Shown here: one piece after another, positions 1 through 60,621 of the stretch
How positions within the stretch are numbered: the stretch's first letter is position 1
How the letters are laid out: each line of letters begins with the position of its first letter
DNA from: Candidatus Muproteobacteria bacterium RBG_16_65_34
GTDB taxonomy: Bacteria; Pseudomonadota; Gammaproteobacteria; Acidiferrobacterales; Sulfurifustaceae
Direction: 5' to 3'
Assembly (NCBI GenBank): GCA_001785115.1
Contig: MFSU01000076.1
Coordinates: 1-60,621 of the forward strand
DNA: 60,621 nucleotides
Notes under the pieces: generated by a model
Database searches by the model: none
What the model saw: only the letters and a program-made list of their open reading frames with translations
Told to the model about the DNA's origin: nothing
Position numbers and translations under genes: made by a program

Positions 1-54
1 TCCATTCCCTTTATCTACGGTTGGGAGTTCGACGATGAAAAGTAGGGGAAACAT
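1..54 (-). CDS. 5' end of an unidentified CDS running off the window; its start overlaps the upstream stop (TGATG)
   Basis: Reverse-strand ATG at 54-52, then MFPLLFIVELPTVDKGNG..., open to position 1. Overlaps the stop of 54..464 by 1 nt. Confidence 0.3.
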   Translation of the reverse strand, partial: MFPLLFIVELPTVDKGNG

Positions 55-464
55 CAGGGGTCTCCCTCTGTAACTATGGCGAACCCACTTTCCCTTATCA
101 GCAGATCCATTCCACCGAAGTGAAGCTGTGCCTCAAGGGTCTTGCATGTTTCAGGGGGTGATAGAGTCCCAATGAAAGTGAAGCATGACCATCTCCATGC
201 GACGAAGGACCCAAGAACCCAACCGCGTACTTGCTTAGAAAAAACCTCGTAATACTTTTGATGATCTGGTGGTTCTTCCTTTTCGGCTAGGACGGTCACG
301 CGTGTTCCATGTGAGATTTGCCCAATTGCATTGCCACTCTTGGGTAGCGGGCCAGAGCGCTGCCAAACATTCACTTGTGGAACAACTACTTCGCCATACG
401 CGAGGGAATCTTGCGAAGTCTCTCGGCCATTAATCCAGGCGATTGTGGGATGCTGATTTGACAT
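54..464 (-). CDS. Hypothetical protein with a bacterial SH3-like segment
   Basis: 136-aa ORF. VNVWQRSGPLPKSGNAIGQISHGTRVTVL...VRGWVLGSFV resembles the SH3b pattern. Lies in the cassette array. Confidence 0.5.
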   Translation of the reverse strand: MSNQHPTIAWINGRETSQDSLAYGEVVVPQVNVWQRSGPLPKSGNAIGQISHGTRVTVLAEKEEPPDHQKYYEVFSKQVRGWVLGSFVAWRWSCFTFIGTLSPPETCKTLEAQLHFGGMDLLIRESGFAIVTEGDP

Positions 465-476
465 CGTTATACTGAT

Positions 477-528
477 CTTGAACCTAGGCGCGCCGTCTTT
501 GCGCGTTCGGTGGAACGAATGGTTAGCC
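477..528 (-). other. Short, degenerate attC-like site downstream of the Shedu-like gene
   Basis: In gene orientation it reads GGCTAAC...GCGC-aaagacg-GCGC...G|TTCAAG. GGCTAAC is complementary to the TTAGCC at the cassette start (1941-1946). It is only about 52 nt long and folds poorly. Confidence 0.35.
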
Positions 529-533
529 CTCGT

Positions 534-1925
534 CTATGGGACACGGGGGTAGTAGATCTGCGTGTCGCCGCCCGTGTCCCAAATTGGACCTAGTAGGTTC
601 TCGAAGACAGCTTTCGCGTTTTCATACACGTCGTCGTAAGTCATGATCCGTAGCTTCGGACTTTCGTTTGTCATGGTTTGTAGCTTGCGACGATCATTCG
701 GCAATAGTGACTGTGAACGACCGATGACAAGCAATCCGTTCGGATTGGGGGTTATGCCGGTGAGGCCAAGTTCTCGTTGCACAGTTTGCAGGTTGTCTTC
801 CAAGTACCGCTTCCAATCGATGATTTGACCGTGCGCACGTGTGAGATCGGCCGTGGGATGCCCGTCTTGGCGGAATAATGGTAAGTTTGAGCGCTCAAGC
901 TCCACGAGCACATAGTCCTGGGTGGCATCACGAAACACAAAATCTGTGACTTTGGCGCCGAGTGGTAGCTTGGGCCACATTCTGACGTGCGTTGGGCACA
1001 GGAGCACTGGGTTGTCCTGCAAGAAAGCCTGCAAGGCTTGCTCGCGTTCAGGATTCGAGTCAAGCAGAGCCTTGAACGCAGCCAGGAGCGTTGCGTATTG
1101 GCGACGAGCAGACGCTCGGGGGTCGAGCGTGCTCAACTGAGCGTCCTGTGTATGTGCAATCAGTGCGGCGCCGAGTACGTCATGCTCCGCCCACAGAGGA
1201 GCAAAATCAGCGTTCCACATTTCAGGCTTGAATCCAGGGAATACCTCGATGCATTCCCATCCAGCCATAAGGCGGATCGTAGAACGCGCAACAAACGGCT
1301 GGTTGGGTGTATCGGCTCTTGCTTCGGCGACTAGTTCCCCATGGATTTCAAGATCCAAGTGATTTCGCACAGATAAAAGGCAATAGGGTTTCGCGCCGGG
1401 CAGTTCGTCTTGCTGTAGCGAAAGGGGCTTCACCTGAAACCAGATGCGCGTCGCCACTATGTCCCGTGACGTTCCTTGTGAAGGAGAATGCACAGACAGT
1501 TTGAGCTCCACACCGAAGTTTGCATTCTGAGGATGAGGCAATTCGGGAGACTCAATGTGTACGAGATTCTGGGACAACAGTGCTGCGGCCTCCGCAATGC
1601 CTTGCGGCATGACGGTTACGACCAACTTTCGTTCGGCAAGTGTCTTCTTCTCATATCGAATAACGACTCCGTCAGTACAGATGGCAATCAGCAGATGCCC
1701 AGGGTTCGCCATGTACTCGGGAATCTTGTCGCGCAGGTGCGCATACTTTCCGTTGGCCAAGGTTTCGGTGGTCTTGATGTAGCTCTTAACAGAGGATGAA
1801 ACGGCGTCTGCAGTTGCTTCTTGCTCCGGCGTCCATGGTTCAGACGGCCCTTCGTTCAACTCAACAAACGCCATCGGATTGGAGCCCTCGAGTTTGAGCT
1901 GCCCCTTCTTGCGATCACGTGTCAT
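534..1925 (-). CDS. sduA: Shedu-like anti-phage nuclease: C-terminal DUF4263 (PD-(D/E)xK-type) domain with an unrecognised ~290-aa N-terminal region
   Basis: C-terminal ~170 aa follow the remembered DUF4263 pattern: EREQALQAFLQDNPVLL...VTDFVFRD...YVLVELERS...AHGQIIDWKRYL...GLLVIGRS...LRIMTYDDVYENA. Confidence 0.65.
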   Translation of the reverse strand: MTRDRKKGQLKLEGSNPMAFVELNEGPSEPWTPEQEATADAVSSSVKSYIKTTETLANGKYAHLRDKIPEYMANPGHLLIAICTDGVVIRYEKKTLAERKLVVTVMPQGIAEAAALLSQNLVHIESPELPHPQNANFGVELKLSVHSPSQGTSRDIVATRIWFQVKPLSLQQDELPGAKPYCLLSVRNHLDLEIHGELVAEARADTPNQPFVARSTIRLMAGWECIEVFPGFKPEMWNADFAPLWAEHDVLGAALIAHTQDAQLSTLDPRASARRQYATLLAAFKALLDSNPEREQALQAFLQDNPVLLCPTHVRMWPKLPLGAKVTDFVFRDATQDYVLVELERSNLPLFRQDGHPTADLTRAHGQIIDWKRYLEDNLQTVQRELGLTGITPNPNGLLVIGRSQSLLPNDRRKLQTMTNESPKLRIMTYDDVYENAKAVFENLLGPIWDTGGDTQIYYPRVP

Positions 1926-1940
1926 GTTGTGTCCCTCGAG

Positions 1941-2031
1941 GGCTAACGGTCCGGATGTGCGGCGCCGGCCAATGAAGTGTCAGGAAACACAGTGCGCTGT
2001 CCCCGGCGTCCGCACGAGCCGGGAGTTAGGT
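1941..2031 (-). other. attC-like recombination site (membrane-protein cassette)
   Basis: In gene orientation: ACCTAAC (overlaps the TAA stop) ... G|TTAGCC, 91 nt. The arms pair in three blocks (CCGG, GTGCGG, CGCCGG) with bulged bases. Confidence 0.6.
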
Positions 2032-2868
2032 TGGCTTTGTATATGAGGCACCCAGCGCCATAAGTGCCTCAAGAGAAAATCGCCTATAGAACTTTACAAA
2101 CGCCATAAACGTTACGTACGAGACCAATATACTTAGCGTCAGAAGCGCCACACTTTGTATTCCCGTAAAGGTCCCTCGCACAGCATGCCAGATAAGGCCC
2201 CAGAAAATGACCACTACCAGTAATGTGAGAGTACGCAAGAAGCCGTAGAGTGCAACGTAGTTTTGCATTTTTGGCAAATGATTTGGCGCATTCTCGACTG
2301 TGTAATGGTAGGCATACCGAAAATAGTCGTGCTCATCCGCGGTACCATATTCCGACGGCTTTTTGATGTTCGCATGTTCGATTACCAGCTTGTGTAATTT
2401 GTTTTTGAGTATGGCAATAAGAAGCGGGTCGAGCTTCTTCGCGTAGAGATCACGCAACCCTGCTTTTTCACCCAATAGCCAATCCATGGCTACTATCGGT
2501 GTAAGTAAAATAGCCACGATTGTTCTCATGACAATACGTATTCCGCGTTTTTCTCGAATTTCGAAGTAGCCATCAGGTGAAAGGTCGAGCAAATACTTCG
2601 ATGGGTAGCCGAACGCCCAAATTGAGTACCGCTCGACAGTAATGGATGACAGAAAGCTCAAAAGATGTCCGGTCGCATAGGCAACCAAGATGAACGGGAT
2701 ATAAACCTCGGGGGTTTTAGAACTCAGGGTGGCTGTGATGTAGCCCAGCACTGTTATGTCGGGCTGTGCATGTGCATATGCGGCCATCAACCCATACAGA
2801 AAAAGCGCACCAGGTGTGAAGTATCCTAAAAAATCGTATAGCGAAAAGGGATTCTGCTTAAGATCCAT
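2026..2868 (-). CDS. Hypothetical multi-pass membrane protein (cassette-borne)
   Basis: 280-aa ORF with several long hydrophobic stretches (for example FTPGALFLYGLMAAYA, IPFILVAYATGHLLSFL, LTLLVVVIFWGLIW). No family recognised. Confidence 0.55.
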   Translation of the reverse strand: MDLKQNPFSLYDFLGYFTPGALFLYGLMAAYAHAQPDITVLGYITATLSSKTPEVYIPFILVAYATGHLLSFLSSITVERYSIWAFGYPSKYLLDLSPDGYFEIREKRGIRIVMRTIVAILLTPIVAMDWLLGEKAGLRDLYAKKLDPLLIAILKNKLHKLVIEHANIKKPSEYGTADEHDYFRYAYHYTVENAPNHLPKMQNYVALYGFLRTLTLLVVVIFWGLIWHAVRGTFTGIQSVALLTLSILVSYVTFMAFVKFYRRFSLEALMALGASYTKPT

Positions 2869-2897
2869 CTGGGCGCTCCCTGATTGTTTTGTTGAAA

Positions 2898-2984
2898 ACC
2901 TAACGCCGTTTTAACCGGCGCGGGCCGCGAAAGTAAAACAATGCGCCGTCGTAACACCGTGTCCGGTTGAAAACATAGTTATGT
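2898..2984 (-). other. attC-like recombination site (PIN cassette)
   Basis: In gene orientation: ACATAAC (overlaps the TAA stop) ... G|TTAGGT, 87 nt. GTTTTCAACCGG pairs with CCGGTTAAAAC, leaving one bulged C. Confidence 0.6.
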
Positions 2985-3413
2985 TTGCTGCCAGTAAAGC
3001 ACATTGCAACCGTTGTTCTTAGCCACCTTGTGAAGGTGGTAGTCGGCCGTCAAGAGGGTATATCCGTTGTTGATCGCGATCTCCGCAATAAGCGCATCCA
3101 TGGTGTTATTGCGCTTTTCCCCATTCAACTGATTGAGCTCATTTCTCAACCTTTCGAAGAGATCGCCGTCACTCAGTTTTCCGTGGCCGATTCGAGATAC
3201 GCCAATTACAAAGGTTTCGGTAGGCACAACTTCTTCCACAGTGGTCGCGAACATTAGGAAAAGTTGTGCTCTTTTTTCCTCATCCTTGGTTCGATTCAAC
3301 TCGTCGATCTGAATATGCGACGCGACGAACTCGCCATCGGTGGGCAACTGATCAGGCGCGAGCACGCCATCAACCAATTTGTTCAAAATGCATGTATCGA
3401 CAACGTATTTCAT
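2979..3413 (-). CDS. PIN-domain protein (VapC-like toxin fold), with no adjacent antitoxin ORF
   Basis: Internal start MKYVVDTCILNKL (cat at 3411-3413). The acidic DT motif at the N-terminus and the ~144-aa size are typical of PIN domains. The longer 214-aa ORF-track version has an Arg-rich, implausible extension. Confidence 0.55.
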   Translation of the reverse strand: MKYVVDTCILNKLVDGVLAPDQLPTDGEFVASHIQIDELNRTKDEEKRAQLFLMFATTVEEVVPTETFVIGVSRIGHGKLSDGDLFERLRNELNQLNGEKRNNTMDALIAEIAINNGYTLLTADYHLHKVAKNNGCNVLYWQQT

Positions 3414-3660
3414 TGGCAAACATAACGACGATTCGACGGCCCATTGACCGATATCACCGAGGCGGCGCGAAGGCGGGAAGAGAAAGTCTGGAAGAATCAC
3501 ATCCTTGGCGCCGCACTGCCGGTACCCGGTCGGGAAATATACTGCAACTCTGCGGTATAACATACGCCGGGCGGGTGGATGGGCCGTGTAGCGCTGATAT
3601 CGGTGAGAACGGGAAGACCGCATTTTGGCGGCGGATCAAAGGGTTGGTGCGCTAAGGGGC

Positions 3661-3728
3661 GAGGACTGAGGACTGAGGGCTGAGGACTCAGAGGTTCACC
3701 GTTCACGGATCACGAATCACGAGTCACG
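3661..3728. repeat. Two abutting tandem heptamer arrays: GAGGACT x4 (3661-3688) and NNTCACG x5 (3694-3728)
   Basis: Direct reading: gaggact gaggact gagggct gaggact, then gttcacc gttcacg gatcacg aatcacg agtcacg. Confidence 0.9.
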
Positions 3729-3731
3729 GCC

Positions 3732-4106
3732 TCACAAGTACCGGATCGCAAAATAATTGCACAGCAGGTGCATCGTGTTGTCGGTGACGATCACGAGCCA
3801 CACCGACAGCCACGCGGGGGTGCTGTCCGCGTAGCCGGTGTAGGTGTGGAAGTCGCGCCAGTGCCGGGGGTCGCCGGCCATGTTCTTGGCCATGGCGACG
3901 TAGTGCGCCAGCCGGTAGCGGTCGATTACCGCGTGGGTGCCGAAGATCACGGCGAGCGCCGCGGGCGAGAGCGTGATCAGGGTGAAGGGGAGCGAGTAGA
4001 CGAAGGCGTGCAGGATCGCGACCGGCCACGAGCGGATCTTGTTCTCCGCCATGTGGCTGGTCTGGAGGATGTAGTCTCCAACCAGGTGCGCGAGGATCTG
4101 TTCCAT
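3732..4106 (-). CDS. DUF3307-family membrane protein
   Basis: 124 aa. AHLVGDYILQTSHMA and HAVIDRY motifs match the family pattern as remembered. Confidence 0.6.
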   Translation of the reverse strand: MEQILAHLVGDYILQTSHMAENKIRSWPVAILHAFVYSLPFTLITLSPAALAVIFGTHAVIDRYRLAHYVAMAKNMAGDPRHWRDFHTYTGYADSTPAWLSVWLVIVTDNTMHLLCNYFAIRYL

Positions 4107-4157
4107 ATTATGGTTCGATTCTAGTCACACCTTCTCGGTTAGGCCATGTGAAAAAAG

Positions 4158-5081
4158 TCACAGGTCAGGCCGGCCCCGCGCCGCGAAGGCCTCGCGGTGC
4201 CCGGCCAACTGCTCCGCCGTAAGCAAAAATACGCTCTCATCCCCGCTCGTGGTGGTGAGCCAGGTGAACGGGACCTCGGGGAAGGCCTGTTGCAGGGTCT
4301 CGCTGCTGTTGCCGACCTCGGCCACCAGGATGCCGCCGGGATTGAGGTGTTCGGGCGCCCGCGCCAGGATGCGGGTAATTACGTCGAGGCCGCTCGCCCC
4401 GGCCGCGAGCGCAAGCGCCGGCTCGTGGCGGTACTCCGCGGGCAGGGTCTCAAGCTCCGGGGTGGCGACGTACGGCGGGTTGGTGGCGATCAGATCGTAG
4501 CGCTCGCCCGCGAGTTCATCGAACAGATCGGATTGGATCACGCGCACCCGCTCGCGCAGCCCGTGGCGCTCGACGTTGAGGCGTGCGACCGCGAGCGCCT
4601 CGGCCGAGATATCGGTCGCGTCCACGCGCGCCGCGGGAAAGGAATGCGCCAGCGCCACCGCGATGCAGCCGCTCCCGGTGCAGAGATCGAGTGCGCGCCG
4701 CACCATTCCGGGATCGACCCACGGCTCGAAGCGCTCCAGGATGAATTCGCCGATGAGCGAGCGCGGCACGATCGTGCGCTCATCCACGTAGAACTTAAGG
4801 CCCGCGAACCAGACCGCGTTCAATAGATACGCCAGCGGCTTGCGGCTGCGGATGCGCTCGGCAACCAGCGCATGAATTCGCTCGCGCTGGGCGGGCGTGG
4901 GTTCATCCCCGAGGCGATCATCGAGCTCCTGCGGCTCGCACCCGAGCGCCGCGCCCACGAGCCAGGCGGCCTCGTCGAGCGCGTTGTCCGTGCCGTGACC
5001 GAAATAAAGCCCGGCCTCGACGAACCGGTCCTCGGTCCATTCGACAAAATCGGCGACCGTGCGCGGTGGGAGGCTGTTCAA
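4158..5081 (-). CDS. prmB: 50S ribosomal protein L3 N5-glutamine methyltransferase
   Basis: 307 aa. SAM-binding LDLCTGSGCIA, the NPPY motif (TNPPYV), and a PrmB-type N-terminus (FVEAGLYFGHGTDNALDEAAWLV). Confidence 0.85.
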   Translation of the reverse strand: MNSLPPRTVADFVEWTEDRFVEAGLYFGHGTDNALDEAAWLVGAALGCEPQELDDRLGDEPTPAQRERIHALVAERIRSRKPLAYLLNAVWFAGLKFYVDERTIVPRSLIGEFILERFEPWVDPGMVRRALDLCTGSGCIAVALAHSFPAARVDATDISAEALAVARLNVERHGLRERVRVIQSDLFDELAGERYDLIATNPPYVATPELETLPAEYRHEPALALAAGASGLDVITRILARAPEHLNPGGILVAEVGNSSETLQQAFPEVPFTWLTTTSGDESVFLLTAEQLAGHREAFAARGRPDL

Positions 5082-5102
5082 AGGGAGCTAAGAATTAATG
5101 GA

Positions 5103-5341
5103 CAGGATTAACAGGATTTCTCAGGATTTACAGGATTAAACCTAAATAAGTTTAGAAGTGTTTTGGGTATTGCCTTGGAACTTATCCTTTTTTGCCACGG
5201 TACGTCCGTGCCGTCACCGATGCCATAAAAGCCACCCCAGAGCTTGCCTTCGTCCAAATGGAATCGTGCCGGATCAACAACAAGAATTTATGCTTTAATC
5301 CTGTTAATCCTGAGAAATCCTGAGAAATCCTGTAAATCCTG
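5103..5341. repeat. CAGGATT-family element with split arms: CAGGATT x4 (5103-5137) and AATCCTG x5 (5297-5341), separated by ~157 nt
   Basis: Unit spacing is 9-10 nt. The arms match those at 28203-28295 and 47047-47134. Confidence 0.85.
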
Positions 5342-5358
5342 TCTATTGCTGTCTATTT

Positions 5359-6285
5359 CTACTTTTTCAGCTTTTCGAGATCGGCCCGCACCATGCCCGC
5401 CGACCTCTGAAACTCGGCCGCCTCCTGCGCCGTCAACGGCAGCTCGATCACGCGCTCCATGCCGCCTTCGCCCAGCACGATCGGCACGCCCATCGCGATG
5501 TCGGTGAGCCCGTACTCGCCCGCGAGCAGCGCCACGCCCGGGAGGATCTGGCGGCGGTTGTGGCTGATGGCGTCGACCATGCTGGCGATGGCCGCGGCCG
5601 GGGCGTCGTAGGCGCTCGCGGTTCTGCGCAGGCTCAGGATCTCCGCGCCGCCCTCGCGCGTGCGCTGGACGATCTGTTCGATCTTTTCCCCGGACAGGAA
5701 ATGCTCGATGGGAATGCCGTTGATGCAGGTGAAGCGCGTCATCGGCACCATGGTGTCGCCGTGGCCGCCGAGCACCATGGCCGTGATGTCCTTGACCGAG
5801 AAGCCCGTCTCCATGGCGACGAAGCTCGCCATGCGCGCGGAGTCGAGCACCCCGGCCATGCCGAAGACGCGGTGACGCGGCCACCCCGAGCGCTTCCACG
5901 CCGCATAGGTGAGCACGTCCACGGGATTCGTGACCATGAGCAGCATCGCCTCGGGGGCGCCGCGGAGCATCTCGTCCACGACCCCGTTGACCACCGCGAG
6001 GTTCGTCTCGAGCACGTCCGAGCGCGACATGCCGGGCTTGCGCGGGATGCCGGCGGTGACGATCACGAGCTCGGAGCCCGCCATGGCCTTGAGGTCGTTC
6101 GAGCCCCGGAGCTGGGTGTCGAAGTCGAAGATCGGCGCCGATTCTTGGATGTCCAGAGCCGTGCCTTGCGGCACGCCCTCCTTGATGTCGATCAGCACGA
6201 TCTCGCGGCAGAGCTCGGCCTTGGCGAGATTGTGCGCCGCCGACTCGCCGACGCGCCCCGCACCCACGATGGCGATCTTTTTCAT
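5359..6285 (-). CDS. mdh: NAD-dependent malate dehydrogenase (LDH-like type)
   Basis: Start MKKIAIVGAGRVG (cat at 6283-6285). TAGIPRKPGMSRSDL-type and GGHGDTMVP motifs. Confidence 0.9.
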   Translation of the reverse strand: MKKIAIVGAGRVGESAAHNLAKAELCREIVLIDIKEGVPQGTALDIQESAPIFDFDTQLRGSNDLKAMAGSELVIVTAGIPRKPGMSRSDVLETNLAVVNGVVDEMLRGAPEAMLLMVTNPVDVLTYAAWKRSGWPRHRVFGMAGVLDSARMASFVAMETGFSVKDITAMVLGGHGDTMVPMTRFTCINGIPIEHFLSGEKIEQIVQRTREGGAEILSLRRTASAYDAPAAAIASMVDAISHNRRQILPGVALLAGEYGLTDIAMGVPIVLGEGGMERVIELPLTAQEAAEFQRSAGMVRADLEKLKK

Positions 6286-6334
6286 CCATCTCTCCCTGGA
6301 CGGTTCATGGCCCTTAAAGTATAGCCGCAGCGAT

Positions 6335-7588
<1,254 letters not shown>

Positions 7589-7599
7589 GATTGGTTTGT

Positions 7600-7703
7600 C
7601 GTGACTCGTGACTCGTGACTCGTGAGCGGTGAACGGTGAGTTGCAGGGGTTAGCTATCAGCTATCGGCTATCAGCCTGAACCCTGATCCCCGGCCCCTGG
7701 CCG
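7600..7703. repeat. Three consecutive heptamer arrays: CGTGACT-type x6 (7600-7641), AGCTATC x3.5 (7652-7676), CCTGNNC x4 (7676-7703)
   Basis: Direct reading. The reverse complement of the first array begins tcaccgttcac, as does the array at 3695. Confidence 0.9.
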
Positions 7704-7704
7704 G

Positions 7705-9184
7705 CTATTCAATAACCTTAATCATCTCGTCCGTCCCGGGCTCGCCGCCCGGGAAGCGATCGTTGAGCAGCCGCAGGACCGATTCGGCCCCGGCGCCGAG
7801 CGGCGATTTTTTTGCGAGCCCGGCGAACGTGTCGCCCCGCGCGCGCCGTGACGACACGGATGTGCAGCCCTTCCGCCAAGCGCCGCTCCGCCGCCGTGAG
7901 CGGATGCAGGCTGCGCGCGGTAGCGAGGAACAGGGGATCGACTCGGCCCAGGGCGTCGGCGGCGCGGGTCGCGCCGTAGAACGTGAACGCCCGGTTTTCG
8001 TGGTACACCACGATCACGCGGGTGTCGCGTGGGCCGAAAGGCGTATTCAAGCGCACGACCGCCGTGTGCGCGGGCAACGCGCTGCCTTCGAGCGGAGCCT
8101 CGTCCATGAGGTTCGTAAGTTTGAGGCGCTGCTGCATGTATTCGCGCGGGCTCAGGCGCCGGTTCAGATCCTCCATACGCAACTGCATGGACGCCGCCTG
8201 GTCCGGGCTGGAGGCGAGGACGGCCTGCGGCGTGTTCTCCACGCGCCAGCCCGCGGGGAAACGGAGCGCGAAGTTGAGGTCGCGGTGATAAAACTCGGCC
8301 CCGCGGCCGATGCCCTGGCGGGCGCTCTCGCCGAACGTGAGCTTGTCGAGGTAACGCAGGTAGTCGGCGCGCGCCGTGCGGACGGCGGCCGCGGTTTTGA
8401 ACTTGTCCGCCTCGGCCACCACCTCCTGCAGCCGCCGGTCGTTGCTCGGGTGGGTGGCGAAGACACCGTGGTAGACGCGCGGCTCGCGCCCTTCTTCCTT
8501 GGCGCGCTGTTTCTCGAACTCCTCCTGGTTTTTGAGCACGCCGACGACGCCGATCATAGCGTGCGGATCGAAGCCCGTGCGCGCCAGATACTCGGCCCCC
8601 AGCCGGTCGGACTCAAGCTCGTGGTCGCGCCCGTAACCCGAGAGCAGCGCGTTGCCGATCACGTTCATGAGCTGCTGCCCGGCCTGGCTACCGAGTTCCG
8701 GCACCACGGCCGACAGGATATTGGCGCCGATGCTGGCGGCGGTCGCCGCGGTATATTGGCGCACCGCATGGCGCGCGGTCACGTGGCCGACCTCGTGGCC
8801 CAGCACCGCGGCGAGCTCAGCCTCGGAGTTCAAGTAGGCGAGAATCCCGCGGGTGATGTAGATGTAGCCGCCGGGGAGCGCAAAGGCGTTGACCTCCGGT
8901 GAATCGAGCACCGTGAAGCGGTACACCAGTCCCGGGCGGTGGCTGTGCGTGGCGAGCTGTTCGCCCACCCGCTGCACGTAGGCCTGAAGCGCGGAGTCGT
9001 CATAGACACCATATTGGGCGCGGATCTTCGGGTCGTTCGCCCGCCCGAGCGCGATCTCCTCGTCCTCGGACATGAGCACGATGTCCTTCCCGCCCGTGAC
9101 CGGGTTGGTGGCGCAGGCGGTCACGACGCCTGCGATCACGGCGACTCCGAGGAGATATCGCAACAGGTGTGACGGTCGAGCCAT
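7705..9184 (-). CDS. M48-family zinc metallopeptidase with signal/lipoprotein-like N-terminus; its LysM-like C-terminal tail is interrupted by an apparent 1-nt frameshift
   Basis: HEVGH motif (LGHEVGHVTARH). The annotated frame ends in an Arg-rich tail. The alternate frame from about 7850 reads GDTFAGLAKKSPLGAGAESVLRLLNDRFPGGEPGTDEMIKVIE and stops at 7705-7707. Confidence 0.75.
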
Positions 9185-9240
9185 GGTGTAGTAGCCGTCA
9201 GCGGTCCGCCTTCAGCCACCGGCTAAGGCCTGTCGCTTTA

Positions 9241-9268
9241 AGCTGATAGCTGAAGGCTGATCGCTACT
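9241..9268. repeat. Heptamer array AGCTGAT x4, the inverted counterpart of 7652-7676
   Basis: agctgat agctgaa ggctgat cgctact. A tandem of the reverse complement of AGCTATC contains AGCTGAT. Confidence 0.8.
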
Positions 9269-9277
9269 CGGCCAATG

Positions 9278-9584
9278 TTACCATGGCCGGGTGCGGCAGC
9301 CGCATGCGCGCTTCCCATGGTTGTGGCGTTCGTCATCGAGCATGAGCTCGACGAGCCGCGCCCGCGCCGCGCGCGCCAGCGGCTGATTCGGAGTTCCGTC
9401 CCGCCCAAAACTCGGGGGTGTTGACGCCGATGAGGCGTACGTGGCGGCCCTCCGTGAGCACGATGGTGTCGCCGTCGATGACCTGCGCGACCAGCGCGGG
9501 GACGGCAAAGGCCGCCGGGAGCCAGACCCAAAATAAAAGGGCGCCCGCGATGAGCGCCCTTTCTCTAGACACGAACCGCGCCAA
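9278..9584 (-). pseudogene. Thermonuclease (SNase-like) family remnant, frameshifted and short
   Basis: The N-terminal part QVIDGDTIVLTEGRHVRLIGVNTPE matches the SNase pattern. The reading continues in another frame (FGRDGTPNQPLARAARARLVELM) after the A4 run at 9407-9410. The total is only about 100 aa. Confidence 0.45.
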
Positions 9585-9586
9585 AC

Positions 9587-9793
9587 TTATATTTTGCGCG
9601 CGTATTTCTGCCGGAATTTCTCAACGCGTCCCTCGGTGTCCATGATCTTCTGCTTGCCGGTGTAGAACGGATGGCACGCGGCGCAGACTTCAACGTGCAG
9701 GTCTTCCCCCAGGGTGGAGCCGGTGGCGAAGGAGTTACCGCAGGCGCAGGTGACCTTGATCTCCTTGTACTCGGGATGGATGGCGGCTTTCAT
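9587..9793 (-). CDS. rpmE: 50S ribosomal protein L31 (Zn-binding type)
   Basis: [22 protein letters not shown]...[14 protein letters not shown]; start cat at 9791-9793. Confidence 0.95.
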
Positions 9794-9900
9794 GTCATTG
9801 ACCTCTAAGGGATTTTTCCCGCGATTTCCGACCGCGGGCATCGAAGGGCGCGTAGTCTAAGCAAAATCAAGGGCTTGGGCAAGCCCACACCGGCCGGGGC

Positions 9901-11172
9901 CTACCGTTTCATGGAGTCGAAGAATTCGCCGTTGTTCTTGGTGGCCTTAAGCTTCTCGAGCATGAACTCCGAGGCCTCGAGCTCGTCCATCTGGTGCAGG
10001 AGCCTGCGCAGGATCCAGATCTTCTGCATCTCCTCCGGCGGGAGCAGCAGCTCCTCGCGCCGGGTACCGGAGCGGTTGATGTTGATCGAGGGGTAGACGC
10101 GCTTCTCCGCCAGGCGCCGGTCCAAGTGGATCTCGAGGTTGCCGGTGCCCTTGAACTCCTCGTAGATCACGTCGTCCATCTTGGAGCCGGTGTCGATCAG
10201 GGCGGTTGCGATAATCGTGAGTGAGCCGCCCTCCTCGATGTTGCGCGCGGCGCCGAAAAACCTTTTGGGTCTTTGAAGGGCGTTGGCATCCACGCCACCG
10301 GTCAGCACCTTGCCGGACGCCGGCACGACCGTATTGTAGGCGCGCGCCAGACGCGTGATCGAGTCGAGCAGGATCACCACATTGAGCTTGTGCTCGACGA
10401 GGCGCTTGGCCTTCTCGATCACCATCTCGGCGACCTGCACATGGCGCGCGGCCGGCTCGTCGAAGGTCGAGGAGATCACCTCGCCCCGGACCGAGCGCTG
10501 CATCTCGGTCACCTCCTCCGGGCGCTCGTCGATGAGCAGCACGATGAGATAGCAGTCAGGGTGATTGCCCGTGATCGCGTGGGCGATGTTCTGGAGCATC
10601 ACCGTCTTGCCGGCCTTCGGCGGCGAGACGACGAGGCCACGCTGCCCCTTGCCGATGGGCGCGATCATGTCGATCACGCGCGCGGTCAGGTTCTCCGCCG
10701 AGGCGTTATCGCGCTCGAGCCGGAACCGCTCCTGCGGGTGCAGCGGCGTGAGGTTCTCGAACAGGACCTTGCTCTTGGCCTGCTCCGGGTTCTCGAAGTT
10801 GATCTCGTCGACCTTGAGCAGGGCGAAGTAGCGTTCGGATTCCTTCGGGGGGCGGATATTGCCTTTGACGGTGTCGCCGGTACGCAGGTTGAAGCGGCGG
10901 ATCTGGGAGGGAGAAACGTATATGTCATCGGGGCCGGCGAGGTAGGAGGCGTCGGCCGATCGCAGGAAGCCAAAGCCGTCTTGCAATATCTCGACCACGC
11001 CCTCGCCCACGATGTCCTCGCCCTTGCGCGCCTGGGCCTTCAGGATGGCGAAGATCAGGTCCTGTTTTCGCAGCCGGGCGCCGCCCTCGAGGTCCAGGGC
11101 CGCGGCCATCTCGGCAAGCTCGGTGGCCGGCTTCTTTTTGAGCTCGGAGAGGTTCATCAGGGTTGAATTCAT
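9901..11172 (-). CDS. rho: Transcription termination factor Rho
   Basis: 423 aa. N-terminal [10 protein letters not shown] (alternative start at 11157), Walker [18 protein letters not shown], and a full-length Rho-like sequence. Confidence 0.95.
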
Positions 11173-11347
11173 GGCTGGTCACCGCTTTGGGACGTACGGA
11201 GGGGCGGATACGCCCGCCGTGGAAGTCCGGGGATAGGAGTCGAACTAGGATTAGTTACTTACAGAAGCAGGAACGATCTGGAATTCTTGTGGCCTGCAAA
11301 TACACATTAGCATCAGTCGGAGGCTTCGTCCAGTCGTGGCGGACGCG

Positions 11348-11674
11348 CTAGAGGTTACCGTCGAGGAAAGCGGAGAGCTGGGATTTGGACACGGCGCCCA
11401 CCTTGGTCGCCTCGACGTTGCCGCTTTTGAACAGCATCAGGGTCGGGATGCCGCGGATGCCGAACTTCGGCGGGGTCTGGGGGTTCTCATCGATATTGAG
11501 CTTGCCGACCTTGATCCGGCCGGCGTACTCCTTGGCGATTTCCTCGAGCACCGGGGCGATCATCTTGCACGGGCCGCACCACTCCGCCCAGTAGTCCACG
11601 AGCACCGGGCTCTGACTTTTCAGCACTTCCTCTTCAAACGTCTCATCGGTGATGTTGACGATGTCCTTGCTCAT
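11348..11674 (-). CDS. trxA: Thioredoxin
   Basis: 108 aa with the WCGPC active site. Confidence 0.95.
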
Positions 11675-11855
11675 AGCGATTGGGTGGCCTCTGTCGACGT
11701 TAGAGAATTCGGCCGCGCGGGGCGGCCGCCGGGGAAACAGACTTCGATGCAGGTGTGCTTATCGACCATAGTTTGTCCGGAAAAACCCCCCCGATGCAAG
11801 CCCAGTGCCCTTGGGGACGAATTCTTGTTATTCTTCGCCCAGTTAGGTCTACGTA

Positions 11856-13295
11856 ATGAGCGAACATCACCTTACCGACAAGTCTTTTTCCAGCTTCGGT
11901 CTTCCGGACGTCCTGCTGAAGGGGGTGCAGGATGCCGGATTCGAATACTGTACTCCGATCCAGGCCGAAGCCCTGCCGCTGGCATTGGCCGGCCAGGACG
12001 TCGCCGGTCAGGCGCAGACCGGCACCGGCAAGACCGCGGCCTTCCTGCTCGCCGCCTTCAATCATCTCCTGAAGCATTCGGCGGAGGACATCCGCCCCAA
12101 CCAGCCGCGCGCCGTGATGCTGGCGCCCACGCGCGAGCTGGCGGTGCAGATCCACAAAGACGCAGTGCTCCTCGGCGCGCACACGGGTCTTCGCCTGGGG
12201 GTGGTCTTCGGCGGCACCGGGTACGACACCCAGCGCAAAATGCTGGAGGACGGCGTCGATGTGCTGATCGGCACGCCCGGGCGCCTGATCGACTATTTCA
12301 AGCAGCGGGTATTTGACCTCACGGCGGTGCAGGTGTTGGTGCTCGATGAGGCCGACCGCATGTTCGATCTCGGTTTCATCAAGGACATCCGGTTTGTCCT
12401 GCGGCGCATGCCCCCGCCCGCGGAGCGACTCAGCATGCTGTTCTCGGCCACGCTTTCCTATCGCGTGACCGAGCTCGCCTACGAGCACATGAATAACCCC
12501 CAGTTCGTGCGCATCGAGCCGGACAAGCGCACCGCCGACAAGGTGAGCCAGAGGCTCTACCACACCGCGGTCGAGGAGAAGATCCCGCTGCTCGTGGGGC
12601 TGCTGCGGCACATGGACCCCACGCGGAGCCTGGTGTTCATCAACACCAAGGACATGGCCGAGCGGGTGGCGGCCTGGTTGAAGACGAACGGCCTCAACGC
12701 CGCGGTGCTCTCGGGCGATGTGCCCCAGACCGTGCGGTTGCGGCTCCTGGCCGATTTCACCGAGGGGCGGTTGCCGATACTGGTGGCGACCGACGTCGCC
12801 GCGCGCGGTCTGCATATCCCGGATGTCTCGCACGTGTTCAACTTCGATCTGCCCCAGAACGCCGAGGACTACGTGCACCGCATCGGGCGCACCGCGCGCG
12901 CCGGGGCGAGCGGCGATGCCGTGAGTTTCGCCTGCGAGCGCCACGTCTTTTCCCTGCCCGAGATTGAGACCTATCTCGGCCACAAGATCCCAGTCGTCCA
13001 GGTGACGCCGGAACTGCTCCCGCCGCTCAAGCCGCCGCCCAGATCCGAGCGCACCGAGCACCGCGGCGAACGCGGCCGGCACCGCCGCGGCGAACGGAGA
13101 CCGGAAGGCGGGCGGCGCAGCGAGCGCAAGTGGGAAGGCGCGCGCCCCCACGCTGAAAAACCCGCCACCCCGCCCCCGCCCGCGGCGGCGACACCGAGAC
13201 CCCAGCCGCCGGCGCCCAAGCCGCAGACACTTGCACCCAAGCCCGACGTCAAGCCGCTCGCGCGGCGCGGCGACGATAAGCCGACGATCGGCTGA
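11856..13295 (+). CDS. rhlB: ATP-dependent DEAD-box RNA helicase RhlB-like with an Arg/Pro-rich C-terminal tail
   Basis: [12 protein letters not shown] (VLDEADRM), SAT and [10 protein letters not shown] motifs. Divergent from trxA-rho, as in enterobacterial synteny. Confidence 0.85.
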
Positions 13296-13403
13296 GGGCG
13301 GGCGCCGCAAGTCTTTGTCCCGCCGGACCCCGGGTAGTCTCTGTCGGGCGGTTGCCGCGCAAAGGGACGCTACGTCGTCCTCGTTCCACGGAGGAACCCT
13401 TCC

Positions 13404-13961
13404 ATGGCCCGCATGATTTTCCCGAACGCAAGCGAGACCGCCGATTTCAATCTCATCCAGGCGCGGCTCGCCAAGCTCGGCATCACGCTGCGCCGCTGGC
13501 CGGCGCCGCAAGACCCGCGCGCCGGCACGCTCCTCGGGCAGAAGGCCTTGAGCGATCCGGAAAAGGAGGAACTCCTCAAAAGCGTGGACCACCGCTTCGA
13601 GAAATTGCAGCGCGAAAAGGGCTATACCACGCGCGATCTGGTCGTGATCCACGAAGACCTCCCGGGGCTCGCCGACCTGCTCGGCAAGTTCGCCAAGATC
13701 CACCTGCACACCGACGACGAAGTGCGCTACATCCTCGCCGGGCGCGGCTACTTCGGCTTCGTCGAGCCCGACGACGGCCAGTTCCTGGTGGAAGTAGCGG
13801 CCGGCGACTACATCAACGTGCCCGCCAACACCGAGCACTGGTTCGAGATGAGAGACTCCGGGCGCATCAAGGCGGTGCGCTATTTCATCGACACCTCAGG
13901 CTGGACGCCGGTGTACACGGGCCGCGTCCGCGAATTCGCCGAAACCGCCGCGACGGCGTAA
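13404..13961 (+). CDS. mtnD: Acireductone dioxygenase (methionine salvage)
   Basis: 185 aa cupin. HLHTDDEVRYILAGRGYFGF and NVPANTEHWF motifs. Confidence 0.8.
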   Translation: MARMIFPNASETADFNLIQARLAKLGITLRRWPAPQDPRAGTLLGQKALSDPEKEELLKSVDHRFEKLQREKGYTTRDLVVIHEDLPGLADLLGKFAKIHLHTDDEVRYILAGRGYFGFVEPDDGQFLVEVAAGDYINVPANTEHWFEMRDSGRIKAVRYFIDTSGWTPVYTGRVREFAETAATA

Positions 13962-14159
13962 GCGACCGGTGGCGATCCGGTTCATTTTGCGGCAGGTATC
14001 GGCAGGCCACCGCTTGCGGTCATCCTGCCGCAGCGAGGTTTTCCTGCGCTACACTAGTAGCTTGTTGAAAAAGTCCTTCTATGGCCTTTTTCATCTCGAA
14101 CGGATCCACGTTCGCATTCGTGCTTACTGATACGGTTCCATCGTCAAGGGCGGTTACCC

Positions 14160-14453
14160 ATGAAGCGTGATGAGGTCATGAAAGTCCTTTCCGGGCACCG
14201 CGACGCATTGCACGAGCGGTTCGGCGTGAAATCGCTCGCGCTATTTGGTTCGGTGGCGCGCGATGAGGCAAGCGACACAAGCGATGTGGATCTGCTCGTG
14301 GAATTCGACCGCCCGACCGGTCTTTTCGGCCTTATTCAGTTGCAGCAGCATCTGGAGGCGTTGCTGAGTTGCAAGGTGGATGTCGGCACGGCGGCGGGAC
14401 TCAGGCCGCGCATACGCGAACGGGTGCTCCAAGAGGCGCTGCGTGTCGCCTAG
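14160..14453 (+). CDS. mntA: MNT-type nucleotidyltransferase antitoxin
   Basis: 97 aa with LFGSVARDEASDTSDVDLLVEF (GSxxRxxxxxxSDxD). Confidence 0.85.
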   Translation: MKRDEVMKVLSGHRDALHERFGVKSLALFGSVARDEASDTSDVDLLVEFDRPTGLFGLIQLQQHLEALLSCKVDVGTAAGLRPRIRERVLQEALRVA

Positions 14454-14787
14454 AAAGTGGCCGCGTCGCATCGAGGATATTCTCGATGCCGTGGAGGAGC
14501 TCCAATCGTTTGTGCGGGGACTCACTTACGGTGAGTTTTGCACCGATGCGAAAACCATCAAGGCAGTCGCTGCTGACCTGGCAATCATCGGCGAAGCCGC
14601 TGGGCACATTCCGGAGGACATCGTGTCTGCACACCCCGATATCCCTTGGCCGCTCATGAAAGCCATGCGCAACCGCATCGTGCACGTGTACTTTGATGTC
14701 GATCCCAGGATTATCTGGGACACCATTCAGCAAGATCTGCCTCCGCTGATCGAGCCGCTCAGGAAACTGCTGGAGGAAAACCGCTGA
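14443..14787 (+). CDS. hepT: HEPN-domain (DUF86) toxin
   Basis: GTG at 14443 overlaps the mntA stop by 11 nt. Rx4H motif RNRIVH. The ORF-track start at 14380 would overlap mntA by 74 nt. Confidence 0.8.
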   Translation: MSPRKWPRRIEDILDAVEELQSFVRGLTYGEFCTDAKTIKAVAADLAIIGEAAGHIPEDIVSAHPDIPWPLMKAMRNRIVHVYFDVDPRIIWDTIQQDLPPLIEPLRKLLEENR

Positions 14788-14843
14788 CTCCGGCTGCCGG
14801 TGCGGCGTATCTTGCGCGCGCGGGCGAGGAGCCCCAGAGGGAG

Positions 14844-16529
14844 GTGCAGCGGCGTACCGTGGAACGAGGTCTGCCCTCCGGGGCGGAGAAATTCATCCGG
14901 CCACGACCAAGGGGGAACCACTTACTTGACGTAAGCCACCGCTACAACGAACTAAGAAGGCTCACCGCCTACGACGACGGCGCCACCGCCGCCAGCTACG
15001 CCTACGATAACCTCCAGCGCAAGACCGAGGAGCGCCTAAACTACGGCCCCTTTGCCTTGAGCTACGCCTACAGCTACTACGCAAACGGCCAAAAGAAAAC
15101 CGTCACCGGCCCCGATGCCGTAAGCTACGCTTACACCTACGACCCGAACAACCAGCTCGCGAGCATCCAGCTCCCCGCGGGCAGCATCACCGTCAACGCC
15201 TACACCTGGACCGCCCCGGAGCGAATCACCCTCCCGGGCGGCACCACCCGCAGCCGCCAATACGACCCCCTGATGCGCTTAACCGCCCTCACCGCCAAGG
15301 ACGCCTTCCAGAATAGCCTCTTGAGCTACCAGTACGCCTATGACCGGGCCGGCAACATCACCCGAAAGGCCACCGAACACGGGACCTATGACTACGGCTA
15401 CGACCGCCTCTACCGCCTCAAGACCGCCGCCAACCCAGGCCCGCTGTCCCAGGAGGCCTACGGCTACGATGCCCTCGGCAACCGCACCACCGACAGCAAT
15501 CTCCCCGGCCCCTGGAGCTACGATGAAAACAACGCGCTCCGCGTCGCGGGCGCCGTTGCCTACGACTACGATGCAAACGGCAACGCCATAAAGAAAACCG
15601 CAGGCGCCCAAACGATGAGCCTCGGCTACGACACCAGCGACCGTCTGACCGAGGTGAAGGACGCCCAGGGCAACACCATCGGCCGCTACGCCTACGACCC
15701 CTTTGGGAGAAGGCTCTGGAAGGAAACCAACAACACCAGGACCTGGTTCTTCTACGCAGACGAAGGCCTGATCGGCGAATACGACTCAAGCGGTGCTGAG
15801 ACCAGGGCCTACGGCTACCAACCAGACTCAACCTGGGGCACCGATCCGCTCTTGCTCAAGCAAGGGAAGAACTACTACTTCTACCAGAACGATCATCTGG
15901 GGACGCCGCAGAAGCTCACCGACACTCAGGGTAATGTCGTTTGGAGTGCGAGGGCGCAGGCTTTTGGAGAGACTACGGTTGATGCCGGCTCCACGGTTAC
16001 GAACAACTTACGGTTTGCGGGCCAGTATTACGATGGGGAGAGTGGGTTGTACTATAACGGCGCGAGGTACTACGACCCGAAGCTCGGCAGATACACCAGT
16101 CACGACGGACTCAGTGTTGCGCGACACGTTCGACGCTGGCAAGCAACCCTCGGTATGCCAGGTCAACTACCGCTGGAGATCAACCCCTACGCGTATGTTG
16201 CGAACAACCCATTAAGGTGGATTGATCCGACTGGTACTAACATTTTTGGTTACTGCGGTTCGGGGCCGAGTCGATACGTCCTAGTTGATGGAAGGTTTGC
16301 TGCCGCCTGTGAAAATCATGATCGTTGCTATCTCCAGTGTCGTGCCAACAAGAGCAAGTGCGATCAGACCTTCTGGAATGAGATGAATGCGGTCTGCGAT
16401 CAGATGCCAACAGGCCGAGATAAAGAGTTATGTTATTTGCGCGCTGAAAATTTTTTTACCGCTGTAGTTTGGTTCGGAGATGGGGAATTTCAGGAAGCCC
16501 AAGCAGCGGCAGATTGCTGCAAAAGATGA
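14844..16529 (+). CDS. 5'-truncated RHS/YD-repeat protein carrying a C-terminal phospholipase-A2-like toxin domain (16239-16526)
   Basis: Many YD repeats (YAYDxxGN, YDYGYDRLYRL). RHS core end: RFAGQYYDGESGLYYNGARYYDPKLGRYTS...NNPLRWIDPTGT. The tail has CENHDRCY...CDQTFWNEMNAVC...AENFFTAVVWFG. No N-terminal or secretion domain; only ~465 aa of shell. Confidence 0.75.
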   Translation: MQRRTVERGLPSGAEKFIRPRPRGNHLLDVSHRYNELRRLTAYDDGATAASYAYDNLQRKTEERLNYGPFALSYAYSYYANGQKKTVTGPDAVSYAYTYDPNNQLASIQLPAGSITVNAYTWTAPERITLPGGTTRSRQYDPLMRLTALTAKDAFQNSLLSYQYAYDRAGNITRKATEHGTYDYGYDRLYRLKTAANPGPLSQEAYGYDALGNRTTDSNLPGPWSYDENNALRVAGAVAYDYDANGNAIKKTAGAQTMSLGYDTSDRLTEVKDAQGNTIGRYAYDPFGRRLWKETNNTRTWFFYADEGLIGEYDSSGAETRAYGYQPDSTWGTDPLLLKQGKNYYFYQNDHLGTPQKLTDTQGNVVWSARAQAFGETTVDAGSTVTNNLRFAGQYYDGESGLYYNGARYYDPKLGRYTSHDGLSVARHVRRWQATLGMPGQLPLEINPYAYVANNPLRWIDPTGTNIFGYCGSGPSRYVLVDGRFAAACENHDRCYLQCRANKSKCDQTFWNEMNAVCDQMPTGRDKELCYLRAENFFTAVVWFGDGEFQEAQAAADCCKR

Positions 16530-16562
16530 GGCTGTTCCAGGCGCCGCACTTGATAGAATGGT

Positions 16563-16949
16563 TTGCCGAGGTTACAAATGGAAATTTCAGAGGAGATTAT
16601 TTTTGCGCTGCTGATGTCATACGCAGTTGTGATAGCTGTTGTCTGCCACTTTCTAACTAAAAACTACTTATTCGCAAGCACCGCGGCATCAGTTTTTGTA
16701 CCATTGAGTGTTCAGATAGGCGATTACGTTATTCGTGGCTATATGGACCCGTTCGCTATTTTTGCCTTTCCAGCCGCAGTCTTGTACTGCTTTTTCCTTG
16801 CTCTAGTTGTTGGGATACCTTTTGCAATTATTAGAAAATGGAGAGGCGAGAGAATACTTTTCCCGATATATCGCACGAAACAGGGGGAAGATTTGTTGCC
16901 GAAAACTGCCAGGCGAAAGAAATCCAAAAGAAAAGACGGAAAAAGGTGA
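16563..16949 (+). CDS. Small membrane protein, putative cognate immunity protein
   Basis: 128 aa, AT-rich. About 3 hydrophobic helices and a Lys-rich tail. Lies directly downstream of the RHS toxin tip. Start uncertain (16563 or 16578). Confidence 0.5.
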   Translation: MPRLQMEISEEIIFALLMSYAVVIAVVCHFLTKNYLFASTAASVFVPLSVQIGDYVIRGYMDPFAIFAFPAAVLYCFFLALVVGIPFAIIRKWRGERILFPIYRTKQGEDLLPKTARRKKSKRKDGKR

Positions 16950-17066
16950 TCGCGGTAGGAACGCTCATCGCTGAACGCCCCCCGCACAGATCCGAACGGG
17001 CCCGATTCGGGCATTCGGCTCCCACCTTGTAACGAATAGGGGACGGAGGGATTAAAGATTAGACAG

Positions 17067-17206
17067 GGAAAAAGGTGACAGATTTATTTTCTAGAAAGCA
17101 AACAGGAAAGCAAGCAAAGATATTCTCCCAATGCCACGGGAAAAATGCGCGACCATGAATCATGAATGAGCAGTGGAGGACGTAGGACAGTTAACGGCGA
17201 ACGAAC
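17067..17206. repeat. 140-bp direct repeat, copy 1 (138/140 identical to 18808-18947)
   Basis: Direct alignment; the mismatches are at gcgcgAcc/gcgcgGcc and gacgTagg/gacgCagg. Confidence 0.9.
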
Positions 17207-17272
17207 AGCGAATAGGGGACGGAGGGATTAAAGATTAGGCAGTGATTCCAAAAGCGAGAAAAGGGGTCGGAG

Positions 17273-18789
17273 TCGAATGGCACTTACTTAAGCCCCAACC
17301 CCCTGATGTGATGTAAGAAGGGCTGGCCCAAGAAGTGATAAGGTGGAGTCGCCAAACAACCATCCATCACCGTAAGGAGCCAGCCCCTCCATGCATCCTA
17401 ATCCCCGCGTGCGCGCGCAGCAACAGAGCCGAGTTCGTCGCCGTGCCGAGCAGAGCGATGCCTATGCCTTCTTCAACCTCCTGACGAGTCCCGAGCTGCT
17501 CGATCGGGTGGAATCGCTATTGCCCTCGCACCGGGAGCGGCTCTTTCCCCCGACCGAGACGCTCTCGATGTTCCTCTCCCAGGCCTTGAGCGCCGATCGC
17601 TCCTGCCAGCGGGCGGTGAACGAGGCGGCGGTCAAGCGCCTCGCCGCGGGCCTGCCGCGGGTGAGCACGCACACCGGCGCCTACTGCCGCGCCCGGGCGA
17701 GACTGCCGGAGGCGATGTTATCGGGCCTTATGCAGCACACCGGGCGGAGGATAAGCGCCCAAGCGCCGAGCGCGTGGCGCTGGCGCGGCCACCCGGTGCG
17801 GCTCGTGGATGGTGCCACGGTGGCGATGCCCGACACCCCGGAGAACCAGGCGCTCTATCCGCAGCCGCGCAGCCAGGCGCCGGGGCTCGGGTTTCCGCTG
17901 TGCCGGCTGGTGGGGTTGATCTGTCTTGGCAGCGGCGCCGTGCTCGACGCCGCCCTCGGCGGCTGTCTCGGGCCAGGCAGCGATGAACAGACGCTCCTGC
18001 GAACCCTGCTCGATGCGCTTGAGTCCGGCGACCTGCTGCTCGGGGATGCCTATTACGCGAGCTATTTCCTGCTCTGCGATCTGCAGGCGCGCGGCGTGGA
18101 GGCGGTGTTCGAGCAACAGGGGGCCCGCAAACGCAGCACCGACTTTCGCCGCGGTCAAAGGCTCGGGGCACGCGATCACCTGATCGAGCTGCGCAAGCCC
18201 AAACTCAGGCCCGACTGGATGACCCCCGCCCAGTATGCCCGTGCACCCGAGACCCTGACGGTGCGGGAGCTCGCAACCGGTGGCAAGATTCTCGTGACCA
18301 CACTCCTGTGCCCGAGGCAGACCCCCAAGGCCGCGCTGAAGGCGCTGTATCGCAGCCGCTGGCACGTGGAACTTGATCTGCGCCACATCAAGACGACCCT
18401 CGGCATGGAGATGTTGAGTTGCAAGACACCCGGGATGGCGCAAAAGGAGATCTGGGCTTATCTGCTGGCCTACAACCTCATCCGGTTGATGATGGCCCAG
18501 TCCGCGACACTCGCCGAATGCAGCCCACGCGCCTTGAGCTTCAAACACACGCTCCAGCTCTGGATCGCCTGGGACCATCACGGGCCCGGCAGCGACGACG
18601 ATGAAAAGCTCTATGGCCTATTCGTGCTGATCGCCGAACAGCGCGTGGGCAACCGCCCCGGACGCATTGAGCCCCGGGCCATCAAGCGACGACCGAAACC
18701 TTATCCGCTGCTCACCAAACCACGGGCGCTCGCGAGGGAGGAAATCCGCAGGCATGGGCATCCGCGGAAGGTTAAGTAAGTGCCATTCG
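17273..18789 (+). mobile_element. IS4-family insertion sequence (~1.5 kb)
   Basis: 18-bp terminal inverted repeats CGAATGGCACTTACTTAA (17273-17290; reverse complement at 18772-18789). Flanks are GGTCGGAGT and GGTCGGGAGT, a possible imperfect target duplication. Confidence 0.8.
17391..18779 (+). CDS. IS4-family DDE transposase
   Basis: 462 aa. YRSRWHVELDLRHIK matches the Y-(2)-R-(3)-E-(6)-K signature. Confidence 0.85.
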   Translation: MHPNPRVRAQQQSRVRRRAEQSDAYAFFNLLTSPELLDRVESLLPSHRERLFPPTETLSMFLSQALSADRSCQRAVNEAAVKRLAAGLPRVSTHTGAYCRARARLPEAMLSGLMQHTGRRISAQAPSAWRWRGHPVRLVDGATVAMPDTPENQALYPQPRSQAPGLGFPLCRLVGLICLGSGAVLDAALGGCLGPGSDEQTLLRTLLDALESGDLLLGDAYYASYFLLCDLQARGVEAVFEQQGARKRSTDFRRGQRLGARDHLIELRKPKLRPDWMTPAQYARAPETLTVRELATGGKILVTTLLCPRQTPKAALKALYRSRWHVELDLRHIKTTLGMEMLSCKTPGMAQKEIWAYLLAYNLIRLMMAQSATLAECSPRALSFKHTLQLWIAWDHHGPGSDDDEKLYGLFVLIAEQRVGNRPGRIEPRAIKRRPKPYPLLTKPRALAREEIRRHGHPRKVK

Positions 18790-18807
18790 GGTCGGGAGTC
18801 GCTTTAT

Positions 18808-18947
18808 GAAAAAGGTGACAGATTTATTTTCTAGAAAGCAAACAGGAAAGCAAGCAAAGATATTCTCCCAATGCCACGGGAAAAATGCGCGGCCATGAAT
18901 CATGAATGAGCAGTGGAGGACGCAGGACAGTTAACGGCGAACGAACA
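18808..18947. repeat. 140-bp direct repeat, copy 2
   Basis: See 17067-17206. Confidence 0.9.
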
Positions 18948-19012
18948 AGAACCGAAGAATGAACAACAAGCAGCACCACCAGAAGCGGAGGGTTATCAGT
19001 ATCCCGGGCGTG

Positions 19013-19116
19013 GAATCAAGGGGTCAGAGTTGTTGAAATCTAATGGAGTTGTGCCATGGCTCGATTGCCAAGGATCGTCGTTCCCGGCCGAGTTTCAACA
19101 ACTCTGACCCCTTGAT
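19013..19116. repeat. Perfect 25-bp inverted repeats enclosing a 54-nt remnant that carries the first ~11 codons of a Y1 (IS200/RAYT-like) transposase
   Basis: AATCAAGGGGTCAGAGTTGTTGAAA at 19013-19037, exact reverse complement at 19092-19116. Inside: atg gct cga ttg cca agg atc gtc gtt ccc ggc = MARLPRIVVPG. Confidence 0.7.
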
Positions 19117-19125
19117 TTTCATTGG

Positions 19126-19488
19126 GTGAGATTTTTCGGGCTGTATGAAATCCCACCTGGAGACCTTATACGGAATACCGGCAAGGCACTAGTAGGTGCA
19201 GTTTTCCTTGGCATTATTTTCCGACATCAACGTTTTGTTTCGTGTGTTGGTTTACTTGGCCCAGCGTTGATAGTTCGCCAGTACACGATCGCGAGAGACA
19301 GCATCCCGGGCTCAAACCTTTATAGTTTCGTTATCGCGACGGACTGGGTGCTCACGATTTTGATCACCATTGTTGTGCTGACATCTGGAGCGACGACCAC
19401 CTGGCTGGTGGACGTCAAGAAAGGACGAAAAGGGGTGGACGAAAAGGACAAAAAGGGGTCGGAGGGGGTCAGACACCAGCAGCAATAG
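19126..19488 (+). CDS. Small hypothetical membrane protein (possible orphan immunity protein)
   Basis: 120 aa, AT-rich, alternative start codon. Hydrophobic segments and a Lys-rich tail, like 16563..16949. Confidence 0.35.
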   Translation: MRFFGLYEIPPGDLIRNTGKALVGAVFLGIIFRHQRFVSCVGLLGPALIVRQYTIARDSIPGSNLYSFVIATDWVLTILITIVVLTSGATTTWLVDVKKGRKGVDEKDKKGSEGVRHQQQ

Positions 19489-19545
19489 CGGCAGCAGCAA
19501 GTGACGCGCAGCAAGGAAGACCGAATCGTCATACTTGCCACTGGA

Positions 19546-19580
19546 AACTTGCAACTTGCAACTTGCTACTCGCTACTCCT
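19546..19580. repeat. Heptamer array AACTTGC x3 + TACTCGC-type x2, overlapping the stop of the GspE-like gene
   Basis: aacttgc aacttgc aacttgc tactcgc tactcct. Confidence 0.85.
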
Positions 19581-21393
19581 CCGGCGGCGGCGCGACCTTT
19601 ATTACCTCGTCGATAGTCGTTAACCCCGCAGCGATCTTGCGCGCGCCGGAGAGCCGCAGCGGTTGCATCCCGTCCTTGATTGCCTGGGCGCGCAGCGCCG
19701 ACACGTCGCTCTGCGGATGGACCAGTTTGCGCAGTGCGGGCGTCGTTGCGAACGCCTCGTAGATGCCGATGCGCCCGCGGTAGCCGGTGTTGCGGCACTC
19801 GAGGCAGCCCTTCGGGACATAGACCGGCGCGGGTTTGGGCACCTTCCACGGGCGCGTGAGCCGGCGCCAGGCTTCGTCCTCGACCTCGCCGGGTTGCTTG
19901 CAGTGCGGGCAGAGCGTGCGCACCAGGCGCTGCGCCAGCACGCCGATGAGGGTGGCGTTGATGAGGTAGGCCGGCGCGCCGAGCTCGAGCAGCCGCGTGA
20001 CCGCCGAGGGCGCGTCGTTGGTGTGCAGCGTCGAGAGCACGAGGTGGCCGGTGAGCGCCGCCTGGATCGCCATCTCCGCGGTCTCGAGATCGCGGATCTC
20101 GCCGATCATGATGATGTCGGGATCCTGGCGCAGCAGCGCACGCACGCCGGTCGCGAAATGGAGCTCGATATTGGGCTGAACCTGCATCTGGTTGAAGGCC
20201 GGTTCCACCATCTCGATCGGGTCCTCGATGGTGCAGACGTTCACCTCGGGCCGGGCGAGCTGCTTGAGCGTCGAGTACAGCGTCGTGGTCTTGCCCGAGC
20301 CCGTGGGGCCGGTGACGAGGATGATGCCGTGCGGCAGCGCGACCATGCCTTCCCAGAGCTTCACCTCGTGTGGGCTCAGGCCCAATCCCTCGAAGCTGCG
20401 CACGAGCACCGTGGGGTCGAAGATGCGCAGCACCATCTTCTCGCCCACCGCCGTGGGGATGGTGGAAAGTCTCAGTTCTACTTCGTCGCCCTCGGGCGTG
20501 CGGGTCTTCAGACGCCCGTCCAGGGGCCGGCGCTTCTCGGCGACGTCCATGCGCCCGACGGACTTGATGCGCGCGATCACCGCGCCCATCACCGGCGCCG
20601 GCATCTCGTAGACCGGGTGCAGCACGCCGTCGATGCGAAAACGCACCTCGGCTTGCTCGCGCCTGGGTTCCAGATGGATGTCGCTCGCGCGCTGCTCGAA
20701 GGCGTACTGCAAGAGCCAATCCACGACCTGCACGATGTGGTGGTCGTTCGCATCGAGCCGGCCCGCGCGCCCGAGCTGCACCAGTTGCTCGAGGTTCGTG
20801 ACGATGCTCGGCGCCGCCGCGTCGGCCTGGGCGCGCTGGACCGAGCGGCTCAGGGAGTAAAACTGATCGAGGTAGCGGGCGATGTCCGCGGGGTTGGCGA
20901 GCACGCGCGTGATCTTCTTGCGCAGCGCGCGGGCGAGCTCGTCCACCCACTCGGCGATATGCGGTTCGGCGGTGGCGAAGGTGACGGCGTCCTCGTTCAC
21001 CCGGATCGGCAGGATCCCGCGGCGCGCGCAATAGGCGTAGGACACCACCCCGGTGATCGCGGCGACGTCGATCTTCAGGGGATCGATGCGCTCGTAGGCG
21101 AGGCCGCTGCGCTCAGCGAGCCACTGGGTGAGCGCCTCCGCGGTGAGTGATTTATGCGGCGGCCGCAGGTCCTTGAAGCCTTTGTCGGCGATGACGGTGA
21201 GGGGGTGCGCGCCGGCTCGGGTCGCGGCGCGGCCCTCGCGCGTGAGCGCCGCCGCGTCGTCCTGGGACAGCCGCCCGTCAGCGACCAGGAGCCGGACCGC
21301 CTCGGACAAATCGAGCTTGCGCTCCGGCGGCGCGGTCCGGGGCGATTCGCTCGAGTCCTTGTCGGCCGATGGTGTGTGCGGGCGGCTGGCCAT
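19573..21393 (-). CDS. GspE/PilB-family secretion ATPase, with no neighbouring secretion genes
   Basis: 606 aa. Walker A GPTGSGKTTT, tetracysteine CPHC...CLEC, and a T2SSE N-terminal-type region. Confidence 0.85.
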   Translation of the reverse strand: MASRPHTPSADKDSSESPRTAPPERKLDLSEAVRLLVADGRLSQDDAAALTREGRAATRAGAHPLTVIADKGFKDLRPPHKSLTAEALTQWLAERSGLAYERIDPLKIDVAAITGVVSYAYCARRGILPIRVNEDAVTFATAEPHIAEWVDELARALRKKITRVLANPADIARYLDQFYSLSRSVQRAQADAAAPSIVTNLEQLVQLGRAGRLDANDHHIVQVVDWLLQYAFEQRASDIHLEPRREQAEVRFRIDGVLHPVYEMPAPVMGAVIARIKSVGRMDVAEKRRPLDGRLKTRTPEGDEVELRLSTIPTAVGEKMVLRIFDPTVLVRSFEGLGLSPHEVKLWEGMVALPHGIILVTGPTGSGKTTTLYSTLKQLARPEVNVCTIEDPIEMVEPAFNQMQVQPNIELHFATGVRALLRQDPDIIMIGEIRDLETAEMAIQAALTGHLVLSTLHTNDAPSAVTRLLELGAPAYLINATLIGVLAQRLVRTLCPHCKQPGEVEDEAWRRLTRPWKVPKPAPVYVPKGCLECRNTGYRGRIGIYEAFATTPALRKLVHPQSDVSALRAQAIKDGMQPLRLSGARKIAAGLTTIDEVIKVAPPPEE

Positions 21394-21541
21394 TTGCTGG
21401 TCTGGGCGCCGAAGCGGACGGCTCCGGTTGCGCTTCCTCCAGTATAGCGACGCCGGCGCGGACGCGCCTCGGGTTTGTGGTTTACAATGGTTGCGCGGTC
21501 GGACCGGGCCGCTTCAGACGACCCGCAGGTACCCGGCAGAA

Positions 21542-22171
21542 ATGGCGAACTCACTGGATCGGCTTTCCGCGCGCGCGGCATTGGTTGAGATCGCGCGCGA
21601 CTTTCACGCGCGCGGCTGGATGCACGGCACGGCCGGGAACCTGAGCGCGCGCGAGGACGCCGAGCATTTCTGGGTCACGGCCAGCGGCCAACCCAAGGGA
21701 CGGCTCGACGAGAGCGATTTTCTGCTGGTGCGCGCGGCCGACGGCGCGGTCATCGAAAGCGCGCGCGCCGGCAACAAGCCCTCCGCCGAAACCGCCATCC
21801 ACCGGGCGATCTATGCGCTCGCCCCGGAGGCGCGCGCCTGCCTGCACGGTCACAGCGTGGACGCCTGCCTGGTCTCGGCGCGCGCCAGGCCGAAGGCCAG
21901 GGCATTGCGGCTGCCGCAGATCGAGATGGTCAAAGGCCTCGACATCTGGGAACAGAAACCCAAGGCCGATCTGCCGCTTTTCGAGAATACGCTCGATGTG
22001 GCGCGGATTGCCGAGGAGATCGGCAGGCGTTTTCGCAAGGCCCCGCCCGCGGTCAGCGCGCTCCTCGTGCGCGCCCACGGCGCGACCGTCTGGGGCCGGG
22101 GTCTCCAGGAGGCGTACAACCGCTTCGAGGTCCTCGAGTTCATTCTGGGCTACATGGCCCGCACACGTTGA
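21542..22171 (+). CDS. mtnB: Methylthioribulose-1-phosphate dehydratase (class II aldolase fold)
   Basis: Start MANSLDRL at 21542. GWMHGTAGNLSAR, PSAETAIH and HGHS motifs. The ORF-track 5' extension overlaps the divergent gene. Confidence 0.8.
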   Translation: MANSLDRLSARAALVEIARDFHARGWMHGTAGNLSAREDAEHFWVTASGQPKGRLDESDFLLVRAADGAVIESARAGNKPSAETAIHRAIYALAPEARACLHGHSVDACLVSARARPKARALRLPQIEMVKGLDIWEQKPKADLPLFENTLDVARIAEEIGRRFRKAPPAVSALLVRAHGATVWGRGLQEAYNRFEVLEFILGYMARTR

Positions 22172-22213
22172 GGCGACCCGATGGAACCCAATAGCGGAAG
22201 AACGGCACGGCGC

Positions 22214-22774
22214 ATGAAAATACTCACGCGCACTCTGCTCGCCGGTGTCGGCGTGCTCGTGCTCGGGCTCGTCGTGGCGCTGTTTCTGCCCGCGACCTGG
22301 AAGGTCGAGCGCGCGATTGTCGTCCACGCGCCGCCCGCCGCCGTCTTTCCCTATCTCAACACGCTCAAGAAGTGGTCCGAGTGGACCGTCTGGTACGACG
22401 AGGGCACGGAACGCCAGGTCAGTTTCGAGGGACCCGATGCGGGCGTGGGCGCGATCATGCGCTGGGCCGACCGCAAGAGCCGCGGCGAGCTGAAGATCGT
22501 CGAAAGCCGCCCGCGCGAGTTCCTGGCCTACGATCTCGCCTTCAACGAGGGCGAATTCACGATGCGCGGCGAGTTCGCGCTCGCGCCCGTTGCCGAAGGG
22601 ACCCGGGTCATATGGAGCTCCCACGGGGACGTCGAGGGCAAACTCCTGGGCCGGTATTTCATCCTCCCGCTCGACCGCCTGATGGGCGGCGACTTCGAGC
22701 GCAATCTGGCGCGCCTCAAGCAAAGGATTGAAACATCTGGAGCACGGGAGCGGTCTAAACCCCGGGCGCAATAG
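22214..22774 (+). CDS. SRPBCC-superfamily protein with an N-terminal membrane anchor
   Basis: MKILTRTLLAGVGVLVLGLVVALF, then a polyketide-cyclase/START-like pattern (VHAPPAAVFPYLNTLKKWSEW). Confidence 0.55.
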   Translation: MKILTRTLLAGVGVLVLGLVVALFLPATWKVERAIVVHAPPAAVFPYLNTLKKWSEWTVWYDEGTERQVSFEGPDAGVGAIMRWADRKSRGELKIVESRPREFLAYDLAFNEGEFTMRGEFALAPVAEGTRVIWSSHGDVEGKLLGRYFILPLDRLMGGDFERNLARLKQRIETSGARERSKPRAQ

Positions 22775-22821
22775 GGGCTCATTCGCCCGGGGCGTTGTTC
22801 TTTGGTAAGGTGTAAGTCGCT

Positions 22822-24207
22822 ATGCGGCGCTTGCGTATCCTGTTCTTGTTACTGCTTGCCGCTTGGCCGTGGATGTCGCCGGCCAAGGATGCGGTTGCGC
22901 CCGGGCAAGTCGTGCTCCTGAACGTGAGCGGTGCGATCGGCCCCGCGACCGCCGATTACGTAAGCCGCGGCCTGGCCAAGGCCAAGGACATGAACGCCAT
23001 GCTCGTGGTGCTGCGCATGGACACCCCGGGCGGGCTCGACACCTCGATGCGCAAGATCATCCAGGACATCCTGGCCTCGCCCGTGCCGGTGGCGACCTTC
23101 GTCGCACCCTCGGGGGCGCGGGCGGCGAGCGCCGGCACTTATATATTGCTCGCCTCGCACGTCGCGGCCATGGCCCCGGCCACCAATCTCGGCGCGGCCA
23201 CCCCGGTGCGCATCGGCGGCGTGCCCGACCCGGGCGCGCCGCAGCAGCCGCCGCGGCCGGAAGGAAAGGACGAGGGCGGCAAGGACAAGCAGGACAAGGC
23301 CAAGCCCGCGAAGCCGGGCCTGGACGAGAAGGCCCTGAACGACGCCATCGCCTACATCCGCAGCCTCGCGCAGATGCGCGGGCGCAACGCCGCGTGGGCG
23401 GAGAAGGCCGTGCGCGAGGCGGCGTCGCTGCCGGCCGAGGAGGCGGTGAAGCAGAATGTCGCCGATCTCCTCGCCGCCGACGTGCCGGATCTTCTGAAAA
23501 AGCTCGACGGCCGCAAGCTCACCATCGACTCCCGCCAGGCGACGCTTTCGACCAAGGACCGCCTGGTGACCACCATCGATCCGGACTGGCGCAGCAAGCT
23601 GCTGTCCGTCATCACCGATCCCAACATCGCCTACATCCTCATGCTGCTCGGGATCTACGGACTGTTTTTCGAGCTCTGGAACCCCGGCTACGTGCTGCCC
23701 GGCGTGGTCGGCGGCATTTGTTTACTGCTCGCGCTCTATGCGTTCCAGGTCCTGCCCATCAGTTACGCGGGCCTGGGGCTCATTCTGCTCGGGATCGTCT
23801 TCATGGTGGCCGAGGCGTTCATGCCGAGCTTCGGCGCGCTCGGGATCGGCGGGGTGATCGCGTTCGCCGTGGGCTCGATCATATTGATGGATACCGACGT
23901 CGAGGGCTACACCATCGCCTGGCCGCTCATCGCGACGGTCGCGGTGGCGAGCGCGTTGTTCTTCTTCGCCGTGGTAGCGCTGGCGGTCAAGGCGCGCAGG
24001 CGCGCCGTGGTGAGCGGCGGTGAGGAGATGATCGGCGCCGTCGGCGCGGCGCTCGAGGACTTCGCGGAGAGCGGGCGCGTGCACGTGCACAGCGAGGACT
24101 GGCAGGCGCGCACGCGCGCGCCCCTAAAGCGCGGCCAGAAAGTGAGGGTGGTCGAGCGGGAAGGGCTGATCTTGATCGTCGAACCGTACACACCGGAGGG
24201 CACGTAA
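22822..24207 (+). CDS. NfeD-family membrane-bound serine protease
   Basis: 461 aa. ClpP-like N-terminal domain, multiple TM helices and a C-terminal OB-like NfeD domain. Followed 2 nt later by the SPFH gene. Confidence 0.8.
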
Positions 24208-24208
24208 C

Positions 24209-24964
24209 ATGGCATTTATTTCATCGAGCTTCGTCCTGCTCATCGTCGTACTGCTGATCTTCTCCTCGTTCCGCATCCTGCGCGAATACGAGCGCGGCGT
24301 CGTGTTCCTGCTCGGGCGCTTCTGGAAGGTCAAGGGTCCGGGGCTGATCATCGTGATTCCCGGCGTGATGCAGATGGTGCGGGTGGACCTGCGCATCGTG
24401 GTGATGGATGTGCCGCCGCAGGATGTGATCTCGCGCGACAACGTCTCGGTCAAGGTCAACGCGGTGGTGTTCTTCCGCGTCATCGACCCGCAGCGCGCCA
24501 TCATCCAGGTGGAGGACTACTACGGCGCCACCAACCAGCTCGCCCAGACCACCCTGCGCTCCGTGCTCGGCAAGCACGAGCTCGACGAGATGCTCGCCGA
24601 GCGCGACAAGCTCAATGTCGATATCCAGAAGATCCTGGACGCCGCCACCGACGCCTGGGGCATCAAGGTGACGAGCGTCGAGATCAAGCACGTGGATATC
24701 GATCCCACCATGGTGCGCGCCATTGCGCGCCAGGCTGAGGCCGAACGCGAACGGCGCGCCAAGGTGATCCACGCCGAGGGCGAGTTGCAGGCCTCCGAGA
24801 AGCTGGCGCAGGCGGCGCAGGTGCTGGCCCAGCAGCCGCAGGCGATCCAGTTGCGTTACCTCGAGACGTTGACCGTGATCGCCGCCGACAAGAACTCCAC
24901 GATCGTGTTCCCGCTGCCAATCGATCTGATTTCGGCGTTCATAGAGGCGGCGAAGAAAAAATAG
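24209..24964 (+). CDS. SPFH/band-7 (stomatin-like) protein
   Basis: 251 aa. [13 protein letters not shown]...[18 protein letters not shown] is typical of SPFH proteins. Confidence 0.85.
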
Positions 24965-25025
24965 TTCAAAGTTCAAAGTTCAAGGTTTTCCAGGGTGCCT
25001 TGAACCTGAAACTTGGAACTTTGAA
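24963..25025. repeat. Hairpin of tandem heptamers: AGTTCAA x3 / (C)CTTGAA-type x4, between convergent genes
   Basis: agttcaa x3 (24963-24983), loop, then ccttgaa cctgaaa cttggaa ctttgaa (24998-25025). Confidence 0.9.
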
Positions 25026-25030
25026 CTCGG

Positions 25031-25600
25031 TTACTCAACGATCCACCCATCGATCGCGACCGGGCCGCTGGACAGGCCGAATTCCAGCCAAGGGTAGAAG
25101 CCTTCGGCGTTCGGCAGGCTCGCGCTCGTGAGCACGATCAGGTTCGGCGCGCCGCCCGGAGTTGCAAAGGGTATCCAGCGATCGCCGGCGCGGATGAAGA
25201 GCGGCTCCTCGATGAGCTGAAAATGCGCCGACCACGTCCCGTCCGCGTTCCGGTAATAGCGGATGCGGATCGAGCACAGCAAAATCCGCTCGACACCGCT
25301 TCCCTGATAGAGCGCCACCGTGCGTTCGGGTGGCTGCGTTCCGGGCTGTATGGCGCCGCCCGGCAGGACGCGCCATTTTTCCTGCGGCTTGCCGGCGTTG
25401 GGTGATGGGGAGAGACCTGCCTTCGGCGGGATGGCGGTATTGACGAGCGCGCCGCCGCGCCCGTGCTGCAAAACCGCCAGAGCGGGTTGAGCGGGTTCGT
25501 CATCGGCCTGGGCCGGTGCGAGGCCGAGCGCCAGGCATAGCCCTGCACCGAGAAGGCCGCAGTGGCGCAAGAATCGGCGCTCTGGCGCGAGGTTTCCCAT
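25031..25600 (-). CDS. Hypothetical secreted protein
   Basis: 189 aa. Signal-peptide-like LLGAGLCLALGLAPAQA. No family recognised. Confidence 0.5.
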   Translation of the reverse strand: MGNLAPERRFLRHCGLLGAGLCLALGLAPAQADDEPAQPALAVLQHGRGGALVNTAIPPKAGLSPSPNAGKPQEKWRVLPGGAIQPGTQPPERTVALYQGSGVERILLCSIRIRYYRNADGTWSAHFQLIEEPLFIRAGDRWIPFATPGGAPNLIVLTSASLPNAEGFYPWLEFGLSSGPVAIDGWIVE

Positions 25601-25617
25601 GCGATCGCTCCCGTGGG

Positions 25618-26016
25618 TTATTCCGGCGGCACCGGGCGCTTGCGGCGGTTCGCGTCGAGCGCCACATAGGTCAGCGTCGCCTCGGTGACCATCACGACCT
25701 CGCCGGGATTTTCCGAGTGCCAGCCGCGCTCGGCGAAGACCCGGACATCCACGGTGAGCGAGGTCGTGCCCACGCCGGTCACCTTGGCGTAGAAGCTCGC
25801 CACGTCGCTCACGAACACCGGCTTTTTGAAAAAAAACGAGTTCACCGCAACGGTGACGATGCGCCCACCGGCGCGGCGGCTCGCGACGATAGAGCCGGCG
25901 ATGTCCACCTGCGACATGATCCAGCCGCCGAAGATATCGCCCGCGGCGTTGGTGTCCGCCGGCAGTGGCACCACGCGTAACGTGGGTTGTTCGGTGGGCA
26001 AAGTATCCGCAGCCAT
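25618..26016 (-). CDS. Acyl-CoA thioesterase (hotdog fold, YciA-like)
   Basis: Start MAADTL, preceded by GAGGAGG. The motif NAAGDIFGGWIMSQVD is typical. Confidence 0.75.
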   Translation of the reverse strand: MAADTLPTEQPTLRVVPLPADTNAAGDIFGGWIMSQVDIAGSIVASRRAGGRIVTVAVNSFFFKKPVFVSDVASFYAKVTGVGTTSLTVDVRVFAERGWHSENPGEVVMVTEATLTYVALDANRRKRPVPPE

Positions 26017-26039
26017 GTCGCCTCCTCGGGTTTCAGGCC

Positions 26040-27002
<963 letters not shown>

Positions 27003-27014
27003 TTATGAATTCAC

Positions 27015-27120
27015 CACAGAGGACACAGAGAGCACAGAGAAATTGAATGATAAAGGTTTACGAAGGAAGTCTGTTAGCACTGTCAATTTCGGTTTCTCCG
27101 TGTCCTCTGTGCCCTCTGTG
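27015..27120. repeat. CACAGAG-family hairpin: CACAGAG x3 (9-nt period) / CTCTGTG-type x3
   Basis: Left arm 27015-27039, right arm 27096-27120. Shares accacagaggacacagag and cctctgtgccctctgtg with 48433-48491. Confidence 0.9.
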
Positions 27121-27133
27121 GTTCAAAATAATC

Positions 27134-27679
27134 TCATCCCGGCCGCACGAGCTCGCCCGTGACGGCGTCGCGGATCGGCGTCGGCGCGTGCGCGTCGCCG
27201 ACGGCGCCGGGCAGGACATAGTCGAGCAGCCCGCCGAAGCGGCGCAGCACCTCGCGGCGGCTGCGCGCCGGGGCCTCGCCCGCGCGGTTGGCGCTGGTCG
27301 AGACCAGCGCCATCCCGGCTGCCTTGCAGAGCGCGGCGGCCTGCGGGTGGGCCGTGACGCGCACCGCGATGCGTGGGTTATGACCGGCGATCCAGCGGGG
27401 CGCGCCTTCCTTCGTTGGGAGCAGCCAAGTGTGCGGACCGGGCCAGGTGGATAAGACCCGCGGCGGAACGTCCGCGACATAGGACGCGAGTTGCGCCGCG
27501 TCCGCGGCGATGAGGATAAGCCCCTTGCTCACGGGGCGGCGCTTGAGGTGCAGCAGTTTAAGCACCGCGGCGCGGTTGCGCGGATCGCAACCGAAGCCGA
27601 AGCAGTACTCGGTGGCGTAGGCGATGATGCCGCCCCGGCGGAGAATTTTTGCCGCTCGTCGCAGCTCGCCGAAGTACAC
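27134..27679 (-). CDS. tsaC: L-threonylcarbamoyladenylate synthase (YrdC/TsaC type)
   Basis: 181 aa. GGIIAYATEYCFGFGCDP and SANRAGE motifs. Confidence 0.8.
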   Translation of the reverse strand: MYFGELRRAAKILRRGGIIAYATEYCFGFGCDPRNRAAVLKLLHLKRRPVSKGLILIAADAAQLASYVADVPPRVLSTWPGPHTWLLPTKEGAPRWIAGHNPRIAVRVTAHPQAAALCKAAGMALVSTSANRAGEAPARSRREVLRRFGGLLDYVLPGAVGDAHAPTPIRDAVTGELVRPG

Positions 27680-27685
27680 GGCAGG

Positions 27686-28192
27686 CTACTTCCCGAACTT
27701 TTTGTGCACCGTCTCGTTCTTGGCCAGCACCTCGGCGGCGTTGGCCCGGCGGTCCGCGGCGAGGCGTTGCGCCAGCTCCTGGTCCGCAAGCGCGAGGATC
27801 TGCGCGGCGAGGACGGCGGCGTTCTTCGCACCCGCCCTTCCGATGGCGACACAGGCGACCGGAACCCCGCCCGGCATCATCACCGTGGAGAGCAGCGCGT
27901 CCTGACCCTTGAGCGGGCCGCCCTCCATCGGTACGCCGATCACCGGCTTATGGGTCAGCGCCGCCACCGTGCCGGCGAGATGCGCCGCCATGCCGGCGGC
28001 GGCGATGAACACCGCGCAGCCGCGTCGATCGGCGTCCTTCACGTAGGCATGCGTGGCATCGGGCGTGCGGTGCGCGGAGAGCACGTTGACCTCGCGCGCC
28101 ACACCGAGCTTATCGAGCGTATCGATGCAGGCCTGCATGGTGTCGAGATCGGAGTCCGACCCCATGAGGATGGCGACGAAGGTCTTGGTCAT
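27686..28192 (-). CDS. purE: 5-(carboxyamino)imidazole ribonucleotide mutase
   Basis: 168 aa. [16 protein letters not shown] and [10 protein letters not shown]. Confidence 0.95.
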
Positions 28193-28202
28193 AACTAATT
28201 CA

Positions 28203-28295
28203 CAGGATTAACAGGATTTTTCAGGATTAACAGGATTAAAGCAATTTTTTGAAGTGAAGTAATCCTGTGAATCCTGAAAAATCCTGTTAATCCTG
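28203..28295. repeat. CAGGATT-family hairpin: CAGGATT x4 / AATCCTG x4, ~36-bp stem with one mismatch and a 23-nt loop
   Basis: The right arm plus one base (28261-28296) is identical to 47100-47135. Confidence 0.95.
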
Positions 28296-28296
28296 T

Positions 28297-29586
28297 CTAT
28301 TGTTGTTTTTCCCGGGCGATCGCGCGCCAGCCGATGTCGCTGCGGTACTGCGCGCCGCTCCAATGAATCCGCCGCACGGTGTCATACGCACGACTCTGCG
28401 CCGCGCTCACTGTAGCGCCGAGGCCCGTAACGCACAACACCCGCCCGCCGTTCGTGGCGACGACGCTGTCCTTGAGCGTCGTGCCGGCGTGGAAGACCTT
28501 GCAGTCCGGATCGTCCTGCGTCGGGAGCCCCGTGATGACATCGTCTTTGCTATAAGTGCCGGGATAGCCGCCCGCGGCCATGACTACCCCCAGGGCCGCG
28601 CGCGGGTCCCACCTGGCCTCGATGCGATCGAGCCGGCCGTCAAGCGCGGCCTCGATAAGCTCGATAAGGTCGGAACGAAGCCGCAACAGGATCGGCTGGG
28701 TCTCGGGATCGCCGAAGCGGCAGTTGAATTCAAGCACCTTCGACGTACCGTCCGGCGCGATCATCACGCCGGCGTAGAGGAAGCCGATGTACGGATGACC
28801 TTCCGCGCGCATGCCGCGCACGGTGGGCTCGATCACCTCGCGCAGGATGCGCGCATGGATCGCCGGCGTCACCACCGGCGCGGGCGAATATGCGCCCATG
28901 CCGCCGGTGTTGGGCCCGCGGTCGCCGTCGAGCAGGCGCTTGTGGTCCTGCGAGGTGGCGAGCGGCAGTACGTGTTCGCCGTCCACCATCACAATGAAGC
29001 TCGCCTCTTCGCCCGCGAGGAACTCCTCGATCACCACGCGATGGCCGGCCGCGCCGAATGCGTTGCCGGCGAGCATGTCGCGCGCGGCCTGGATCGCTTC
29101 GGCCACATCCCGCGCGATGACCACGCCCTTGCCGGCCGCGAGGCCGTCGGCCTTGACCACGATCGGCGCGCCCAGTTTTTTGATATAGGCCTCGGCTGCG
29201 GCGACGTCGGTGAAGTTGCCGTAGCCCGCGGTGGGAATTCCATGGCGCGCGAGGAAATCCTTGGCGAAGGCCTTGGAGCCCTCGAGCCGCGCGGCGTCCT
29301 TCGTGGGTCCGAAGCAGCGCAGCCCGGCCGCTTCGAAACGGTCCACGACGCCGAGCACGAGCGGCGCCTCGGGACCCACGACGGTGAGATCGACTTTATT
29401 GCCCTGCGCGAACCGAAGCAGCCCGTCGATGTCTTCCGCGCCGATTCCGACATTCTCGCATTTCGATTCGCGCGCGGTGCCGGCATTGCCGGGAGCGACG
29501 AAGACCTTCTCGACCCTGGGCGACAGTGCGGTCTTCCACGCGAGCGCGTGCTCCCGCCCGCCGCCGCCGATGATGAGAACTCTCAT
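28297..29586 (-). CDS. purD: Phosphoribosylamine-glycine ligase
   Basis: Start MRVLIIGGGGREHALAWK (cat at 29584-29586). Confidence 0.95.
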   Translation of the reverse strand: MRVLIIGGGGREHALAWKTALSPRVEKVFVAPGNAGTARESKCENVGIGAEDIDGLLRFAQGNKVDLTVVGPEAPLVLGVVDRFEAAGLRCFGPTKDAARLEGSKAFAKDFLARHGIPTAGYGNFTDVAAAEAYIKKLGAPIVVKADGLAAGKGVVIARDVAEAIQAARDMLAGNAFGAAGHRVVIEEFLAGEEASFIVMVDGEHVLPLATSQDHKRLLDGDRGPNTGGMGAYSPAPVVTPAIHARILREVIEPTVRGMRAEGHPYIGFLYAGVMIAPDGTSKVLEFNCRFGDPETQPILLRLRSDLIELIEAALDGRLDRIEARWDPRAALGVVMAAGGYPGTYSKDDVITGLPTQDDPDCKVFHAGTTLKDSVVATNGGRVLCVTGLGATVSAAQSRAYDTVRRIHWSGAQYRSDIGWRAIAREKQQ

Positions 29587-29598
29587 AAGAGTTCTTGA

Positions 29599-29686
29599 CG
29601 CAAAGGCGCAAAGACGCAAAGAAATACGAAATGAGTAGGCACGCTTAGTTTCCCTTTGCTTCTCTTTGCGCCTTCGCGTCTTTGCG
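29599..29686. repeat. Hairpin of tandem octamers: CGCAAAG x3 / CTTTGCG-type x4
   Basis: gacgcaaag gcgcaaag acgcaaag ... ctttgct..ctttgcg ccttcgcg tctttgcg. Confidence 0.9.
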
Positions 29687-29700
29687 TCAAATAATCATAT

Positions 29701-31266
29701 TCAATGCCGGAAGTGCCGCATGCCGGTGAACACCATCGCGATGCCGTGTTGGTTCGCGGCCTCGATCACCTCCTGATCGCGCATCGAGCCGCCCGGCTGG
29801 ATCACGGCGGTAATGCCCACTTCGGCCGCCTGGTCGAGGCCGTCGCGGAACGGGAAGAAGGCGTCCGAGGCCATCACCGACCCGCGCACCTCGAGGCCCG
29901 CGTCGGTCGCCTTGATCGAGGCGATGCGCGTGCTGTAGACGCGGCTCATCTGGCCGGCGCCCACGCCGATGGTGCGACCCTCCTTGCAGAAGACGATGGC
30001 GTTCGATTTGACGAACTTCACGACCTTCCAGGCGAACAGCAGGTCGCTCAGCTCCTGCGGCGTCGGCGCGCGCTGGGTGACGATCTTGAGGACCTTCTCC
30101 GTCACCATCGCGCGATCGACGCCCTGCACCAGCAGCCCGCCGGTCACGCGCTTGAAGTCGAGCGCCGCCGGGCGGCTAGCGCCCCAGGCGCCGCACTCGA
30201 GCACCCGCACGTTCGGCTTGGCCGCGAGGATCGGCTTCGCGTCCTCGTTTACCGCCGGCGCAATAATTACTTCGACGAACTGTCGATCGAGAATCGCCTT
30301 CGCGGTCGGCGCATCGAGCGCGCGGTTGAAGGCGATGATGCCGCCGAAGGCCGAGGTCGGGTCGGTGACGTAGGCGTGCGTGTACGCCTCGAGCGGGCTG
30401 TCGGCGATCGCCACACCGCAGGGATTGGCGTGCTTGACGATCACGCAGGCGGCTTCCTCGAAGGACTTGACGCACTCCAGGGCGGCGTCGGCATCGGCGA
30501 TGTTGTTGTACGAAAGCTCCTTGCCCTGCAGCATCCGCGCGGTCGCGATGCAGGCCTCGGCCGGGCGATGCTCGACGTAGAACGCCGCCTTCTGATGCGG
30601 GTTCTCGCCGTAACGCAGCGGGTAGGCGCGCACAAATTGCGTGCTATAGGTATGCGGAAAGTCCTCGTGCGCGCCGTCCGAGCGCGCGGCCCCGAGGTAG
30701 TTGGCGATCGCACCGTCGTAGCGCGCGGTGTGCTCGAAGGCCTTGACCGCCAGGCGATAGCGCAAGTCCCGGCCGACGGCGCCGCGGTTGCGGCGCATCT
30801 CATCCAGCACCGCCGCGTAGTCGCGGTTGTCCACGACCACCGTGACCGCGGTGTAGTTCTTGGCCGCGGCGCGCAGCATCGTCGGGCCGCCGATATCGAT
30901 GTTCTCGATCGCAAGCTCGAGCGTGCAGTCGGGCTTCGCGACGGTCTCCTCGAAGGGATAGAGGTTCACCGCCACCAGGTCGATCGGCGGGATGCCGTGC
31001 CGCTGCATCTCCTTGAGGTGGCTGTCGCGATCGCGTCGGCCGAGGATGCCGCCGTGGATCTTGGGGTGCAGGGTCTTGAGCCGGCCGTCGAGCATTTCGG
31101 GAAAGCCGGTGTAGTCGCCGACCTCCGTCACCGCCACGCCGTTTTGCGCCAGCAGCTTCGCCGTACCGCCGGTGGAGAGGATCTCGACGCCGAGTTCCCT
31201 GAGGCCCTTGGCGAACTCGACGATACCGGTTTTGTCCGAGACGCTGATTAAGGCGCGCTGAATCAT
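29701..31266 (-). CDS. purH: Bifunctional AICAR transformylase / IMP cyclohydrolase
   Basis: 521 aa, full-length PurH-like ([19 protein letters not shown]...). Confidence 0.95.
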
Positions 31267-31267
31267 G

Positions 31268-31487
31268 GCGAATGCGAAGTGCGGAATTCGGAATGCGGAA
31301 TTTCAAAAAGTTGAAAACAATTAACCGCAGATGAACGCAGATAAACGCGGATATTCAAAGTGCTGCCTGCATTTACAATGCCCGGCGAAAGGGTGATCGG
31401 CTTAGGTGTTCTCTGCGTCTTTGTGTCTCTGCGTCGAATATTCATACAAACCGGGTTTTCCTCGATATTCCGCATTCCGAACTCCGC
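31268..31487. repeat. Nested palindrome of two unit families: outer GCGGAAT-type x5 / ATTCCGC x3, inner AACGCAGAT decamers x3 / TCTGCGT-type octamers x3
   Basis: Outer arms 31268-31303 and 31467-31487; inner arms 31323-31352 and 31411-31434. Confidence 0.85.
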
Positions 31488-31489
31488 AT

Positions 31490-31735
31490 TTACTTGTCGA
31501 GTTTGTGCAGCTTCAGTTTCTTGCGCAGCGTGTTGCGGTTGATGCCCAGGATCTCGGAGGCCTTGCACTGGTTGCTCTTGGCGTGGCGCATGACGATCTC
31601 GAGCATCGGCTTCTCCACCTCGTGGATCACCATCTCGTATATGCCCGTGACCTTCTCCCCGTTGACGTCGCTGAAGTAGCGTTCAAGCGCACTCTTGACG
31701 CACGCGGCGATGGGGCTTTTGCGCTCCTTCGTCAT
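31490..31735 (-). CDS. fis: DNA-binding protein Fis
   Basis: 81 aa. C-terminal HTH QCKASEILGINRNTLRKKLK. Overlaps the dusB stop, the conserved dusB-fis arrangement. Confidence 0.9.
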   Translation of the reverse strand: MTKERKSPIAACVKSALERYFSDVNGEKVTGIYEMVIHEVEKPMLEIVMRHAKSNQCKASEILGINRNTLRKKLKLHKLDK

Positions 31736-32718
31736 GCCGCCAGCCTCTCGCTCTCGATCTGCCGGGCGAAGAATTCGCGCACCAGGGCGAGCTGCTCACG
31801 CACCGTTTCCGCGCGGTTGACGGTATTGCGGAACACCGCGGCGCCCGCATGTCCCTTGCTGTACCAGGAGATGTGCTTGCGCGCCATGCGCACGCCGGCG
31901 TGCTCGCCGTAGAAGGCGTACAGGTTCTCGAGGTGCGCGAGCAGCGTATCGCGCACCTCCGCGATTGCGGGCGGCGGAAGCCTCTGGCCGGTGGCGAGAC
32001 AGTGCGCTATCTCCCGGAAAATCCACGGGTTTCCTTGGGCGGCGCGCCCGATCATGACCCCATCGACGCCGGTGTAGCGCAGCACTTGGGCGGCCGTTTC
32101 CGGGGAGGCGATGTCGCCGTTGGCGATCACGGGGATGCGCACCGCCGCCTTGACGGCGGCGATGGTGTCGTACTCGGCCGCGCCCTGAAACAGATCGGCG
32201 CGCGTGCGCCCGTGCACGGCGAGCAATTGGATGCCGGCGTCCTCGGCGATGTGCGCGATCGCCACGGCGTTGCGGTGACGCCGGTCCCAGCCGGTGCGGA
32301 TCTTCAGGGTCACCGGCGCGTCCACGCTCTGCACCACCGCACGAAGAATTTCGGCGACCAGCTTTTCGTTTTGGAGCAGCGCGGAACCGGCGTACACATT
32401 GCAGATCTTTTTCGCCGGACAGCCCATGTTGATATCGACGATCTGCGCGCCGCGTTCGACATTGTAGCGCGCGGCCTGCGCGAGCAACGCCGGATCGCTG
32501 CCCACGATCTGCACCGCGCGCGGCTCGTCTTCGCCGCAGTGATCGGCGCGCCGGCGCGTCTTCTCGCTGCCCCACAGCAGCGAGTTCGATGCGACCATCT
32601 CGGAGACCGCCATGCCCGCGCCGAGCCTGCGGCACAACTGGCGGAACGGCCTGTCGGTGACGCCCGCCATTGGGGCGAGGAAGAGATTGTTCTTTAGTGT
32701 ATAGGGTCCGATTCTCAT
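31732..32718 (-). CDS. dusB: tRNA-dihydrouridine synthase B
   Basis: 328 aa. LAPMAGVTDRPFR and DINMGCPAKK motifs. Confidence 0.9.
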   Translation of the reverse strand: MRIGPYTLKNNLFLAPMAGVTDRPFRQLCRRLGAGMAVSEMVASNSLLWGSEKTRRRADHCGEDEPRAVQIVGSDPALLAQAARYNVERGAQIVDINMGCPAKKICNVYAGSALLQNEKLVAEILRAVVQSVDAPVTLKIRTGWDRRHRNAVAIAHIAEDAGIQLLAVHGRTRADLFQGAAEYDTIAAVKAAVRIPVIANGDIASPETAAQVLRYTGVDGVMIGRAAQGNPWIFREIAHCLATGQRLPPPAIAEVRDTLLAHLENLYAFYGEHAGVRMARKHISWYSKGHAGAAVFRNTVNRAETVREQLALVREFFARQIESERLAA

Positions 32719-32986
32719 GTCGGATCTCTTTACCCTTTCGCGTATCCGCGAGGAAAGGGGCGAATCATAACCAAAAATTCCGCACGCTGGGAAGGGGGGA
32801 GCGACGAGCGGAAGACCTCACCAGGTTGTTGCAAAGTTGAACGGTTTTAAATTCGGTGACGCAATTCGGGAATTCGGTGTCGATGTAGAGCTAACCGGGC
32901 GCGGCGCAACAACAATTTATTTTAGTTACGTACGCAAACTGCCGCTGTAGCCCCTGATTTCCGAAAATTGATTCTGTTCTTGCCGA

Positions 32987-33763
32987 TCAAGGCGGTGTCA
33001 CCAGGCGAACTTCATAACCGACCGCCTTGTTATTCGGATTGGTGACGTTGAGTTGCGCCGATGCGACAACGTTCGGGAGCAAACGGTCTTTGACGGCCGG
33101 CGGTTCCAGATATTGATCGGGCGAAAACGCGCGTCGGGCGAGGAGATTTCCGCCGTTGTCGGTCAGGCCCACCTCTATCAGCGGGTAGTTCTGCGCGTAC
33201 GCCGCGCGGTTGACCAGGACGACGTGGATGCGCAGTACGTTTTCGTATTTGGGATGTGGCGCGATTCGGGTTTGCTCGAGGACCTCGACTTGCGAAACAT
33301 CCCGCCGCTCCCGGATCTCACAGTCCAGGTGCTCACAGAATGCGAGCAGCGGCGGACGTAGCTCCGGGTACTGCGCCAGTTCATCGCGATAAAAGTATGC
33401 GAGTTGAAAGGCGAGCAGCAGAAGCAACGCCACATCGCCGAGCGCCCAGAAAACCGGCGGAATCCGCCGCCCGGGGCTTGCCAGCAGGGTAAGCTCGGTG
33501 ACCGTGGGGATGCCGCCCGGGTCGGTCGCCACCGGCGCCGGCACCGGTTTGCGTTCGGTTGTCTCCGCATCCCCCCCCGCGCGCGCGGCGTCAGAGGCTT
33601 GCGGCTGCTCTTGCGCTGCGATCGCAGGCGGTTCGTTGAACAGATGCTGCTCGGCATGGAACACGGCGGCGCATTTCCCGCAGCGCACACGGCCCTCGCG
33701 GGCGCTCAACTGCGCCTCGGTGATCTTAAAGACGGTGTGGCAGTCCGGGCAGCGGGTGTACAT
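32987..33763 (-). CDS. Zinc-ribbon (MJ0042-type) plus DUF3426 membrane protein
   Basis: MYTRCPDCHTVFKI...VRCGKCAAVF, one TM segment. Sits between prmA and dusB, as in pseudomonads. Confidence 0.7.
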   Translation of the reverse strand: MYTRCPDCHTVFKITEAQLSAREGRVRCGKCAAVFHAEQHLFNEPPAIAAQEQPQASDAARAGGDAETTERKPVPAPVATDPGGIPTVTELTLLASPGRRIPPVFWALGDVALLLLLAFQLAYFYRDELAQYPELRPPLLAFCEHLDCEIRERRDVSQVEVLEQTRIAPHPKYENVLRIHVVLVNRAAYAQNYPLIEVGLTDNGGNLLARRAFSPDQYLEPPAVKDRLLPNVVASAQLNVTNPNNKAVGYEVRLVTPP

Positions 33764-33790
33764 GGGTTATCCTAAAAACGGCATTTGAAC

Positions 33791-33905
33791 CGCCAAGACG
33801 CCAAGATCGCCAAGAGAATCAAAACGCTAAGAATGAAATGCGGCACACCAATTGGGTGACGCACTTTTGGGGCGTAAGTCGTGCATTCACTTGGCGTCCT
33901 TGGCG
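33791..33905. repeat. Hairpin arms CGCCAAG x3 (8-9 nt period) / CTTGGCG x2 with a ~75-nt loop
   Basis: cgccaag at 33791, 33799 and 33808; cttggcg at 33890 and 33899. Confidence 0.8.
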
Positions 33906-33932
33906 GTTAGACTGCTTTTTCTAGGATTAAAT

Positions 33933-33962
33933 ATCCGCGGTTATCTGCGTTGATCTGCGGTT
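33933..33962. repeat. Decamer array ATCTGCGGTT-type x3 (inverted orientation of the AACGCAGAT family)
   Basis: atccgcggtt atctgcgttg atctgcggtt. Differs at 2 of 30 positions from the reverse complement of 31323-31352. Confidence 0.9.
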
Positions 33963-33980
33963 AACTGCTTCTTCCAGTAT

Positions 33981-34865
33981 TTATGAATTCACGCGCCGGG
34001 TGCCGGCGAGCAGCACCCATCCGTGGTCCGGGCGCGTCTCGAACGCAAATTCAGGCGCATACTGCACGCGTACCTCATCGGCCTGCTCCGCCAGGATACC
34101 CGAAAGCGCGAGCCTGCCGCCCGGGCGCGCCCGGCCCTTGAGCTGCGGCGCCAGCTCGATGAGCGCACCCGCGAGGATGTTGGCCACCACGATATCCGCC
34201 GCGAATTCCGGCGCCAGGTCCTCGGGTGGCAATACCCGCAGGCGCTCGGCGACCGCGTTACGCGCCGCGTTTTGGTGCGTGACTGCGAGCGCTTGCGGGT
34301 CAATGTCCACGGCATAGGCCTCTTTCGCGCCGAGCTTGAGCGCCGCGATCGCGAGGATTCCCGAGCCGCAGCCGTAGTCGAGCACGGTCTTGCCTGCGAG
34401 CGCCTGCTCCGAGAGCCACTCAAGGCAAAGCGCCGTGGTCGGATGGTCGCCGGTGCCGAAGGCAAGCCCGGGGTCGAGGACGATATTGATCGCCGTGGGA
34501 TCGGGTGGGGTGCGCCAACTCGGGCAGACCCACAGATTGTGCCCGACCTGAAGCGGCTTGTAGTGAGCCATCCAGGAGCAGGCCCAGTCCTGATCGGCGA
34601 GCAGGTCGGTCTGGTGTCCGGCGACCTCGTGCCCGAGCGCCTGGGCCACCTGCGCCAGCACCGCCTCCACATCCGCGTACTCGGGGAACAGCGCGGTCAG
34701 CCGGACCGCAGACCAGATCGGCGGCCGCTCCCAGGCGATCTCGAAGACCGGTTCGTCGGCGGCGTCCTCCAAGGTGACCGCGATTGCCCCGCATTCCTCG
34801 AGGCAGGCGGCGAGCCGCTCGGCCTCGTCCTTGTCCGAGTGCAGCTTGAGTTTCAGCCAAGGCAT
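33981..34865 (-). CDS. prmA: Ribosomal protein L11 methyltransferase
   Basis: 294 aa. MPWLKLKL, FGTGDHPTT and DYGCGSGILA. Confidence 0.9.
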   Translation of the reverse strand: MPWLKLKLHSDKDEAERLAACLEECGAIAVTLEDAADEPVFEIAWERPPIWSAVRLTALFPEYADVEAVLAQVAQALGHEVAGHQTDLLADQDWACSWMAHYKPLQVGHNLWVCPSWRTPPDPTAINIVLDPGLAFGTGDHPTTALCLEWLSEQALAGKTVLDYGCGSGILAIAALKLGAKEAYAVDIDPQALAVTHQNAARNAVAERLRVLPPEDLAPEFAADIVVANILAGALIELAPQLKGRARPGGRLALSGILAEQADEVRVQYAPEFAFETRPDHGWVLLAGTRRVNS

Positions 34866-34872
34866 AAAAAGC

Positions 34873-34937
34873 GTGAGGAGTCAGGGGTGAGGAGCGAAAG
34901 GCACATAACGATTTTACCCCTCACACCTCACCCCTCA
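34873..34937. repeat. Hairpin of heptamers: GTGAGGA-type x4 / CCCCTCA-type x3
   Basis: gtgagga gtcaggg gtgagga gcgaaag ... cccctca cacctca cccctca. Confidence 0.9.
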
Positions 34938-34942
34938 CGCGG

Positions 34943-36289
34943 TTAGCTCTGCAACCCAAGCTTCTTCTGCAGATAGTGGATGTTGACGCCCCCGTTCAGA
35001 AACGCGGCGTCATTCATGATCTCCTGGTGCAGCAGGATGTTGGTCTTGATGCCGTCGATGTACATTTCCGAAAGCGCGATGCGCATCCGCGCGATGGCGA
35101 CCGCGCGGGTCTCGCCGTAGGCGATGAGCTTGGCGATCATCGAATCGTAATAGGGCGGCACCGTGTAATTGTTGTAGATGTGGGTGTCGACGCGGATCCC
35201 GGGCCCGCCCGGGGGATGGTACTGGGTAATGCGCCCGGGCGAGGGGACGAAGCTGCGCGGGTCCTCGGCGTTGATGCGGCATTCGACGGCGTGGCCGCGC
35301 CAGGCGATGTCTCGCTGGCGGTGGGAGAGCCGTTCGCCCGCGGCGATCAGGATCTGCTCGCGCACGATGTCCACGCCCGTCACCATTTCGGTCACCGGAT
35401 GCTCCACCTGCACGCGCGTGTTCATCTCGATGAAATAGAACTCGCCGTTCTGGTACAGGAACTCGAAGGTGCCGGCGCCGCGATAGCCGATCTTGCGGCA
35501 GGCCTCGGCACAGCGCTCGCCGATCCGGTGCCTGAGTTTCTCCGGCAGACCCGGCGCCGGGCATTCTTCCACGACCTTCTGGTGGCGCCGTTGCAGCGAG
35601 CAGTCGCGCTCGCCGAGATGAATCGCATTGCCATGGGTGTCGGCGAGTACCTGGAATTCGATGTGCCGCGGATCGTCGAGATATTTCTCGAGGTACACCG
35701 TGTCGTTGCCGAACGCGGCCTTGGCCTCGGCGCGCGTAAGCGATACGGAGCTTAAGAGCGCCGCCCAGGTGTGCACCACGCGCATGCCCTTGCCGCCGCC
35801 GCCGGCGGCGGCCTTGATGAGCACGGGGTAGCCGATGTCGGCGGCGAGTTTCAGGATCTTGTCCTCATCCTCGGGCAACGGGCCGTCGGAGCCCGGCACG
35901 CAGGGCACGCCGGCCTTTTTCATCGCCTTGATCGCGGAGATCTTGTCGCCCATGAGCCGGATGGTCTCGGCGCGCGGGCCGATGAAGATGAAGCCGCTTT
36001 GCTCCACGCGCTCGGCGAAATCGGCGTTCTCCGAGAGAAACCCGTAGCCCGGATGGATGGCTTGGGCATCGGTGACCTCGGCGGCACTGATGACCGCGGG
36101 GACGTTCAGGTAGCTGTCGCTGGCGCGCGCCGGGCCGATGCAGACCGATTCATCCGCGAGCCGCACGTATTTGGCCTCGCGATCGGCCTCGGAGTGCACC
36201 GCGACCGTGCGAACGCCGAGCGTGCGACAGGCGCGCTGGATGCGCAGCGCGATCTCGCCGCGGTTGGCAATGACGATTTTTTCGATCAT
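34943..36289 (-). CDS. accC: Acetyl-CoA carboxylase, biotin carboxylase subunit
   Basis: 448 aa, [17 protein letters not shown]... Confidence 0.95.
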
Positions 36290-36300
36290 ATGATTTTTGG

Positions 36301-36352
36301 AACGCAGATAAACACAGATGCGATTACCGAAAAAACAGCGCTAATCTGCGTC
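36301..36352. repeat. AACGCAGAT-family short hairpin (2 decamers / 1 inverted unit)
   Basis: aacgcagata aacacagatg ... aatctgcgtc. Confidence 0.7.
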
Positions 36353-36360
36353 AAGAATTC

Positions 36361-36807
36361 TTATTCAATAACGAACAGCGGCTCGCCGAACTCCACCGGC
36401 TGGCCGTTTTCCTTGAGGATCGCCTTGACGATGCCGGCCTTGTCGGCCTCGATGGCGTTCATCATCTTCATCGCCTCGATGATGCACAGGGTGTCGCCGA
36501 TACTGACCTGGCTGCCGACCTCGACGAAAGACTTCGCCCCGGGGGAGGGGGTGCGGTAAAAGGTGCCGACCATGGGTGAGGTAACGACGTGCCCGGCAGG
36601 CAGCCCGGGTTTGGCCGCGTCTGCCGGGGCGGGTGACTGAACGGGCGCCGGGGCATGACCCGTGACCGGCGCCGCGGATACGGCGGCCACGGCGCCGCCG
36701 CTCGTGCGGCTGATACGTATGGATTCCTCGCCTTCCTTGATCTCGATTTCTGCGAGGCTCGACTCCTCCAGCATCTCGATCAATTTCTTGACCTTGCGTA
36801 TGTCCAT
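36361..36807 (-). CDS. accB: Biotin carboxyl carrier protein
   Basis: 148 aa with the EAMKMMN biotinylation motif. Confidence 0.95.
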
Positions 36808-36829
36808 TTTTACTCCTTTAAAACTGCGT

Positions 36830-36910
36830 AACCGCAGATGAACACGGATAAACGCAGATAAAAATCAAAACAGATTCGGCTTTTTCAATAATCTGCGTTT
36901 ATCTGCGGTT
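36830..36910. repeat. AACGCAGAT-family hairpin: decamers x3 / inverted decamers x2
   Basis: aaccgcagat gaacacggat aaacgcagat ... atctgcgttt atctgcggtt. Abuts the aroQ stop. Confidence 0.9.
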
Positions 36911-37354
36911 TCACTTCTTTTTTAGTTTTTCAATCGCTGCGGCAAGGGCCAGCTCGTAGCCCTGGGCCCCGAGGCCACTGATTACGCCCGCGGCGAGGTC
37001 GGAGAAGTACGAATGCTTGCGGAACGACTCGCGGGCGTGCACGTTGGAGAGATGGACCTCGATGAAGGGGATCTTGGCCGCCGCCAGCGTGTCGCGCAGC
37101 GCGATACTTGTGTGGGTAAAGGCGGCGGGGTTGATAACGATGAATGCCACGCCTTCTTTCATCGCCTGCTGGACCCGCCCAACGAGTTCGTGCTCGGCGT
37201 TGCTCTGGAAAAACCCAATCCGGTGTCCCGCCGCTTCGGCCTGCTGCGCCAGACGCGCGTTGATGCGCTCGAGGGTGTCCGCGCCATAGTGCTCCGGCTC
37301 GCGTTCGCCGAGCAGGTTCAAGTTGGGACCATTCAGGACCAGCAGTTCAGCCAT
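36911..37354 (-). CDS. aroQ: Type II 3-dehydroquinate dehydratase
   Basis: 147 aa, [20 protein letters not shown]. Confidence 0.95.
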
Positions 37355-37566
37355 AAAAGGGCGATTCGGCGGTTAAGCGGCGGAGAATCTTCGCGTCAGC
37401 GCTGAAATTGCGCAATAACGCTTTCAATTGTTGCTATCTTCGGAGAGGCGACATTGTGCCTAGGCCATCCCGGTTTGTCCAGACGGTCGGCCGCGGCCCG
37501 AGAGATGGCGGTTAAAACACGAAAGATCGCGGCAAGTTACCGGCAAAAAACCGGATGTTCAGTAAA

Positions 37567-38109
37567 TCAGGTCCGCAGGGCCGCCTGAACGAGATTCAGA
37601 ATCTCATCGCGCTTAAAGACCCCGAGCTTGCGTGTAATGACCTCACCATTGCGGCCGATCACCACGCTGAAAGGAAGCGCGCCGGGGGTGTTGCCGTACT
37701 GCTTCATCAGGGGGAGCCCCTCGTCCCTGCCGAGCAGCAAGGGGTAGTTGATCCCTGCGGTTTTGCGGTAGGACGCGACGTTGTCTTTGGAATCTATGGC
37801 GATGCCCACGATTTGCAGCCCCTGCGCCGCGTATTTGTTTTGCAGCTCGATGAACAGCGGGATCTCGTCCCGGCACGGAGGGCACCAGGTGGCCCAGAAG
37901 TTAAGTACCACCACCCGTCCGGCCCAGTCGCCCGGCGCTCTGGCTTTCCCCTCGAGGTCGGGGAGCGCAAATTCGACCTTTCCGGTTGGCGCCTCGCCCA
38001 GCCGGGAAGAGGGGCCGGTGGTAGTGAGCTTCTGGCCGACCGAGTAGGCGCCGGCGACGGCGGCCAGCGCCGTTACCAGGAGCAGGATGTTTCTTGTGGA
38101 TGAAGTCAT
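37567..38109 (-). CDS. TlpA/ResA-like periplasmic thiol:disulfide oxidoreductase
   Basis: WATWCPPC motif. Start MTSSTRNILLLV (cat at 38107-38109). The longer ORF-track start lies inside the heptamer array. Confidence 0.8.
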   Translation of the reverse strand: MTSSTRNILLLVTALAAVAGAYSVGQKLTTTGPSSRLGEAPTGKVEFALPDLEGKARAPGDWAGRVVVLNFWATWCPPCRDEIPLFIELQNKYAAQGLQIVGIAIDSKDNVASYRKTAGINYPLLLGRDEGLPLMKQYGNTPGALPFSVVIGRNGEVITRKLGVFKRDEILNLVQAALRT

Positions 38110-38123
38110 GAGTGGCTCATAAA

Positions 38124-38210
38124 CGGTGAACAGTGATCCGTGAACCGGGAACAATAGGCGGCTGTGTTTTCGGTTTACCGATCACCGATTACCGTTCACT
38201 GTTCACGGCT
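38124..38210. repeat. GTGA-family hairpin of heptamers: CGGTGAA-type x4 / (T/C)ACCGAT, CACTGTT-type x5
   Basis: cggtgaa cagtgat ccgtgaa ccgggaa ... taccgat caccgat taccgtt cactgtt cacggct. Confidence 0.9.
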
Positions 38211-40489
38211 TAAACTTTGCGCAGTAACGCGAGAAATTCCTCGGCCGCGCGAAACCCGTACGTGCGCAGCGCCCGCTGCTCCACGCCGCTCGGGCCAAAG
38301 AACAGCAGCGCCGGCGGGCCGTATACGCCGAAGCGGCCCTTGATGGCCTTGACCTCGGGGTCGGCGGGATTGGTGACGTCGACCTGAAGCCGCACGAAGC
38401 GGCCTTCCAGATCTGCGCGCACGCGCGCATCGGCAAAAGTCGCTTTCTCCATGCGCAGGCAATCGGTGCACCAGTCGGCATAGTAATCGAGGATCGCCGG
38501 TTTGCCCGCGGCTTTGGCCTCGGCCAGGCGCGTCTCGAGCTCGCGCAGGGTTTTCACGCGCGTGAACAGGCGCTCCGCGGCCGCGGGCGTCGCCGGCGCG
38601 CCGATGCTCAGCCCCCCGCCCGATACGCCGATGGGCAGCGGACTCAAAATATCGCGGTTGCCGGCAAGCCCCCCGAGCAGCGCGATCACGCCCCAGGCGA
38701 GCAGTAAAGTCCCGAAGCCCTTCGAGAGGGTGCGCCAGCCGCTCGCGCCGTGGGGCAGACTCTCGGTCGCGCCCAGATAGATCGCCGAGACGATAAAGAG
38801 CGCCGCCCAGGCGAGCAGCACCGGCACCTGGGGGATGAAGCCCAGGAGATAGATTGCGACCGCAATGAGCAGCACACCGAACACGTGCTTGGTGCGCTCC
38901 ATCCAGGGTCCCGCGCGCGGCAACAGGAACCCGGCGCCGACGCCGATCGCGATCAGGATCGCACCCATGCCGAGGGCCATGGAGAACATGATCGCGCCGC
39001 CCAGGTAGGGATCGCGGCTGGCGATGGCCGCGCCGAGGGCGGAGATGATGAGCGGCGAGACGCAGGCGCCGACGATCAGCGCCGCGAACAGTCCCACCAG
39101 GAACACCCCGAAGAACACCCCGCCGCGGAAGCGCTTGGAATGATGGTGCAGGCGGCTGGAGTGGTGATGCAGGAACGACTGGATGAAGGCCGGTATGTGC
39201 AGCTCATAGAACCCGAACATGGAGAACGCCAGGGCCACGAACAGCGCGCTGAAGATCCCGATGATCCAGGGGTTCTGGAAGTAGGCCTGCAGCTGCTCGC
39301 CGGTGGCGCCGGCGATCGCGCCGGCCGCGGTATAGGTCACTGCGGTGCCGAGGACGTAGCTCGCCGAGAGCAGACCCCCGCGCAGCTTGGTGATTTTCCC
39401 GTTGCTCGCGCCCACGATCACGCTGGAAAGGATCGGGATCATGGGCAACACGCAGGGCGTGAAGGTCAGCAGCAGCCCGGTGCCGAAGGCGGCGAGCATG
39501 GCGAGCAGAAAGGTTCCGGCGTCCACGCGTGCGCGCAGCGTGTCGCCCGCCTCGGGCGCGAACGGCGGCGCGGCCGGGGTATCGACGGTGAGCGCGCCGG
39601 CCCTCAAGCGCAGCGGGAAGGTCTTCGTGCTCGGCGGATAGCAGATCGCCACCGGCGTCTCGGCGCAACCCTGATAAGTCATTCTGAGTGCGAGATCGGC
39701 GGTCTTGCCGGCGGCGCCTTCGAGCGCAAGGCGCATCTCGAAGCTCCCGGTATAGACCTCGGTCTTGCCGATGAACTCATCGGTCTTTTCCTTGCCCGGC
39801 GGGAGCGTGTAGGCGCCGAGCCGCACGCCCGCGGGCGGCGCTCCGTCCGCGCGGGCAAGCTCGAAGCGGGTCTTGTCGCGGTAGAGGTAACAGCAGTCGG
39901 CGACCGTCACGCGCACGCGCAGCGCGGCGCCGCCTTCGGGCATCACACCCACGCCGAACGCGAGCTCCGGGTCCATGACCTCCTGCTCTGTGCCGGCGGA
40001 AGTAAGAACATCTTTCAGCGAGCGCGCGGGCGCGGCGGCTATTGCCGCGGCGGCTTTGGGCGCCGGGAGGTTGAAGACGACTTCCTTTACGATCGGCGGG
40101 TAACACACACCGATAGGCTCGTTGCAGCCCTGGAACGTGATCTTGAGGCGCGCCGCGCCGGCCCCGGCGCGGTCGATCGGCAGACGCACCCGAACGGACT
40201 TGGTGTAGGTCTCGACGCGCCCGAAAAGCGGGTCGTCTTTTTGCTTGCCGCCCGGGAATACCGGGCTCCCGAGCGCAACGCCGCCATCCAGCGCCTCGAA
40301 CTTGATCTTGTCCCGGTACAGGTAATAACCGGGCGCGATGTTCCAATTCGCCTCGAGCGTGTTGCCATCGAGCACCCGTGTCGTGAGCGCGAAGGCCTTG
40401 TCCGGCTCAAGCAGCTCTTCCTCCTGTGCCGTGGCGACTGCCGGCATGAGGAGCAGCACGGCGAGGAGCAGGGCGGGCGGTCGCATCAT
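38210..40489 (-). CDS. dsbD: Thiol:disulfide interchange protein DsbD with two tandem N-terminal (alpha-type) domains
   Basis: Start MMRPPALLLAVLL (overlaps the cutA stop). QGCNEPIGVCYPP and QGCAETPVAICYPP segments, TM core with TFTPCVLPMIP, and a C-terminal thioredoxin fold with WCTDC. About 759 aa. Confidence 0.85.
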   Translation of the reverse strand: MMRPPALLLAVLLLMPAVATAQEEELLEPDKAFALTTRVLDGNTLEANWNIAPGYYLYRDKIKFEALDGGVALGSPVFPGGKQKDDPLFGRVETYTKSVRVRLPIDRAGAGAARLKITFQGCNEPIGVCYPPIVKEVVFNLPAPKAAAAIAAAPARSLKDVLTSAGTEQEVMDPELAFGVGVMPEGGAALRVRVTVADCCYLYRDKTRFELARADGAPPAGVRLGAYTLPPGKEKTDEFIGKTEVYTGSFEMRLALEGAAGKTADLALRMTYQGCAETPVAICYPPSTKTFPLRLRAGALTVDTPAAPPFAPEAGDTLRARVDAGTFLLAMLAAFGTGLLLTFTPCVLPMIPILSSVIVGASNGKITKLRGGLLSASYVLGTAVTYTAAGAIAGATGEQLQAYFQNPWIIGIFSALFVALAFSMFGFYELHIPAFIQSFLHHHSSRLHHHSKRFRGGVFFGVFLVGLFAALIVGACVSPLIISALGAAIASRDPYLGGAIMFSMALGMGAILIAIGVGAGFLLPRAGPWMERTKHVFGVLLIAVAIYLLGFIPQVPVLLAWAALFIVSAIYLGATESLPHGASGWRTLSKGFGTLLLAWGVIALLGGLAGNRDILSPLPIGVSGGGLSIGAPATPAAAERLFTRVKTLRELETRLAEAKAAGKPAILDYYADWCTDCLRMEKATFADARVRADLEGRFVRLQVDVTNPADPEVKAIKGRFGVYGPPALLFFGPSGVEQRALRTYGFRAAEEFLALLRKV

Positions 40490-40815
40490 ACGGATTTGTC
40501 CGGATCGGCTATCCACGAGAGGTAGCGGGCGTACCCGTCGGCCAGTGGGACCGCGACGATCTCTGGAAGTTCGTAGGGATGAAGCGCCAGGATGCGCTTT
40601 TCGATCGCGCCGTAGGCACGGGCGCGGGATTTGACCAGCAGCAGCAACTCGCGCGCCGACGCGACCTTGCCGCGCCAGCGGTAGACGGACTGCTGGATCG
40701 GCAGAATATTCACGCAGGCGGCCAGACGCTCCTCGACAAGCGCGCGGGCGATGCGCCGGGCCGCGGCGGCGCTGGGGCAGGTGGTCAGCACCAACTGGTA
40801 GGGTTGCCGTTTCAT
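40486..40815 (-). CDS. cutA: Divalent-cation tolerance protein CutA
   Basis: 109 aa; CVNILPIQQSVYRWRGKV and YELPEIVAVP motifs. Confidence 0.85.
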   Translation of the reverse strand: MKRQPYQLVLTTCPSAAAARRIARALVEERLAACVNILPIQQSVYRWRGKVASARELLLLVKSRARAYGAIEKRILALHPYELPEIVAVPLADGYARYLSWIADPDKSV

Positions 40816-41105
40816 GGATTGGGTTTATTGCGGCGGCATGAATCCACTGGAACATTCCCGATGGGCTGTTTCTCCGATGACCCGGGATCGAAGCCACGAT
40901 GCCGCTGCAATAAACGGGAAGTCATACGATTTTCATCATCGCCGCGCCCCCTGCCGGAACCTCGGGCGGGGACTTTTTGGAAGGAAGCTGTGCTCGGAAA
41001 CCAGAAGTTAGGTTAAATGACGTATCGAAGAGCCACATGGATGTCTCTAAACGTTGATTATTCTAGCGAATTTTCGCGCGCAGCGCCCGCGGCGTCTTTT
41101 GGGGG

Positions 41106-41133
41106 TTGACAGCCGGCTCCCGCAGAATATGAT
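41106..41133 (+). promoter_or_regulatory. Sigma-70-type promoter candidate for groESL
   Basis: TTGACA (41106-41111), 16-nt spacer, TATGAT (41128-41133). Confidence 0.55.
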
Positions 41134-41159
41134 TAGCACTCTTCTCTGCCGAGTGCTAA
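41133..41159 (+). promoter_or_regulatory. CIRCE operator (HrcA binding site)
   Basis: TTAGCACTC-N9-GAGTGCTAA, an exact match to the consensus, overlapping the -10 box. Confidence 0.85.
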
Positions 41160-41245
41160 CAATCACTGCTGTCGAGTGCCGGCCTCGGCAAAAACATTAA
41201 TTACGGCATTCTTGAAACACTCGCAGAAACAAAGGAGGAATCGTA

Positions 41246-43241
<1,996 letters not shown>

Positions 43242-43267
43242 GCCGCCCCGCTTTCTCGCAATAACCG

Positions 43268-43297
43268 AAAGGCCCCGGAAACGGGGCCTTTCTTTAT
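43268..43297 (+). terminator. Rho-independent terminator after groEL
   Basis: aaaggccccg-gaaa-cggggccttt followed by ctttat. Confidence 0.8.
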
Positions 43298-43520
43298 GGT
43301 ACGACGTATTTCCACCCGCCGGCCAAGCCTGGCCGGCAACCGGCTGAAACCACGCAATATCTGTAATACCGGCCCGCCACCTGTGGCCGAAACCGAAACT
43401 TGGCCTAAAGAATGCACACTCCTTGACGATAAAGGTTGTGGTACCTGCGCCGTGACCCACGTGTGCCGGGTGCATCACGTCGGCGCGGTGCGATCGGCCG
43501 AATCGATCAAGGAGCCGTTT

Positions 43521-44024
43521 ATGAACAAGCTGTTGGCAGTATGCATTGCCGCATTTCTGCCGGCCTGCGTTTCATTCGAGCAGCCGGCGGCTTTTGCGCC
43601 CGATGCCTATCCGGGCGCGACGAGCTTCGATAAAACCCTGAACCAGGTCAACATCGAGGCGAACCAGGCCCGGCCCTGTCCGCTGAACACCTGCCAGAGC
43701 GGCCTGCCCTCGCGCGAGGAACTCGCCCGGGCCGATTTCATCGACTGCAAGGGCTATGTGATGCGCAAGGTCTACGCCCTGCAGGACCGAGGTGTGGGCG
43801 AGGAGCGACTCAAGGTCGCGACGTTCGAGTTGATGGATAAAACGCATGCCGTGCTGGTGGTGGATAATCGCTACGTCCTGGACAACCTCGATGGCAGCAT
43901 CCGCGACTACGCCGAGTACGCCCGGTTCAGTCCCGCGCTGCATGAGCTTCCGGCGCGCCTGGTGGCCCGTCCGGCGCCGCAGACGGCCGCCGATGCCGGT
44001 GGCAAGGTTGGCACGAAGATGTAG
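43521..44024 (+). CDS. Lipoprotein resembling a bacterial transglutaminase-like cysteine peptidase (BTLCP)
   Basis: Lipobox FLPAC. FIDCKGYVMRKVYAL...HAVLVVDNRYVLDNL fits a Cys-His-Asp arrangement. Confidence 0.55.
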   Translation: MNKLLAVCIAAFLPACVSFEQPAAFAPDAYPGATSFDKTLNQVNIEANQARPCPLNTCQSGLPSREELARADFIDCKGYVMRKVYALQDRGVGEERLKVATFELMDKTHAVLVVDNRYVLDNLDGSIRDYAEYARFSPALHELPARLVARPAPQTAADAGGKVGTKM

Positions 44025-44047
44025 GCCGCTGTCGGTCGGCGGTACCG

Positions 44048-44079
44048 AAAGGCCCCGCGTGCGGGGCCTTTCCTTTTCT
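44048..44079 (+). terminator. Rho-independent terminator
   Basis: aaaggccccgc-gt-gcggggccttt followed by ccttttct. Nearly the same stem as 43268. Confidence 0.75.
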
Positions 44080-44121
44080 GGGGCGAGATTTCCCCGGACG
44101 ACCGCTTACAATGATCCGGGT

Positions 44122-47046
44122 ATGGAAGCCGGCGAAAACAGATTCACGGATGCGCTCGCGCAGATCCCGCTCAGCCTGCGTGCCCTGGCGGAAGACGACG
44201 CGCGGCAGGTCGGCGCGCAGCTTTCGGACCTTGGCGCAATGGCCGTGCCCGGCGGCGACTGGGTCGCCGCGCTGCCCCGTGTGTTTGTTGCGAGCGAGTT
44301 CGTCACGCGCACCTGCGTGCAGCACCCGGAGGTGCTGCGCGAGCTGATCGAGTCGCGCGACCTGCTCCGCGCCTACGCCGCCGGCGAGCTCGGCCGGCGC
44401 ATCGAGCGCGAGCTCGCCGGTGTGCCGGACGAACCCGCGCTCAAGAGCCGCCTGCGCCTGCTGCGCCGGCGCGAAATGCTGCGCCTCGCGTTCCGCGATC
44501 TCGCCGGCTGGGCCGATCTCGACGAGGTCGTGACGGCGGCCACGGAGCTCGCCGACGCCTGTCTCGCGGCGGCGCTCGAGCACCTTAACCTCTGGGCCAC
44601 GGCGCGCCACGGCGCGCCTGTGGGCGTCGGCGGCGCGCCGGCCGCGATGGTAGTGCTGGGGCTCGGAAAGCTCGGGGGGCGGGAGCTTAACTTCTCCTCA
44701 GACATCGACCTCGTCTTCGCCTACACCGAGGAGGGTGAGACCGCGCGCGGCCTGAGCAACCACGAGTTCTTCGTGCGGCTCGGCCAGTCGCTCATCAACG
44801 CGCTCAACGAGGCCACCGCCGAGGGCTTCGTGTTTCGCGTGGACATGCGCCTGCGGCCCAACGGCGCGAGCGGGCCGCTCGCGCTCTCCTTCGACGCCCT
44901 GGAGCACTACTACCAGACCCACGGGCGCGAGTGGGAGCGCTATGCGCTCATCAAGGCGCGCGTCTGTGCCGGCAGCCGCGCCGCGGGCGAGGAGCTGCGC
45001 GCGCGCCTCAAGCCGTTTGTCTTTCGCAAGTACCTCGATTACGGGACGCTCGAGGGCATCCGCGCGATGAAGTCCATGATCGCGCGCGAGGTGGAGCGCA
45101 AGGGGATGCAGGGCAACATCAAGCTCGGCCCCGGCGGCATACGCGAGATCGAGTTCCTGGCGCAGGCGCTCCAGCTCATCCGCGGCGGGCGCGAGCCGCA
45201 GCTCCAGGAGCCGGCGCTGCTCAAGGTGTTGCCGCGGCTCGCCGCCGCCGGGCACATCGGCCGGGAGGAAGAGCGCGAGCTCGCCGCGGCCTATGTGTTC
45301 CTGCGCAACGTCGAGCACCGGCTGCAAATGGCGGACGACCGCCAGACGCAGCAACTGCCTTCGGACGAGCGCGAGCGGCTGCGGCTCGCCTTCGCCGCCG
45401 GGTTCGCCGACTGGGCGACGTTCGAGGCCGCGCTCGCGCGCCACCGCCACCGGGTGCAGGAGCTGTTCGCGGGCATGTTCGCGCCGCCGCCGGGCGCGGC
45501 GCAGCCGCAGGCCGCAGACGCCCTCGGCGCCGTCTGGCCCGGCCCGCCGGACGCAGACGCGGCCCAGCAGGCGCTGCGCCGGGCCGGATACCCGGAGCCC
45601 GCGGCCGCGCTCGCGCTGCTCGAGGGGTTGCGCTCGGGCCCGGCCTACGGCGCCTTCTCCGCGGAGGGCAAGGCGCGCATGGACCGGCTCGTGCCGCTCA
45701 TGCTCGCGGCCGCGGGCGCGAGCCCCGATCCCCAGACCACGCTCGCGCGCCTCGTGAACCTGCTCGAGGCCATCGGGCGGCGCTCGGCCTATCTCGCGCT
45801 GCTCATCGAAAATCCCATGGCGCTCGCGCAGCTCGTGAAGCTCCTCGGCGCGAGCCCGTGGATCGCCGGTTGGGTCGCGCAACATCCGATCGTGCTCGAT
45901 GAGCTGCTCGATCCGCGCAGCCTGTACGAGCCGCTCACGCACGCGCGATTGACGGACGAGCTGCGCCAGTGCCTGGCGCATATCCCGGCCGAAGACCTCG
46001 AGCTCCAGATGGAGGTGCTGCGCGAGTTCCGGCATTCGCACGTGCTGCGCGTCGCGGCGGCCGCGATCGCCGGCGGCGCGGGCGCGCCCAACGGCGCCGG
46101 CCCGGGGCTCGCGCCGGAGCAGGTCGGCGCGCACCTCGCGTGGATCGCGGAGGCGGCGATCGAGGAAAGCCTCGACCTCGTGCGCCGCGCCCTCATCGTG
46201 CGGCACGGCGCGCCGCGCTGCCCCGATGGTGCGCGGCCGGGGTTCGTCGTCGTCGGCTACGGCAAGCTCGGGGGGCTCGAGCTCGGTTACGCCTCCGATC
46301 TCGACATGATCTTCATCTATGAAGGCTGCGAGGACGGCGCGACCGAGGGCGCGCGCAGCCTGCCGAACGAGACCTTCTTCGCCCGACTCGGCCAGCGGCT
46401 GATCCACGTGCTCACCACGCGCACGCCGGGCGGCATCCTTTATGAAGTGGACATGCGGCTGCGGCCCTCCGGCAAGTCCGGGCCGCTGGTCACGAGCCTC
46501 GAGGCCTTCCGCGCGTACCAGCAGACGCACGCCTGGACCTGGGAGCACCAGGCGCTGGTGCGCGCCCGCGCCGTGGCCGGCGACCCCGGCTTGCGGCGCG
46601 GGTTCGAGGAGGTGCGGCGCGCGGTCCTGTGCCAGGCGCGCGACCCGGCGCGGCTCAAGCGTGAGGTCCTGGAGATGCGCGCGAAGATGGCGCAGGCCCA
46701 CGGCGCGGGCGACCCCGTGCGCTTCGACCTCAAGCACGATGCGGGCGGTATCGTCGATATCGAATTTATGGTGCAATACGGGGTCTTGAGGTGGGCGCAC
46801 GAACACCCCGTGCTTGCCCGCCATACGGACAACATCCAGTTACTCGAGGCCCTGGCCGCGGCCGGCCGGCTCAACGCCGGGCAGGCGCAGACCCTGGCCG
46901 AGGCCTACCGCCGTTACCTCTCCCTGGAGCACCGCACCCGGCTGATGGAGCGCGGATCCCAGGTGGATCGCGCGGAGCTCGGCGATTTACCGGAGCGGGT
47001 GCGGCGGATCTGGGATGAAGTGTTTGAAAAAGGCGAAGGCGAATAG
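44122..47046 (+). CDS. glnE: Bifunctional glutamine synthetase adenylyltransferase / adenylyl-removing enzyme
   Basis: About 974 aa from MEAGENRF. Two nucleotidyltransferase repeats (GKLGGRELNFSSDIDLVF and GKLGGLELGYASDLDMIF). Confidence 0.9.
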   Translation: MEAGENRFTDALAQIPLSLRALAEDDARQVGAQLSDLGAMAVPGGDWVAALPRVFVASEFVTRTCVQHPEVLRELIESRDLLRAYAAGELGRRIERELAGVPDEPALKSRLRLLRRREMLRLAFRDLAGWADLDEVVTAATELADACLAAALEHLNLWATARHGAPVGVGGAPAAMVVLGLGKLGGRELNFSSDIDLVFAYTEEGETARGLSNHEFFVRLGQSLINALNEATAEGFVFRVDMRLRPNGASGPLALSFDALEHYYQTHGREWERYALIKARVCAGSRAAGEELRARLKPFVFRKYLDYGTLEGIRAMKSMIAREVERKGMQGNIKLGPGGIREIEFLAQALQLIRGGREPQLQEPALLKVLPRLAAAGHIGREEERELAAAYVFLRNVEHRLQMADDRQTQQLPSDERERLRLAFAAGFADWATFEAALARHRHRVQELFAGMFAPPPGAAQPQAADALGAVWPGPPDADAAQQALRRAGYPEPAAALALLEGLRSGPAYGAFSAEGKARMDRLVPLMLAAAGASPDPQTTLARLVNLLEAIGRRSAYLALLIENPMALAQLVKLLGASPWIAGWVAQHPIVLDELLDPRSLYEPLTHARLTDELRQCLAHIPAEDLELQMEVLREFRHSHVLRVAAAAIAGGAGAPNGAGPGLAPEQVGAHLAWIAEAAIEESLDLVRRALIVRHGAPRCPDGARPGFVVVGYGKLGGLELGYASDLDMIFIYEGCEDGATEGARSLPNETFFARLGQRLIHVLTTRTPGGILYEVDMRLRPSGKSGPLVTSLEAFRAYQQTHAWTWEHQALVRARAVAGDPGLRRGFEEVRRAVLCQARDPARLKREVLEMRAKMAQAHGAGDPVRFDLKHDAGGIVDIEFMVQYGVLRWAHEHPVLARHTDNIQLLEALAAAGRLNAGQAQTLAEAYRRYLSLEHRTRLMERGSQVDRAELGDLPERVRRIWDEVFEKGEGE

Positions 47047-47134
47047 ACAGGATTAACAGGATTAAAAACAGGATTAACAGGATTAAGGCTTTTAAGAATT
47101 AATCCTGTGAATCCTGAAAAATCCTGTTAATCCT
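47047..47134. repeat. CAGGATT-family hairpin, followed by a T7 run (probable glnE terminator)
   Basis: CAGGATT x4 / AATCCTG x4, then gaattcctttttttgg. Confidence 0.9.
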
Positions 47135-47162
47135 GTGAATTCCTTTTTTTGGAGAAAGCTCG

Positions 47163-48086
47163 ATGTCGATGGCGGATCGTGACGGCGTCATCTGGTATGA
47201 CGGCAGGCTCGTGCCGTGGCGCGAGGCGACCACCCACGTGCTCACGCACACCCTGCACTACGGCATGGGCGTGTTCGAGGGCGTGCGCGCCTACAAGACG
47301 CCGAAGGGGACCGCGGTCTTCCGGCTCCAGGCGCACACCGATCGCCTGTTCCGCTCGGCCCATATCCTCGGCATGGACATTCCGTACGACAAGGCCGCGC
47401 TCAACGAGGCCACGCGCGCGGCGGTGCGCGAGAACCAGCTCGAGTCGGCCTATATCCGTCCGATGGGCTTCTATGGCAGCGAGGGCATGGGCCTGCGCGC
47501 CGAGGGACTCAAGGTGCATGTGATCGTCGCCGCCTGGCGCTGGGGCGCATACCTCGGCGAGGAGGGGCAGAAGCACGGCATCAAGGTGCGCACCTCCTCG
47601 TACAATCGTCATCACGTGAATATCACCATGTGCCGCGCCAAGGCGAACGGCAACTACATGAACTCCATGCTCGCGCTGCGCGAGGCGCTCGCCTCGGGCT
47701 GCGACGAGGCGCTGCTGCTCGACACCGAGGGCTACGTCTCCGAGGGCAGCGGCGAGAACCTTTTCCTCGTGCGCGACGGCGCGATCTATACGCCCGATCT
47801 CACCTCGGCGCTCGACGGCATCACGCGCGATACGATCATCCGGCTCGCCGGCGATCTCGGTATTCCGGTGCGCGAGAAGCGTATCACGCGCGACGAGGTG
47901 TATATCTCGGACGAGGCCTTCTTCACCGGCACCGCGGCCGAGGTCACGCCGATCCGCGAACTCGACGGCCGCAAGATCGGCGCCGGCACGCGCGGCCCGA
48001 TCACGGAGAAGCTGCAGACCATGTACTTCGATTTGGTGCACGGGCGCAGCGGCGAGCACCCGGAGTGGCTGACGTTGGTCGCCTAA
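47163..48086 (+). CDS. ilvE: Branched-chain amino acid aminotransferase
   Basis: 307 aa, typical class IV aminotransferase sequence (HTLHYGMGVFEGVRAY). Confidence 0.9.
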   Translation: MSMADRDGVIWYDGRLVPWREATTHVLTHTLHYGMGVFEGVRAYKTPKGTAVFRLQAHTDRLFRSAHILGMDIPYDKAALNEATRAAVRENQLESAYIRPMGFYGSEGMGLRAEGLKVHVIVAAWRWGAYLGEEGQKHGIKVRTSSYNRHHVNITMCRAKANGNYMNSMLALREALASGCDEALLLDTEGYVSEGSGENLFLVRDGAIYTPDLTSALDGITRDTIIRLAGDLGIPVREKRITRDEVYISDEAFFTGTAAEVTPIRELDGRKIGAGTRGPITEKLQTMYFDLVHGRSGEHPEWLTLVA

Positions 48087-48094
48087 GGCGACCA

Positions 48095-48189
48095 GGGACG
48101 AGATACGAGATACGAGGGACGAGGGGCAACGTCTTTTATGAACAAGTGCCTTATCCACATTCCCTCGCACCTCGCACCTCGCCCCTCGT
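48095..48189. repeat. Hairpin of heptamers: GGGACGA/GATACGA x5 / NCCTCGC x4
   Basis: gggacga gatacga gatacga gggacga ggggcaa ... ccctcgc acctcgc acctcgc ccctcgt. Confidence 0.9.
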
Positions 48190-48215
48190 ATCTATTTTCC
48201 TGAAGGAATCCGACA

Positions 48216-48422
48216 ATGGTCCACACCAGCACTGAGCAACCGAAGGGACTCCCCGCCAACGCGGAGAACCGCTACGAGGTCACACACGCGGATTTGCCGC
48301 TCTCCTGCCCGATGCCGGGCATGGTGCGGTGGAACTCGCACCCGCGAGTTTATTTGCCGATCGAGAAGAGCGGCGAGGAGCGTTGTATGTATTGCGGGGC
48401 GGTGTACGTGCTTAAAGACTAA
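48216..48422 (+). CDS. Small zinc-finger (zf-CHCC-like) protein
   Basis: 68 aa. LSCP...RCMYCG cysteine pairs. Position upstream of waaF. Confidence 0.55.
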   Translation: MVHTSTEQPKGLPANAENRYEVTHADLPLSCPMPGMVRWNSHPRVYLPIEKSGEERCMYCGAVYVLKD

Positions 48423-48432
48423 GATGATTAAC

Positions 48433-48491
48433 CACAGAGGACACAGAGTTTGTAAAGACCAAGATCCTCTGTGCCCTCTGTGATCTCCGTG
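48433..48491. repeat. CACAGAG-family hairpin: CACAGAG x2 / CTCTGTG x2 + CTCCGTG
   Basis: 9-nt period. Overlaps the ORF-track start of waaF. Confidence 0.9.
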
Positions 48492-49556
48492 GTGAAAGAG
48501 CGCATTAGATTTTTGATCGTCGGCCCGTCCTGGGTCGGCGACATGGTGCTGGCGCAGAGCCTGTTCCGGCTGCTCAAACAGCGCCACCCCGAATGTCGTA
48601 TCGACGTGCTGGCGCCCGAATGGACGTTTCCCCTGTTGGCGCGCATGCCGGAGGTGGCCGAGGCGATCCCGGCGCCGTTTCGCCACGGCGCGCTCGCGTT
48701 GGCGAAGCGCTGGCGTCTCGGGCGGGCGTTGCGCGCGCGAAACTACGACCGCGCGATCGTGCTGCCGAACTCGCTCAAGTCGGCGATCGTCCCGTTCGCC
48801 GCGCGCGCCCGCGTGCGCACCGGCTTCGTCGGCGAGCTGCGCTACGGGCTGCTCAACGACGCGCGCCGCCTCGATAAGACCGAACTCCCGCGCACCGTGG
48901 ACCGGTTCGTGGCGCTCGGAATCGAGTCGGGCGAGGCGTTGCCGGAGATTCCCCAACCGTGGCTCGAGGCGGATGCGGACAGCGCTCGCGCCGCGCTTGT
49001 GCGCCTCGGCCGCGGCCTTCCGAAAACTCCGGTGCTCGGTTTGTGCCCCGGCGCCGAGTACGGTCCCGCCAAGCGCTGGCCGGCGGAATATTTTGCCGAC
49101 GTCGCCAGGACGAAACTCGCAGAAGGCTGGGAGGTGTGGCTGTTCGGTTCGGACCAGGACGCGCCCGTGACCCTTGCGATTCAATCCCTGACCCAGGGGG
49201 GCTGCCTCGACCTCGGCGGCAAGACCGCGCTTGCCGAGGCGATCGATCTGATGTCGCTGACAACCGCCGTCGTGACCAACGATTCCGGGCTCATGCACGT
49301 CGCGGCCGCGCTCGGGCGCCGCGTCGTCGCGATTTACGGGTCTTCGGATCCCGGCCACACGCCGCCCTTGAGCGACAAGGCCACCATGCGCTATCTCGGC
49401 CTATCGTGTAGCCCGTGTTTCCAACGCGAGTGTCCGCTGGGGCATCTCAGGTGCCTTCGCGATATCGCCCCGGGTCTTGTGCTTGAGAGTTTGTCGGAGG
49501 CAAGTGGTAAGATGCCCGAGAAAAGAGCAAAGGACAAAGAGAAAAGGGAAGGATAA
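48489..49556 (+). CDS. waaF: ADP-heptose:LPS heptosyltransferase II
   Basis: RFLIVGPSWVGDMVLAQSLF, VLPNSLKSA and VTNDSGLMHVAAA motifs. A GTG start at 48489/48492 is preferred over 48471, which lies in the repeat. Confidence 0.85.
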   Translation: MVKERIRFLIVGPSWVGDMVLAQSLFRLLKQRHPECRIDVLAPEWTFPLLARMPEVAEAIPAPFRHGALALAKRWRLGRALRARNYDRAIVLPNSLKSAIVPFAARARVRTGFVGELRYGLLNDARRLDKTELPRTVDRFVALGIESGEALPEIPQPWLEADADSARAALVRLGRGLPKTPVLGLCPGAEYGPAKRWPAEYFADVARTKLAEGWEVWLFGSDQDAPVTLAIQSLTQGGCLDLGGKTALAEAIDLMSLTTAVVTNDSGLMHVAAALGRRVVAIYGSSDPGHTPPLSDKATMRYLGLSCSPCFQRECPLGHLRCLRDIAPGLVLESLSEASGKMPEKRAKDKEKREG

Positions 49557-49608
49557 GCACGGCGCGCCGAAGACTTTTCTCTTCTCTCTTTTCTCTTTGC
49601 ACTTTTCT
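49518..49608. repeat. Hairpin of heptamers: GAGAAAA-type x5 / CTTTTCT-type x5; the left arm lies inside the waaF 3' end
   Basis: gagaaaa gagcaaa ggacaaa gagaaaa gggaagg ... cttttct cttctct cttttct ctttgca cttttct. Confidence 0.9.
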
Positions 49609-49617
49609 CTATCCGTG

Positions 49618-50700
49618 ATGCTTAAAGACGCCATTGACCTTTCCGCGCTACGCCGCGTGCTGGTGGTGAAGCTGCGCCACCACGGCGACGTGCTGCTCGC
49701 CTCGCCGGTGTTCACCGTTCTGAAAAACCACGCGCCGCACGTCGAGGTTGATGCGCTGGTCTACCGCGACACCGAGCCCATGCTGCTCGGCCATCCTGCG
49801 ATCGCGAACATTTTCACGGTGGATCGCGGTTGGAAACAGGAAGGCCGGTCTGCGCAGATTGCGAACGAGTGGCGCCTGTTCCGATCCCTGCGCGCGCGGC
49901 ATTACGATCTCATCGTGCATCTGACGGAAAGTCCCCGCGGCGCGGTGCTCAGCCTGCTGCTGGGAGCGCGTTACAGCGTCGCACGCGAGTACCCCGCCAG
50001 GCGCGGGACGTTGTGGCGCAACAGCTTTACCCACCTGTATCAGGTGCCGACGAAACCGCGGCACACGGTGGAAATCCATCTCGACGCCCTGCGTCGCCTC
50101 GGGATTTACCCCGAGCTCGACGAGCGGCATCTGGTTCTCAGTGTGAGCGACGAGGCCGAGACCTCGGTGCGCGCCCTCATGGCGCGTCATGGAATTGAGC
50201 CCAAGCAATCCATTCATATCCATCCGACCTCGCGCTGGCTGTTCAAGTGCTGGACGGTGGACAAGTACGTCGCGCTGATTGACGCCCTGCAAGAAATGGG
50301 TGAACGCATCGTGCTCACGGCCGCACCGGCTGAGCATGAGCTTCAATTCGTCGCCAGCATCACTTCACAACTCAAGCGTCCCGTGGCGGACCTGTGCGGC
50401 CAGCTCGACCTCAAGCAGCTCGCGGCGCTCACCCGGCAGGCGAAATGTTTCGTCGGCGTGGATTCCGTGCCCATGCACATCGCCGCGGCGATGCAGACGC
50501 CTACCGTGGTTTTGTTCGGCCCGAGCGGCGACCTCGAATGGGGACCTTGGCAAGTGAAAGCACGCGTGCTGACCTCGAATCATTCCTGCCGTCCCTGTGG
50601 CCAGGACGGTTGTGGCAACGGCAAAGTGAGCGAATGTCTGACCACGATTGCCGTGGAGCAGGTATTGAGCGCCATCAAACAAATAACCCTGCCTTCATGA
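49618..50700 (+). CDS. GT9 heptosyltransferase, WaaQ (heptosyltransferase III)-like
   Basis: VVKLRHHGDVLL, HPTSRWLFKCW and GVDSVPMHIAAA resemble E. coli WaaQ motifs. Confidence 0.75.
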   Translation: MLKDAIDLSALRRVLVVKLRHHGDVLLASPVFTVLKNHAPHVEVDALVYRDTEPMLLGHPAIANIFTVDRGWKQEGRSAQIANEWRLFRSLRARHYDLIVHLTESPRGAVLSLLLGARYSVAREYPARRGTLWRNSFTHLYQVPTKPRHTVEIHLDALRRLGIYPELDERHLVLSVSDEAETSVRALMARHGIEPKQSIHIHPTSRWLFKCWTVDKYVALIDALQEMGERIVLTAAPAEHELQFVASITSQLKRPVADLCGQLDLKQLAALTRQAKCFVGVDSVPMHIAAAMQTPTVVLFGPSGDLEWGPWQVKARVLTSNHSCRPCGQDGCGNGKVSECLTTIAVEQVLSAIKQITLPS

Positions 50701-51575
50701 CCAGCCAATTCAAGGCCGCGATAAACACGCTTGTTCGCGCATATCTTCGGTATTCCCCGGTTACCGAGGGGAAAAGACGCCTGCTGGAATTGACGAAGCG
50801 TTTTATCCTGCCGGAAGAATCCTTGATTACTTTTCCGACCAAGCATGGATTTAGCCTTACGGCCAACCTGCGTAATGCCGAGCACCAACGCATGTATTTT
50901 TACGGCGAACATGACGAGCGGTATGAGATAAATAATATCGTTAAATTTCTTCAGGCCGGAGACGTATGCTGGGATATCGGCGCGAACGTAGGGTTTTACA
51001 CCTGCCTGTTCGCGACGCTGGTGAAGGAGCAGGGTAGCGTGGTGGCTTTTGAGCCCATCGCCTCTACCAGGGCTTTTCTTGAGGAGAATATCCGCCTCAA
51101 CGGGTTTCAGAACGTGACGGTAAAAAAGATAGCCCTGGGCGATTCCCCGGGGCGACGTCGAATATTCCTGAATCACCCCGATCTGGCCGAAGGCACCGTC
51201 TCGTTGAAGTCCGAGGAGGGGCCACATACCGAACTGATTGAAATCGATACAATCGATAATCTCTACGCGGGTCTTCCCCCTCCTGATTTTGTCAAGATCG
51301 ATGTGGAGGGCTATCAGATGGAGGTTCTTAACGGCGGAAAAAAATTCTTTTCACAATTCGGTCCGATGGTCATGGCGGAGCTTCGAGACAAGAATCGGGC
51401 GGCGATGGATGCGGCGCAGAAGTTTTTTTGGTCCCACGGCTACCTCATCTATGAGCCCAAGAAATTCACATTGAAGCTGTGTGAAAATATTCTGGAATCC
51501 AAAGAAAGAAATTTTTTTATGGTAAAAGACGATTCTCCCTACTTTGCCCGTCTTCGAGGACAGATGAGCCGATAG
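50697..51575 (+). CDS. FkbM-family SAM-dependent methyltransferase
   Basis: CWDIGANVGFYT...KIDVEGYQMEVLNG. ATGA overlap with the upstream gene. Confidence 0.75.
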   Translation: MTSQFKAAINTLVRAYLRYSPVTEGKRRLLELTKRFILPEESLITFPTKHGFSLTANLRNAEHQRMYFYGEHDERYEINNIVKFLQAGDVCWDIGANVGFYTCLFATLVKEQGSVVAFEPIASTRAFLEENIRLNGFQNVTVKKIALGDSPGRRRIFLNHPDLAEGTVSLKSEEGPHTELIEIDTIDNLYAGLPPPDFVKIDVEGYQMEVLNGGKKFFSQFGPMVMAELRDKNRAAMDAAQKFFWSHGYLIYEPKKFTLKLCENILESKERNFFMVKDDSPYFARLRGQMSR

Positions 51576-52699
51576 TGAAACCGATTTCCATCGCGCTGGT
51601 TCGGAGTCGTTATGCCCAGGATGGCGGCGCCGAGCGCTTTGTATCGCGCGTGCTCGAGGCGCTCGGTTCACGTAACGTGCAGCTTGCCCTGGTCACGCGT
51701 GAATGGTGCGGCGGCAAGGGATTTGAAGTCATCATCTGCAATCCTTTTTATATCGGTCGATTGTGGCGTGACTGGTCGTTTGCGCGTGCTGTCTGCCGTG
51801 AGCTGAAAAGCAGATCGTTCGATCTTGTGCAGTCGCATGAACGCCTCAGCTGCTGCGACGTCTATCGTGCAGGCGACGGTGTGCATCGCGAATGGCTCAA
51901 GCAACGCGCACGAGCGCTGCGAGGGCGCCGCCGCTGGATGCAGGCGCTCAATCCCTACCACCTTTATGTCAAGTGGGCTGAAGAAAAGGTTTTCAGGAGC
52001 CCGCGTCTCAAAGCCGTGATCTGTAACTCGAAGATGGTCAAAGAGGAGATCCAGCATTACTTCGGGTTGCCAGATGAGAAACTGCCGATCATCCACAACG
52101 GTGTCGACACCGAAGCCTTTCATCCACGTCTCAAGCGACACCGTACCGAGGTTCGCACGAAATACAACATCCCCGAAGAGGCAAGGCTGTTCCTGTTTGT
52201 CGGCTCCGGTTTTGAACGCAAGGGTGTCGCCGTATTGCTTGAGGTAATGGCGCAAATGCCCCCGCACGCCTATTTGCTGATTGTCGGTCGCGACAAGAGG
52301 ATCAAGAATTTCCAGCGCCGTGTCGGACAACTGGGGTTGAGCGGCCGTGTCATCTTTGCCGGCAGCCAGCCGGACGTGAAGCCTTACTACGGCGCCGCAG
52401 ATGTCCTGGTCCTGCCAACGCTTTACGACCCTTTCCCCAACGTTGTTCTCGAAGCCATGGCAAGTGGATTGCCCGTGATCACAAGCACGAAGTGCGGTGC
52501 CGCCGAGCTGGTGGAAAGTAGCGGAGGAGGATTGATATGCGATGCGCTCGATATTTCAGCTCTGGGCAAGGCCATGCAGTCACTGCTTGTCTTGGAACGT
52601 TCGGCTGCAATGGGCCGTGCCGCGCGCGCCGTCGCCGAGCGGCTCGATCTGAGCAGCATGGCGCACGCACTTTCCGCTTTGTATAGCCGCCTCGTGTAA
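51575..52699 (+). CDS. GT4 glycosyltransferase (WaaG-like)
   Basis: 374 aa. FVGSGFERKGV...PTLYDPFPNVVLEAMASGLPVI (E-x7-E region). Confidence 0.8.
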   Translation: MKPISIALVRSRYAQDGGAERFVSRVLEALGSRNVQLALVTREWCGGKGFEVIICNPFYIGRLWRDWSFARAVCRELKSRSFDLVQSHERLSCCDVYRAGDGVHREWLKQRARALRGRRRWMQALNPYHLYVKWAEEKVFRSPRLKAVICNSKMVKEEIQHYFGLPDEKLPIIHNGVDTEAFHPRLKRHRTEVRTKYNIPEEARLFLFVGSGFERKGVAVLLEVMAQMPPHAYLLIVGRDKRIKNFQRRVGQLGLSGRVIFAGSQPDVKPYYGAADVLVLPTLYDPFPNVVLEAMASGLPVITSTKCGAAELVESSGGGLICDALDISALGKAMQSLLVLERSAAMGRAARAVAERLDLSSMAHALSALYSRLV

Positions 52700-52769
52700 T
52701 TCTAAAATCTGGCGGTGTTTGCCGACCGTGGAGATTGCGCCCGTTCCTTATTTGGCAAAATCGTTTTTC

Positions 52770-53598
52770 TCATCCATATTGTTTTTTTCTAAGCAACTTT
52801 TTGGCGAACCGGCGCCAGCGTTGTCTCCCGTATTGGCTGTGGGTGTCGAAGATCCTGAGCCAAGCGCTGTCGCGACGCCGCTGCAACTCATGAAGTTGTG
52901 CCGAGACGTCCACCTCGGAAAGCTGTTTATCGAGCCGGCGACAGCAATGCAAGTAGAGTTCCCGGTCGAGCCGGTTGAACTGCTCGATGGTGGCGATATC
53001 CTCGGGGCTGATCGTTTCTATGGCCGGGCGCTTCGGATTGATGTTTGTGGGCGGACAATAACGAACCGGAAAGTCGAGCAACTTGCACAGCAGCGCATAG
53101 GATTCATCGAATCGCTCGGACAGCCCGACGAAAAGGAAACGGTCCGAGGCCTGTTTCGCGGCCTCGAGCATTTCGGCCGTGCATCCGCCTAATGGTACGC
53201 TGTCGGTCACCCCGGAGAGGCACCGCACCATCCCGTTGTCGATCGGCAGGTGGTCGCGCTGCTCGAGATACGCGCGTAGCGGTAATTGGACCGCGGGACC
53301 GGTTTTTCGCACATATCTGTCGAAGTAATAGCGGGATGCCACGCGCGCGACCGGATCGCGCAGCATGGTGATGAACGCCATGTCGCGAGGAAGCCAATCC
53401 GCCACATCCAGGCAGTAGTGGCCGTAGACAACCTTGATCCTTATCCTTTACCTCTGGGGCCATCTGCCGGAAGGCGGTGCGGGCCTGTTCGGTGTACATC
53501 GGGTAAAGCTCGCCCAGCGAGTAATTTCGCTGCAGGATCGTGCGCAGCGTTGACCCTGCCGTCTTCTCGATGTGAAAGAACGCGATACGTTGCATCAT
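52770..53598 (-). pseudogene. Sulfotransferase-family gene split by a 1-nt frameshift near 53430-53445
   Basis: The N-terminal part (frame of 53104..53598) has the PAPS-loop-like FFHIEKTAGSTL. The C-terminal part (52770..53405) continues as VVYGHYCLDVADWLPRDMAFITMLRDPVARV in another frame. Confidence 0.65.
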
Positions 53599-54095
53599 TT
53601 GTCACCACATGGTTGATCGTTCACCATTATTGAGTCGCCATGCTAATTCTTTGTAACGTCGTCGGAATCGGTTTGCCGCAGCGTGCGACAGCTCAATCGC
53701 ATTGCCGGGGTATGAGAAACCCGTCCAGCGAGTGCGCGATACACTGCCTCATCCGGGGTATCGGCCAAGTTCGGGACACACCGCCGGAAAAGCGCATGCA
53801 ATCACGACCAGCGTGTCACCACCTGGCACTATATATTTTATCGCAATCTTCGCGGAGCAAAGGCATCTGGTCATCGGGCGATCTTTTCTTTATCATTCCC
53901 GGAGAAAAACTGTCTTGGCGATAGACATCGCTGGTGCGGTCTAATCAGCTGCTTTTATCCTTCCGGTGAAGATGGGCCGGCCGGCTCGCGCATTTCTGGT
54001 CATAGCCGATCGATGGCGGTATCCCAATGTACGCAGAAGTTCTGGCGCGCGGCGCACGAGGCGCATTAACGAGCAATGCATAGCGGGAAGGACAA

Positions 54096-55232
54096 TTGAA
54101 ACGAACGCCGCTTCACATCGTGCATACCGAGGCCTCGTGTGGCTGGGGTGGGCAGGAAATCCGGATTTTGACCGAGGCGGAAGGCATGATCCACCGCGGG
54201 CATCTGGTTGAGATCTGGGCCGTACCCGGCTCCGACATTCTCGAACAAGCGGTTCGGCGCGCTATTGCGCATCGGGCCTTGCCAATCGAGCGCAAGGGAC
54301 TGCGCGGGATTATTGCCGTGCGCCGTGCGCTTGCCTTAACCCGTCCAGATGTTATCAACACCCACAGCTCCACGGACGCCTGGCTCGTGGCGCTCGCGTG
54401 CCGCACGCTGCGCGACCCCCCGCCGATGGTGCGCACGCGCCATATCTCCGCGCCGGTGCCGGATAATCGCGCCACGCATTGGCTTTATACCCGCGCCACG
54501 CGCCATATCGTCACGACCGGAGAACGGCTGCGGGAGACGTTGATCCGCGACAACCGCTATCCGGGCGATCGGATCACGTCGGTCCCGACGGGCATCGACC
54601 CCGCGCGTTTTCACCCGGGCGAGAAGGGCGCGGCGCGCCGCGCGCTCGGGCTCGATCCGTCCGCGCGCTACGTGGGAATCGTCGCCACGCTGCGCAGCTG
54701 GAAGGGCCACCTGTATCTCGTGGACGCGTTCGCGCGGCTCGTCGCCGACGAGCCCGGGCTCAGGCTGGTCATCGTGGGCGACGGGCCGATGCGCCAACCG
54801 ATCGAGGAGCGCATCGCGCGCCTGGGCCTCGCCTCCCGCGTCACGCTCGCCGGTCGCCAGGAACGGGTGGAACAATGGCTCCAGGCGCTGGACGCGTTCT
54901 GTCTGCCGTCTTATGCCAACGAAGGCGTGCCGCAGGCGCTGCTCCAGGCGATGTTCACGGGCCTGCCGGTGGTTACCACCTCGGTAGGCAGCATCGGTGA
55001 GGCGGTGACGGACGGCGTCACCGGTCTCGTCGTCCCGCCCAAGGACGCGCCGGCGCTGGCCGAGGCGCTGCGACGGCTGCTCGACGACCCCGCGCTCGCC
55101 GCGCGGCTCGGCGGTGCGGCGCGCGAACGCGCGCCGAAACAGTTCGGCCTCGAAACCATGCTTACGGGTATGGAGGCGGTTTTCCGCCGACTCGCCACGC
55201 CCGTTTCATTCTCCCCGGAGCCGTCACGATGA
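54096..55232 (+). CDS. GT4 glycosyltransferase
   Basis: 378 aa. GGQEIRIL N-terminus, LRSWKGH, and PSYANEGVPQALLQAMFTGLPVV. Confidence 0.8.
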   Translation: MKRTPLHIVHTEASCGWGGQEIRILTEAEGMIHRGHLVEIWAVPGSDILEQAVRRAIAHRALPIERKGLRGIIAVRRALALTRPDVINTHSSTDAWLVALACRTLRDPPPMVRTRHISAPVPDNRATHWLYTRATRHIVTTGERLRETLIRDNRYPGDRITSVPTGIDPARFHPGEKGAARRALGLDPSARYVGIVATLRSWKGHLYLVDAFARLVADEPGLRLVIVGDGPMRQPIEERIARLGLASRVTLAGRQERVEQWLQALDAFCLPSYANEGVPQALLQAMFTGLPVVTTSVGSIGEAVTDGVTGLVVPPKDAPALAEALRRLLDDPALAARLGGAARERAPKQFGLETMLTGMEAVFRRLATPVSFSPEPSR

Positions 55233-55972
55233 CATTCGACACGGCGAGCATCAGCGCCGACGCGGCACGGCAGCTTCGCGATTTCCAGGCGCGGATCGCG
55301 GGCATTCCCTACGAGCGCAAGGGCGTGCTGTTTTCCGAGATGTTCTTTCTGTACCTGTGCGCGCAGCGGGTCGCGCCGCGCCGCGTGCTGGAGTCCGGGC
55401 GCGCGCGCGGCCAGAGCACGCTGCTGCTGTCGGTGCTGTTTCCCGACATCCCGATCGTCAGCCTCGAGCACGATCCCGGCTCGCCCGACGTGGCCGTGGC
55501 CAACGAACGGCTGCGCGGCCGGGAGCGCGTCGATCTGCGCTTCGGCGATGCCACCCGCATCCTGCCGGCGGAGGTGCGGGAGGGCGATGTTGTCTTGATC
55601 GACGGGCCGAAGGGTTTTCGTGGCTTGCGTCTGGCCTTGCGTCTTCTCGCGACCGGCCGTCCGGCGCTGGTCTTCGTCCATGACTGCGGCGTCGGCATAG
55701 CCGAGCGCAGCTTCCTCGATCGGCACGTTCCGGGTGCGATCTACAGCGACTCGATCGAGTTTGCCCGCATCGCGCGTGTCCTCGACGCGACCTGCTGGGC
55801 AGGCATGCCGGCGGATCGCTGTTTCGAGGGCGATCGTGCTCCGCTGGCCTATGGGTACGGCCTCGCGTGCTTGCCCCGCAATCCGGCAGTGCCTTATCGG
55901 TGGCTACTCGTGCGCGCCGGTATCGATGGCTTTCTCCACCGGCACTCAACCGCCGCGGACGCGCCGCAATGA
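55229..55972 (+). CDS. Hypothetical protein, possibly a class I SAM-dependent methyltransferase
   Basis: VLESGRARGQSTLLL and DVVLIDGPK resemble O-methyltransferase motifs I and II. ATGA coupling on both sides. Confidence 0.4.
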   Translation: MTFDTASISADAARQLRDFQARIAGIPYERKGVLFSEMFFLYLCAQRVAPRRVLESGRARGQSTLLLSVLFPDIPIVSLEHDPGSPDVAVANERLRGRERVDLRFGDATRILPAEVREGDVVLIDGPKGFRGLRLALRLLATGRPALVFVHDCGVGIAERSFLDRHVPGAIYSDSIEFARIARVLDATCWAGMPADRCFEGDRAPLAYGYGLACLPRNPAVPYRWLLVRAGIDGFLHRHSTAADAPQ

Positions 55973-56697
55973 CCCAAATCCTCGACTGGACGAGGCTGTC
56001 CGACGATCCCAACAACAGCGAGGCCAAGCGCCTGGTCAGGCGCCGCCTGCTTGCCGTGCGCCAGATCCACATGAACATGGATCTGTCCCAGTATGTGCTG
56101 GACGCGGCGAAAGGAAAGCGGGTCCTGGACATCGGCGTTGCGGCTCATGCCGCGCGTTACATCGATGATCCCGGCTGGCGCCACGGGAAAATTCACGCGG
56201 TCGCGACGCGCTGCGTGGGTGTCGACATCCTCGAGTCGCTGGTGCGCGACCTGCAGACCAAGGGTTACGACGTGCGCTGTGTCGACGCTACCTCCGAGGC
56301 GGATCTGGGCGAGCGCTTCGATGTTGTGTTCATCGGCGACGTTATCGAGCATGTCGATAACCCGGCGGCCCTGCTTCGCTTTGGCACGCGGCACCTGGCG
56401 CCCGGCGGCCGTCTGTTGGTGGCCACACCCAATCCCTTCAGTCGCAAATTCTATCGACGCTTCCGGCGTGACGGCGTGGTCATGATCAACCTCGACCACG
56501 TTGCCTGGTTCAGTCAGACCATGGCACTGGAACTCGGGCGTCGCGCGGGTCTGGCGCTGCACGCCTATCACCTGGTAAAGCCGATTGCTCCATGGAAGCA
56601 ACCGCTCAAGCGGCTGGCTTGGCGCTACCGGGCGCCGGAGTACACATTCCCGGACTTCCTTTTTGAGTACCGGATTCCGCAGCCAGACGCCGGTTGA
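55969..56697 (+). CDS. Class I SAM-dependent methyltransferase
   Basis: RVLDIGVAAH...FDVVFIGDVIEHVDNP...GGRLLVATPN. Confidence 0.7.
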   Translation: MTQILDWTRLSDDPNNSEAKRLVRRRLLAVRQIHMNMDLSQYVLDAAKGKRVLDIGVAAHAARYIDDPGWRHGKIHAVATRCVGVDILESLVRDLQTKGYDVRCVDATSEADLGERFDVVFIGDVIEHVDNPAALLRFGTRHLAPGGRLLVATPNPFSRKFYRRFRRDGVVMINLDHVAWFSQTMALELGRRAGLALHAYHLVKPIAPWKQPLKRLAWRYRAPEYTFPDFLFEYRIPQPDAG

Positions 56698-56704
56698 TTG
56701 TCCG

Positions 56705-57739
56705 ATGTCGGGGTCAATTTCGTCATTCCTGTTCATCAACGTTTCGCGCATCGGCGATACACTGTTCGCCACGCCGGCCATGCGCGCGGTCGCTGCGGCC
56801 TATCCGGGTTGTCACATCACCGCGCTCGCGCATCCGAAGCGCGCGGAAGTGTTGCAGGGCCTTCCGTTTGTTGCACGCGTCGGCGGCATCACCAAGAAAA
56901 CCGCGCCGTGGCGGGGTCGGTTCGGGGGGCGCCGTTATGATTACGCCTTGGTGTATGGCTTCGACGATCCGCTGGTGGCGTACGCCTTGCGCGTCGCGGA
57001 GCGCGTCGTCGCCTTTCGGCAGAAGCGCGACGTGCTCAACCGGCGCCTGTATCGCTGCGTGGAGATTCCCCCGTTCCAGAGCGAGCACGCCGTCATGCAC
57101 CATCTGCGCCTGTCTGCCGCGCTGAACGTGGCTCCGGCCGGACGGCGCATTGCCTATCGGGTCCTGCCGGACGAAGCCGCGGCTGCGCGGGCGCGGCTCG
57201 CGGTCGACGTCCCCGTCGGCGCCGGCCCGCTGATCGGGTTGCAGGTGGCGAGCTTCCCGACCAAGGACTACCGCAACTGGCCCGTCGAATACTTTGCGAA
57301 CCTCGCGCAGGCCATCCGCGCCGAGTGGCCGGGCGCACACTTTTTGATTTACGGCGGCGCCGAGGAACAGACGCGCACCCGCTGGCTTAAGGAGCAGCTC
57401 GGCACCCACGCGACGCTCTACGCCGGGCGCCTGACGCTGCGCGAAACCGCGGCCCTGATGAGTCTGACTGATCTGTATATAGGTGTGGACACGGGTCCGA
57501 CTCATATCATGAGCGCATTCGACATTCCGCTCGTGGGTCTCTACCACTGCCTGTCCTCGAGCCGCCTGACCGGCCCCCTCGACCATCCGTGCCTGTACGC
57601 GCTCGACCATCCGCGCACCGGCCGGGACTGCACCGAGCAGACGCCGATGTCCGAGATTTCAGTCGAGGCGGTGCTCGCGCAGGCGCGGCGCGCGCTCGCC
57701 GAGCATCCGCCCGCGCCGGCCAAGCGGCGCGCCCCATGA
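56705..57739 (+). CDS. GT9-family glycosyltransferase (third heptosyltransferase-like gene)
   Basis: FINVSRIGDTLFATPAMRAV and YIGVDTGPTHIMSAF motifs. Confidence 0.7.
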   Translation: MSGSISSFLFINVSRIGDTLFATPAMRAVAAAYPGCHITALAHPKRAEVLQGLPFVARVGGITKKTAPWRGRFGGRRYDYALVYGFDDPLVAYALRVAERVVAFRQKRDVLNRRLYRCVEIPPFQSEHAVMHHLRLSAALNVAPAGRRIAYRVLPDEAAAARARLAVDVPVGAGPLIGLQVASFPTKDYRNWPVEYFANLAQAIRAEWPGAHFLIYGGAEEQTRTRWLKEQLGTHATLYAGRLTLRETAALMSLTDLYIGVDTGPTHIMSAFDIPLVGLYHCLSSSRLTGPLDHPCLYALDHPRTGRDCTEQTPMSEISVEAVLAQARRALAEHPPAPAKRRAP

Positions 57740-58851
57740 AGTTCGGATTCGTCGTCACCAATCTCGCGGGCGGCGGCGCCGAGAAGGCCCTGCTCAAGCT
57801 CGGCGCGCTGCTCACGACTCGGAATCACGAGGTTCAGCTGTTGTTGCTCGAGCATCGGGTCGAGCACGCCGTTCCATCCGGCGTCGCGCTTCATGCGCTG
57901 ACCCCCCCGGGCCGGTCGCTGTCCAAAGGCATGCTCGGCAAACGGCTGGCGGCGTTTCGCCTGCGCCGGTTGCACGACCGGCTCGCCGCGCACGGTCCCT
58001 TCGACCTCGTCGTCTCGACCCTGCCGTTCGCCGACGAGGTCGCGATCCGGGCCGGGTTGCCGCGCCACTGGTGCCGGATCGCCAACACGCTCTCGGCCGA
58101 GATCGCGCGCCTGCGCGCGACCGATCCCCGCAAGGCCGAGCGGCGGCGGACACGTTACCGGCGGCTGTACGGCCGGCGGCCGTTGATCGCCGTGTCCGAC
58201 GGCGTGGCGGCCGACCTGCGCGATGCCTTGCAGCTCGCGCGGGCGCGCATCGAGCGCATCTACAACCCGTTCGATTTCGCCGCGATCCGCGCGGCTGCGG
58301 CGGAACCCGCGCCGTTGCCCGAGGGCCGCTACGTCATCCACGTGGGCCGGTTCTCCGCGCAGAAACGCCACGACCTGCTGCTCGACGCCTGGGCCCGGCT
58401 CGACACGCCGCACCGGCTGGTGCTGCTCACCCCGCCGGACGAGCGGCTCGCGCGCCTGATCGAGGCGCGCGGGCTCGAGCGGCGGGTGACGGTGGCCGGT
58501 TTCCAGCCCAACCCCTATCCGTGGATCGCGGGCGCCGACCTGCTGGTACTGTCTTCCGATCATGAGGGTCTGCCCAATGTCCTCATCGAGGCGCTGGCGC
58601 TCGGTACGCCCGTGGTCAGCACCGACTGTCCCTCCGGCCCGCGCGAGATACTGGGGGCCGCCTGCCCCGGGTGCCTGGTCCCGGTGAACGACGCCGGGTC
58701 GCTGGCGCAGGCGATGGCCCGTGCCTTGGCCGATCCACCCGATCCGGCGCGCGTGGATCTCGGCCCCTACGCCGCCGAGCGCGTGGCCGCCGCGTACGAG
58801 CGGTTGGCGGCGGAAACGACAGCCGGTCCGAACGACAGGAGCACAACGTGA
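57736..58851 (+). CDS. GT4 glycosyltransferase
   Basis: VVTNLAGGGAEK, HVGRFSAQKRHDLL and SSDHEGLPNVLIEALALGTPVV. Confidence 0.8.
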   Translation: MKFGFVVTNLAGGGAEKALLKLGALLTTRNHEVQLLLLEHRVEHAVPSGVALHALTPPGRSLSKGMLGKRLAAFRLRRLHDRLAAHGPFDLVVSTLPFADEVAIRAGLPRHWCRIANTLSAEIARLRATDPRKAERRRTRYRRLYGRRPLIAVSDGVAADLRDALQLARARIERIYNPFDFAAIRAAAAEPAPLPEGRYVIHVGRFSAQKRHDLLLDAWARLDTPHRLVLLTPPDERLARLIEARGLERRVTVAGFQPNPYPWIAGADLLVLSSDHEGLPNVLIEALALGTPVVSTDCPSGPREILGAACPGCLVPVNDAGSLAQAMARALADPPDPARVDLGPYAAERVAAAYERLAAETTAGPNDRSTT

Positions 58852-59657
58852 GCGAAGATCGATTCGACTTCGGCAAGAACTGGGAGAGTTACGCCCGGCT
58901 GATCGACGCGGAAAAGATCGCCAAGGCCGAGGACGGGCTCGGGGCGTTCCTCGGCACCCGCGATCTCTCCGGGCGGACGTTCCTCGACATCGGATGCGGC
59001 TCCGGGCTGCATTCCCTGGCGGCGCTGCGATTCGGCGCGCAGGAGATCGTGGCGATCGACGTCGATCCCTATTCGGTGTCCACCGCCCGGGCGGTGCTGG
59101 AACGGCTCTGGACGGGCGCCAACAAGTCCGTGCGGCATATCAGCGTTTTCGACCTGGGCCAGCAGCCGCTCGGCGAGTTCGATATCGTCTATTCGTGGGG
59201 CGTGTTGCACCACACCGGCGACATGAACCGCGCGATCGAGATCGCCGCGCGCCACGTCAAACCCGGCGGGTTGTTCGCCGTGGCGCTGTATGGAAAGACC
59301 CGCTACTGCGGCATCTGGAAGAAGATCAAGCGCTGGTACGTCAACGCCTCGCCCGAGAAGCAGGCCCGGGCCGAACGTCTTTACATCCGGTTGTTCGGCT
59401 TTTATATGTTGCTGCGCGGCAAGCGCCTGTCCACCCATATCGCCAACTATAAGAAGAAGCGCGGCATGGATTTCTATCACGACGTGCGCGACTGGATCGG
59501 CGGCTATCCCTACGAGTCGATCGCGCCGGAGGAGCTGAACCGCTTGCTGGCGCCGCTGGGGTTCGACCTCGTCAAGCAGAACGTGAGACGCAGGTCGGGA
59601 CTGTTCGGTTCCGGAAACGACGAATATCTGTTCAGAAAGCAGAGCGGCAAGAACTGA
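58848..59657 (+). CDS. Class I SAM-dependent methyltransferase
   Basis: GTG start overlapping the upstream stop. FLDIGCGSGLHS...FDIVYSWGVLHHTGD. Confidence 0.7.
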   Translation: MSEDRFDFGKNWESYARLIDAEKIAKAEDGLGAFLGTRDLSGRTFLDIGCGSGLHSLAALRFGAQEIVAIDVDPYSVSTARAVLERLWTGANKSVRHISVFDLGQQPLGEFDIVYSWGVLHHTGDMNRAIEIAARHVKPGGLFAVALYGKTRYCGIWKKIKRWYVNASPEKQARAERLYIRLFGFYMLLRGKRLSTHIANYKKKRGMDFYHDVRDWIGGYPYESIAPEELNRLLAPLGFDLVKQNVRRRSGLFGSGNDEYLFRKQSGKN

Positions 59658-59692
59658 GTTGCGATCGTCAAACCAGCCCTTATCGGACAACC

Positions 59693-60621
59693 ATGTGCGG
59701 CATATTCGGACTGATCGAAACTCCCTGGCGTGGCAGCGCGACGGCGGCCCTCGATACCCTGCGCGCGCGCGGCCCCGACGAGTGCAAGCTGCTGGATTTG
59801 GGGGAGGCGATATTGGGCCACACCCGGCTGGCCGTCATCGATCTCGCGGGCGGACATCAACCGATGCGCTCACCCGACGGGCGCTACGCCATCGTCTTCA
59901 ACGGCGAGATCTACAATTACCGCGCGCTGCGAGTCGAGCTCGAGGCCGTGGGGTATGTCTTCGTCACCCATTCCGACACCGAGGTGCTGCTGCACGGATT
60001 CGCCGAATGGGGCGAGCGGCTGACGCCGCGTCTGGACGGCATGTTCGCGTTCGTCGTCTGGGATGCCCGCGAGCGCGTTTTGTTCGCGGCGCGCGACCGC
60101 ATGGGCATCAAGCCGTTCTTCTATTCCATCGCGTCGGGTTTCGCCTTCGCCTCTACGCTCGCGCCGTTTCTGAGCCTCACGGGGTTCCCCCGCGGTCTCG
60201 ACTACGAGGCCTTGCGCGATTACCTCGCGTTCCAGACGCCGCTCGCGCCCCATTCCTTCTTGGCCGCGGTCCGGCAGCTCCCGCCCGCCTCGCAGCTCAC
60301 CTGGGCGGCCCGGAGCGGCCGGCTCGACGTGCGCCGCTACTGGAGCATCCCTTCGCCCACCGGACCCGCACCGGATCGCGAGGAGTTGCTGGCCACCGTG
60401 GATACGGCGCTCGCCGACAGCGTGCGGCGCCAACTCGTGGCGGACGTGCCGCTCGGCGCGTTTCTCTCGGGAGGCATCGACTCGAGCCTCATGGTCCACT
60501 ACATGGCCCAGGCCGGTGCCCGCCCGCTCAAGACCTTCAGCCTGCGCTTTGCCGAGCAGGGCTTCGACGAGACGCCCCATGCCCGCGCGGTCGCGGAGCG
60601 TTTCGGCACCGAACACCATGT
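59693..60621 (+). CDS. Glutamine-hydrolysing asparagine synthase-like amidotransferase (partial, runs off the right edge)
   Basis: Absent from the ORF track because it has no stop. My translation reads MCGIFGLIE...HTRLAVIDL...FNGEIYNY...HSDTEVLLH...FLSGGIDSS. Confidence 0.85.
   Translation, partial: MCGIFGLIETPWRGSATAALDTLRARGPDECKLLDLGEAILGHTRLAVIDLAGGHQPMRSPDGRYAIVFNGEIYNYRALRVELEAVGYVFVTHSDTEVLLHGFAEWGERLTPRLDGMFAFVVWDARERVLFAARDRMGIKPFFYSIASGFAFASTLAPFLSLTGFPRGLDYEALRDYLAFQTPLAPHSFLAAVRQLPPASQLTWAARSGRLDVRRYWSIPSPTGPAPDREELLATVDTALADSVRRQLVADVPLGAFLSGGIDSSLMVHYMAQAGARPLKTFSLRFAEQGFDETPHARAVAERFGTEHH

Follow-up and report, generated by a model that had tools for sequence, protein, structure and literature searches.

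A probable chromosomal array of integron cassettes, lacking an integrase and carrying a Shedu nuclease gene, from an uncultured Acidiferrobacterales-like bacterium

Four co-oriented open reading frames lie on the minus strand at the low-coordinate end of the DNA studied here, a 60,621-nt stretch (hereafter the window), and raise the question whether they form an integron cassette array without an integrase, as was originally predicted from the letters of positions 1-3426. In integrons, the IntI tyrosine recombinase inserts and excises cassettes as circles, using the folded bottom strand of attC and cutting at G|TT, and because of this the first bases of a cassette complement its own last bases. 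At this locus, the repeated unit would consist of an ORF and, behind it, an attC recombination site. [quoted passage not shown] 2016 in the preprints through which we cite it (bioRxiv 10.1101/2025.06.18.660453, 10.1101/2024.07.02.601686). We conclude that window positions 1-3653 very probably represent the integrase-proximal end of a chromosomal cassette array with no adjacent integrase, and thus a CALIN. The array is genuine but decaying, and its host is an uncultured Acidiferrobacterales-like bacterium. Model matches to attC, cassette boundaries, the points at which homology ends and the search for intI all bear out the predicted array; its features are listed in Table 1.

Table 1. Features of the array and its upstream edge (window coordinates).
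Feature	Position	Strand	Remark
Tandem heptamer arrays	3661-3730	-	Upstream edge of the AT-richer island
Non-coding leader, 227 bp	3427-3653	-	Upstream of the first cassette
G|TTATGT core (R'-type)	3420-3426	-	Start of the PIN cassette
PIN/Fcf1-like nuclease ORF, 144 aa	2979-3413	-	Pfam PIN E=3.5e-4, short of the curated threshold
attC1, 87 nt	2898-2984	-	Only significant model match in the window
Multi-pass membrane protein ORF, 280 aa	2026-2868	-	No Pfam family
attC2, 91 nt	1941-2031	-	Architecture and fold; divergent L-box sequence
Shedu nuclease SduA, 463 aa	534-1925	-	Cassette from G|TTAGCC (1947) to GGCTAAC (522)
Degenerate attC3	465-532	-	5' half only; L' and R' missing
Truncated allele, 136 aa	54-464	-	Full gene encodes 328 aa, SH3 + DUF8168_C; Pfam SH3_3 1.6e-5
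Divergent stretch	1-57	-	Differs from most population contigs and the common allele

Every boundary sequence named in the original prediction was found at its coordinates on the minus strand. The PIN cassette starts with GTTATGTTTGC (3426-3416) and ends with GCAAACATAAC (2988-2978), the Shedu cassette starts with GTTAGCCCTCG (1947-1937) and ends with CGAGGGCTAAC (532-522), and the 11-nt complementarity claimed for both pairs is indeed present. For the membrane-protein cassette, with GTTAGGTT at 2904-2897 and AACCTAAC at 2032-2025, the positions held, but the complementarity is 8 nt, one more than reported; its ORF begins after G|TTAGGT (2904-2898), and the TAA stop lies inside R'' ACCTAAC. Since the region abounds in inverted repeats of 10-11 nt, with 27 pairs over 3.7 kb, repeat length by itself is not significant, and significance derives from position and architecture. 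The AT-richness ascribed to the block is likewise confirmed: in 400-bp windows, GC is 0.44-0.58 up to ~3800 versus 0.63-0.69 in flanking core-gene stretches, and near the heptamer arrays it rises from 0.52-0.57 below ~3800 to the core-gene level.

In order to recognize attC sites, we built covariance models whose sole training material was independent, bona fide attC sites taken from class 1 integron cassettes and from a chromosomal array of Luteimonas, model R1 being trained on Luteimonas sites plus one soil site, and model R3 on 15 sites (10 from class 1 cassettes, 2 from soil, 3 from Luteimonas). R1 scored 37.3 bits on the bona fide attC of cmlA1, 30.0 on that of VIM-2, 22.8 on aacA4 and 20.0 on arr-3, and failed to detect the known sites of estX, dfrA5 and dfrA14. 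Both models gave the same sole significant match in the whole window, attC1 (R1: 27.9 bits, E about 1e-4; R3: 30.7 bits, E=5e-5). This site is composed of R'' ACATAAC, a 5-nt spacer, L'' TTT(C)AACCGG, L' CCGGTTAAA, a second 5-nt spacer and R' GTTAGGT, and its predicted fold carries the bulged C. As such, the models reach window-wide significance for just one of the three window spacers. Of the two minus-strand matches that were anticipated, attC1 is significant, while R3 aligned to attC2 over its full length, at exactly 1941-2031, but with a weak 8.1 bits.

Even so, attC2, which consists of R'' ACCTAAC, TCCCG, L'' GCT(C)GTGCGG, L' CCGCACATC, CGGACC and R' GTTAGCC, has the canonical 7-5-(3+bulge+6)...(6+3)-6-7 architecture and a fold z-score of about -3.1; its L box shows T-A where 15 out of 15 training sites show A-T. 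A rule-based scan for this architecture found ~1 match per 60.6 kb of Markov-simulated sequence, both strands included, and in the real window it matched both long spacers on the correct strand. attC2, which passes this filter with its background of about one match per window, is supported mainly by its architecture. The notion that the two long spacers fold as bulged palindromes is upheld, as in both R'' and R' are paired, L'' and L' form a stem, and a single base is bulged on the 5' arm. These are the hallmarks of attC (paired R''...AAC/GTT...R', a stem of L'' and L' whose '' arm carries an extrahelical base, ~57-141 nt), and attC3, from which L' and R' are missing, does not show them. Could such hairpins instead be terminators or repeats that resemble attC by chance, within an ordinary defence island unrelated to integrons? 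Intergenic palindromes are abundant in this genome, a plain inverted-repeat scan ranks the heptamer arrays above the attC candidates, a terminator-like pattern overlaps attC1, and neither attC2 nor attC3 is model-significant. However, models made from unrelated attC sites pick exactly 2898-2984, on the cassette strand only, whereas the heptamer palindromes have no R/L-box architecture and score at most 10.7 bits. Together with the homology breakpoints, and the same cassettes occurring both in a classical array of Luteimonas and, in contigs L043 and L045, next to attC sites that are model-significant, this makes a non-integron island very improbable.

Homologues of all three cassettes were found in unrelated contexts, and in each case homology stops at G|TT and ...AAC. 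Window 3428-2900, comprising the PIN gene and its attC, matches a PIN cassette in L029 (77% over 532 nt), and window 1948-521 matches the SduA cassette of L043 (89.9% over 1428 nt), both alignments ending at the predicted cores. The L029 cassette starts with GTTATATTTGC and ends with GCAAATATAAC, a compensating change relative to GTTATGTTTGC/GCAAACATAAC. The attC behind SduA in L043 is model-significant and begins at the same GGCTAAC, and there, as in L044, the cassette is a lone insertion between core genes with its own attC. A homologue of the membrane protein (54% identity) is one cassette within a Luteimonas array that holds over 30 attC sites; it starts at G|TTAGGT and has its stop inside ACCTAAC, just as in the window. 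The cassettes are thus discrete mobile units that keep the same ends in other arrays and contexts. Some membrane, PIN and SduA homologues lie in contexts without a visible attC, and therefore these genes are not exclusively cassette-borne.

These observations also bear on whether the block could be an operon that the host lineage inherited vertically. Its genes run in the same direction as prmB and the DUF3307 gene, the core genes upstream, and many metagenome samples contain it in stable form. Against this, its GC is ~10-15 points below that of the flanking core genes, the closest homologues of each gene reside in unrelated taxa and contexts, and contig L007 has an alternative left flank. Moreover, the cassettes are absent at the corresponding locus of the nearest available relative, where next to the flanking DUF3307 gene (77% aa identity) MFS, polA and thrB-like genes are found. 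The original prediction took gene order conserved in distant relatives, together with a lack of attC model matches, as the mark of an operon; gene order is not conserved, each cassette occurs alone in other contexts, and vertical inheritance is effectively refuted.

The cargo within the window consists of a PIN-like nuclease, a conserved membrane protein and the Shedu nuclease SduA. The last has matches to Pfam SduA_C (PF14082, 3.7e-21), the SduA_C/DUF4263 domain, and to PADLOC SduA (7e-28), and with D328, E342 and E344 invariant in an alignment of 10 homologues. The PIN ORF matches PF01850 at 21.6 bits, under the cut-off of 23.6; it has 221 homologues, mostly of 143-144 aa, several of which (55-65% identical) have a precomputed PF01850 assignment, and an adjoining antitoxin gene is absent. 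For the membrane protein, we found 895 homologues and a weak PADLOC match to Csx27 (8.9e-7). Judging from annotation, the array would function as a small defence island, its genes probably being expressed by read-through from the co-oriented upstream genes, or from an unrecognised promoter in the leader.

While the Shedu cassette does end with GGCTAAC at 522-528 as predicted, the attC following it is a 5' remnant only. It retains R'' CGAGGGCTAAC together with the L''-like arm GTTCCACCGA and the hairpin GCGCAAAGACGGCGC, and yielded no significant match in the model search (R3: 4.1 bits, a 167-nt alignment over 362-528). Its 22-nt core reappears in canonical attC sites at L001 9481-9539 and L020 632-693, and also in L022.

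Near-identical metagenome contigs (>99.8% identity) prolong the array by at least 4.3 kb beyond window position 1; as all of these come from a single population, they add length but not independent evolutionary evidence. The extension contributes further attC sites, two of which carry GAC instead of AAC, and a restriction-modification cassette that terminates in another attC-like hairpin. On the extended locus L001 (99.9% identical), our surrogate models recognize three significant attC sites, at 4768-4854 and, in the extension, at 8702-8759 and 9481-9539. The presence of at least two model-recognised attC sites within ~4 kb, which characterizes a CALIN, thus relies on the extended locus, the window alone holding the significant attC1 and the weak attC2. 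Further cargo comprises an SH3/DUF8168 protein, a CopG-like protein, two unknown proteins and a type II restriction-modification module. The four-ORF block as first described is therefore an array, but one much longer than the window shows, and its fourth ORF is a truncated allele.

A search of the window with IntI1 (tblastn, E<=10), using a query verified as 100% identical to plasmid intI1, gave no match. In the leader, no attC, attI or intI remnant was recognisable by covariance models and IntI1 tblastn, nor was a promoter-like site or Pc promoter recognised. The claim that no intI or attI lies on the higher-coordinate side accordingly withstands this search, and a complete integron was rejected. 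The leader does move with the array, being conserved in L007 although this contig changes to a different left flank at window 3653.

Without a local intI, the array could be changed only by IntI supplied in trans, and the question is whether this still happens, either through an intI elsewhere in the genome or because rearrangement separated the array from its integrase. CALINs have been reported to be mobilisable in trans (bioRxiv 10.1101/2025.06.18.660453), and attC1 appears intact, its score resembling those of functional attC sites. In addition, L022, from a related organism, has an intI remnant beside waaF and the same 28-nt attC-derived element, which shows that integron machinery has existed in this group. 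That remnant, however, is a mere 54 aa; no intI is found across 57 kb of the expected side; and cassette order is identical in ten contigs from several samples at ~99-100% identity, with no cassette gain or loss among them and the truncated 54-464 allele as the exception. Furthermore, several attC sites are degenerate, attC3 having apparently decayed to the point of losing its 3' half, and the two downstream sites with GAC likewise appearing to be in decay. We therefore regard a still active array as rather unlikely, and favour a decaying CALIN.

Between homologous cassettes in different hosts, the start and the R'' core are kept, the attC bodies are unrelated, and divergence begins directly after ...AAC. 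For SduA, the window reads GGCTAAC|CATTCG and L043 GGCTAAC|CCGCGG, with 90% nucleotide identity up to that point, and for the membrane gene ACCTAAC|TCCCGG in the window corresponds to ACCTAAC|AAGTCA in Luteimonas. It is conceivable, but improbable in our estimation, that cassettes swap attC bodies through recombination at the R'' core, e.g. in rare top-strand events; if true, this would be direct sequence evidence of how ORFs gain a host-specific attC, and hence of cassette genesis. A simpler alternative is that coding constraint, combined with ordinary divergence or deletion, could produce the same pattern, because the stop codon lies inside R''. In either case, such cassette pairs with conserved cores and different attC bodies are usable material for studying attC evolution.

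How does the array compare to known systems? Like other CALINs, it has co-oriented ORF-attC units, no intI nearby, a chromosomal position away from any recognisable integron platform and some decayed attC sites. It differs in having been identified by surrogate attC models instead of IntegronFinder, in its uncultured Acidiferrobacterales-like gammaproteobacterial host, and in having a conserved 227-bp leader and adjoining a heptamer-repeat array. We also compared it with the sedentary chromosomal integrons of Xanthomonadaceae (the array of Luteimonas sp. Sa2BVA3 in L028, and the ilvD-linked integrons of Xanthomonas). With the Luteimonas array it shares the membrane-protein cassette with identical boundary positions, the R''/L'' box consensus with the bulged C, and the ACATAAC/GTTATGT core variant. 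Unlike in the window, where no integrase context is visible and attC sites vary in length and sequence, resembling those of mobile integrons or mixed-origin CALINs, the Luteimonas sites are highly homogeneous (60-nt and 112-nt types).

Darracq et al. (bioRxiv 10.1101/2024.07.02.601686) report that, among the known defence systems of integrons, Shedu ranks second in frequency, and note an over-representation of restriction-modification and toxin-antitoxin genes in them. The present array combines a single-gene Shedu cassette with a restriction-modification cassette; it differs from known anti-phage cassettes in that its PIN, membrane and SH3/DUF8168 genes are without a demonstrated defence role, and in that Shedu defence is predicted. 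The lone SduA insertions in L043 and L044 resemble SALINs or secondary-site 'attG' insertions, from which the multi-cassette array of the window differs. As CALINs and Shedu cassettes have both been documented before, this array is another example and leaves knowledge of how integrons work unchanged. It does bring an integrase-less array whose cargo is of defence type (Shedu, restriction-modification, PIN) to an uncultured lineage of sulfur/iron-oxidiser type, in keeping with the present picture in which integron cassettes serve as a reservoir for compact anti-phage genes. The very widespread membrane-protein cassette family is a candidate for functional testing. At the low-coordinate end of the window, the junction of the divergent stretch coincides with the end of the contig.

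The strongest line of evidence is that the cassettes are units of homology. In two other loci (L043 and L044), SduA is found at 89.9% nucleotide identity as a lone gene with core genes on either side, and the homology block corresponds to window 1948-521, from the G of G|TTAGCC to the C of GGCTAAC. This GGCTAAC opens a complete attC in L043, scoring 25.6 bits with R3, one of our covariance models, and SduA in these loci resembles a lone cassette integrated at a secondary site. The solo SduA cassette of L043 (9929-11475; also in L044), which belongs to another organism, has a PALP-enzyme gene on one side and an HTH gene on the other, with a perfect 27-nt palindrome, GCATAACCTGTCCAGGACAGGTTATGC, just upstream and the complete attC after the gene. 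PIN recurs in loci L029 and L030 with 85% amino-acid identity, behind a different cassette and an attC-like site. Here the homology covers window 3428-2900, that is, the ORF and the entire attC, ending in the next core. Moreover, the start and end of this cassette have changed together, reading GTTATATTTGC/GCAAATATAAC in the homologue versus GTTATGTTTGC/GCAAACATAAC in the window. The membrane gene of Luteimonas sp. Sa2BVA3 starts with G|TTAGGTTGCTGG and ends with CCAGCAACCTAAC, at the same boundary positions relative to the ORF as in the window. Gene order is not conserved among the loci of the SduA, PIN and membrane-gene homologues. A two-gene system of SduA with the SH3/DUF8168 gene was considered and rejected, as different genes adjoin the SduA homologues of L043, L045 and L046. 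The 280-aa membrane protein (2026-2868) is part of a large family, with 895 homologues (E<=1e-5) that include proteins of Thioalkalivibrio, Pseudomonas, Luteimonas and Sideroxydans, among others, and weakly matches the type VI-B CRISPR accessory protein Csx27 in PADLOC (8.9e-7); it may be an uncharacterized defence or accessory gene. No clear attC sites were found in its Thioalkalivibrio and Pseudomonas contexts.

The boundary sequences quoted in the original prediction are all present on the minus strand at the places assigned to them, and the four co-oriented minus-strand ORFs do lie between the boundary points. The base composition of the block is foreign: as had been noticed, it is AT-richer, with a GC content of 0.44-0.58 up to ~3800, versus 0.63-0.69 in the core genes that follow. 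Inverted repeats of 10-11 nt are common, a plain inverted-repeat scan returning 27 pairs in 3.7 kb, and the evidence therefore lies in the position and surroundings of the repeats rather than in their length. Plain inverted-repeat and arm-alignment scans were discarded as an attC test, since they do not discriminate and rank heptamer-array palindromes at the top.

Coordinates of cassette boundaries, ORFs, compared cores, allele loci and heptamer arrays (window positions unless a locus is named)
Feature	Coordinates	Strand	Details
PIN cassette boundary pair	3426-3416; 2988-2978	minus	GTTATGTTTGC; GCAAACATAAC
Membrane-protein cassette boundary pair	2904-2897; 2032-2025	minus	GTTAGGTT; AACCTAAC
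Shedu cassette boundary pair	1947-1937; 532-522	minus	GTTAGCCCTCG; CGAGGGCTAAC
PIN-like ORF, 144 aa	3413-2979	minus	Pfam E=3.5e-4, below cut-off
Membrane protein ORF, 280 aa	2868-2026	minus	without Pfam family
SduA ORF, 463 aa	1925-534	minus	SduA_C 3.7e-21; PADLOC SduA 7e-28
Fourth ORF, 136 aa	464-54	minus	weak SH3_3
R'' core comparisons	522-532 vs L043 11398-11405; 2025-2032 vs L028 10829-10836		
Truncated/intact allele loci	1-57, 54-464; L001 7288-8274; L008 4881-5018		
Heptamer arrays	3661-3730, 28206-28292, 33784-33912, 36826-36914, 38118-38207, 47051-47132, 48090-48190, 48430-48500; L024 2420-2540		

Both long spacers fold as predicted, with R'' paired to R', an L''/L' stem and one bulged base on the 5' arm. 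An Rfam search of the window gave no attC-type match, and nothing at all in 1-3700, which is why independent reference attC sites were collected. These comprised 31 classical sites from the Luteimonas locus (L028), reached via the membrane-protein homologue, a canonical soil-metagenome site (L020) found by an exact-pattern scan, and ten sites of plasmid class 1 integrons (aadA1, aadA2, cmlA1, VIM-2, aacA4, arr-3, estX, dfrA5, dfrA14 and aac(6')-29a). Model R1 was trained on the Luteimonas sites plus one soil site, and R3 on 15 balanced sites. The model match anticipated at attC1 was obtained with R1 at 27.9 bits (2898-2984, minus strand), as the sole match with E<0.9 in the window on both strands, and with R3 at 30.7 bits (E=5e-5), again as the sole significant match within the window. 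On bona fide cassettes, R1 gives 37.3 bits for cmlA1, 30.0 for VIM-2, 22.8 for aacA4 and 20.0 for arr-3; attC1 thus scores like functional attC sites. R1 is biased towards aadA-type sites and misses those of estX, dfrA5 and dfrA14, so that a non-match with this model is weak evidence. The match expected at attC2 (1941-2031, minus strand) was borne out in its coordinates, which a full-length R3 alignment reproduces exactly, but not in its strength, reaching only 8.1 bits; the L box of this site has a T-A pair where all training sites have A-T. Both attC1 and attC2 pass a rule-based architecture filter on the cassette strand (AAC/GTT anchors, >=5/7 R-box pairs, spacers of 4-6 and 4-7 nt, a 3+bulge+6 L box, >=8/9 Watson-Crick pairs), which has a background of 1.05 matches per simulated window and never more than 3. 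A further model, R2 (arms only, 50 positions), was abandoned because its penalty on long central inserts removed even attC1. The spacer after the Shedu gene (465-532) retains R'', an L''-like arm and a hairpin, but lacks L' and R'; without a significant covariance-model match at 465-532, this third spacer is an attC remnant.

The locus is carried by ten metagenome contigs, most of them ~99.7-100% identical to the window and one 98.9%, and two (L001 and L021) continue the array for 4.3 kb or more beyond window position 1. In this extension lie the 328-aa SH3+DUF8168_C gene in intact form, a CopG-like ORF, two ORFs of 223 and 86 aa, and a restriction-modification module made up of a D12 methyltransferase, an HTH controller and a candidate endonuclease of 263 aa. 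R3-significant attC sites occur at L001 8702-8759 and 9481-9539, folding places attC-like hairpins 3' of the 86-aa ORF and 3' of the module, and the 223-aa cassette starts with GTTGGGC and ends with GCCCAAC. In a probable sign of decay, two sites carry GAC instead of AAC, a variant that the Luteimonas array also shows at its distal end. In L021 (150-2147), which continues the array beyond L001, the three genes of the module together make up a single large cassette-like unit, with G|TTAGGG as one boundary and a CCCTGAC...GTTGGCT attC-like hairpin as the other; its D12-class adenine methyltransferase lies on the opposite strand, and its HTH controller measures 81 aa. The fourth ORF of the window is a truncated allele of the 328-aa gene, and most population contigs carry this gene intact. 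Divergence of the window allele sets in at position 58, within the gene, and the contig ends 57 nt later. Past position 1, 80 further bases of this allele were recovered, and the 137 divergent nt in all had no match among the sequences compared.

Homologous cassettes share their start and an identical R'' core, while their attC bodies are unrelated from the first base after AAC. Such a pattern could be relevant to the acquisition of attC sites, yet coding constraint is the simpler explanation, because the stop codon lies inside R''.

At the upstream edge, a 227-bp leader (3427-3653) moves together with the array. As an attI or intI remnant this leader was rejected, showing no model match, IntI similarity, similarity to the L022 junction or promoter-like site. 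One metagenome contig (L007) has another flank beside leader and array, GC-rich and vapBC-like, and the join falls exactly at the heptamer arrays; this flank could result from recombination at these arrays, or belong to a strain variant or to a second copy. In this comparison (L007 1-870 versus window 3653), leader and array are 99.7% identical to those of the window, and the alternative left flank carries genes for an RHH antitoxin and a VapC-type PIN toxin. Tandem heptamer arrays occur in many intergenic spacers, often followed by the inverse array, giving long palindromes, and the heptamer differs per locus (e.g. CAGGATT or GTGA(A/T)TC). Thioalkalivibrio denitrificans has similar CAGGATT arrays, and one array of the window marks precisely the edge of the cassette island, where the alternative L007 flank joins.

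That intI is missing holds for the entire 60.6-kb window, in which an IntI1 query (confirmed 100% identical to plasmid intI1) finds nothing. The comparison with a relative that had been proposed led to an Acidiferrobacterales MAG, the closest genome with the DUF3307 neighbor (77% aa), which has no cassettes at this position and holds MFS, polA, LOG-like and thrB-like genes instead. In a related organism (L022), whose waaF is 74% identical to window 48507-48910, this gene adjoins what is left of an intI, a C-terminal piece of 54 aa that shares 65% identity with residues 277-330 of IntI1. L022 also has, shortly before the start of an ORF, the same 28-nt attC-derived element, TCCACCGAACGCGCAAAGACGGCGCGCC, as window 487-514. 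These observations on L022 refer to its positions 1310-1341 and 1926-2081, and two outward-facing genes are also present. Integron machinery has therefore existed in this group; no integron adjoins the window's own waaF.

Following established integron biology, IntI would have inserted the cassettes by recombining the folded bottom strand of attC at G|TT, and without a local IntI the array would be static unless an integrase were supplied in trans. The degenerate attC sites may reflect decay, and the cargo may act as a defence island. A promoter search found none, and expression would proceed via read-through or an unrecognized promoter. CALINs are a defined class (bioRxiv 10.1101/2025.06.18.660453), Shedu is reported to rank second in frequency among known defence systems in integrons (Darracq et al., bioRxiv 10.1101/2024.07.02.601686), restriction-modification and toxin-antitoxin genes are reported to be over-represented in them (bioRxiv 10.1101/2024.07.02.601686), and Xanthomonas arrays with Shedu and restriction-modification cassettes have also been reported (bioRxiv 10.1101/2025.06.18.660453). 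As such, the array is a further case of a known type. Elsewhere in the window, the only Rfam match is a group II intron catalytic domain (RF00029, 42.9 bits) at 16949-17023 on the minus strand.

What the first reader, a model, noticed from the sequence alone, without database searches (positions are those of the whole stretch)
534..1925. Shedu-like DUF4263 nuclease as an integron cassette, with an unrecognised N-terminal half and a possible non-canonical catalytic motif
The C-terminal ~170 aa follow the DUF4263/SduA pattern: ...FLQDNPVLL..., TDFVF, VLVELERS, QIIDWKRYL, LLVIGRS and IMTYDDV. The first ~290 aa match nothing I recognise. Shedu N-terminal sensor domains are known to vary, so this could be a new variant.

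At the spot where I remember the family having hydrophobic-E-x-K, this protein reads V-E-L-E-R, so Glu may occupy the lysine position. That would mean either a different catalytic geometry or an inactive copy.

It is a single-gene cassette, which fits the size limits of integron-borne defence genes.
Basis: inference. Interest (0 to 1): 0.7.

Follow-up and report, generated by a model that had tools for sequence, protein, structure and literature searches.

The report
Shedu nuclease gene on integron cassette
This is an intact anti-phage Shedu-type nuclease gene carried on a mobile integron gene cassette; it is a fairly ordinary case, except that it belongs to a large, untested branch of the family in which a normally essential catalytic lysine is replaced by glutamate, and its front half has no known structural relative.

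Summary
It matches Pfam SduA_C/DUF4263 (76 bits, cut-off 27) and PADLOC SduA (96 bits). Its predicted C-terminal fold is closest to the Bacillus cereus Shedu nuclease.

Glu344 does sit where the canonical motif III lysine sits. It is not a private oddity or a decayed copy. The same column is Glu in 140 of the 150 nearest 50%-identity cluster representatives, Lys in 1 and a gap in 9, across several protein architectures.

Residues 1-240 model confidently but have no Pfam, PADLOC, PDB or viral-structure match. They are nevertheless conserved in over 100 full-length homologs from more than 10 phyla, some already named Shedu by NCBI.

The gene lies in a 1,464-bp single-ORF cassette (483..1946). 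The cassette is bounded by its own complementary core sites (GTTAGCC / GGCTAAC) in a low-GC array of attC hairpins. No integrase was found in the window, so the array is CALIN-like as far as it can be seen. A 47%-identical homolog is the third cassette of a complete integron in a Desulfobacterales MAG.

Shedu genes in integrons are already published. Verdict: a real but mostly known kind of element, of moderate interest.

The parts
534..1925 (-). SduA-like ORF: 463 aa, ATG at 1925-1923, TAG stop at 536-534
   Evidence: ORF list. Pfam SduA_C 76.4 bits. PADLOC SduA 96.2 bits. The identical protein is found on 13 metagenome contigs.
1221..1925 (-). N-terminal domain, residues 1-235: alpha/beta, with no recognisable relatives; the presumed sensor/regulatory domain
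   Evidence: AF2 model of residues 1-240 has pLDDT 85.8 and pTM 0.83. Best Foldseek hit in PDB has E 0.25 and in BFVD E 0.22. No Pfam or PADLOC coverage. Conserved positions include Y49, R90, E92, S118-Q119 and W223-C225-I226-E227.
1056..1202 (-). Helical linker, residues 242-290: two long helices joining the N-domain to the nuclease domain
   Evidence: DSSP on the AF2 model gives helices 242-267 and 271-289. hhalign finds residues 217-260 to be the only N-terminal stretch shared with the ~350-aa sister clade (probability 93.7%).
627..1046 (-). DUF4263 / PD-(D/E)xK nuclease domain, residues 294-433
   Evidence: Pfam envelope. Foldseek best hit is 8ti9, the B. cereus Shedu nuclease domain (E 1.2e-6, prob 1.0), followed by EndoMS/NucS.
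891..905 (-). Motif III, V-E-L-E-R: E342 at 900-902, E344 at 894-896 (the canonical lysine position), R345 at 891-893
   Evidence: Read directly from the sequence. Alignment to B. cereus LIEIK. The column is Glu in 140, Lys in 1 and a gap in 9 of 150 representatives.
483..1946 (-). The gene cassette, 1,464 bp: from TTAGCC (the last six bases of the upstream R' core) to the G of the downstream R' core GTTCAAG
   Evidence: Coordinates verified. Nucleotide homology to the 93%-identical copy in an Acidiferrobacterales MAG spans only window 1948..529, that is from the GTTAGCC core to just past the stop codon. GTTAGCC is kept upstream of the ATG in copies from other taxa.
1941..2031 (-). attC of the preceding (280-aa) cassette: R'' ACCTAAC (2031-2025, containing that ORF's TAA stop) through R' GTTAGCC (1947-1941). 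The G|TT junction is the 5' boundary of the SduA cassette
   Evidence: Hairpin of -23 to -25 kcal/mol with R and L boxes and bulges on the 5' half. Folding of the enclosing intergenic region 1926-2045 gives z -2.4 / -2.8 against shuffles.
477..528 (-). Short, atypical attC of the SduA cassette: R'' GGCTAAC (528-522) through R' GTTCAAG (483-477)
   Evidence: R'' is the exact complement of the cassette's own 5' core GTTAGCC. The central GAACGCGCAAAGACNGCGCGCC is shared with another attC of the same array seen in L001. The fold is weak: folding of the enclosing intergenic region 465-540 gives z about -1.
2898..2984 (-). attC of the PIN-like cassette: R'' ACATAAC through R' GTTAGGT. Its junction is the 5' boundary of the 280-aa cassette
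   Evidence: Canonical fold with a bulged C in the 5' L box. The PIN-like cassette starts at GTTATGT (3426-3420), the complement of ACATAAC. The 280-aa cassette starts with GTTAGGT and ends with ACCTAAC.
1..3653 (-). Low-GC cassette array (GC 0.515 against 0.652 for the adjacent chromosome), cut off by the contig end at position 1
   Evidence: Composition. Co-oriented small ORFs are separated by attC sites. The flank beyond is DUF3307, prmB-like methyltransferase and mdh.

Best explanation
ORF 534..1925 encodes a type 1 Shedu (SduA) anti-phage nuclease with three parts. Residues 1-235 form a structurally orphan alpha/beta N-terminal domain. Residues 242-290 form a two-helix linker. Residues 294-433 form a C-terminal DUF4263 PD-(D/E)xK nuclease domain.

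By analogy with B. cereus and E. coli Shedu (inference), the nuclease domains should assemble into a homotetramer that the N-terminal domain and linker keep inactive. When the N-domain senses an infection cue, the enzyme should cut or nick invading DNA.

The active site is a variant. Motif I is E295, motif II is D328, motif III is E342-x-E344 in place of E-x-K, and motif IV is Q367. I infer that it is catalytically competent and works like BamHI (D94/E111/E113), with the third carboxylate binding metal or activating water. Conserved K319 on the motif II loop and/or R403 may supply positive charge.

The gene sits alone on a 1,464-bp integron cassette with no sigma-70-like promoter match upstream of the gene. 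The cassette lies inside an array of attC sites inserted next to DUF3307-prmB-mdh. No integrase is visible, so the array is CALIN-like. The cassette could therefore be excised or shuffled by an IntI supplied in trans, and expression should depend on read-through from upstream.

Shown: family membership, fold, residue equivalence, clade-wide conservation, cassette boundaries, and a homolog in a complete integron. Inferred: oligomeric state, autoinhibition, nuclease activity with ExE, anti-phage function, and the nature of the signal sensed.
For: - Family scores: Pfam 76.4 bits and PADLOC 96.2 bits.
- Fold: the full-length AF2 model has pLDDT 82.8, and its nuclease domain matches 8ti9 (B. cereus Shedu) at E 1.2e-6, then EndoMS/NucS. 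Gu et al. report the same structural neighbours for Shedu.
- Residue equivalence: D328=D249, E342=E264, E344=K266 and Q367=Q295, from the profile-to-PDB alignment and from MAFFT. In the MAFFT alignment LVELERS lines up with B. cereus LIEIKTPS and with VEIKQ of the close homolog P0232.
- Conservation across 150 representatives at 50% identity (gaps make up the rest): E295 131, K319 128, D328 139, E342 141, E344 140 (plus 1 Lys), Q367 145, R403 144.
- Of the 20 genome loci, 17 match a combined D-F-h...h-E-[LI]-E-[RK] pattern at 40-93% identity; one full-length copy (L026), one other copy and a C-terminal fragment did not match it.
- ExE precedent: the BamHI active site is PD94-E111xE113 (PMC8845596).
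- Cassette: each of three consecutive cassettes begins with a 7-mer that is the exact complement of its own R'' (GTTATGT/ACATAAC, GTTAGGT/ACCTAAC, GTTAGCC/GGCTAAC).
- The attC hairpins carry bulged bases on the gene-sense 5' half. Further canonical attCs occur in the same array in L001.
- The array has GC 0.515 against 0.652 for the flank.
- No sigma-70-like site lies upstream of the gene.
- In the Desulfobacterales MAG locus L030 an IntI-like gene is followed by an attC array with the homolog as third cassette. The integrase is 57% identical to IntI1 over 150 aa (E 5e-48) and scores 81 bits on Pfam Phage_integrase.
- Shedu is reported as the second most frequent defence system in sedentary chromosomal integrons (bioRxiv 10.1101/2024.07.02.601686).
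Against: - The motif III lysine is essential in the characterised Shedu enzymes. EcSduA K285A abolishes cleavage and immunity, and VcSduA K557A abolishes defence. I found no tested ExE-type Shedu, so its activity is unproven.
- I could not inspect model coordinates, so the roles proposed for K319 and R403 are conjecture.
- The gene's own attC (477..528) is only 52 nt, lacks a clear L''/L' pair, and the enclosing region does not fold better than shuffles.
- No intI or attI was found in the window. That search used an IntI1 sequence recalled from memory.
- IntegronFinder's attC model was not available.
- Several homologs sit alone between housekeeping genes, not in arrays.
Confidence: 0.78

Rival explanations
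1. The protein is a catalytically dead Shedu-like pseudo-nuclease. It would act as a DNA-binding, regulatory or decoy protein, the loss of the motif III lysine having inactivated it.
For: The lysine is required in EcSduA (K285A) and VcSduA (K557A). No ExE-type Shedu was found to have been tested.
Against: Dead enzymes usually lose several catalytic residues and drift. Here E295, D328, E342, E344 and Q367 are near-invariant across 150 clusters at 50% identity and across several architectures. The replacement is always Glu, a metal-ligand-competent residue, as in active BamHI. Foldseek places the domain with active nucleases.
Confidence: 0.15
2. The locus is an ordinary genomic or defence island, not an integron array. 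On this view the intergenic palindromes are terminators or REP-like repeats.
For: No integrase was found in the 60.6-kb window. attC_A and the 3428-3612 repeats are non-canonical. A strict RYYYAAC...GTTRRRY regular-expression scan found no pairs.
Against: Terminators and REPs do not explain why each cassette's first 7 nt are the exact complement of the 7-mer at or just after its own stop codon, with a different 7-mer for each of three consecutive cassettes. They also do not explain the AAC...GTT ends, the bulges on the 5' half, or stop codons embedded in R''. Related copies keep GTTAGCC at the 5' boundary in other taxa. A homolog lies in a complete integron.
Confidence: 0.07

Closest known systems
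Bacillus cereus B4264 Shedu (SduA; PDB 8ti9/8tia; Gu et al., type 1A)
   Same: Both are single-gene systems with an N-terminal regulatory domain, a helical linker and a C-terminal DUF4263 PD-(D/E)xK domain. It is the best structural match (Foldseek E 1.2e-6). Motifs I, II and IV and the motif III glutamate align.
   Different: The motif III lysine (K266) is Glu344 here. The N-terminal domain is not sPC4/Whirly-like; no Whirly, PC4 or MRP hit appeared. Identity in the nuclease domain is only about 20%. Ile-Gly-Arg403 replaces Ala-Gly-Met in the aligned strand.
Escherichia coli SduA (Loeff et al., DNA-end-sensing nickase)
   Same: It has the same overall type I architecture, in which the N-domain restrains a nuclease domain that is toxic on its own.
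   Different: EcSduA uses E283/K285, and the lysine is essential. Its N-terminal clamp (residues 1-145, with Trp25) is shorter. The Foldseek PDB search with residues 1-240 returned no match to it or to anything else, though I did not verify that its structure is in the PDB copy searched.
ExE-type DUF4263 proteins of about 345-365 aa (nearest sister clade, e.g. P0206, P0212, P0214)
   Same: The nuclease domains are about 40% identical and share the same hhE[IL]E motif, K319, Q367, D370 and the G-R403 pair. They also share a short element at the junction of N-domain and linker (residues 217-260; hhalign probability 93.7%).
   Different: Their N-terminal regions are about 100 residues shorter. 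They are not detectably homologous to residues 1-216 of this protein.
BamHI restriction endonuclease active site (PD94-E111xE113)
   Same: It is a PD-(D/E)xK fold in which Glu occupies the usual lysine position and is catalytically required (PMC8845596).
   Different: It is an unrelated family, a sequence-specific type II enzyme with a partner methyltransferase. The resemblance concerns only the chemistry of the motif and is an analogy, not homology established here.
Integron-borne Shedu cassettes in sedentary chromosomal integrons (Darracq et al. 2024)
   Same: Both are single-gene Shedu systems carried on attC-bounded cassettes. That survey counts CALINs as integron elements.
   Different: Those were catalogued mainly in RefSeq genomes such as Vibrio. 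This one is in an uncultured high-GC bacterium, in an array with no visible integrase. I did not determine whether the published cases are of the ExE type.

Membership tests
Shedu / SduA (DUF4263, PF14082) | Significant match to the DUF4263/SduA_C profile above the curated threshold | tested here: met
   PF14082 gives 76.4 bits against a 27-bit cut-off, E 3.7e-21, over residues 294-433. PADLOC SduA PDLC00389 gives 96.2 bits.
Shedu / SduA (DUF4263, PF14082) | C-terminal domain adopts the Shedu-type PD-(D/E)xK fold | tested here: met
   The AF2 model (pLDDT 82.8) has 8ti9, the B. cereus Shedu nuclease domain, as its best PDB match (E 1.2e-6, prob 1.0), followed by EndoMS/NucS.
Shedu / SduA (DUF4263, PF14082) | Motif I Glu, motif II Asp, motif III Glu and motif IV Gln are present | tested here: met
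   E295, D328, E342 and Q367 are invariant in alignment A1 and align to B. cereus residues. The reference residues E204, D249, E264 and Q295 come from Gu et al..
Shedu / SduA (DUF4263, PF14082) | Motif III lysine (E-x-K; K266 in B. cereus, K285 in E. coli, K557 in V. cholerae) | tested here: not met
   Glu344 occupies this column. The column is Glu in 140, Lys in 1 and a gap in 9 of the 150 nearest representatives. The only other (D/E)xK triplet I found in the domain by reading its sequence is D370-W-K372, and K372 is not conserved.
Shedu / SduA (DUF4263, PF14082) | Type 1 architecture: N-terminal regulatory domain plus alpha-helical linker before DUF4263; a single-gene system | tested here: met
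   The AF2 model shows an N-domain (1-235), helices 242-267 and 271-289, and then the nuclease domain. The gene is alone in its cassette and stands alone between housekeeping genes in other genomes.
Shedu / SduA (DUF4263, PF14082) | Homotetramer formation, autoinhibition by the N-domain, and anti-phage protection | not testable with these tools
   These need biochemistry, cryo-EM and phage challenge.
Described Shedu N-terminal domain classes (Gu et al. types 1A-1G, 1X; domains N1-N59) | N-terminal domain belongs to one of the 79 catalogued clusters | not testable with these tools
   Supplementary Table S3 is not held. Indirectly, there is no Pfam hit, no PADLOC SduA model covers residues 1-260, and no PDB or BFVD fold matches.
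Integron gene cassette | The cassette starts with TTRRRY from an R' core and ends in an attC whose R'' (RYYYAAC) is complementary to that start | tested here: met
   GTTAGCC at 1947-1941 pairs with GGCTAAC at 528-522. The two upstream cassettes show the same with different 7-mers.
Integron gene cassette | The cassette's own attC has a canonical R''-L''...L'-R' hairpin with extrahelical bases and a length of about 57-141 nt | tested here: inconclusive
   attC_A (477-528) is 52 nt. It has AACC/GGTT pairing and a central stem but no clear L box, and the enclosing region 465-540 folds with z about -1. The neighbouring attCs at 1941-2031 and 2898-2984 are canonical.
Integron gene cassette | Lies in a co-oriented array of attC sites | tested here: met
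   At least three attCs lie in the window and more lie in the continuation of the same array on contig L001. All are on the gene-sense strand.
Complete integron | intI integrase with attI/Pc adjacent to the array | tested here: not met
   tblastn with IntI1 (sequence recalled from memory) finds nothing in the window or in L001-L016. The promoter-proximal flank is DUF3307/prmB/mdh. The array is therefore CALIN-like as far as visible, and it is truncated by the contig end.
Integron gene cassette | Members of the same gene family are found as cassettes in a complete integron | tested here: met
   In L030 an IntI-like gene (57% identical to IntI1 over 150 aa; Pfam Phage_integrase 81 bits) is followed by canonical attCs, with the SduA homolog as the third cassette.

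The most novel reading that the evidence does not exclude
The E-x-E branch of DUF4263, to which this gene belongs, would be a mechanistically distinct, lysine-independent class of Shedu nucleases. It would use BamHI-like chemistry, with K319 or R403 supplying the positive charge. This 463-aa family would couple that chemistry to a sensor domain with a new fold that recognises a cue different from the DNA ends sensed by EcSduA or the cue sensed by B. cereus Shedu. The family's spread across more than 10 phyla would be driven by integron cassette transfer.
Probability: 0.3. Interest if true: 0.55.

Novelty: new variant of a known kind. Interest (0 to 1): 0.4.

Why it matters
The three experimentally studied Shedu nucleases whose mutagenesis I read (B. 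cereus, E. coli, V. cholerae) carry the canonical E-x-K, and the lysine has been shown to be essential in the E. coli and V. cholerae enzymes. This gene shows that a large, strictly conserved branch of the family has Glu there instead: it is Glu in 140 of the 150 nearest cluster representatives, out of 696 with E <= 1e-10. Models of Shedu catalysis and regulation may therefore not transfer directly to a sizeable share of Shedu genes.

The 463-aa family also offers a confidently modelled sensor domain with no structural relative. It is also compact, a single ORF of 1.4 kb that has evidently moved between many phyla, which makes it an easy candidate for cloning and phage challenge.

The integron context itself adds little, because Shedu is already reported as one of the commonest defence cargoes of chromosomal integrons.

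Tried and rejected
- A single-sequence search of PDB sequences found no Shedu structure. A family profile was needed, and it gave only E 0.13. I therefore confirmed the residue equivalence with a multiple alignment and hmmalign counts.
- A strict regular expression for RYYYAAC...GTTRRRY pairs found nothing in L001. A home-made stem scorer recovered only 2 of about 8 attCs in the bona fide integron L030. Both were too insensitive and were dropped.
- I aligned eight L030 attCs to build a covariance model as an independent attC detector (A3). The variable central regions aligned too poorly, so no model was built.
- The inverted repeats at 3436-3459 / 3574-3604 upstream of the PIN-like cassette cross each other and do not nest, so I could not interpret them as a normal attC. 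Whether 3428-3653 is a gene-less cassette remains unresolved.
- I considered the opposite attC orientation, with genes antisense and intI off the left end. I rejected it because the bulged bases lie on the gene-sense 5' half, as in canonical top strands, and because ORF stop codons fall inside R''.
- My first hhalign of the N-terminus against the 'short' clade was contaminated by truncated members of the 463-aa family. I repeated it after removing them.
- The supplementary tables of Gu et al. could not be obtained.
- Foldseek against viral structures gave nothing for the N-domain.
- The host taxon could not be named, because cluster look-ups return no names for window proteins.
Full report
**1. 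The observation**

The window has a 463-codon ORF at 534..1925 on the minus strand.

Family searches confirm the DUF4263 assignment:
- Pfam SduA_C (PF14082) matches residues 294-433 at 76.4 bits against a 27-bit cut-off, E 3.7e-21.
- Twenty PADLOC SduA models match, the best being PDLC00389 at 96.2 bits. All hits begin at residue 261 or later.
- NCBIfam has nothing relevant.

So the C-terminal assignment is right, and residues 1-260 are not covered by any Pfam or PADLOC model.

**2. The protein family**

A search of 5.8 billion proteins returned 298 hits. The best 120 are nearly all full-length proteins of about 462 aa, 48-93% identical over the whole length. They come from Sulfuritalea, Nitrosomonadales, Syntrophales, Chthonomonadaceae and the cyanobacterium Limnothrix redekei. 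NCBI already names the last one 'Shedu immune nuclease family protein'.

A genome scan found 20 loci in Acidiferrobacterales, Nitrospira, anammox Planctomycetota, Chloroflexota, Acidobacteria, Desulfobacterales and others. The whole protein, including its N-terminal half, is therefore a conserved and widely transferred family, not a one-off fusion.

**3. Structure**

AlphaFold2 with a 25-sequence alignment gave a confident model with mean pLDDT 82.8. It shows:
- an alpha/beta N-domain, residues about 1-235;
- two long helices, 242-267 and 271-289;
- a C-terminal alpha/beta domain.

Foldseek against the PDB put the B. cereus Shedu nuclease domain first (8ti9, E 1.2e-6, prob 1.0), followed by EndoMS/NucS. 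Gu et al. describe the same structural neighbourhood for Shedu.

Residues 1-240 were modelled alone at pLDDT 85.8 and pTM 0.83. They have no significant match in the PDB (best E 0.25, TM <= 0.2) or among viral predicted structures.

A profile-profile comparison with the nearest sister clade (proteins of about 350 aa) finds only residues 217-260 in common (probability 93.7%). These form the last strand of the N-domain and the start of the linker. Residues 1-216 are thus specific to this family as far as sequence methods can see.

I could not check this domain against the 59 unnamed N-domains of Gu et al., because their tables are not held.

**4. The catalytic motif**

Gu et al. define the B. 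cereus Shedu motifs as I E204, II D249, III E264 and K266, and IV Q295. In E. coli SduA, alanine substitutions of E226, D269, E283, K285 and E314 abolish activity. In V. cholerae SduA, K557A abolishes defence.

Residue equivalence here rests on two alignments:
- A family profile aligned to 8ti9 places D328 on D249, E342 on E264 (an Ala mutant in that entry), E344 on K266 and Q367 on Q295. Statistical support is weak, E 0.13.
- A MAFFT alignment of the C-terminal domain with 13 representatives and the B. cereus fragment gives the same register. LVELERS lines up with LIEIKTPS. One close homolog, P0232, reads VEIKQ, with Lys in exactly that column.

The exhaustive representative search found 1,710 cluster representatives at E <= 1e-3 and 696 at E <= 1e-10. 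After aligning the best 150 to the family HMM, the motif III 'lysine' column is Glu in 140, Lys in 1 and a gap in 9. This holds across length classes: under 300, 300-399, 400-439, 440-500 and over 500 aa.

In the same set, with gaps making up the rest:

| Residue | Count of 150 |
|---|---|
| E295 | 131 |
| K319 | 128 |
| D328 | 139 |
| E342 | 141 |
| Q367 | 145 |
| D370 | 131 |
| R403 | 144 |

The residue after the second Glu varies (R, K, A, S, N, P, H), so it does not replace the lysine.

Of the 20 genome loci, 17 match a combined D-F-h...h-E-[LI]-E-[RK] pattern. The three that did not include one full-length copy (L026) and a short C-terminal fragment (L035).

Strict conservation of all the acidic residues argues against an inactive copy. 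BamHI is an active PD-(D/E)xK enzyme with PD94-E111xE113 (PMC8845596), which provides a precedent.

I infer a BamHI-like centre. K319 on the motif II loop and R403 are candidate sources of positive charge. I could not inspect model coordinates to test this.

**5. The integron question**

Composition and layout:
- The first 3.65 kb of the window has GC 0.515, against 0.652 for the adjacent DNA.
- It holds four co-oriented small ORFs: SH3-like, SduA, a 280-aa membrane protein and a PIN-like protein.

On the gene-sense strand the intergenic regions are attC-like:

| Site | Coordinates | R'' | R' |
|---|---|---|---|
| attC after the PIN-like ORF | 2984->2898 | ACATAAC | GTTAGGT |
| attC after the 280-aa ORF | 2031->1941 | ACCTAAC | GTTAGCC |
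| attC after the SduA ORF | 528->477 | GGCTAAC | GTTCAAG |

The first two fold into R/L-box hairpins of -16 and -23 kcal/mol, with bulged bases on the 5' half. The preceding ORF's TAA stop lies inside R''.

The decisive feature is that each cassette begins with the exact complement of its own R'':
- GTTATGT (3426-3420) with ACATAAC;
- GTTAGGT with ACCTAAC;
- GTTAGCC with GGCTAAC.

This is what excision and integration at G|TT predicts. Terminators or REP elements would not produce it.

The SduA cassette runs 1946->483, 1,464 bp, with a single ORF. Its own attC is short (52 nt) and lacks a clear L box. However, it shares its central GAACGCGCAAAGACNGCGCGCC with another, canonical attC further along the same array on metagenome contig L001.

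Comparisons with other copies support the boundaries:
- The 93%-identical copy in an Acidiferrobacterales MAG shares nucleotide similarity with the window only from 1948 to 529. That is from the GTTAGCC core to just past the stop codon.
- GTTAGCC or a close variant precedes the ATG in several other taxa.

No sigma-70-like promoter lies upstream of the gene.

No integron integrase was detected in the window or in the overlapping contigs, using tblastn with an IntI1 sequence recalled from memory. The promoter-proximal flank is DUF3307, a PrmB-like methyltransferase and malate dehydrogenase. The array is cut by the contig end at position 1, and the window is the whole contig. [quoted passage not shown]

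In the Desulfobacterales MAG locus L030, by contrast:
- An IntI-like gene is present, 57% identical to IntI1 over 150 aa (E 5e-48), scoring 81 bits on Pfam Phage_integrase.
- It is followed by a train of canonical attC sites.
- A 47%-identical SduA homolog is the third cassette.

In other genomes the homolog is a solitary insertion between housekeeping genes. This recalls cassette insertion at genomic attG sites (Loot et al. 2024, seen only as a citation); that link is my inference.

**6. Comparison with what is known**

Darracq et al. report Shedu as the second most frequent defence system in sedentary chromosomal integrons and count CALINs as integron elements. The cassette context is therefore already known.

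Both Shedu structure papers stress that N-terminal domains are highly diverse and mostly unclassified. An orphan N-domain is thus expected.

I found no discussion of the E-x-E variant in the Shedu papers I could read. The mutational work I read was done on E-x-K enzymes. I cannot exclude that the variant is noted in supplementary logos.

**7. Verdict**

The finding is real and correctly interpreted. It is a Shedu-family gene on an integron cassette in a CALIN-like array. It belongs to an untested E-x-E branch and carries a structurally orphan sensor domain. I rate it a new variant of a known kind, of moderate interest.

Noticed in passing
window 2026-2868 (-): The neighbouring cassette encodes a 280-aa predicted membrane protein with no Pfam match. 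It has a weak PADLOC hit to Csx27, the membrane protein associated with type VI-B CRISPR (27.5 bits, E 9e-7). It may be another defence-related cassette.
   Followed up: partly
window 2979-3413 (-), cassette 2904-3425: A PIN-like protein of about 144 aa (Pfam PIN, sub-threshold at 20-22 bits) sits on its own 522-bp cassette starting at GTTATGT. Gene callers extend it to 194-214 aa across the upstream repeat region, which is probably an over-call.
   Followed up: partly
window 3428-3653 and 3652-3691: Upstream of the first recognisable cassette lies a 226-bp stretch with crossing (non-nested) inverted repeats. It is preceded by CTCAGTC-type heptamer repeats. Contig L007 shares the sequence up to 3653, then has a 52-nt insertion and a different flank. 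I could not decide whether this is a gene-less cassette, a degenerate attC or an attI-like remnant.
   Followed up: partly
window 1-58 and 54-464 (-): The cassette after SduA encodes a 136-aa SH3-like protein here and in L008. In most other metagenome contigs the same ORF continues to 328 aa (SH3_3 plus DUF8168_C). The sequences diverge at window position ~58, so this is a strain-level rearrangement next to the contig end.
   Followed up: partly
window 16949-17023 (-): The only Rfam hit is to the group II intron domain V/VI model (RF00029, 42.9 bits against a gathering score of 40). It lies in a low-GC patch between an RHS toxin gene and an IS. No reverse-transcriptase ORF was identified next to it.
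   Followed up: no
window 14380-18779: This stretch holds a HepT-like ribonuclease toxin (14380-14787) and an RHS/YD-repeat protein with a phospholipase-A2-like tip (14844-16529). It also holds a DDE_Tnp_1 transposase (17391-18779). It looks like a second small variable island with toxin and mobile-element content.
   Followed up: no
L030 6738-9096: In the Desulfobacterales integron the intI-like gene is on the same strand as the cassettes and is split over three ORFs. The splits may be frameshifts from a long-read assembly or a pseudogene. The first cassette encodes a DUF4365 protein that hits PADLOC Argonaute-associated REase models at 60.6 bits.
   Followed up: partly
SduA residues C83, C182, C225, C310: Four cysteines are invariant or nearly so across the 463-aa family: three in the N-domain and one at the start of the nuclease domain.
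   Followed up: no

Follow-up and report, generated by a model that had tools for sequence, protein, structure and literature searches.

Small palindromic repeats with arms of short tandem units have been noted in Xanthomonas, Geobacter and cyanobacteria, and their function has never been explained. In Xanthomonas, GGGAATC heptamer arrays, mostly of about four units, occupy intergenic DNA between co-directional ORFs and include 70-75 convergent inverted pairs, which are potential stem-loops. On the coding strand, the purine-rich array overlaps a stop codon or follows it by at most 50 bp, and the complementary array precedes the next ORF by at most 50 bp; species differ in unit number but agree in type, single or paired (Rehm et al. 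2015, PLoS One, PMC4692102). In Geobacter metallireducens, the class 1-3 "putative global regulator binding sites" consist of three to five tandem hepta-, octa- or nonamers, mostly paired on opposite strands at a variable distance. They comprise 24, 21 and 8 pairs, respectively, lie between operon genes (e.g., proB-proA) and are missing in the sister species (Aklujkar et al. 2009, BMC Microbiol, PMC2700814). Hence, equivalents in proteobacteria exist, of which the original prediction knew none. The cyanobacterial STRR and the TAACTGA repeats of Beggiatoaceae are short intergenic arrays of tandem heptamers with a sporadic distribution across phyla, suggesting horizontal spread (PMC2670836; MacGregor 2015, PMC4679880). 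Some STRR form hairpins between co-transcribed genes, as at hupS-hupL (PMC2670836), and heptanucleotide repeats are the commonest long SSRs according to Mrazek et al. 2007 as cited in PMC4679880.

The DNA analysed here (the window) is the 60,621-nt forward strand of contig MFSU01000076.1 (GCA_001785115.1) from Candidatus Muproteobacteria bacterium RBG_16_65_34. The host is an uncultured, sulfur-oxidiser-like bacterium. Nearly all gaps between genes carry a small palindromic repeat, both arms of which are tandem 7-10-base units. Tandem Repeats Finder recovered every array originally listed, with matching coordinates, and a few extra, and 18-19 intergenic sites with arrays of 7-10-nt units were counted within 3661-49610, where about 20 had been predicted; CAGGATTNN is one of the unit sequences. 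Applying a period of 7-11 and at least 2.8 copies to the region 3600-49700 yielded 30 arrays. Intergenic DNA (5,978 nt) held 24 of these, compared to 0.08 ± 0.27 (maximum 1) in 200 dinucleotide-preserving shuffles, and the intergenic share rose to 29 once over-long ORF starts were corrected, leaving a single weak array (64% match) within glnE. The density of 0.49 arrays per kb is above that of any of 80 purH loci from other Gammaproteobacteria (median 0). An origin as low-complexity sequence by chance or as an artefact of assembly, favoured by nothing except that repeats are generally fragile in metagenome assemblies from short reads, deserves hardly any credence given this excess, the identity of the array sequences across independent assemblies (L084, L085, L086, L213 and L214; ENA, JGI, NCBI) and the homologous elements on finished isolate replicons.

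At 13-14 sites a reverse-complement array follows the first, creating hairpins. An inverted-repeat search recovers the arms, and 12 elements gave folding z-scores of -2.6 to -13.2 relative to shuffles. The predicted paired arms are real, with loops of 12 to 164 nt and not 16-75 nt, and four or five sites lack a local complementary partner (3661-3728, 7599-7675, 33932-33968 and part of 19437-19570). Stem pairing in several registers, also anticipated, is limited by unequal spacers within the arms (e.g., 2-3-2 nt in CAGGATT arms), and some of the proposed 12 or more unit types differ from a neighbour by a single mismatch (CGCAGAG, CACAGAG, CGCAAAG, CGCCAAG, CGCAGAT). The order of the arms is constant, the A/purine-rich arm always coming first. 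As foreseen, the elements are neither CRISPR arrays, which were rejected on the lack of unique spacers and the inverted arms, nor classical single-palindrome REPs, since their arms are tandem arrays.

The CAGGATT family occupies three window sites. The element at 5097..5357 (minus strand) has arms at 5102-5137 (ACAGGATTn x4) and 5297-5342 (AATCCTGnn x5), a loop of 159 nt and a tail of two copies of CTGTCTATTG, with a 1-nt gap to the mdh stop codon. At 28197..28301 (minus strand, 4+4 units, z = -13.2), the inverted-repeat search found 42-nt arms (28197-28238/28260-28301) with 93% complementarity; the terminal AATAG supplies the purD stop codon, and the purE ATG lies 4 nt past the 3' arm. The third copy (47041..47142, plus strand, 4+4 units, arms 47041-47063/47120-47142, z = -12.9) supplies the glnE stop codon through its AATAG, and its 3' arm is identical to that of the 28197 element over 37 nt. 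All three share the ends AATAG/ACAGGATT...AATCCTGT and the 2-3-2 spacer order.

The CGCAGAT decamer family is found at four window sites (31322, 33932, 36296 and 36829), at each of which the arm AACCGCAGAT-GAACRCRGAT-AAACGCRGAT recurs. The first is nested: in the fis/purH spacer, an outer pair at 31282..31490 (minus strand; CGGAATK x3 at 31282-31302, ATTCCGM x3.4 at 31467-31490) encloses an inner element at 31322..31440 (minus strand), in which the decamers AACCGCAGAT/GAACGCAGAT/AAACGCGGAT (31322-31353) face TCTGCGT-type units (~31405-31440). The solo array ATCTGCGGTn x3.7 at 33932..33968 (minus strand), which reads AACCGCAGAT on the sense strand, lies 12 nt past the prmA stop codon. The accB/accC spacer holds a decayed CGCAGAT/CACAGAT copy (36296..36350, minus strand, z = -2.6) with fuller orthologues in the relatives L087 and L089, and the aroQ/accB spacer an element at 36829..36910 (minus strand, z = -4.7) with the units AACCGCAGAT GAACACGGAT AAACGCAGAT / ATCTGCGTTT ATCTGCGGTT.

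Among the remaining sites, 3661..3728 (unstranded) comprises two adjacent, not mutually complementary arrays, GAGGACT x4 (3661-3688) and TCACGAA x3.7 (3703-3728); the complement of the latter lies 3.9 kb off, at 7599-7625. It belongs to three consecutive arrays (7599..7675, unstranded; TCGTGAC x3.9, GTGAGCG x2.7, AGCTATC x3.4) with no local hairpin partner. Beyond the M48 peptidase gene follows an imperfect hairpin (9200..9265, unstranded; 25-nt arms, 80% complementary) whose 3' arm AGCTGAT/AGCTGAA/GGCTGAT is the complement of the AGCTATC array (7652-7675). A degenerate element at 19437..19570 (unstranded) runs from two copies of GGACAAAAA through GCAGCAA-like units to ACTTGCA x5.4 and ends 2 nt off the stop codon of the T2SSE ATPase gene. 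An AGTTCAA x3.6/TTGAACT-type x3.7 hairpin (24963..25027, unstranded; arms 24963-24987/25003-25027; z = -5.6) lies where the genes band7 and hyp189 converge. Four hairpins on the minus strand occupy the spacers yrdC/hemF (27013..27122; CACAGAGnn x3/CTCTGTGnn x3; arms 27013-27047/27088-27122; z = -7.8), purH/purD (29585..29700; CGCAAAG(n) x3-4/CTTTGCG(n) x3; arms 29585-29622/29663-29700; z = -6.2), accC/prmA (34871..34940; GTGAGGn x3/CCTCACn x3; arms 34871-34899/34912-34940; z = -7.6) and dsbD/redoxin gene (38120..38212; GGTGAAC/CGGTGAT-type x4-5; arms 38120-38150/38182-38212; z = -4.3). Also on this strand, a hairpin of CGCCAAGA x3 and CTTGGCG x2 (33769..33927, z = -3.8) is lengthened by the flanking arms ATCCTAAAAA.../...TTTTTCTAGGAT. 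On the plus strand, an imperfect GGGACGA/GATACGA x5/CCTCGCn x3.7 hairpin (48090..48193; arms 48101-48127/48167-48193; z = -3.5) begins 3 nt past an ilvE-like stop codon. The 5' arm of a GAGAAAA-type x4.7/CTTTTCT x5.3 hairpin (49518..49610, plus strand; arms 49518-49550/49577-49609; z = -3.9) codes for the C-terminal residues of heptosyltransferase ORF 48471-49556, and the next ORF begins 7 nt past its 3' arm.

The elements span the spacer from the stop codon to shortly before the next start. Between co-directional genes, 13 of 16 overlap the upstream stop codon or begin no more than 12 nt from it, in agreement with the predicted stop-codon adjacency, and the median distance from element end to next start is ~10-15 nt. 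This placement, together with the very stable hairpins (z down to -13), would be expected if the elements were selected intercistronic mRNA hairpins that terminate transcription partially, stabilise 3' ends, serve as RNase III processing sites or couple translation, the sequence families being secondary. Several downstream genes, purE and prmA among them, lack a Shine-Dalgarno sequence beyond the 3' arm; the hupS/hupL STRR hairpins were proposed to stabilise the transcript or couple translation (PMC2670836), and Xanthomonas repeats of such type are mostly transcribed (PMC4692102). However, the sense RNA folded with better energy than the antisense RNA in 11 cases and with worse energy in 14, a mean difference of 0.03 kcal/mol (p = 0.54), with G.U-dependent pairing equally frequent on the antisense strand; such strand symmetry is the expectation for DNA-level inverted repeats. 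The elements carry no terminator T-tails, and a strong canonical terminator occurs solely behind groEL, so that canonical terminators were rejected. No Rfam family matches the elements, the same operons function element-free in the related genome L088 and partly in L089, and decay is asymmetric, with one good arm left in the purD-purE spacer of L089 and in the yrdC-hemF spacer of L213. Selection for RNA structure is thus distinctly unlikely to be the primary explanation.

The original prediction implies a unit sequence particular to each site. Instead, whole arms, including the order of variant units and the spacers, recur at several window sites, in relatives and in other phyla; the arrays are dispersed repeat families, not site-specific inventions. 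Sulfuricaulis L089 carries CAGGATT elements in the purD-purE and yrdC-hemF spacers, the former orthologous to the 28197 element, and the decamer family occurs with a conserved loop in L087 and L089. Further CAGGATT elements lie on pTs485 of Thiodictyon (Chromatiaceae) and on a Spirosoma (Bacteroidota) plasmid. A decamer family of the window (CGCAGATGAA/CACAGATAAA) is tandemly arrayed on a plasmid of Anabaena cylindrica, which bears out the analogy drawn with STRR. More than 120 metagenome contigs (GC 0.22-0.71) contain family matches, and 40 of the 44 two-arm elements among the matches listed come from such contigs; a search of 5,426 E. coli genomes gave zero matches.

In orthologous spacers, both unit number and family vary among relatives and strains, a spacer being empty or holding the same or another family. 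Both the window and L087 have a 104-nt aroQ-accB spacer with an element, but L088 and L089 have an empty one of 11-12 nt. Between purD and purE, CAGGATT occurs in the window and L089, CGCCAAG in L087; between dsbD and the redoxin gene, L087, L088 and L089 have 23-33 nt and no element, and the yrdC-hemF spacer of L089 contains three nested palindromes. Even strains ~99% identical differ by one 14-nt (two-unit) indel, the L213 hairpin orthologous to 24963 having two extra units in its 5' arm (hyp189 sense), and by two outright replacements: in L213 a CAGGATT element takes the place of the yrdC-hemF CACAGAG hairpin (27013), and in L214 the accC-prmA spacer holds a GAGAAAA-type element of the same length as the window's GTGAGGn hairpin (34871). 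Both replacements are accompanied by 40-70 nt of diverged flanking coding sequence, so that homologous recombination of pre-existing alleles and new insertion fit equally well; a transposition event itself was never observed.

The two-unit indel, the often unequal unit numbers of the two arms and the one-mismatch series among unit types are in line with a purely in situ origin, that is, replication slippage in pre-existing intergenic palindromes plus intrastrand template switching to the other arm, with neither mobility nor function; Mrazek et al. 2007, as cited in PMC4679880, proposed polymerase slippage for heptanucleotide repeats. Slippage would homogenise the arm spacers, yet 2-3-2 persists; loop sequence is common to family members, and whole arms with their variant-unit order and unequal spacers recur at non-homologous sites within one genome and in different phyla. 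We therefore consider this origin very unlikely; the present data point towards copy-and-paste descent.

Another explanation takes each unit as one binding site of abundant DNA- or single-strand-binding proteins, such as nucleoid-associated proteins or global regulators, the inversion reflecting protein assembly and not a hairpin. IHF/HU-type global regulators were proposed by Aklujkar et al., and the CAGGAT(T) core is kept in Gammaproteobacteria, Bacteroidota and Geobacter class 3 while inter-unit spacers vary (PMC2700814). A 7-nt core conserved across phyla with varying spacers is unusual for REP/MITE families and would fit a protein-binding motif. Solo arrays occur, and all window copies of the decamer have CGCAGAT where L087 and L089 have CAC[AG]GAT, a lineage-wide motif shift expected of co-evolving sites. 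On the other hand, 12 or more unit types within 46 kb would call for a large number of proteins, units repeating every 7-10 bp are out of helical phase, L088 has no arrays in the same operons, and family swaps and empty orthologous sites, even in 99%-identical strains, are hard to square with site-specific regulation of housekeeping operons. Protein binding is accordingly regarded as unlikely.

In our best reading, the elements are of the same kind as the Xanthomonas GGGAATC inverted pairs, the G. metallireducens class 1-3 sites and the cyanobacterial STRR. Like the Xanthomonas arrays, they are intergenic tandem heptamers in inverted pairs with a stop-proximal purine-rich array and variable unit number. 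Xanthomonas, however, has one dominant unit, interpreted as G-quadruplex-forming, whereas 12 or more unit types, repeating every 7-10 nt and mostly incapable of G4 formation, occur in the window at far higher density (18 sites in 46 kb against ~185 per Xanthomonas genome). With G. metallireducens the window shares paired opposite-strand tandem units, multiple families per genome and location within operons, and class 3 MTYCTGA equals the CAGGAT unit. The Geobacter sites, read as IHF/HU-type binding sites and described in supplementary alignments only, form fewer families, and IS elements (ISGme8/9) were reported at constant spacing from the class 1 sites, with nothing comparable observed in the window. 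STRR and TAACTGA repeats resemble the window arrays as intergenic tandem heptamers with some hairpins and a sporadic cross-phylum distribution, but TAACTGA repeats are nearly all direct repeats upstream of start codons (one inverted set in 170), while inverted pairing is the rule here. The canonical STRR units listed by Mazel et al. in 1990 are reportedly CCCCAGT, TTGGTCA and CAACAGT; neither these nor TAACTGA form tandems in the window.

With REP/BIME/REPIN elements the window shares extragenic, high-copy imperfect palindromes whose inverted doublets form long hairpins, several families per genome, nesting or clustering, proximity to stop codons and the lack of target-site duplication. They differ in having no GTAG or CGTC tag (the ends are [AT]-rich-T[ATG]G/ACAGG), arms of tandem arrays instead of single 20-40-nt palindromes, no RAYT found, and families that cross phylum boundaries, which to our knowledge REP families do not. 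MITE-like are the 60-260-nt non-coding length, the long terminal inverted repeats and the dispersal in intergenic DNA, inside operons and nested. MITE interiors are usually conserved, whereas the loops of the CAGGATT copies are mutually unrelated, and neither a target-site duplication (none visible in 44 two-arm copies) nor a related autonomous IS was found. Pfam scans of ~65 window ORFs detected no linked transposase, RAYT or other candidate mobilising gene; the sole transposase, an IS4-like DDE enzyme, lies in an unrelated island. No gene family recurs beside CAGGATT arrays (maximum 4 of 80 loci), and the six-element cluster of L134 has no recognisable neighbour.

With moderate confidence, we interpret the elements as dispersed, non-autonomous REP/BIME- or MITE-like palindromic repeats with tandem-array arms, tolerated in operons through folding. 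Copies, presumably mobilised in trans by an enzyme, would settle between a stop codon and the following start, be gained, lost, swapped for other families and nested in one another's loops, with slippage altering the unit number, and would turn over much faster than the flanking genes diverge. Transcribed as part of operon mRNAs, the 25-42-bp stem would fold the insertion away, so that the upstream stop adjoins the downstream start. This juxtaposition may be why elements are tolerated within operons: coupled-gene expression would survive, making elements possible within aroQ-accB-accC and purD-purE. A role in translational coupling is suggested by the geometry. Since proteobacterial equivalents exist, the elements are classed with a known but unexplained kind of element, of which the present case is unusually dense, diverse and fast-changing.

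All arrays of the original prediction were recovered in the window by Tandem Repeats Finder, together with a few extra ones, and an inverted-repeat search found the arm pairs. Between positions 3600 and 49700, 30 arrays with a period of 7-11 nt and at least 2.8 copies were detected; ACAGGATTA and CGCAGATGAA are two of the units. As a control, 200 dinucleotide-preserving shuffles of the same intergenic segments, defined by a GC3-based gene map, were used. Compared to 0.08 ± 0.27 arrays expected from the shuffles (maximum 1), 24 arrays were present in 5,978 nt of intergenic sequence. Five of the six arrays first scored as coding fell outside genes when start codons were reset from the gene calls of near-identical contigs, leaving 29 of 30 arrays intergenic and a weak array in glnE as the sole truly coding one. 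Copy number in the 29 intergenic arrays ranges from 2.8 to 5.4 and the unit period from 7 to 10 nt. Sites number 18-19, close to the predicted 20 or so, and most (13-14 of 18) indeed have a reverse-complement partner, separated by a loop of 12-164 nt rather than the 16-75 nt proposed. No local partner was found for 3661-3728, 7599-7675, 33932-33968 and part of 19437-19570. Several of the supposed 12 or more unit types are one-base variants of each other (CGCAGAG, CACAGAG, CGCAAAG, CGCCAAG, CGCAGAT). Folding z-scores of 12 elements lie between -2.6 and -13.2. The same arrays, identical in sequence, are present in independent assemblies and hence are not artefacts; identical or 99%-identical contigs were found in ENA ERZ27254809, ERZ27254791 and ERZ4902961, JGI 3300025326 and the ANAN16-1 bioreactor sample. 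At 0.49 arrays per kb, the window had the highest density in a set that also comprised 80 purH loci from other Gammaproteobacteria (median 0). Thus, the predicted arrays are confirmed, and the interpretation offered for them is partly supported.

Two distant unit pairs may each be a split element or a chance match. TCACGAA (x3.7, 3703-3728) and its complement TCGTGAC (x3.9, 7599-7625) flank four genes (DUF3307, a prmC-like methyltransferase, mdh and malic enzyme), while AGCTATC (x3.4, 7652-7675) and AGCTGAT-type units (9241-9265) flank an M48 peptidase gene.

The organism is uncultured and was taken to be a gammaproteobacterium of Acidiferrobacterales-like affinity. The GC content of the window is ~65% but drops at both ends and at 14-19.5 kb, and its genes include, in order, rho, trxA, a DEAD-box helicase gene, hemF, purE, purD, purH, fis, dusB, prmA, accC, accB, aroQ, dsbD, groES/EL, glnE and genes for LPS-core glycosyltransferases (Pfam). 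The low-GC left end harbors an anti-phage defence gene, a 463-aa ORF with a Shedu SduA C-terminal domain (534-1925, minus strand; PF14082, E = 3.7e-21). A low-GC island (~14100-19500) between the ARD dioxygenase and T2SSE/aldolase genes carries an MNT/HepT toxin-antitoxin pair (14160-14787), an RHS-repeat protein whose C-terminus is PLA2-like (14844-16529), a minus-strand fragment of a group II intron domain (16949-17023; RF00029, 42.9 bits; the only Rfam match of the window at gathering thresholds), an IS4-like DDE transposase (17391-18779) and a perfect 25-nt inverted repeat that is not built from arrays (19014-19038/19093-19117). In the syntenic relative L087, the ARD-aldolase interval holds a different gene set.

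The predicted proximity to stop codons was borne out, since 13 of 16 elements between co-directional genes start at most 12 nt from the upstream stop codon or overlap it. The gap from the element end to the next start codon is mostly 4-22 nt. In two CAGGATT copies the TAG of the element itself is the stop codon of the gene, and the heptosyltransferase ORF at 48471-49556 extends 39 nt into a GAGAAAA arm (49518-49556), so that its last ~12 residues (EKRAKDKEKREG) are array-encoded and its stop lies just beyond the 5' arm, at the loop start. As start and stop codons are located inside or against the arms, operon annotation is affected. The start codons of purE (28192), prmA (34865) and heptosyltransferase 2 (49618) lie only 4-7 nt past the pyrimidine-rich 3' arm, and no Shine-Dalgarno sequence was seen outside the hairpin for these three genes, suggesting that their translation initiation may depend on the element structure or on coupling. 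A long stem would fold the insert away and place the stop codon beside the downstream start, which may explain why the elements are tolerated in tightly coupled operons. For STRR hairpins between hupS and hupL, a role in translation coupling has been suggested (PMC2670836).

The arms have a polarity. In 16 of 16 automatically paired arrays (from the window, the syntenic relatives L087 and L089, and the Thiobacillus locus L073), the purine-rich, mainly A-rich arm is 5' and the T-rich arm 3', with a purine fraction of 0.56-0.96. Because an inverted repeat reads alike on both strands, this is a property of the element and not of the strand chosen. Among non-CAGGATT pairs elsewhere, ~12 are purine-first and 5 pyrimidine-first, making the polarity a strong rule but not an absolute one. 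Three metagenome contigs (L092, 4574-4733; L116, 4465-4640; L188, 9481-9589) carry far longer arrays (7-16 copies) of reversed polarity, with the pyrimidine-rich arm first, as in (TTTGGTC)11 - 16 nt - (CCAAAGA)9. We take the unit TTTGGTC to resemble the cyanobacterial STRR2 unit TTGGTCA.

The arms recur as members of dispersed families. The CAGGATT sites at 5097-5357, 28197-28301 and 47041-47142 have a common unit order with unequal spacers of 2, 3 and 2 nt, their ends read AATAG followed by ACAGGATT ... AATCCTGT, and two of the three have an identical 37-nt arm. The decamer arm AACCGCAGAT-GAACRCRGAT-AAACGCRGAT is found at 31322, 33932 (solo), 36296 (decayed) and 36829; the two families are thereby represented three and four times, respectively, in 46 kb of this one window. 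Nesting was also observed, the element at 31322-31440 lying inside the 31282/31467 pair. A speculative alternative, in which templated repeats are added to the two 3' ends at a double-strand break, would account for the inverted arrays and the polarity, but the variant order inherited across loci speaks against it.

The original prediction knew of no proteobacterial equivalent; the architecture has, however, already been described in Xanthomonas and Geobacter metallireducens. The GGGAATC arrays of Xanthomonas form 70-75 convergent inverted pairs that follow the same placement rule and the same purine-first arm arrangement as in the window (Rehm et al., PMC4692102). In G. metallireducens, tandem hepta-, octa- and nonamer sites come in pairs that fall into three classes (24, 21 and 8 pairs); one class has a CAGGAT unit. 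These sites are absent from G. sulfurreducens and were read as IHF/HU sites (PMC2700814). Tandem arrays, paired complements, placement and multicopy occurrence are all common to these systems and the window, whose elements have every defining feature of this loosely defined, unnamed and unexplained paired-array kind. According to the summary that MacGregor (PMC4679880) gives of Mrazek et al. (2007), long simple repeats are in most genomes most often built from heptanucleotide units. What is notable here is the density, the number of families, the occurrence of two families in several phyla and the strain-level turnover.

Other repeat classes are less similar. Akin to STRR, the window has intergenic tandem heptanucleotide units, in addition to units of 8-10 nt. 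The canonical STRR1-3 units, reportedly defined by Mazel et al. in 1990, are CCCCAGT, TTGGTCA and CAACAGT, none of which occurs in tandem in the window. STRR hosts are heterocystous or filamentous cyanobacteria, whereas the nearest named relatives of the window are Sulfuricaulis and Candidatus Muproteobacteria (Gammaproteobacteria). Like REP/REPIN sequences, the elements are multicopy extragenic imperfect palindromes, often arranged as inverted doublets. REP/REPINs have a cognate RAYT (Y1 HUH transposase) gene that is typically flanked by REPs. No Y1_Tnp/RAYT was found among the ~65 window ORFs (Pfam) or beside the arrays in 80 metagenome loci, and the only transposase among these window ORFs is the IS4-like DDE gene in the unrelated low-GC island. 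An all-against-all BLASTP of 1,843 ORFs from the 80 array-bearing metagenome loci revealed no recurrent neighbor gene (maximum 4 loci), and the ORFs around a six-element CAGGATT cluster on contig L134 gave no Pfam match of interest. REP/REPINs, as described by Di Nocera et al. (2013, PMC3733652), carry a conserved GTAG or CGTC tetranucleotide tag at one end; the elements lack such a tag, CAGGATT ends being T[ATG]G followed by ACAGGATT. The non-CAGGATT families start directly at the stop codon and have no common tag. With MITEs the elements share terminal inverted repeats on a short non-coding element. Target-site duplications were absent from the 44 listed two-arm CAGGATT copies, the flanks of which are A/T-rich and inverted-symmetric rather than direct repeats, with a frequent but not consistent flanking TA. 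Neither the window nor 450 kb of array-bearing contigs showed a related autonomous IS sharing these terminal repeats. CRISPR direct repeats are 23-50 nt long and separated by unique spacers of similar length, whereas the units here are 7-10 nt, contiguous and arranged in two inverted arrays, in line with the earlier rejection of CRISPR. By eye, ACAGGAUG is similar to the CsrA consensus; however, GGA is missing from the other families, and a stem would bury the motif. DnaA boxes, Pho boxes, Fis/IHF sites, Tn7/IS21-type multi-site transposon ends and integron attC sites did not fit in sequence or spacing, likewise by eye.

Intrinsic (Rho-independent) termination was also considered. No whole element matches a G+C-rich stem with a 3-8-nt loop and a T-run; the elements lack short loops and, apart from 47041-47142, the only one followed by a T-run, they lack T-tails. 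Weak terminator-like sub-stems of 5-6 bp are confined to three elements (~31325, 33779-33916, 36893). The sole strong canonical terminator in 24-43.5 kb (43267-43292) follows groEL; its 11-bp stem, in which 8 pairs are GC, is capped by a GAAA loop and followed by a T-run. The organism thus uses ordinary terminators beside the array hairpins. The window elements are distinct from STRR in sequence and host, from REPs in the tag, from MITEs in target duplication, and from CRISPR and intrinsic terminators in all defining respects. Rfam yielded nothing for the elements, whether at gathering thresholds or with E <= 1, other than chance sub-threshold similarity to miRNA hairpin models, and a ZTP riboswitch upstream of purH was looked for and not found. 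In 25 array-bearing spacers, a small sample of limited power, the sense strand showed no RNA folding advantage over the antisense strand (better in 11, worse in 14; mean difference 0.03 kcal/mol, Wilcoxon p = 0.54). On these grounds we disfavor selection at the RNA level, with the caveat of limited power at only 25 spacers. A purely RNA-based function would explain part of the data but leaves the family structure unexplained.

For comparison with relatives, three fully syntenic loci were identified via PurD homologues: L087 (PurD 84% identical), L088 (82%) and L089, Sulfuricaulis sp. (80%). Proteins with PurD identities of 80-84% are named Sulfuricaulis sp., Candidatus Muproteobacteria or 'Gammaproteobacteria bacterium', and among the species representatives scanned, PurH identity reaches no more than 74-78%. 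Alignment of 12 orthologous spacers revealed elements in nearly every window-occupied spacer of L087, fewer in L089 and none in L088, which has short spacers. In the window and L087 the aroQ-accB spacer, ~104 nt long, houses a decamer-family element, whereas in L088 and L089 it is empty and spans 11-12 nt; the dsbD-redoxin element is present in the window only. Between accB and accC, the window, L087 and L089 share one family with a similar loop (GAAAAGYCG...TTGAnnTTTT). The purD-purE spacer contains CAGGATT in the window and L089, with clearly homologous 3' arms, and a CGCCAAG element in L087. In the yrdC-hemF spacer of L089 (12448-12664), CAGGATT arms enclose two further nested palindromes, a TAGAACCTATCTCAAAAATGGC... 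inverted repeat and then a GTAGGTTGGGGTGAGG... GTAG-type REP; hence, array elements occur alongside classical REPs, and loops can take up insertions. The relatives show only irregular CGGAAT-like motifs upstream of purH, and in-situ expansion of an ancestral CGGAAT palindrome was set aside as equivocal. In L088 (ENA ERZ25039502 contig_59700), many genes, among them accC, DUF3426, purH and NfeD, are called in two pieces, suggesting assembly frameshift errors, which bears on its use as an 'empty' reference.

Two strain contigs, L213 and L214, match the window at 98.7-99.8% identity. Most elements are unchanged in them, including those of purD-purE, purH-purD, fis-purH and prmA-DUF3426, and three differ. 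The 5' arm between hyp189 and band7 has six units in L213 compared to four in the window, a 14-nt indel with the 3' arm unaltered. Between yrdC and hemF, L213 has a CAGGATT element where the window has a CACAGAG one; between accC and prmA, L214 has a GAGAAAA-type element where the window has an equally long GTGAGG-type one. Divergence from L213/L214 is strongly raised in the first ~40 nt of hemF (26949-26990) and ~70 nt of prmA (34794-34865), beyond which both genes are >99.5% identical. These tracts look like recombination end-points or repair-associated mutation and, lying beside replaced elements, suggest that alternative spacer alleles may move by homologous recombination. Fresh insertion was not seen in this comparison. 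The elements are the main structural difference between these ~99%-identical strains. The change in unit number looks like slippage; a purely in-situ slippage origin explains part of the observations and leaves the family structure unaccounted for.

Beyond the lineage, an exact-pattern scan for three AATCCTG units retrieved at least 120 metagenome contigs, with a GC of 0.22-0.71 among the matches listed, a few of which are coding or eukaryote-like low-complexity sequence. Metagenome contigs supplied 40 of the 44 listed two-arm CAGGATT elements, which have the same ends and mutually unrelated loops of 8-160 nt. CGCAGAG, CACAGAG, CACGGAT, GCAAAGG, CACAAAAAGG and TTTGGTC families recur among CAGGATT-bearing contigs. 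The CAGGATT element occurs at four places on pTs485 of Candidatus Thiodictyon syntrophicum (Chromatiaceae), with the 2-3-2 arm of the window, and on a Spirosoma oryzicola plasmid (Bacteroidota). The decamer family is present in Thiodictyon, and an Anabaena cylindrica plasmid carries it in the form of a solo array. Together, the CAGGATT and CGCAGAT families span Gammaproteobacteria, Bacteroidota and Cyanobacteria; 5,426 complete E. coli genomes gave no match. Four elements built in the same way from other units are found at the Thiobacillus locus L073. Only ~3 arrays are present in a 50-kb stretch of pTs485, so the window density is not general: the phenomenon is sporadic and phylum-crossing, and its density here exceptional. 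Metagenome contigs often start or end within or beside arrays (L214 at position 1, inside an element; L102, L118, L147 and L162 among others), which suggests that the repeats break short-read assemblies, and metagenome assembly may be affected.

The main rival explanation is that the units are protein-binding sites. A 7-nt core kept across phyla with variable spacers would be expected of such sites, and a lineage-wide shift between CGCAGAT and CACRGAT points the same way; against this stand the large number of unit types, periods that are non-helical and the speed with which elements are swapped at housekeeping operons. The data fit best with non-autonomous palindromic repeat families, REP/BIME- or MITE-like, with modular arms, given the dispersed families with conserved ends, the orthologous presence/absence and replacement, the nesting, the strand symmetry and the confinement to spacers. 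Copies of such palindromic families would be made in trans by an enzyme encoded elsewhere. A wider proposal, which we consider rather unlikely, is a cross-phylum superfamily of modular palindromes whose units would be read, copied and spread by horizontally mobile trans-acting machinery distinct from RAYT/REP and IS-derived MITEs, and which would jointly take in STRR, the Xanthomonas GGGAATC pairs, Geobacter classes 1-3 and the CAGGATT and CGCAGAT families. If true, two features would be signatures of the mechanism: the constant arm polarity, with the A/purine-rich arm leading on either strand, and the rapid exchange of families at fixed spacers.

Cyanobacteria have been known since 1990 to contain intergenic tandem-heptamer repeats, which were later also seen in Xanthomonas and Geobacter; to our knowledge, these repeats have no established origin or function. 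The present analysis ties these scattered reports into one phenomenon, for which Thiodictyon syntrophicum Cad16T, Xanthomonas and G. metallireducens are culturable hosts for testing function and mobility. Such elements can saturate the spacers of core housekeeping operons, and many unit families, at least two of them phylum-crossing, coexist in one genome.
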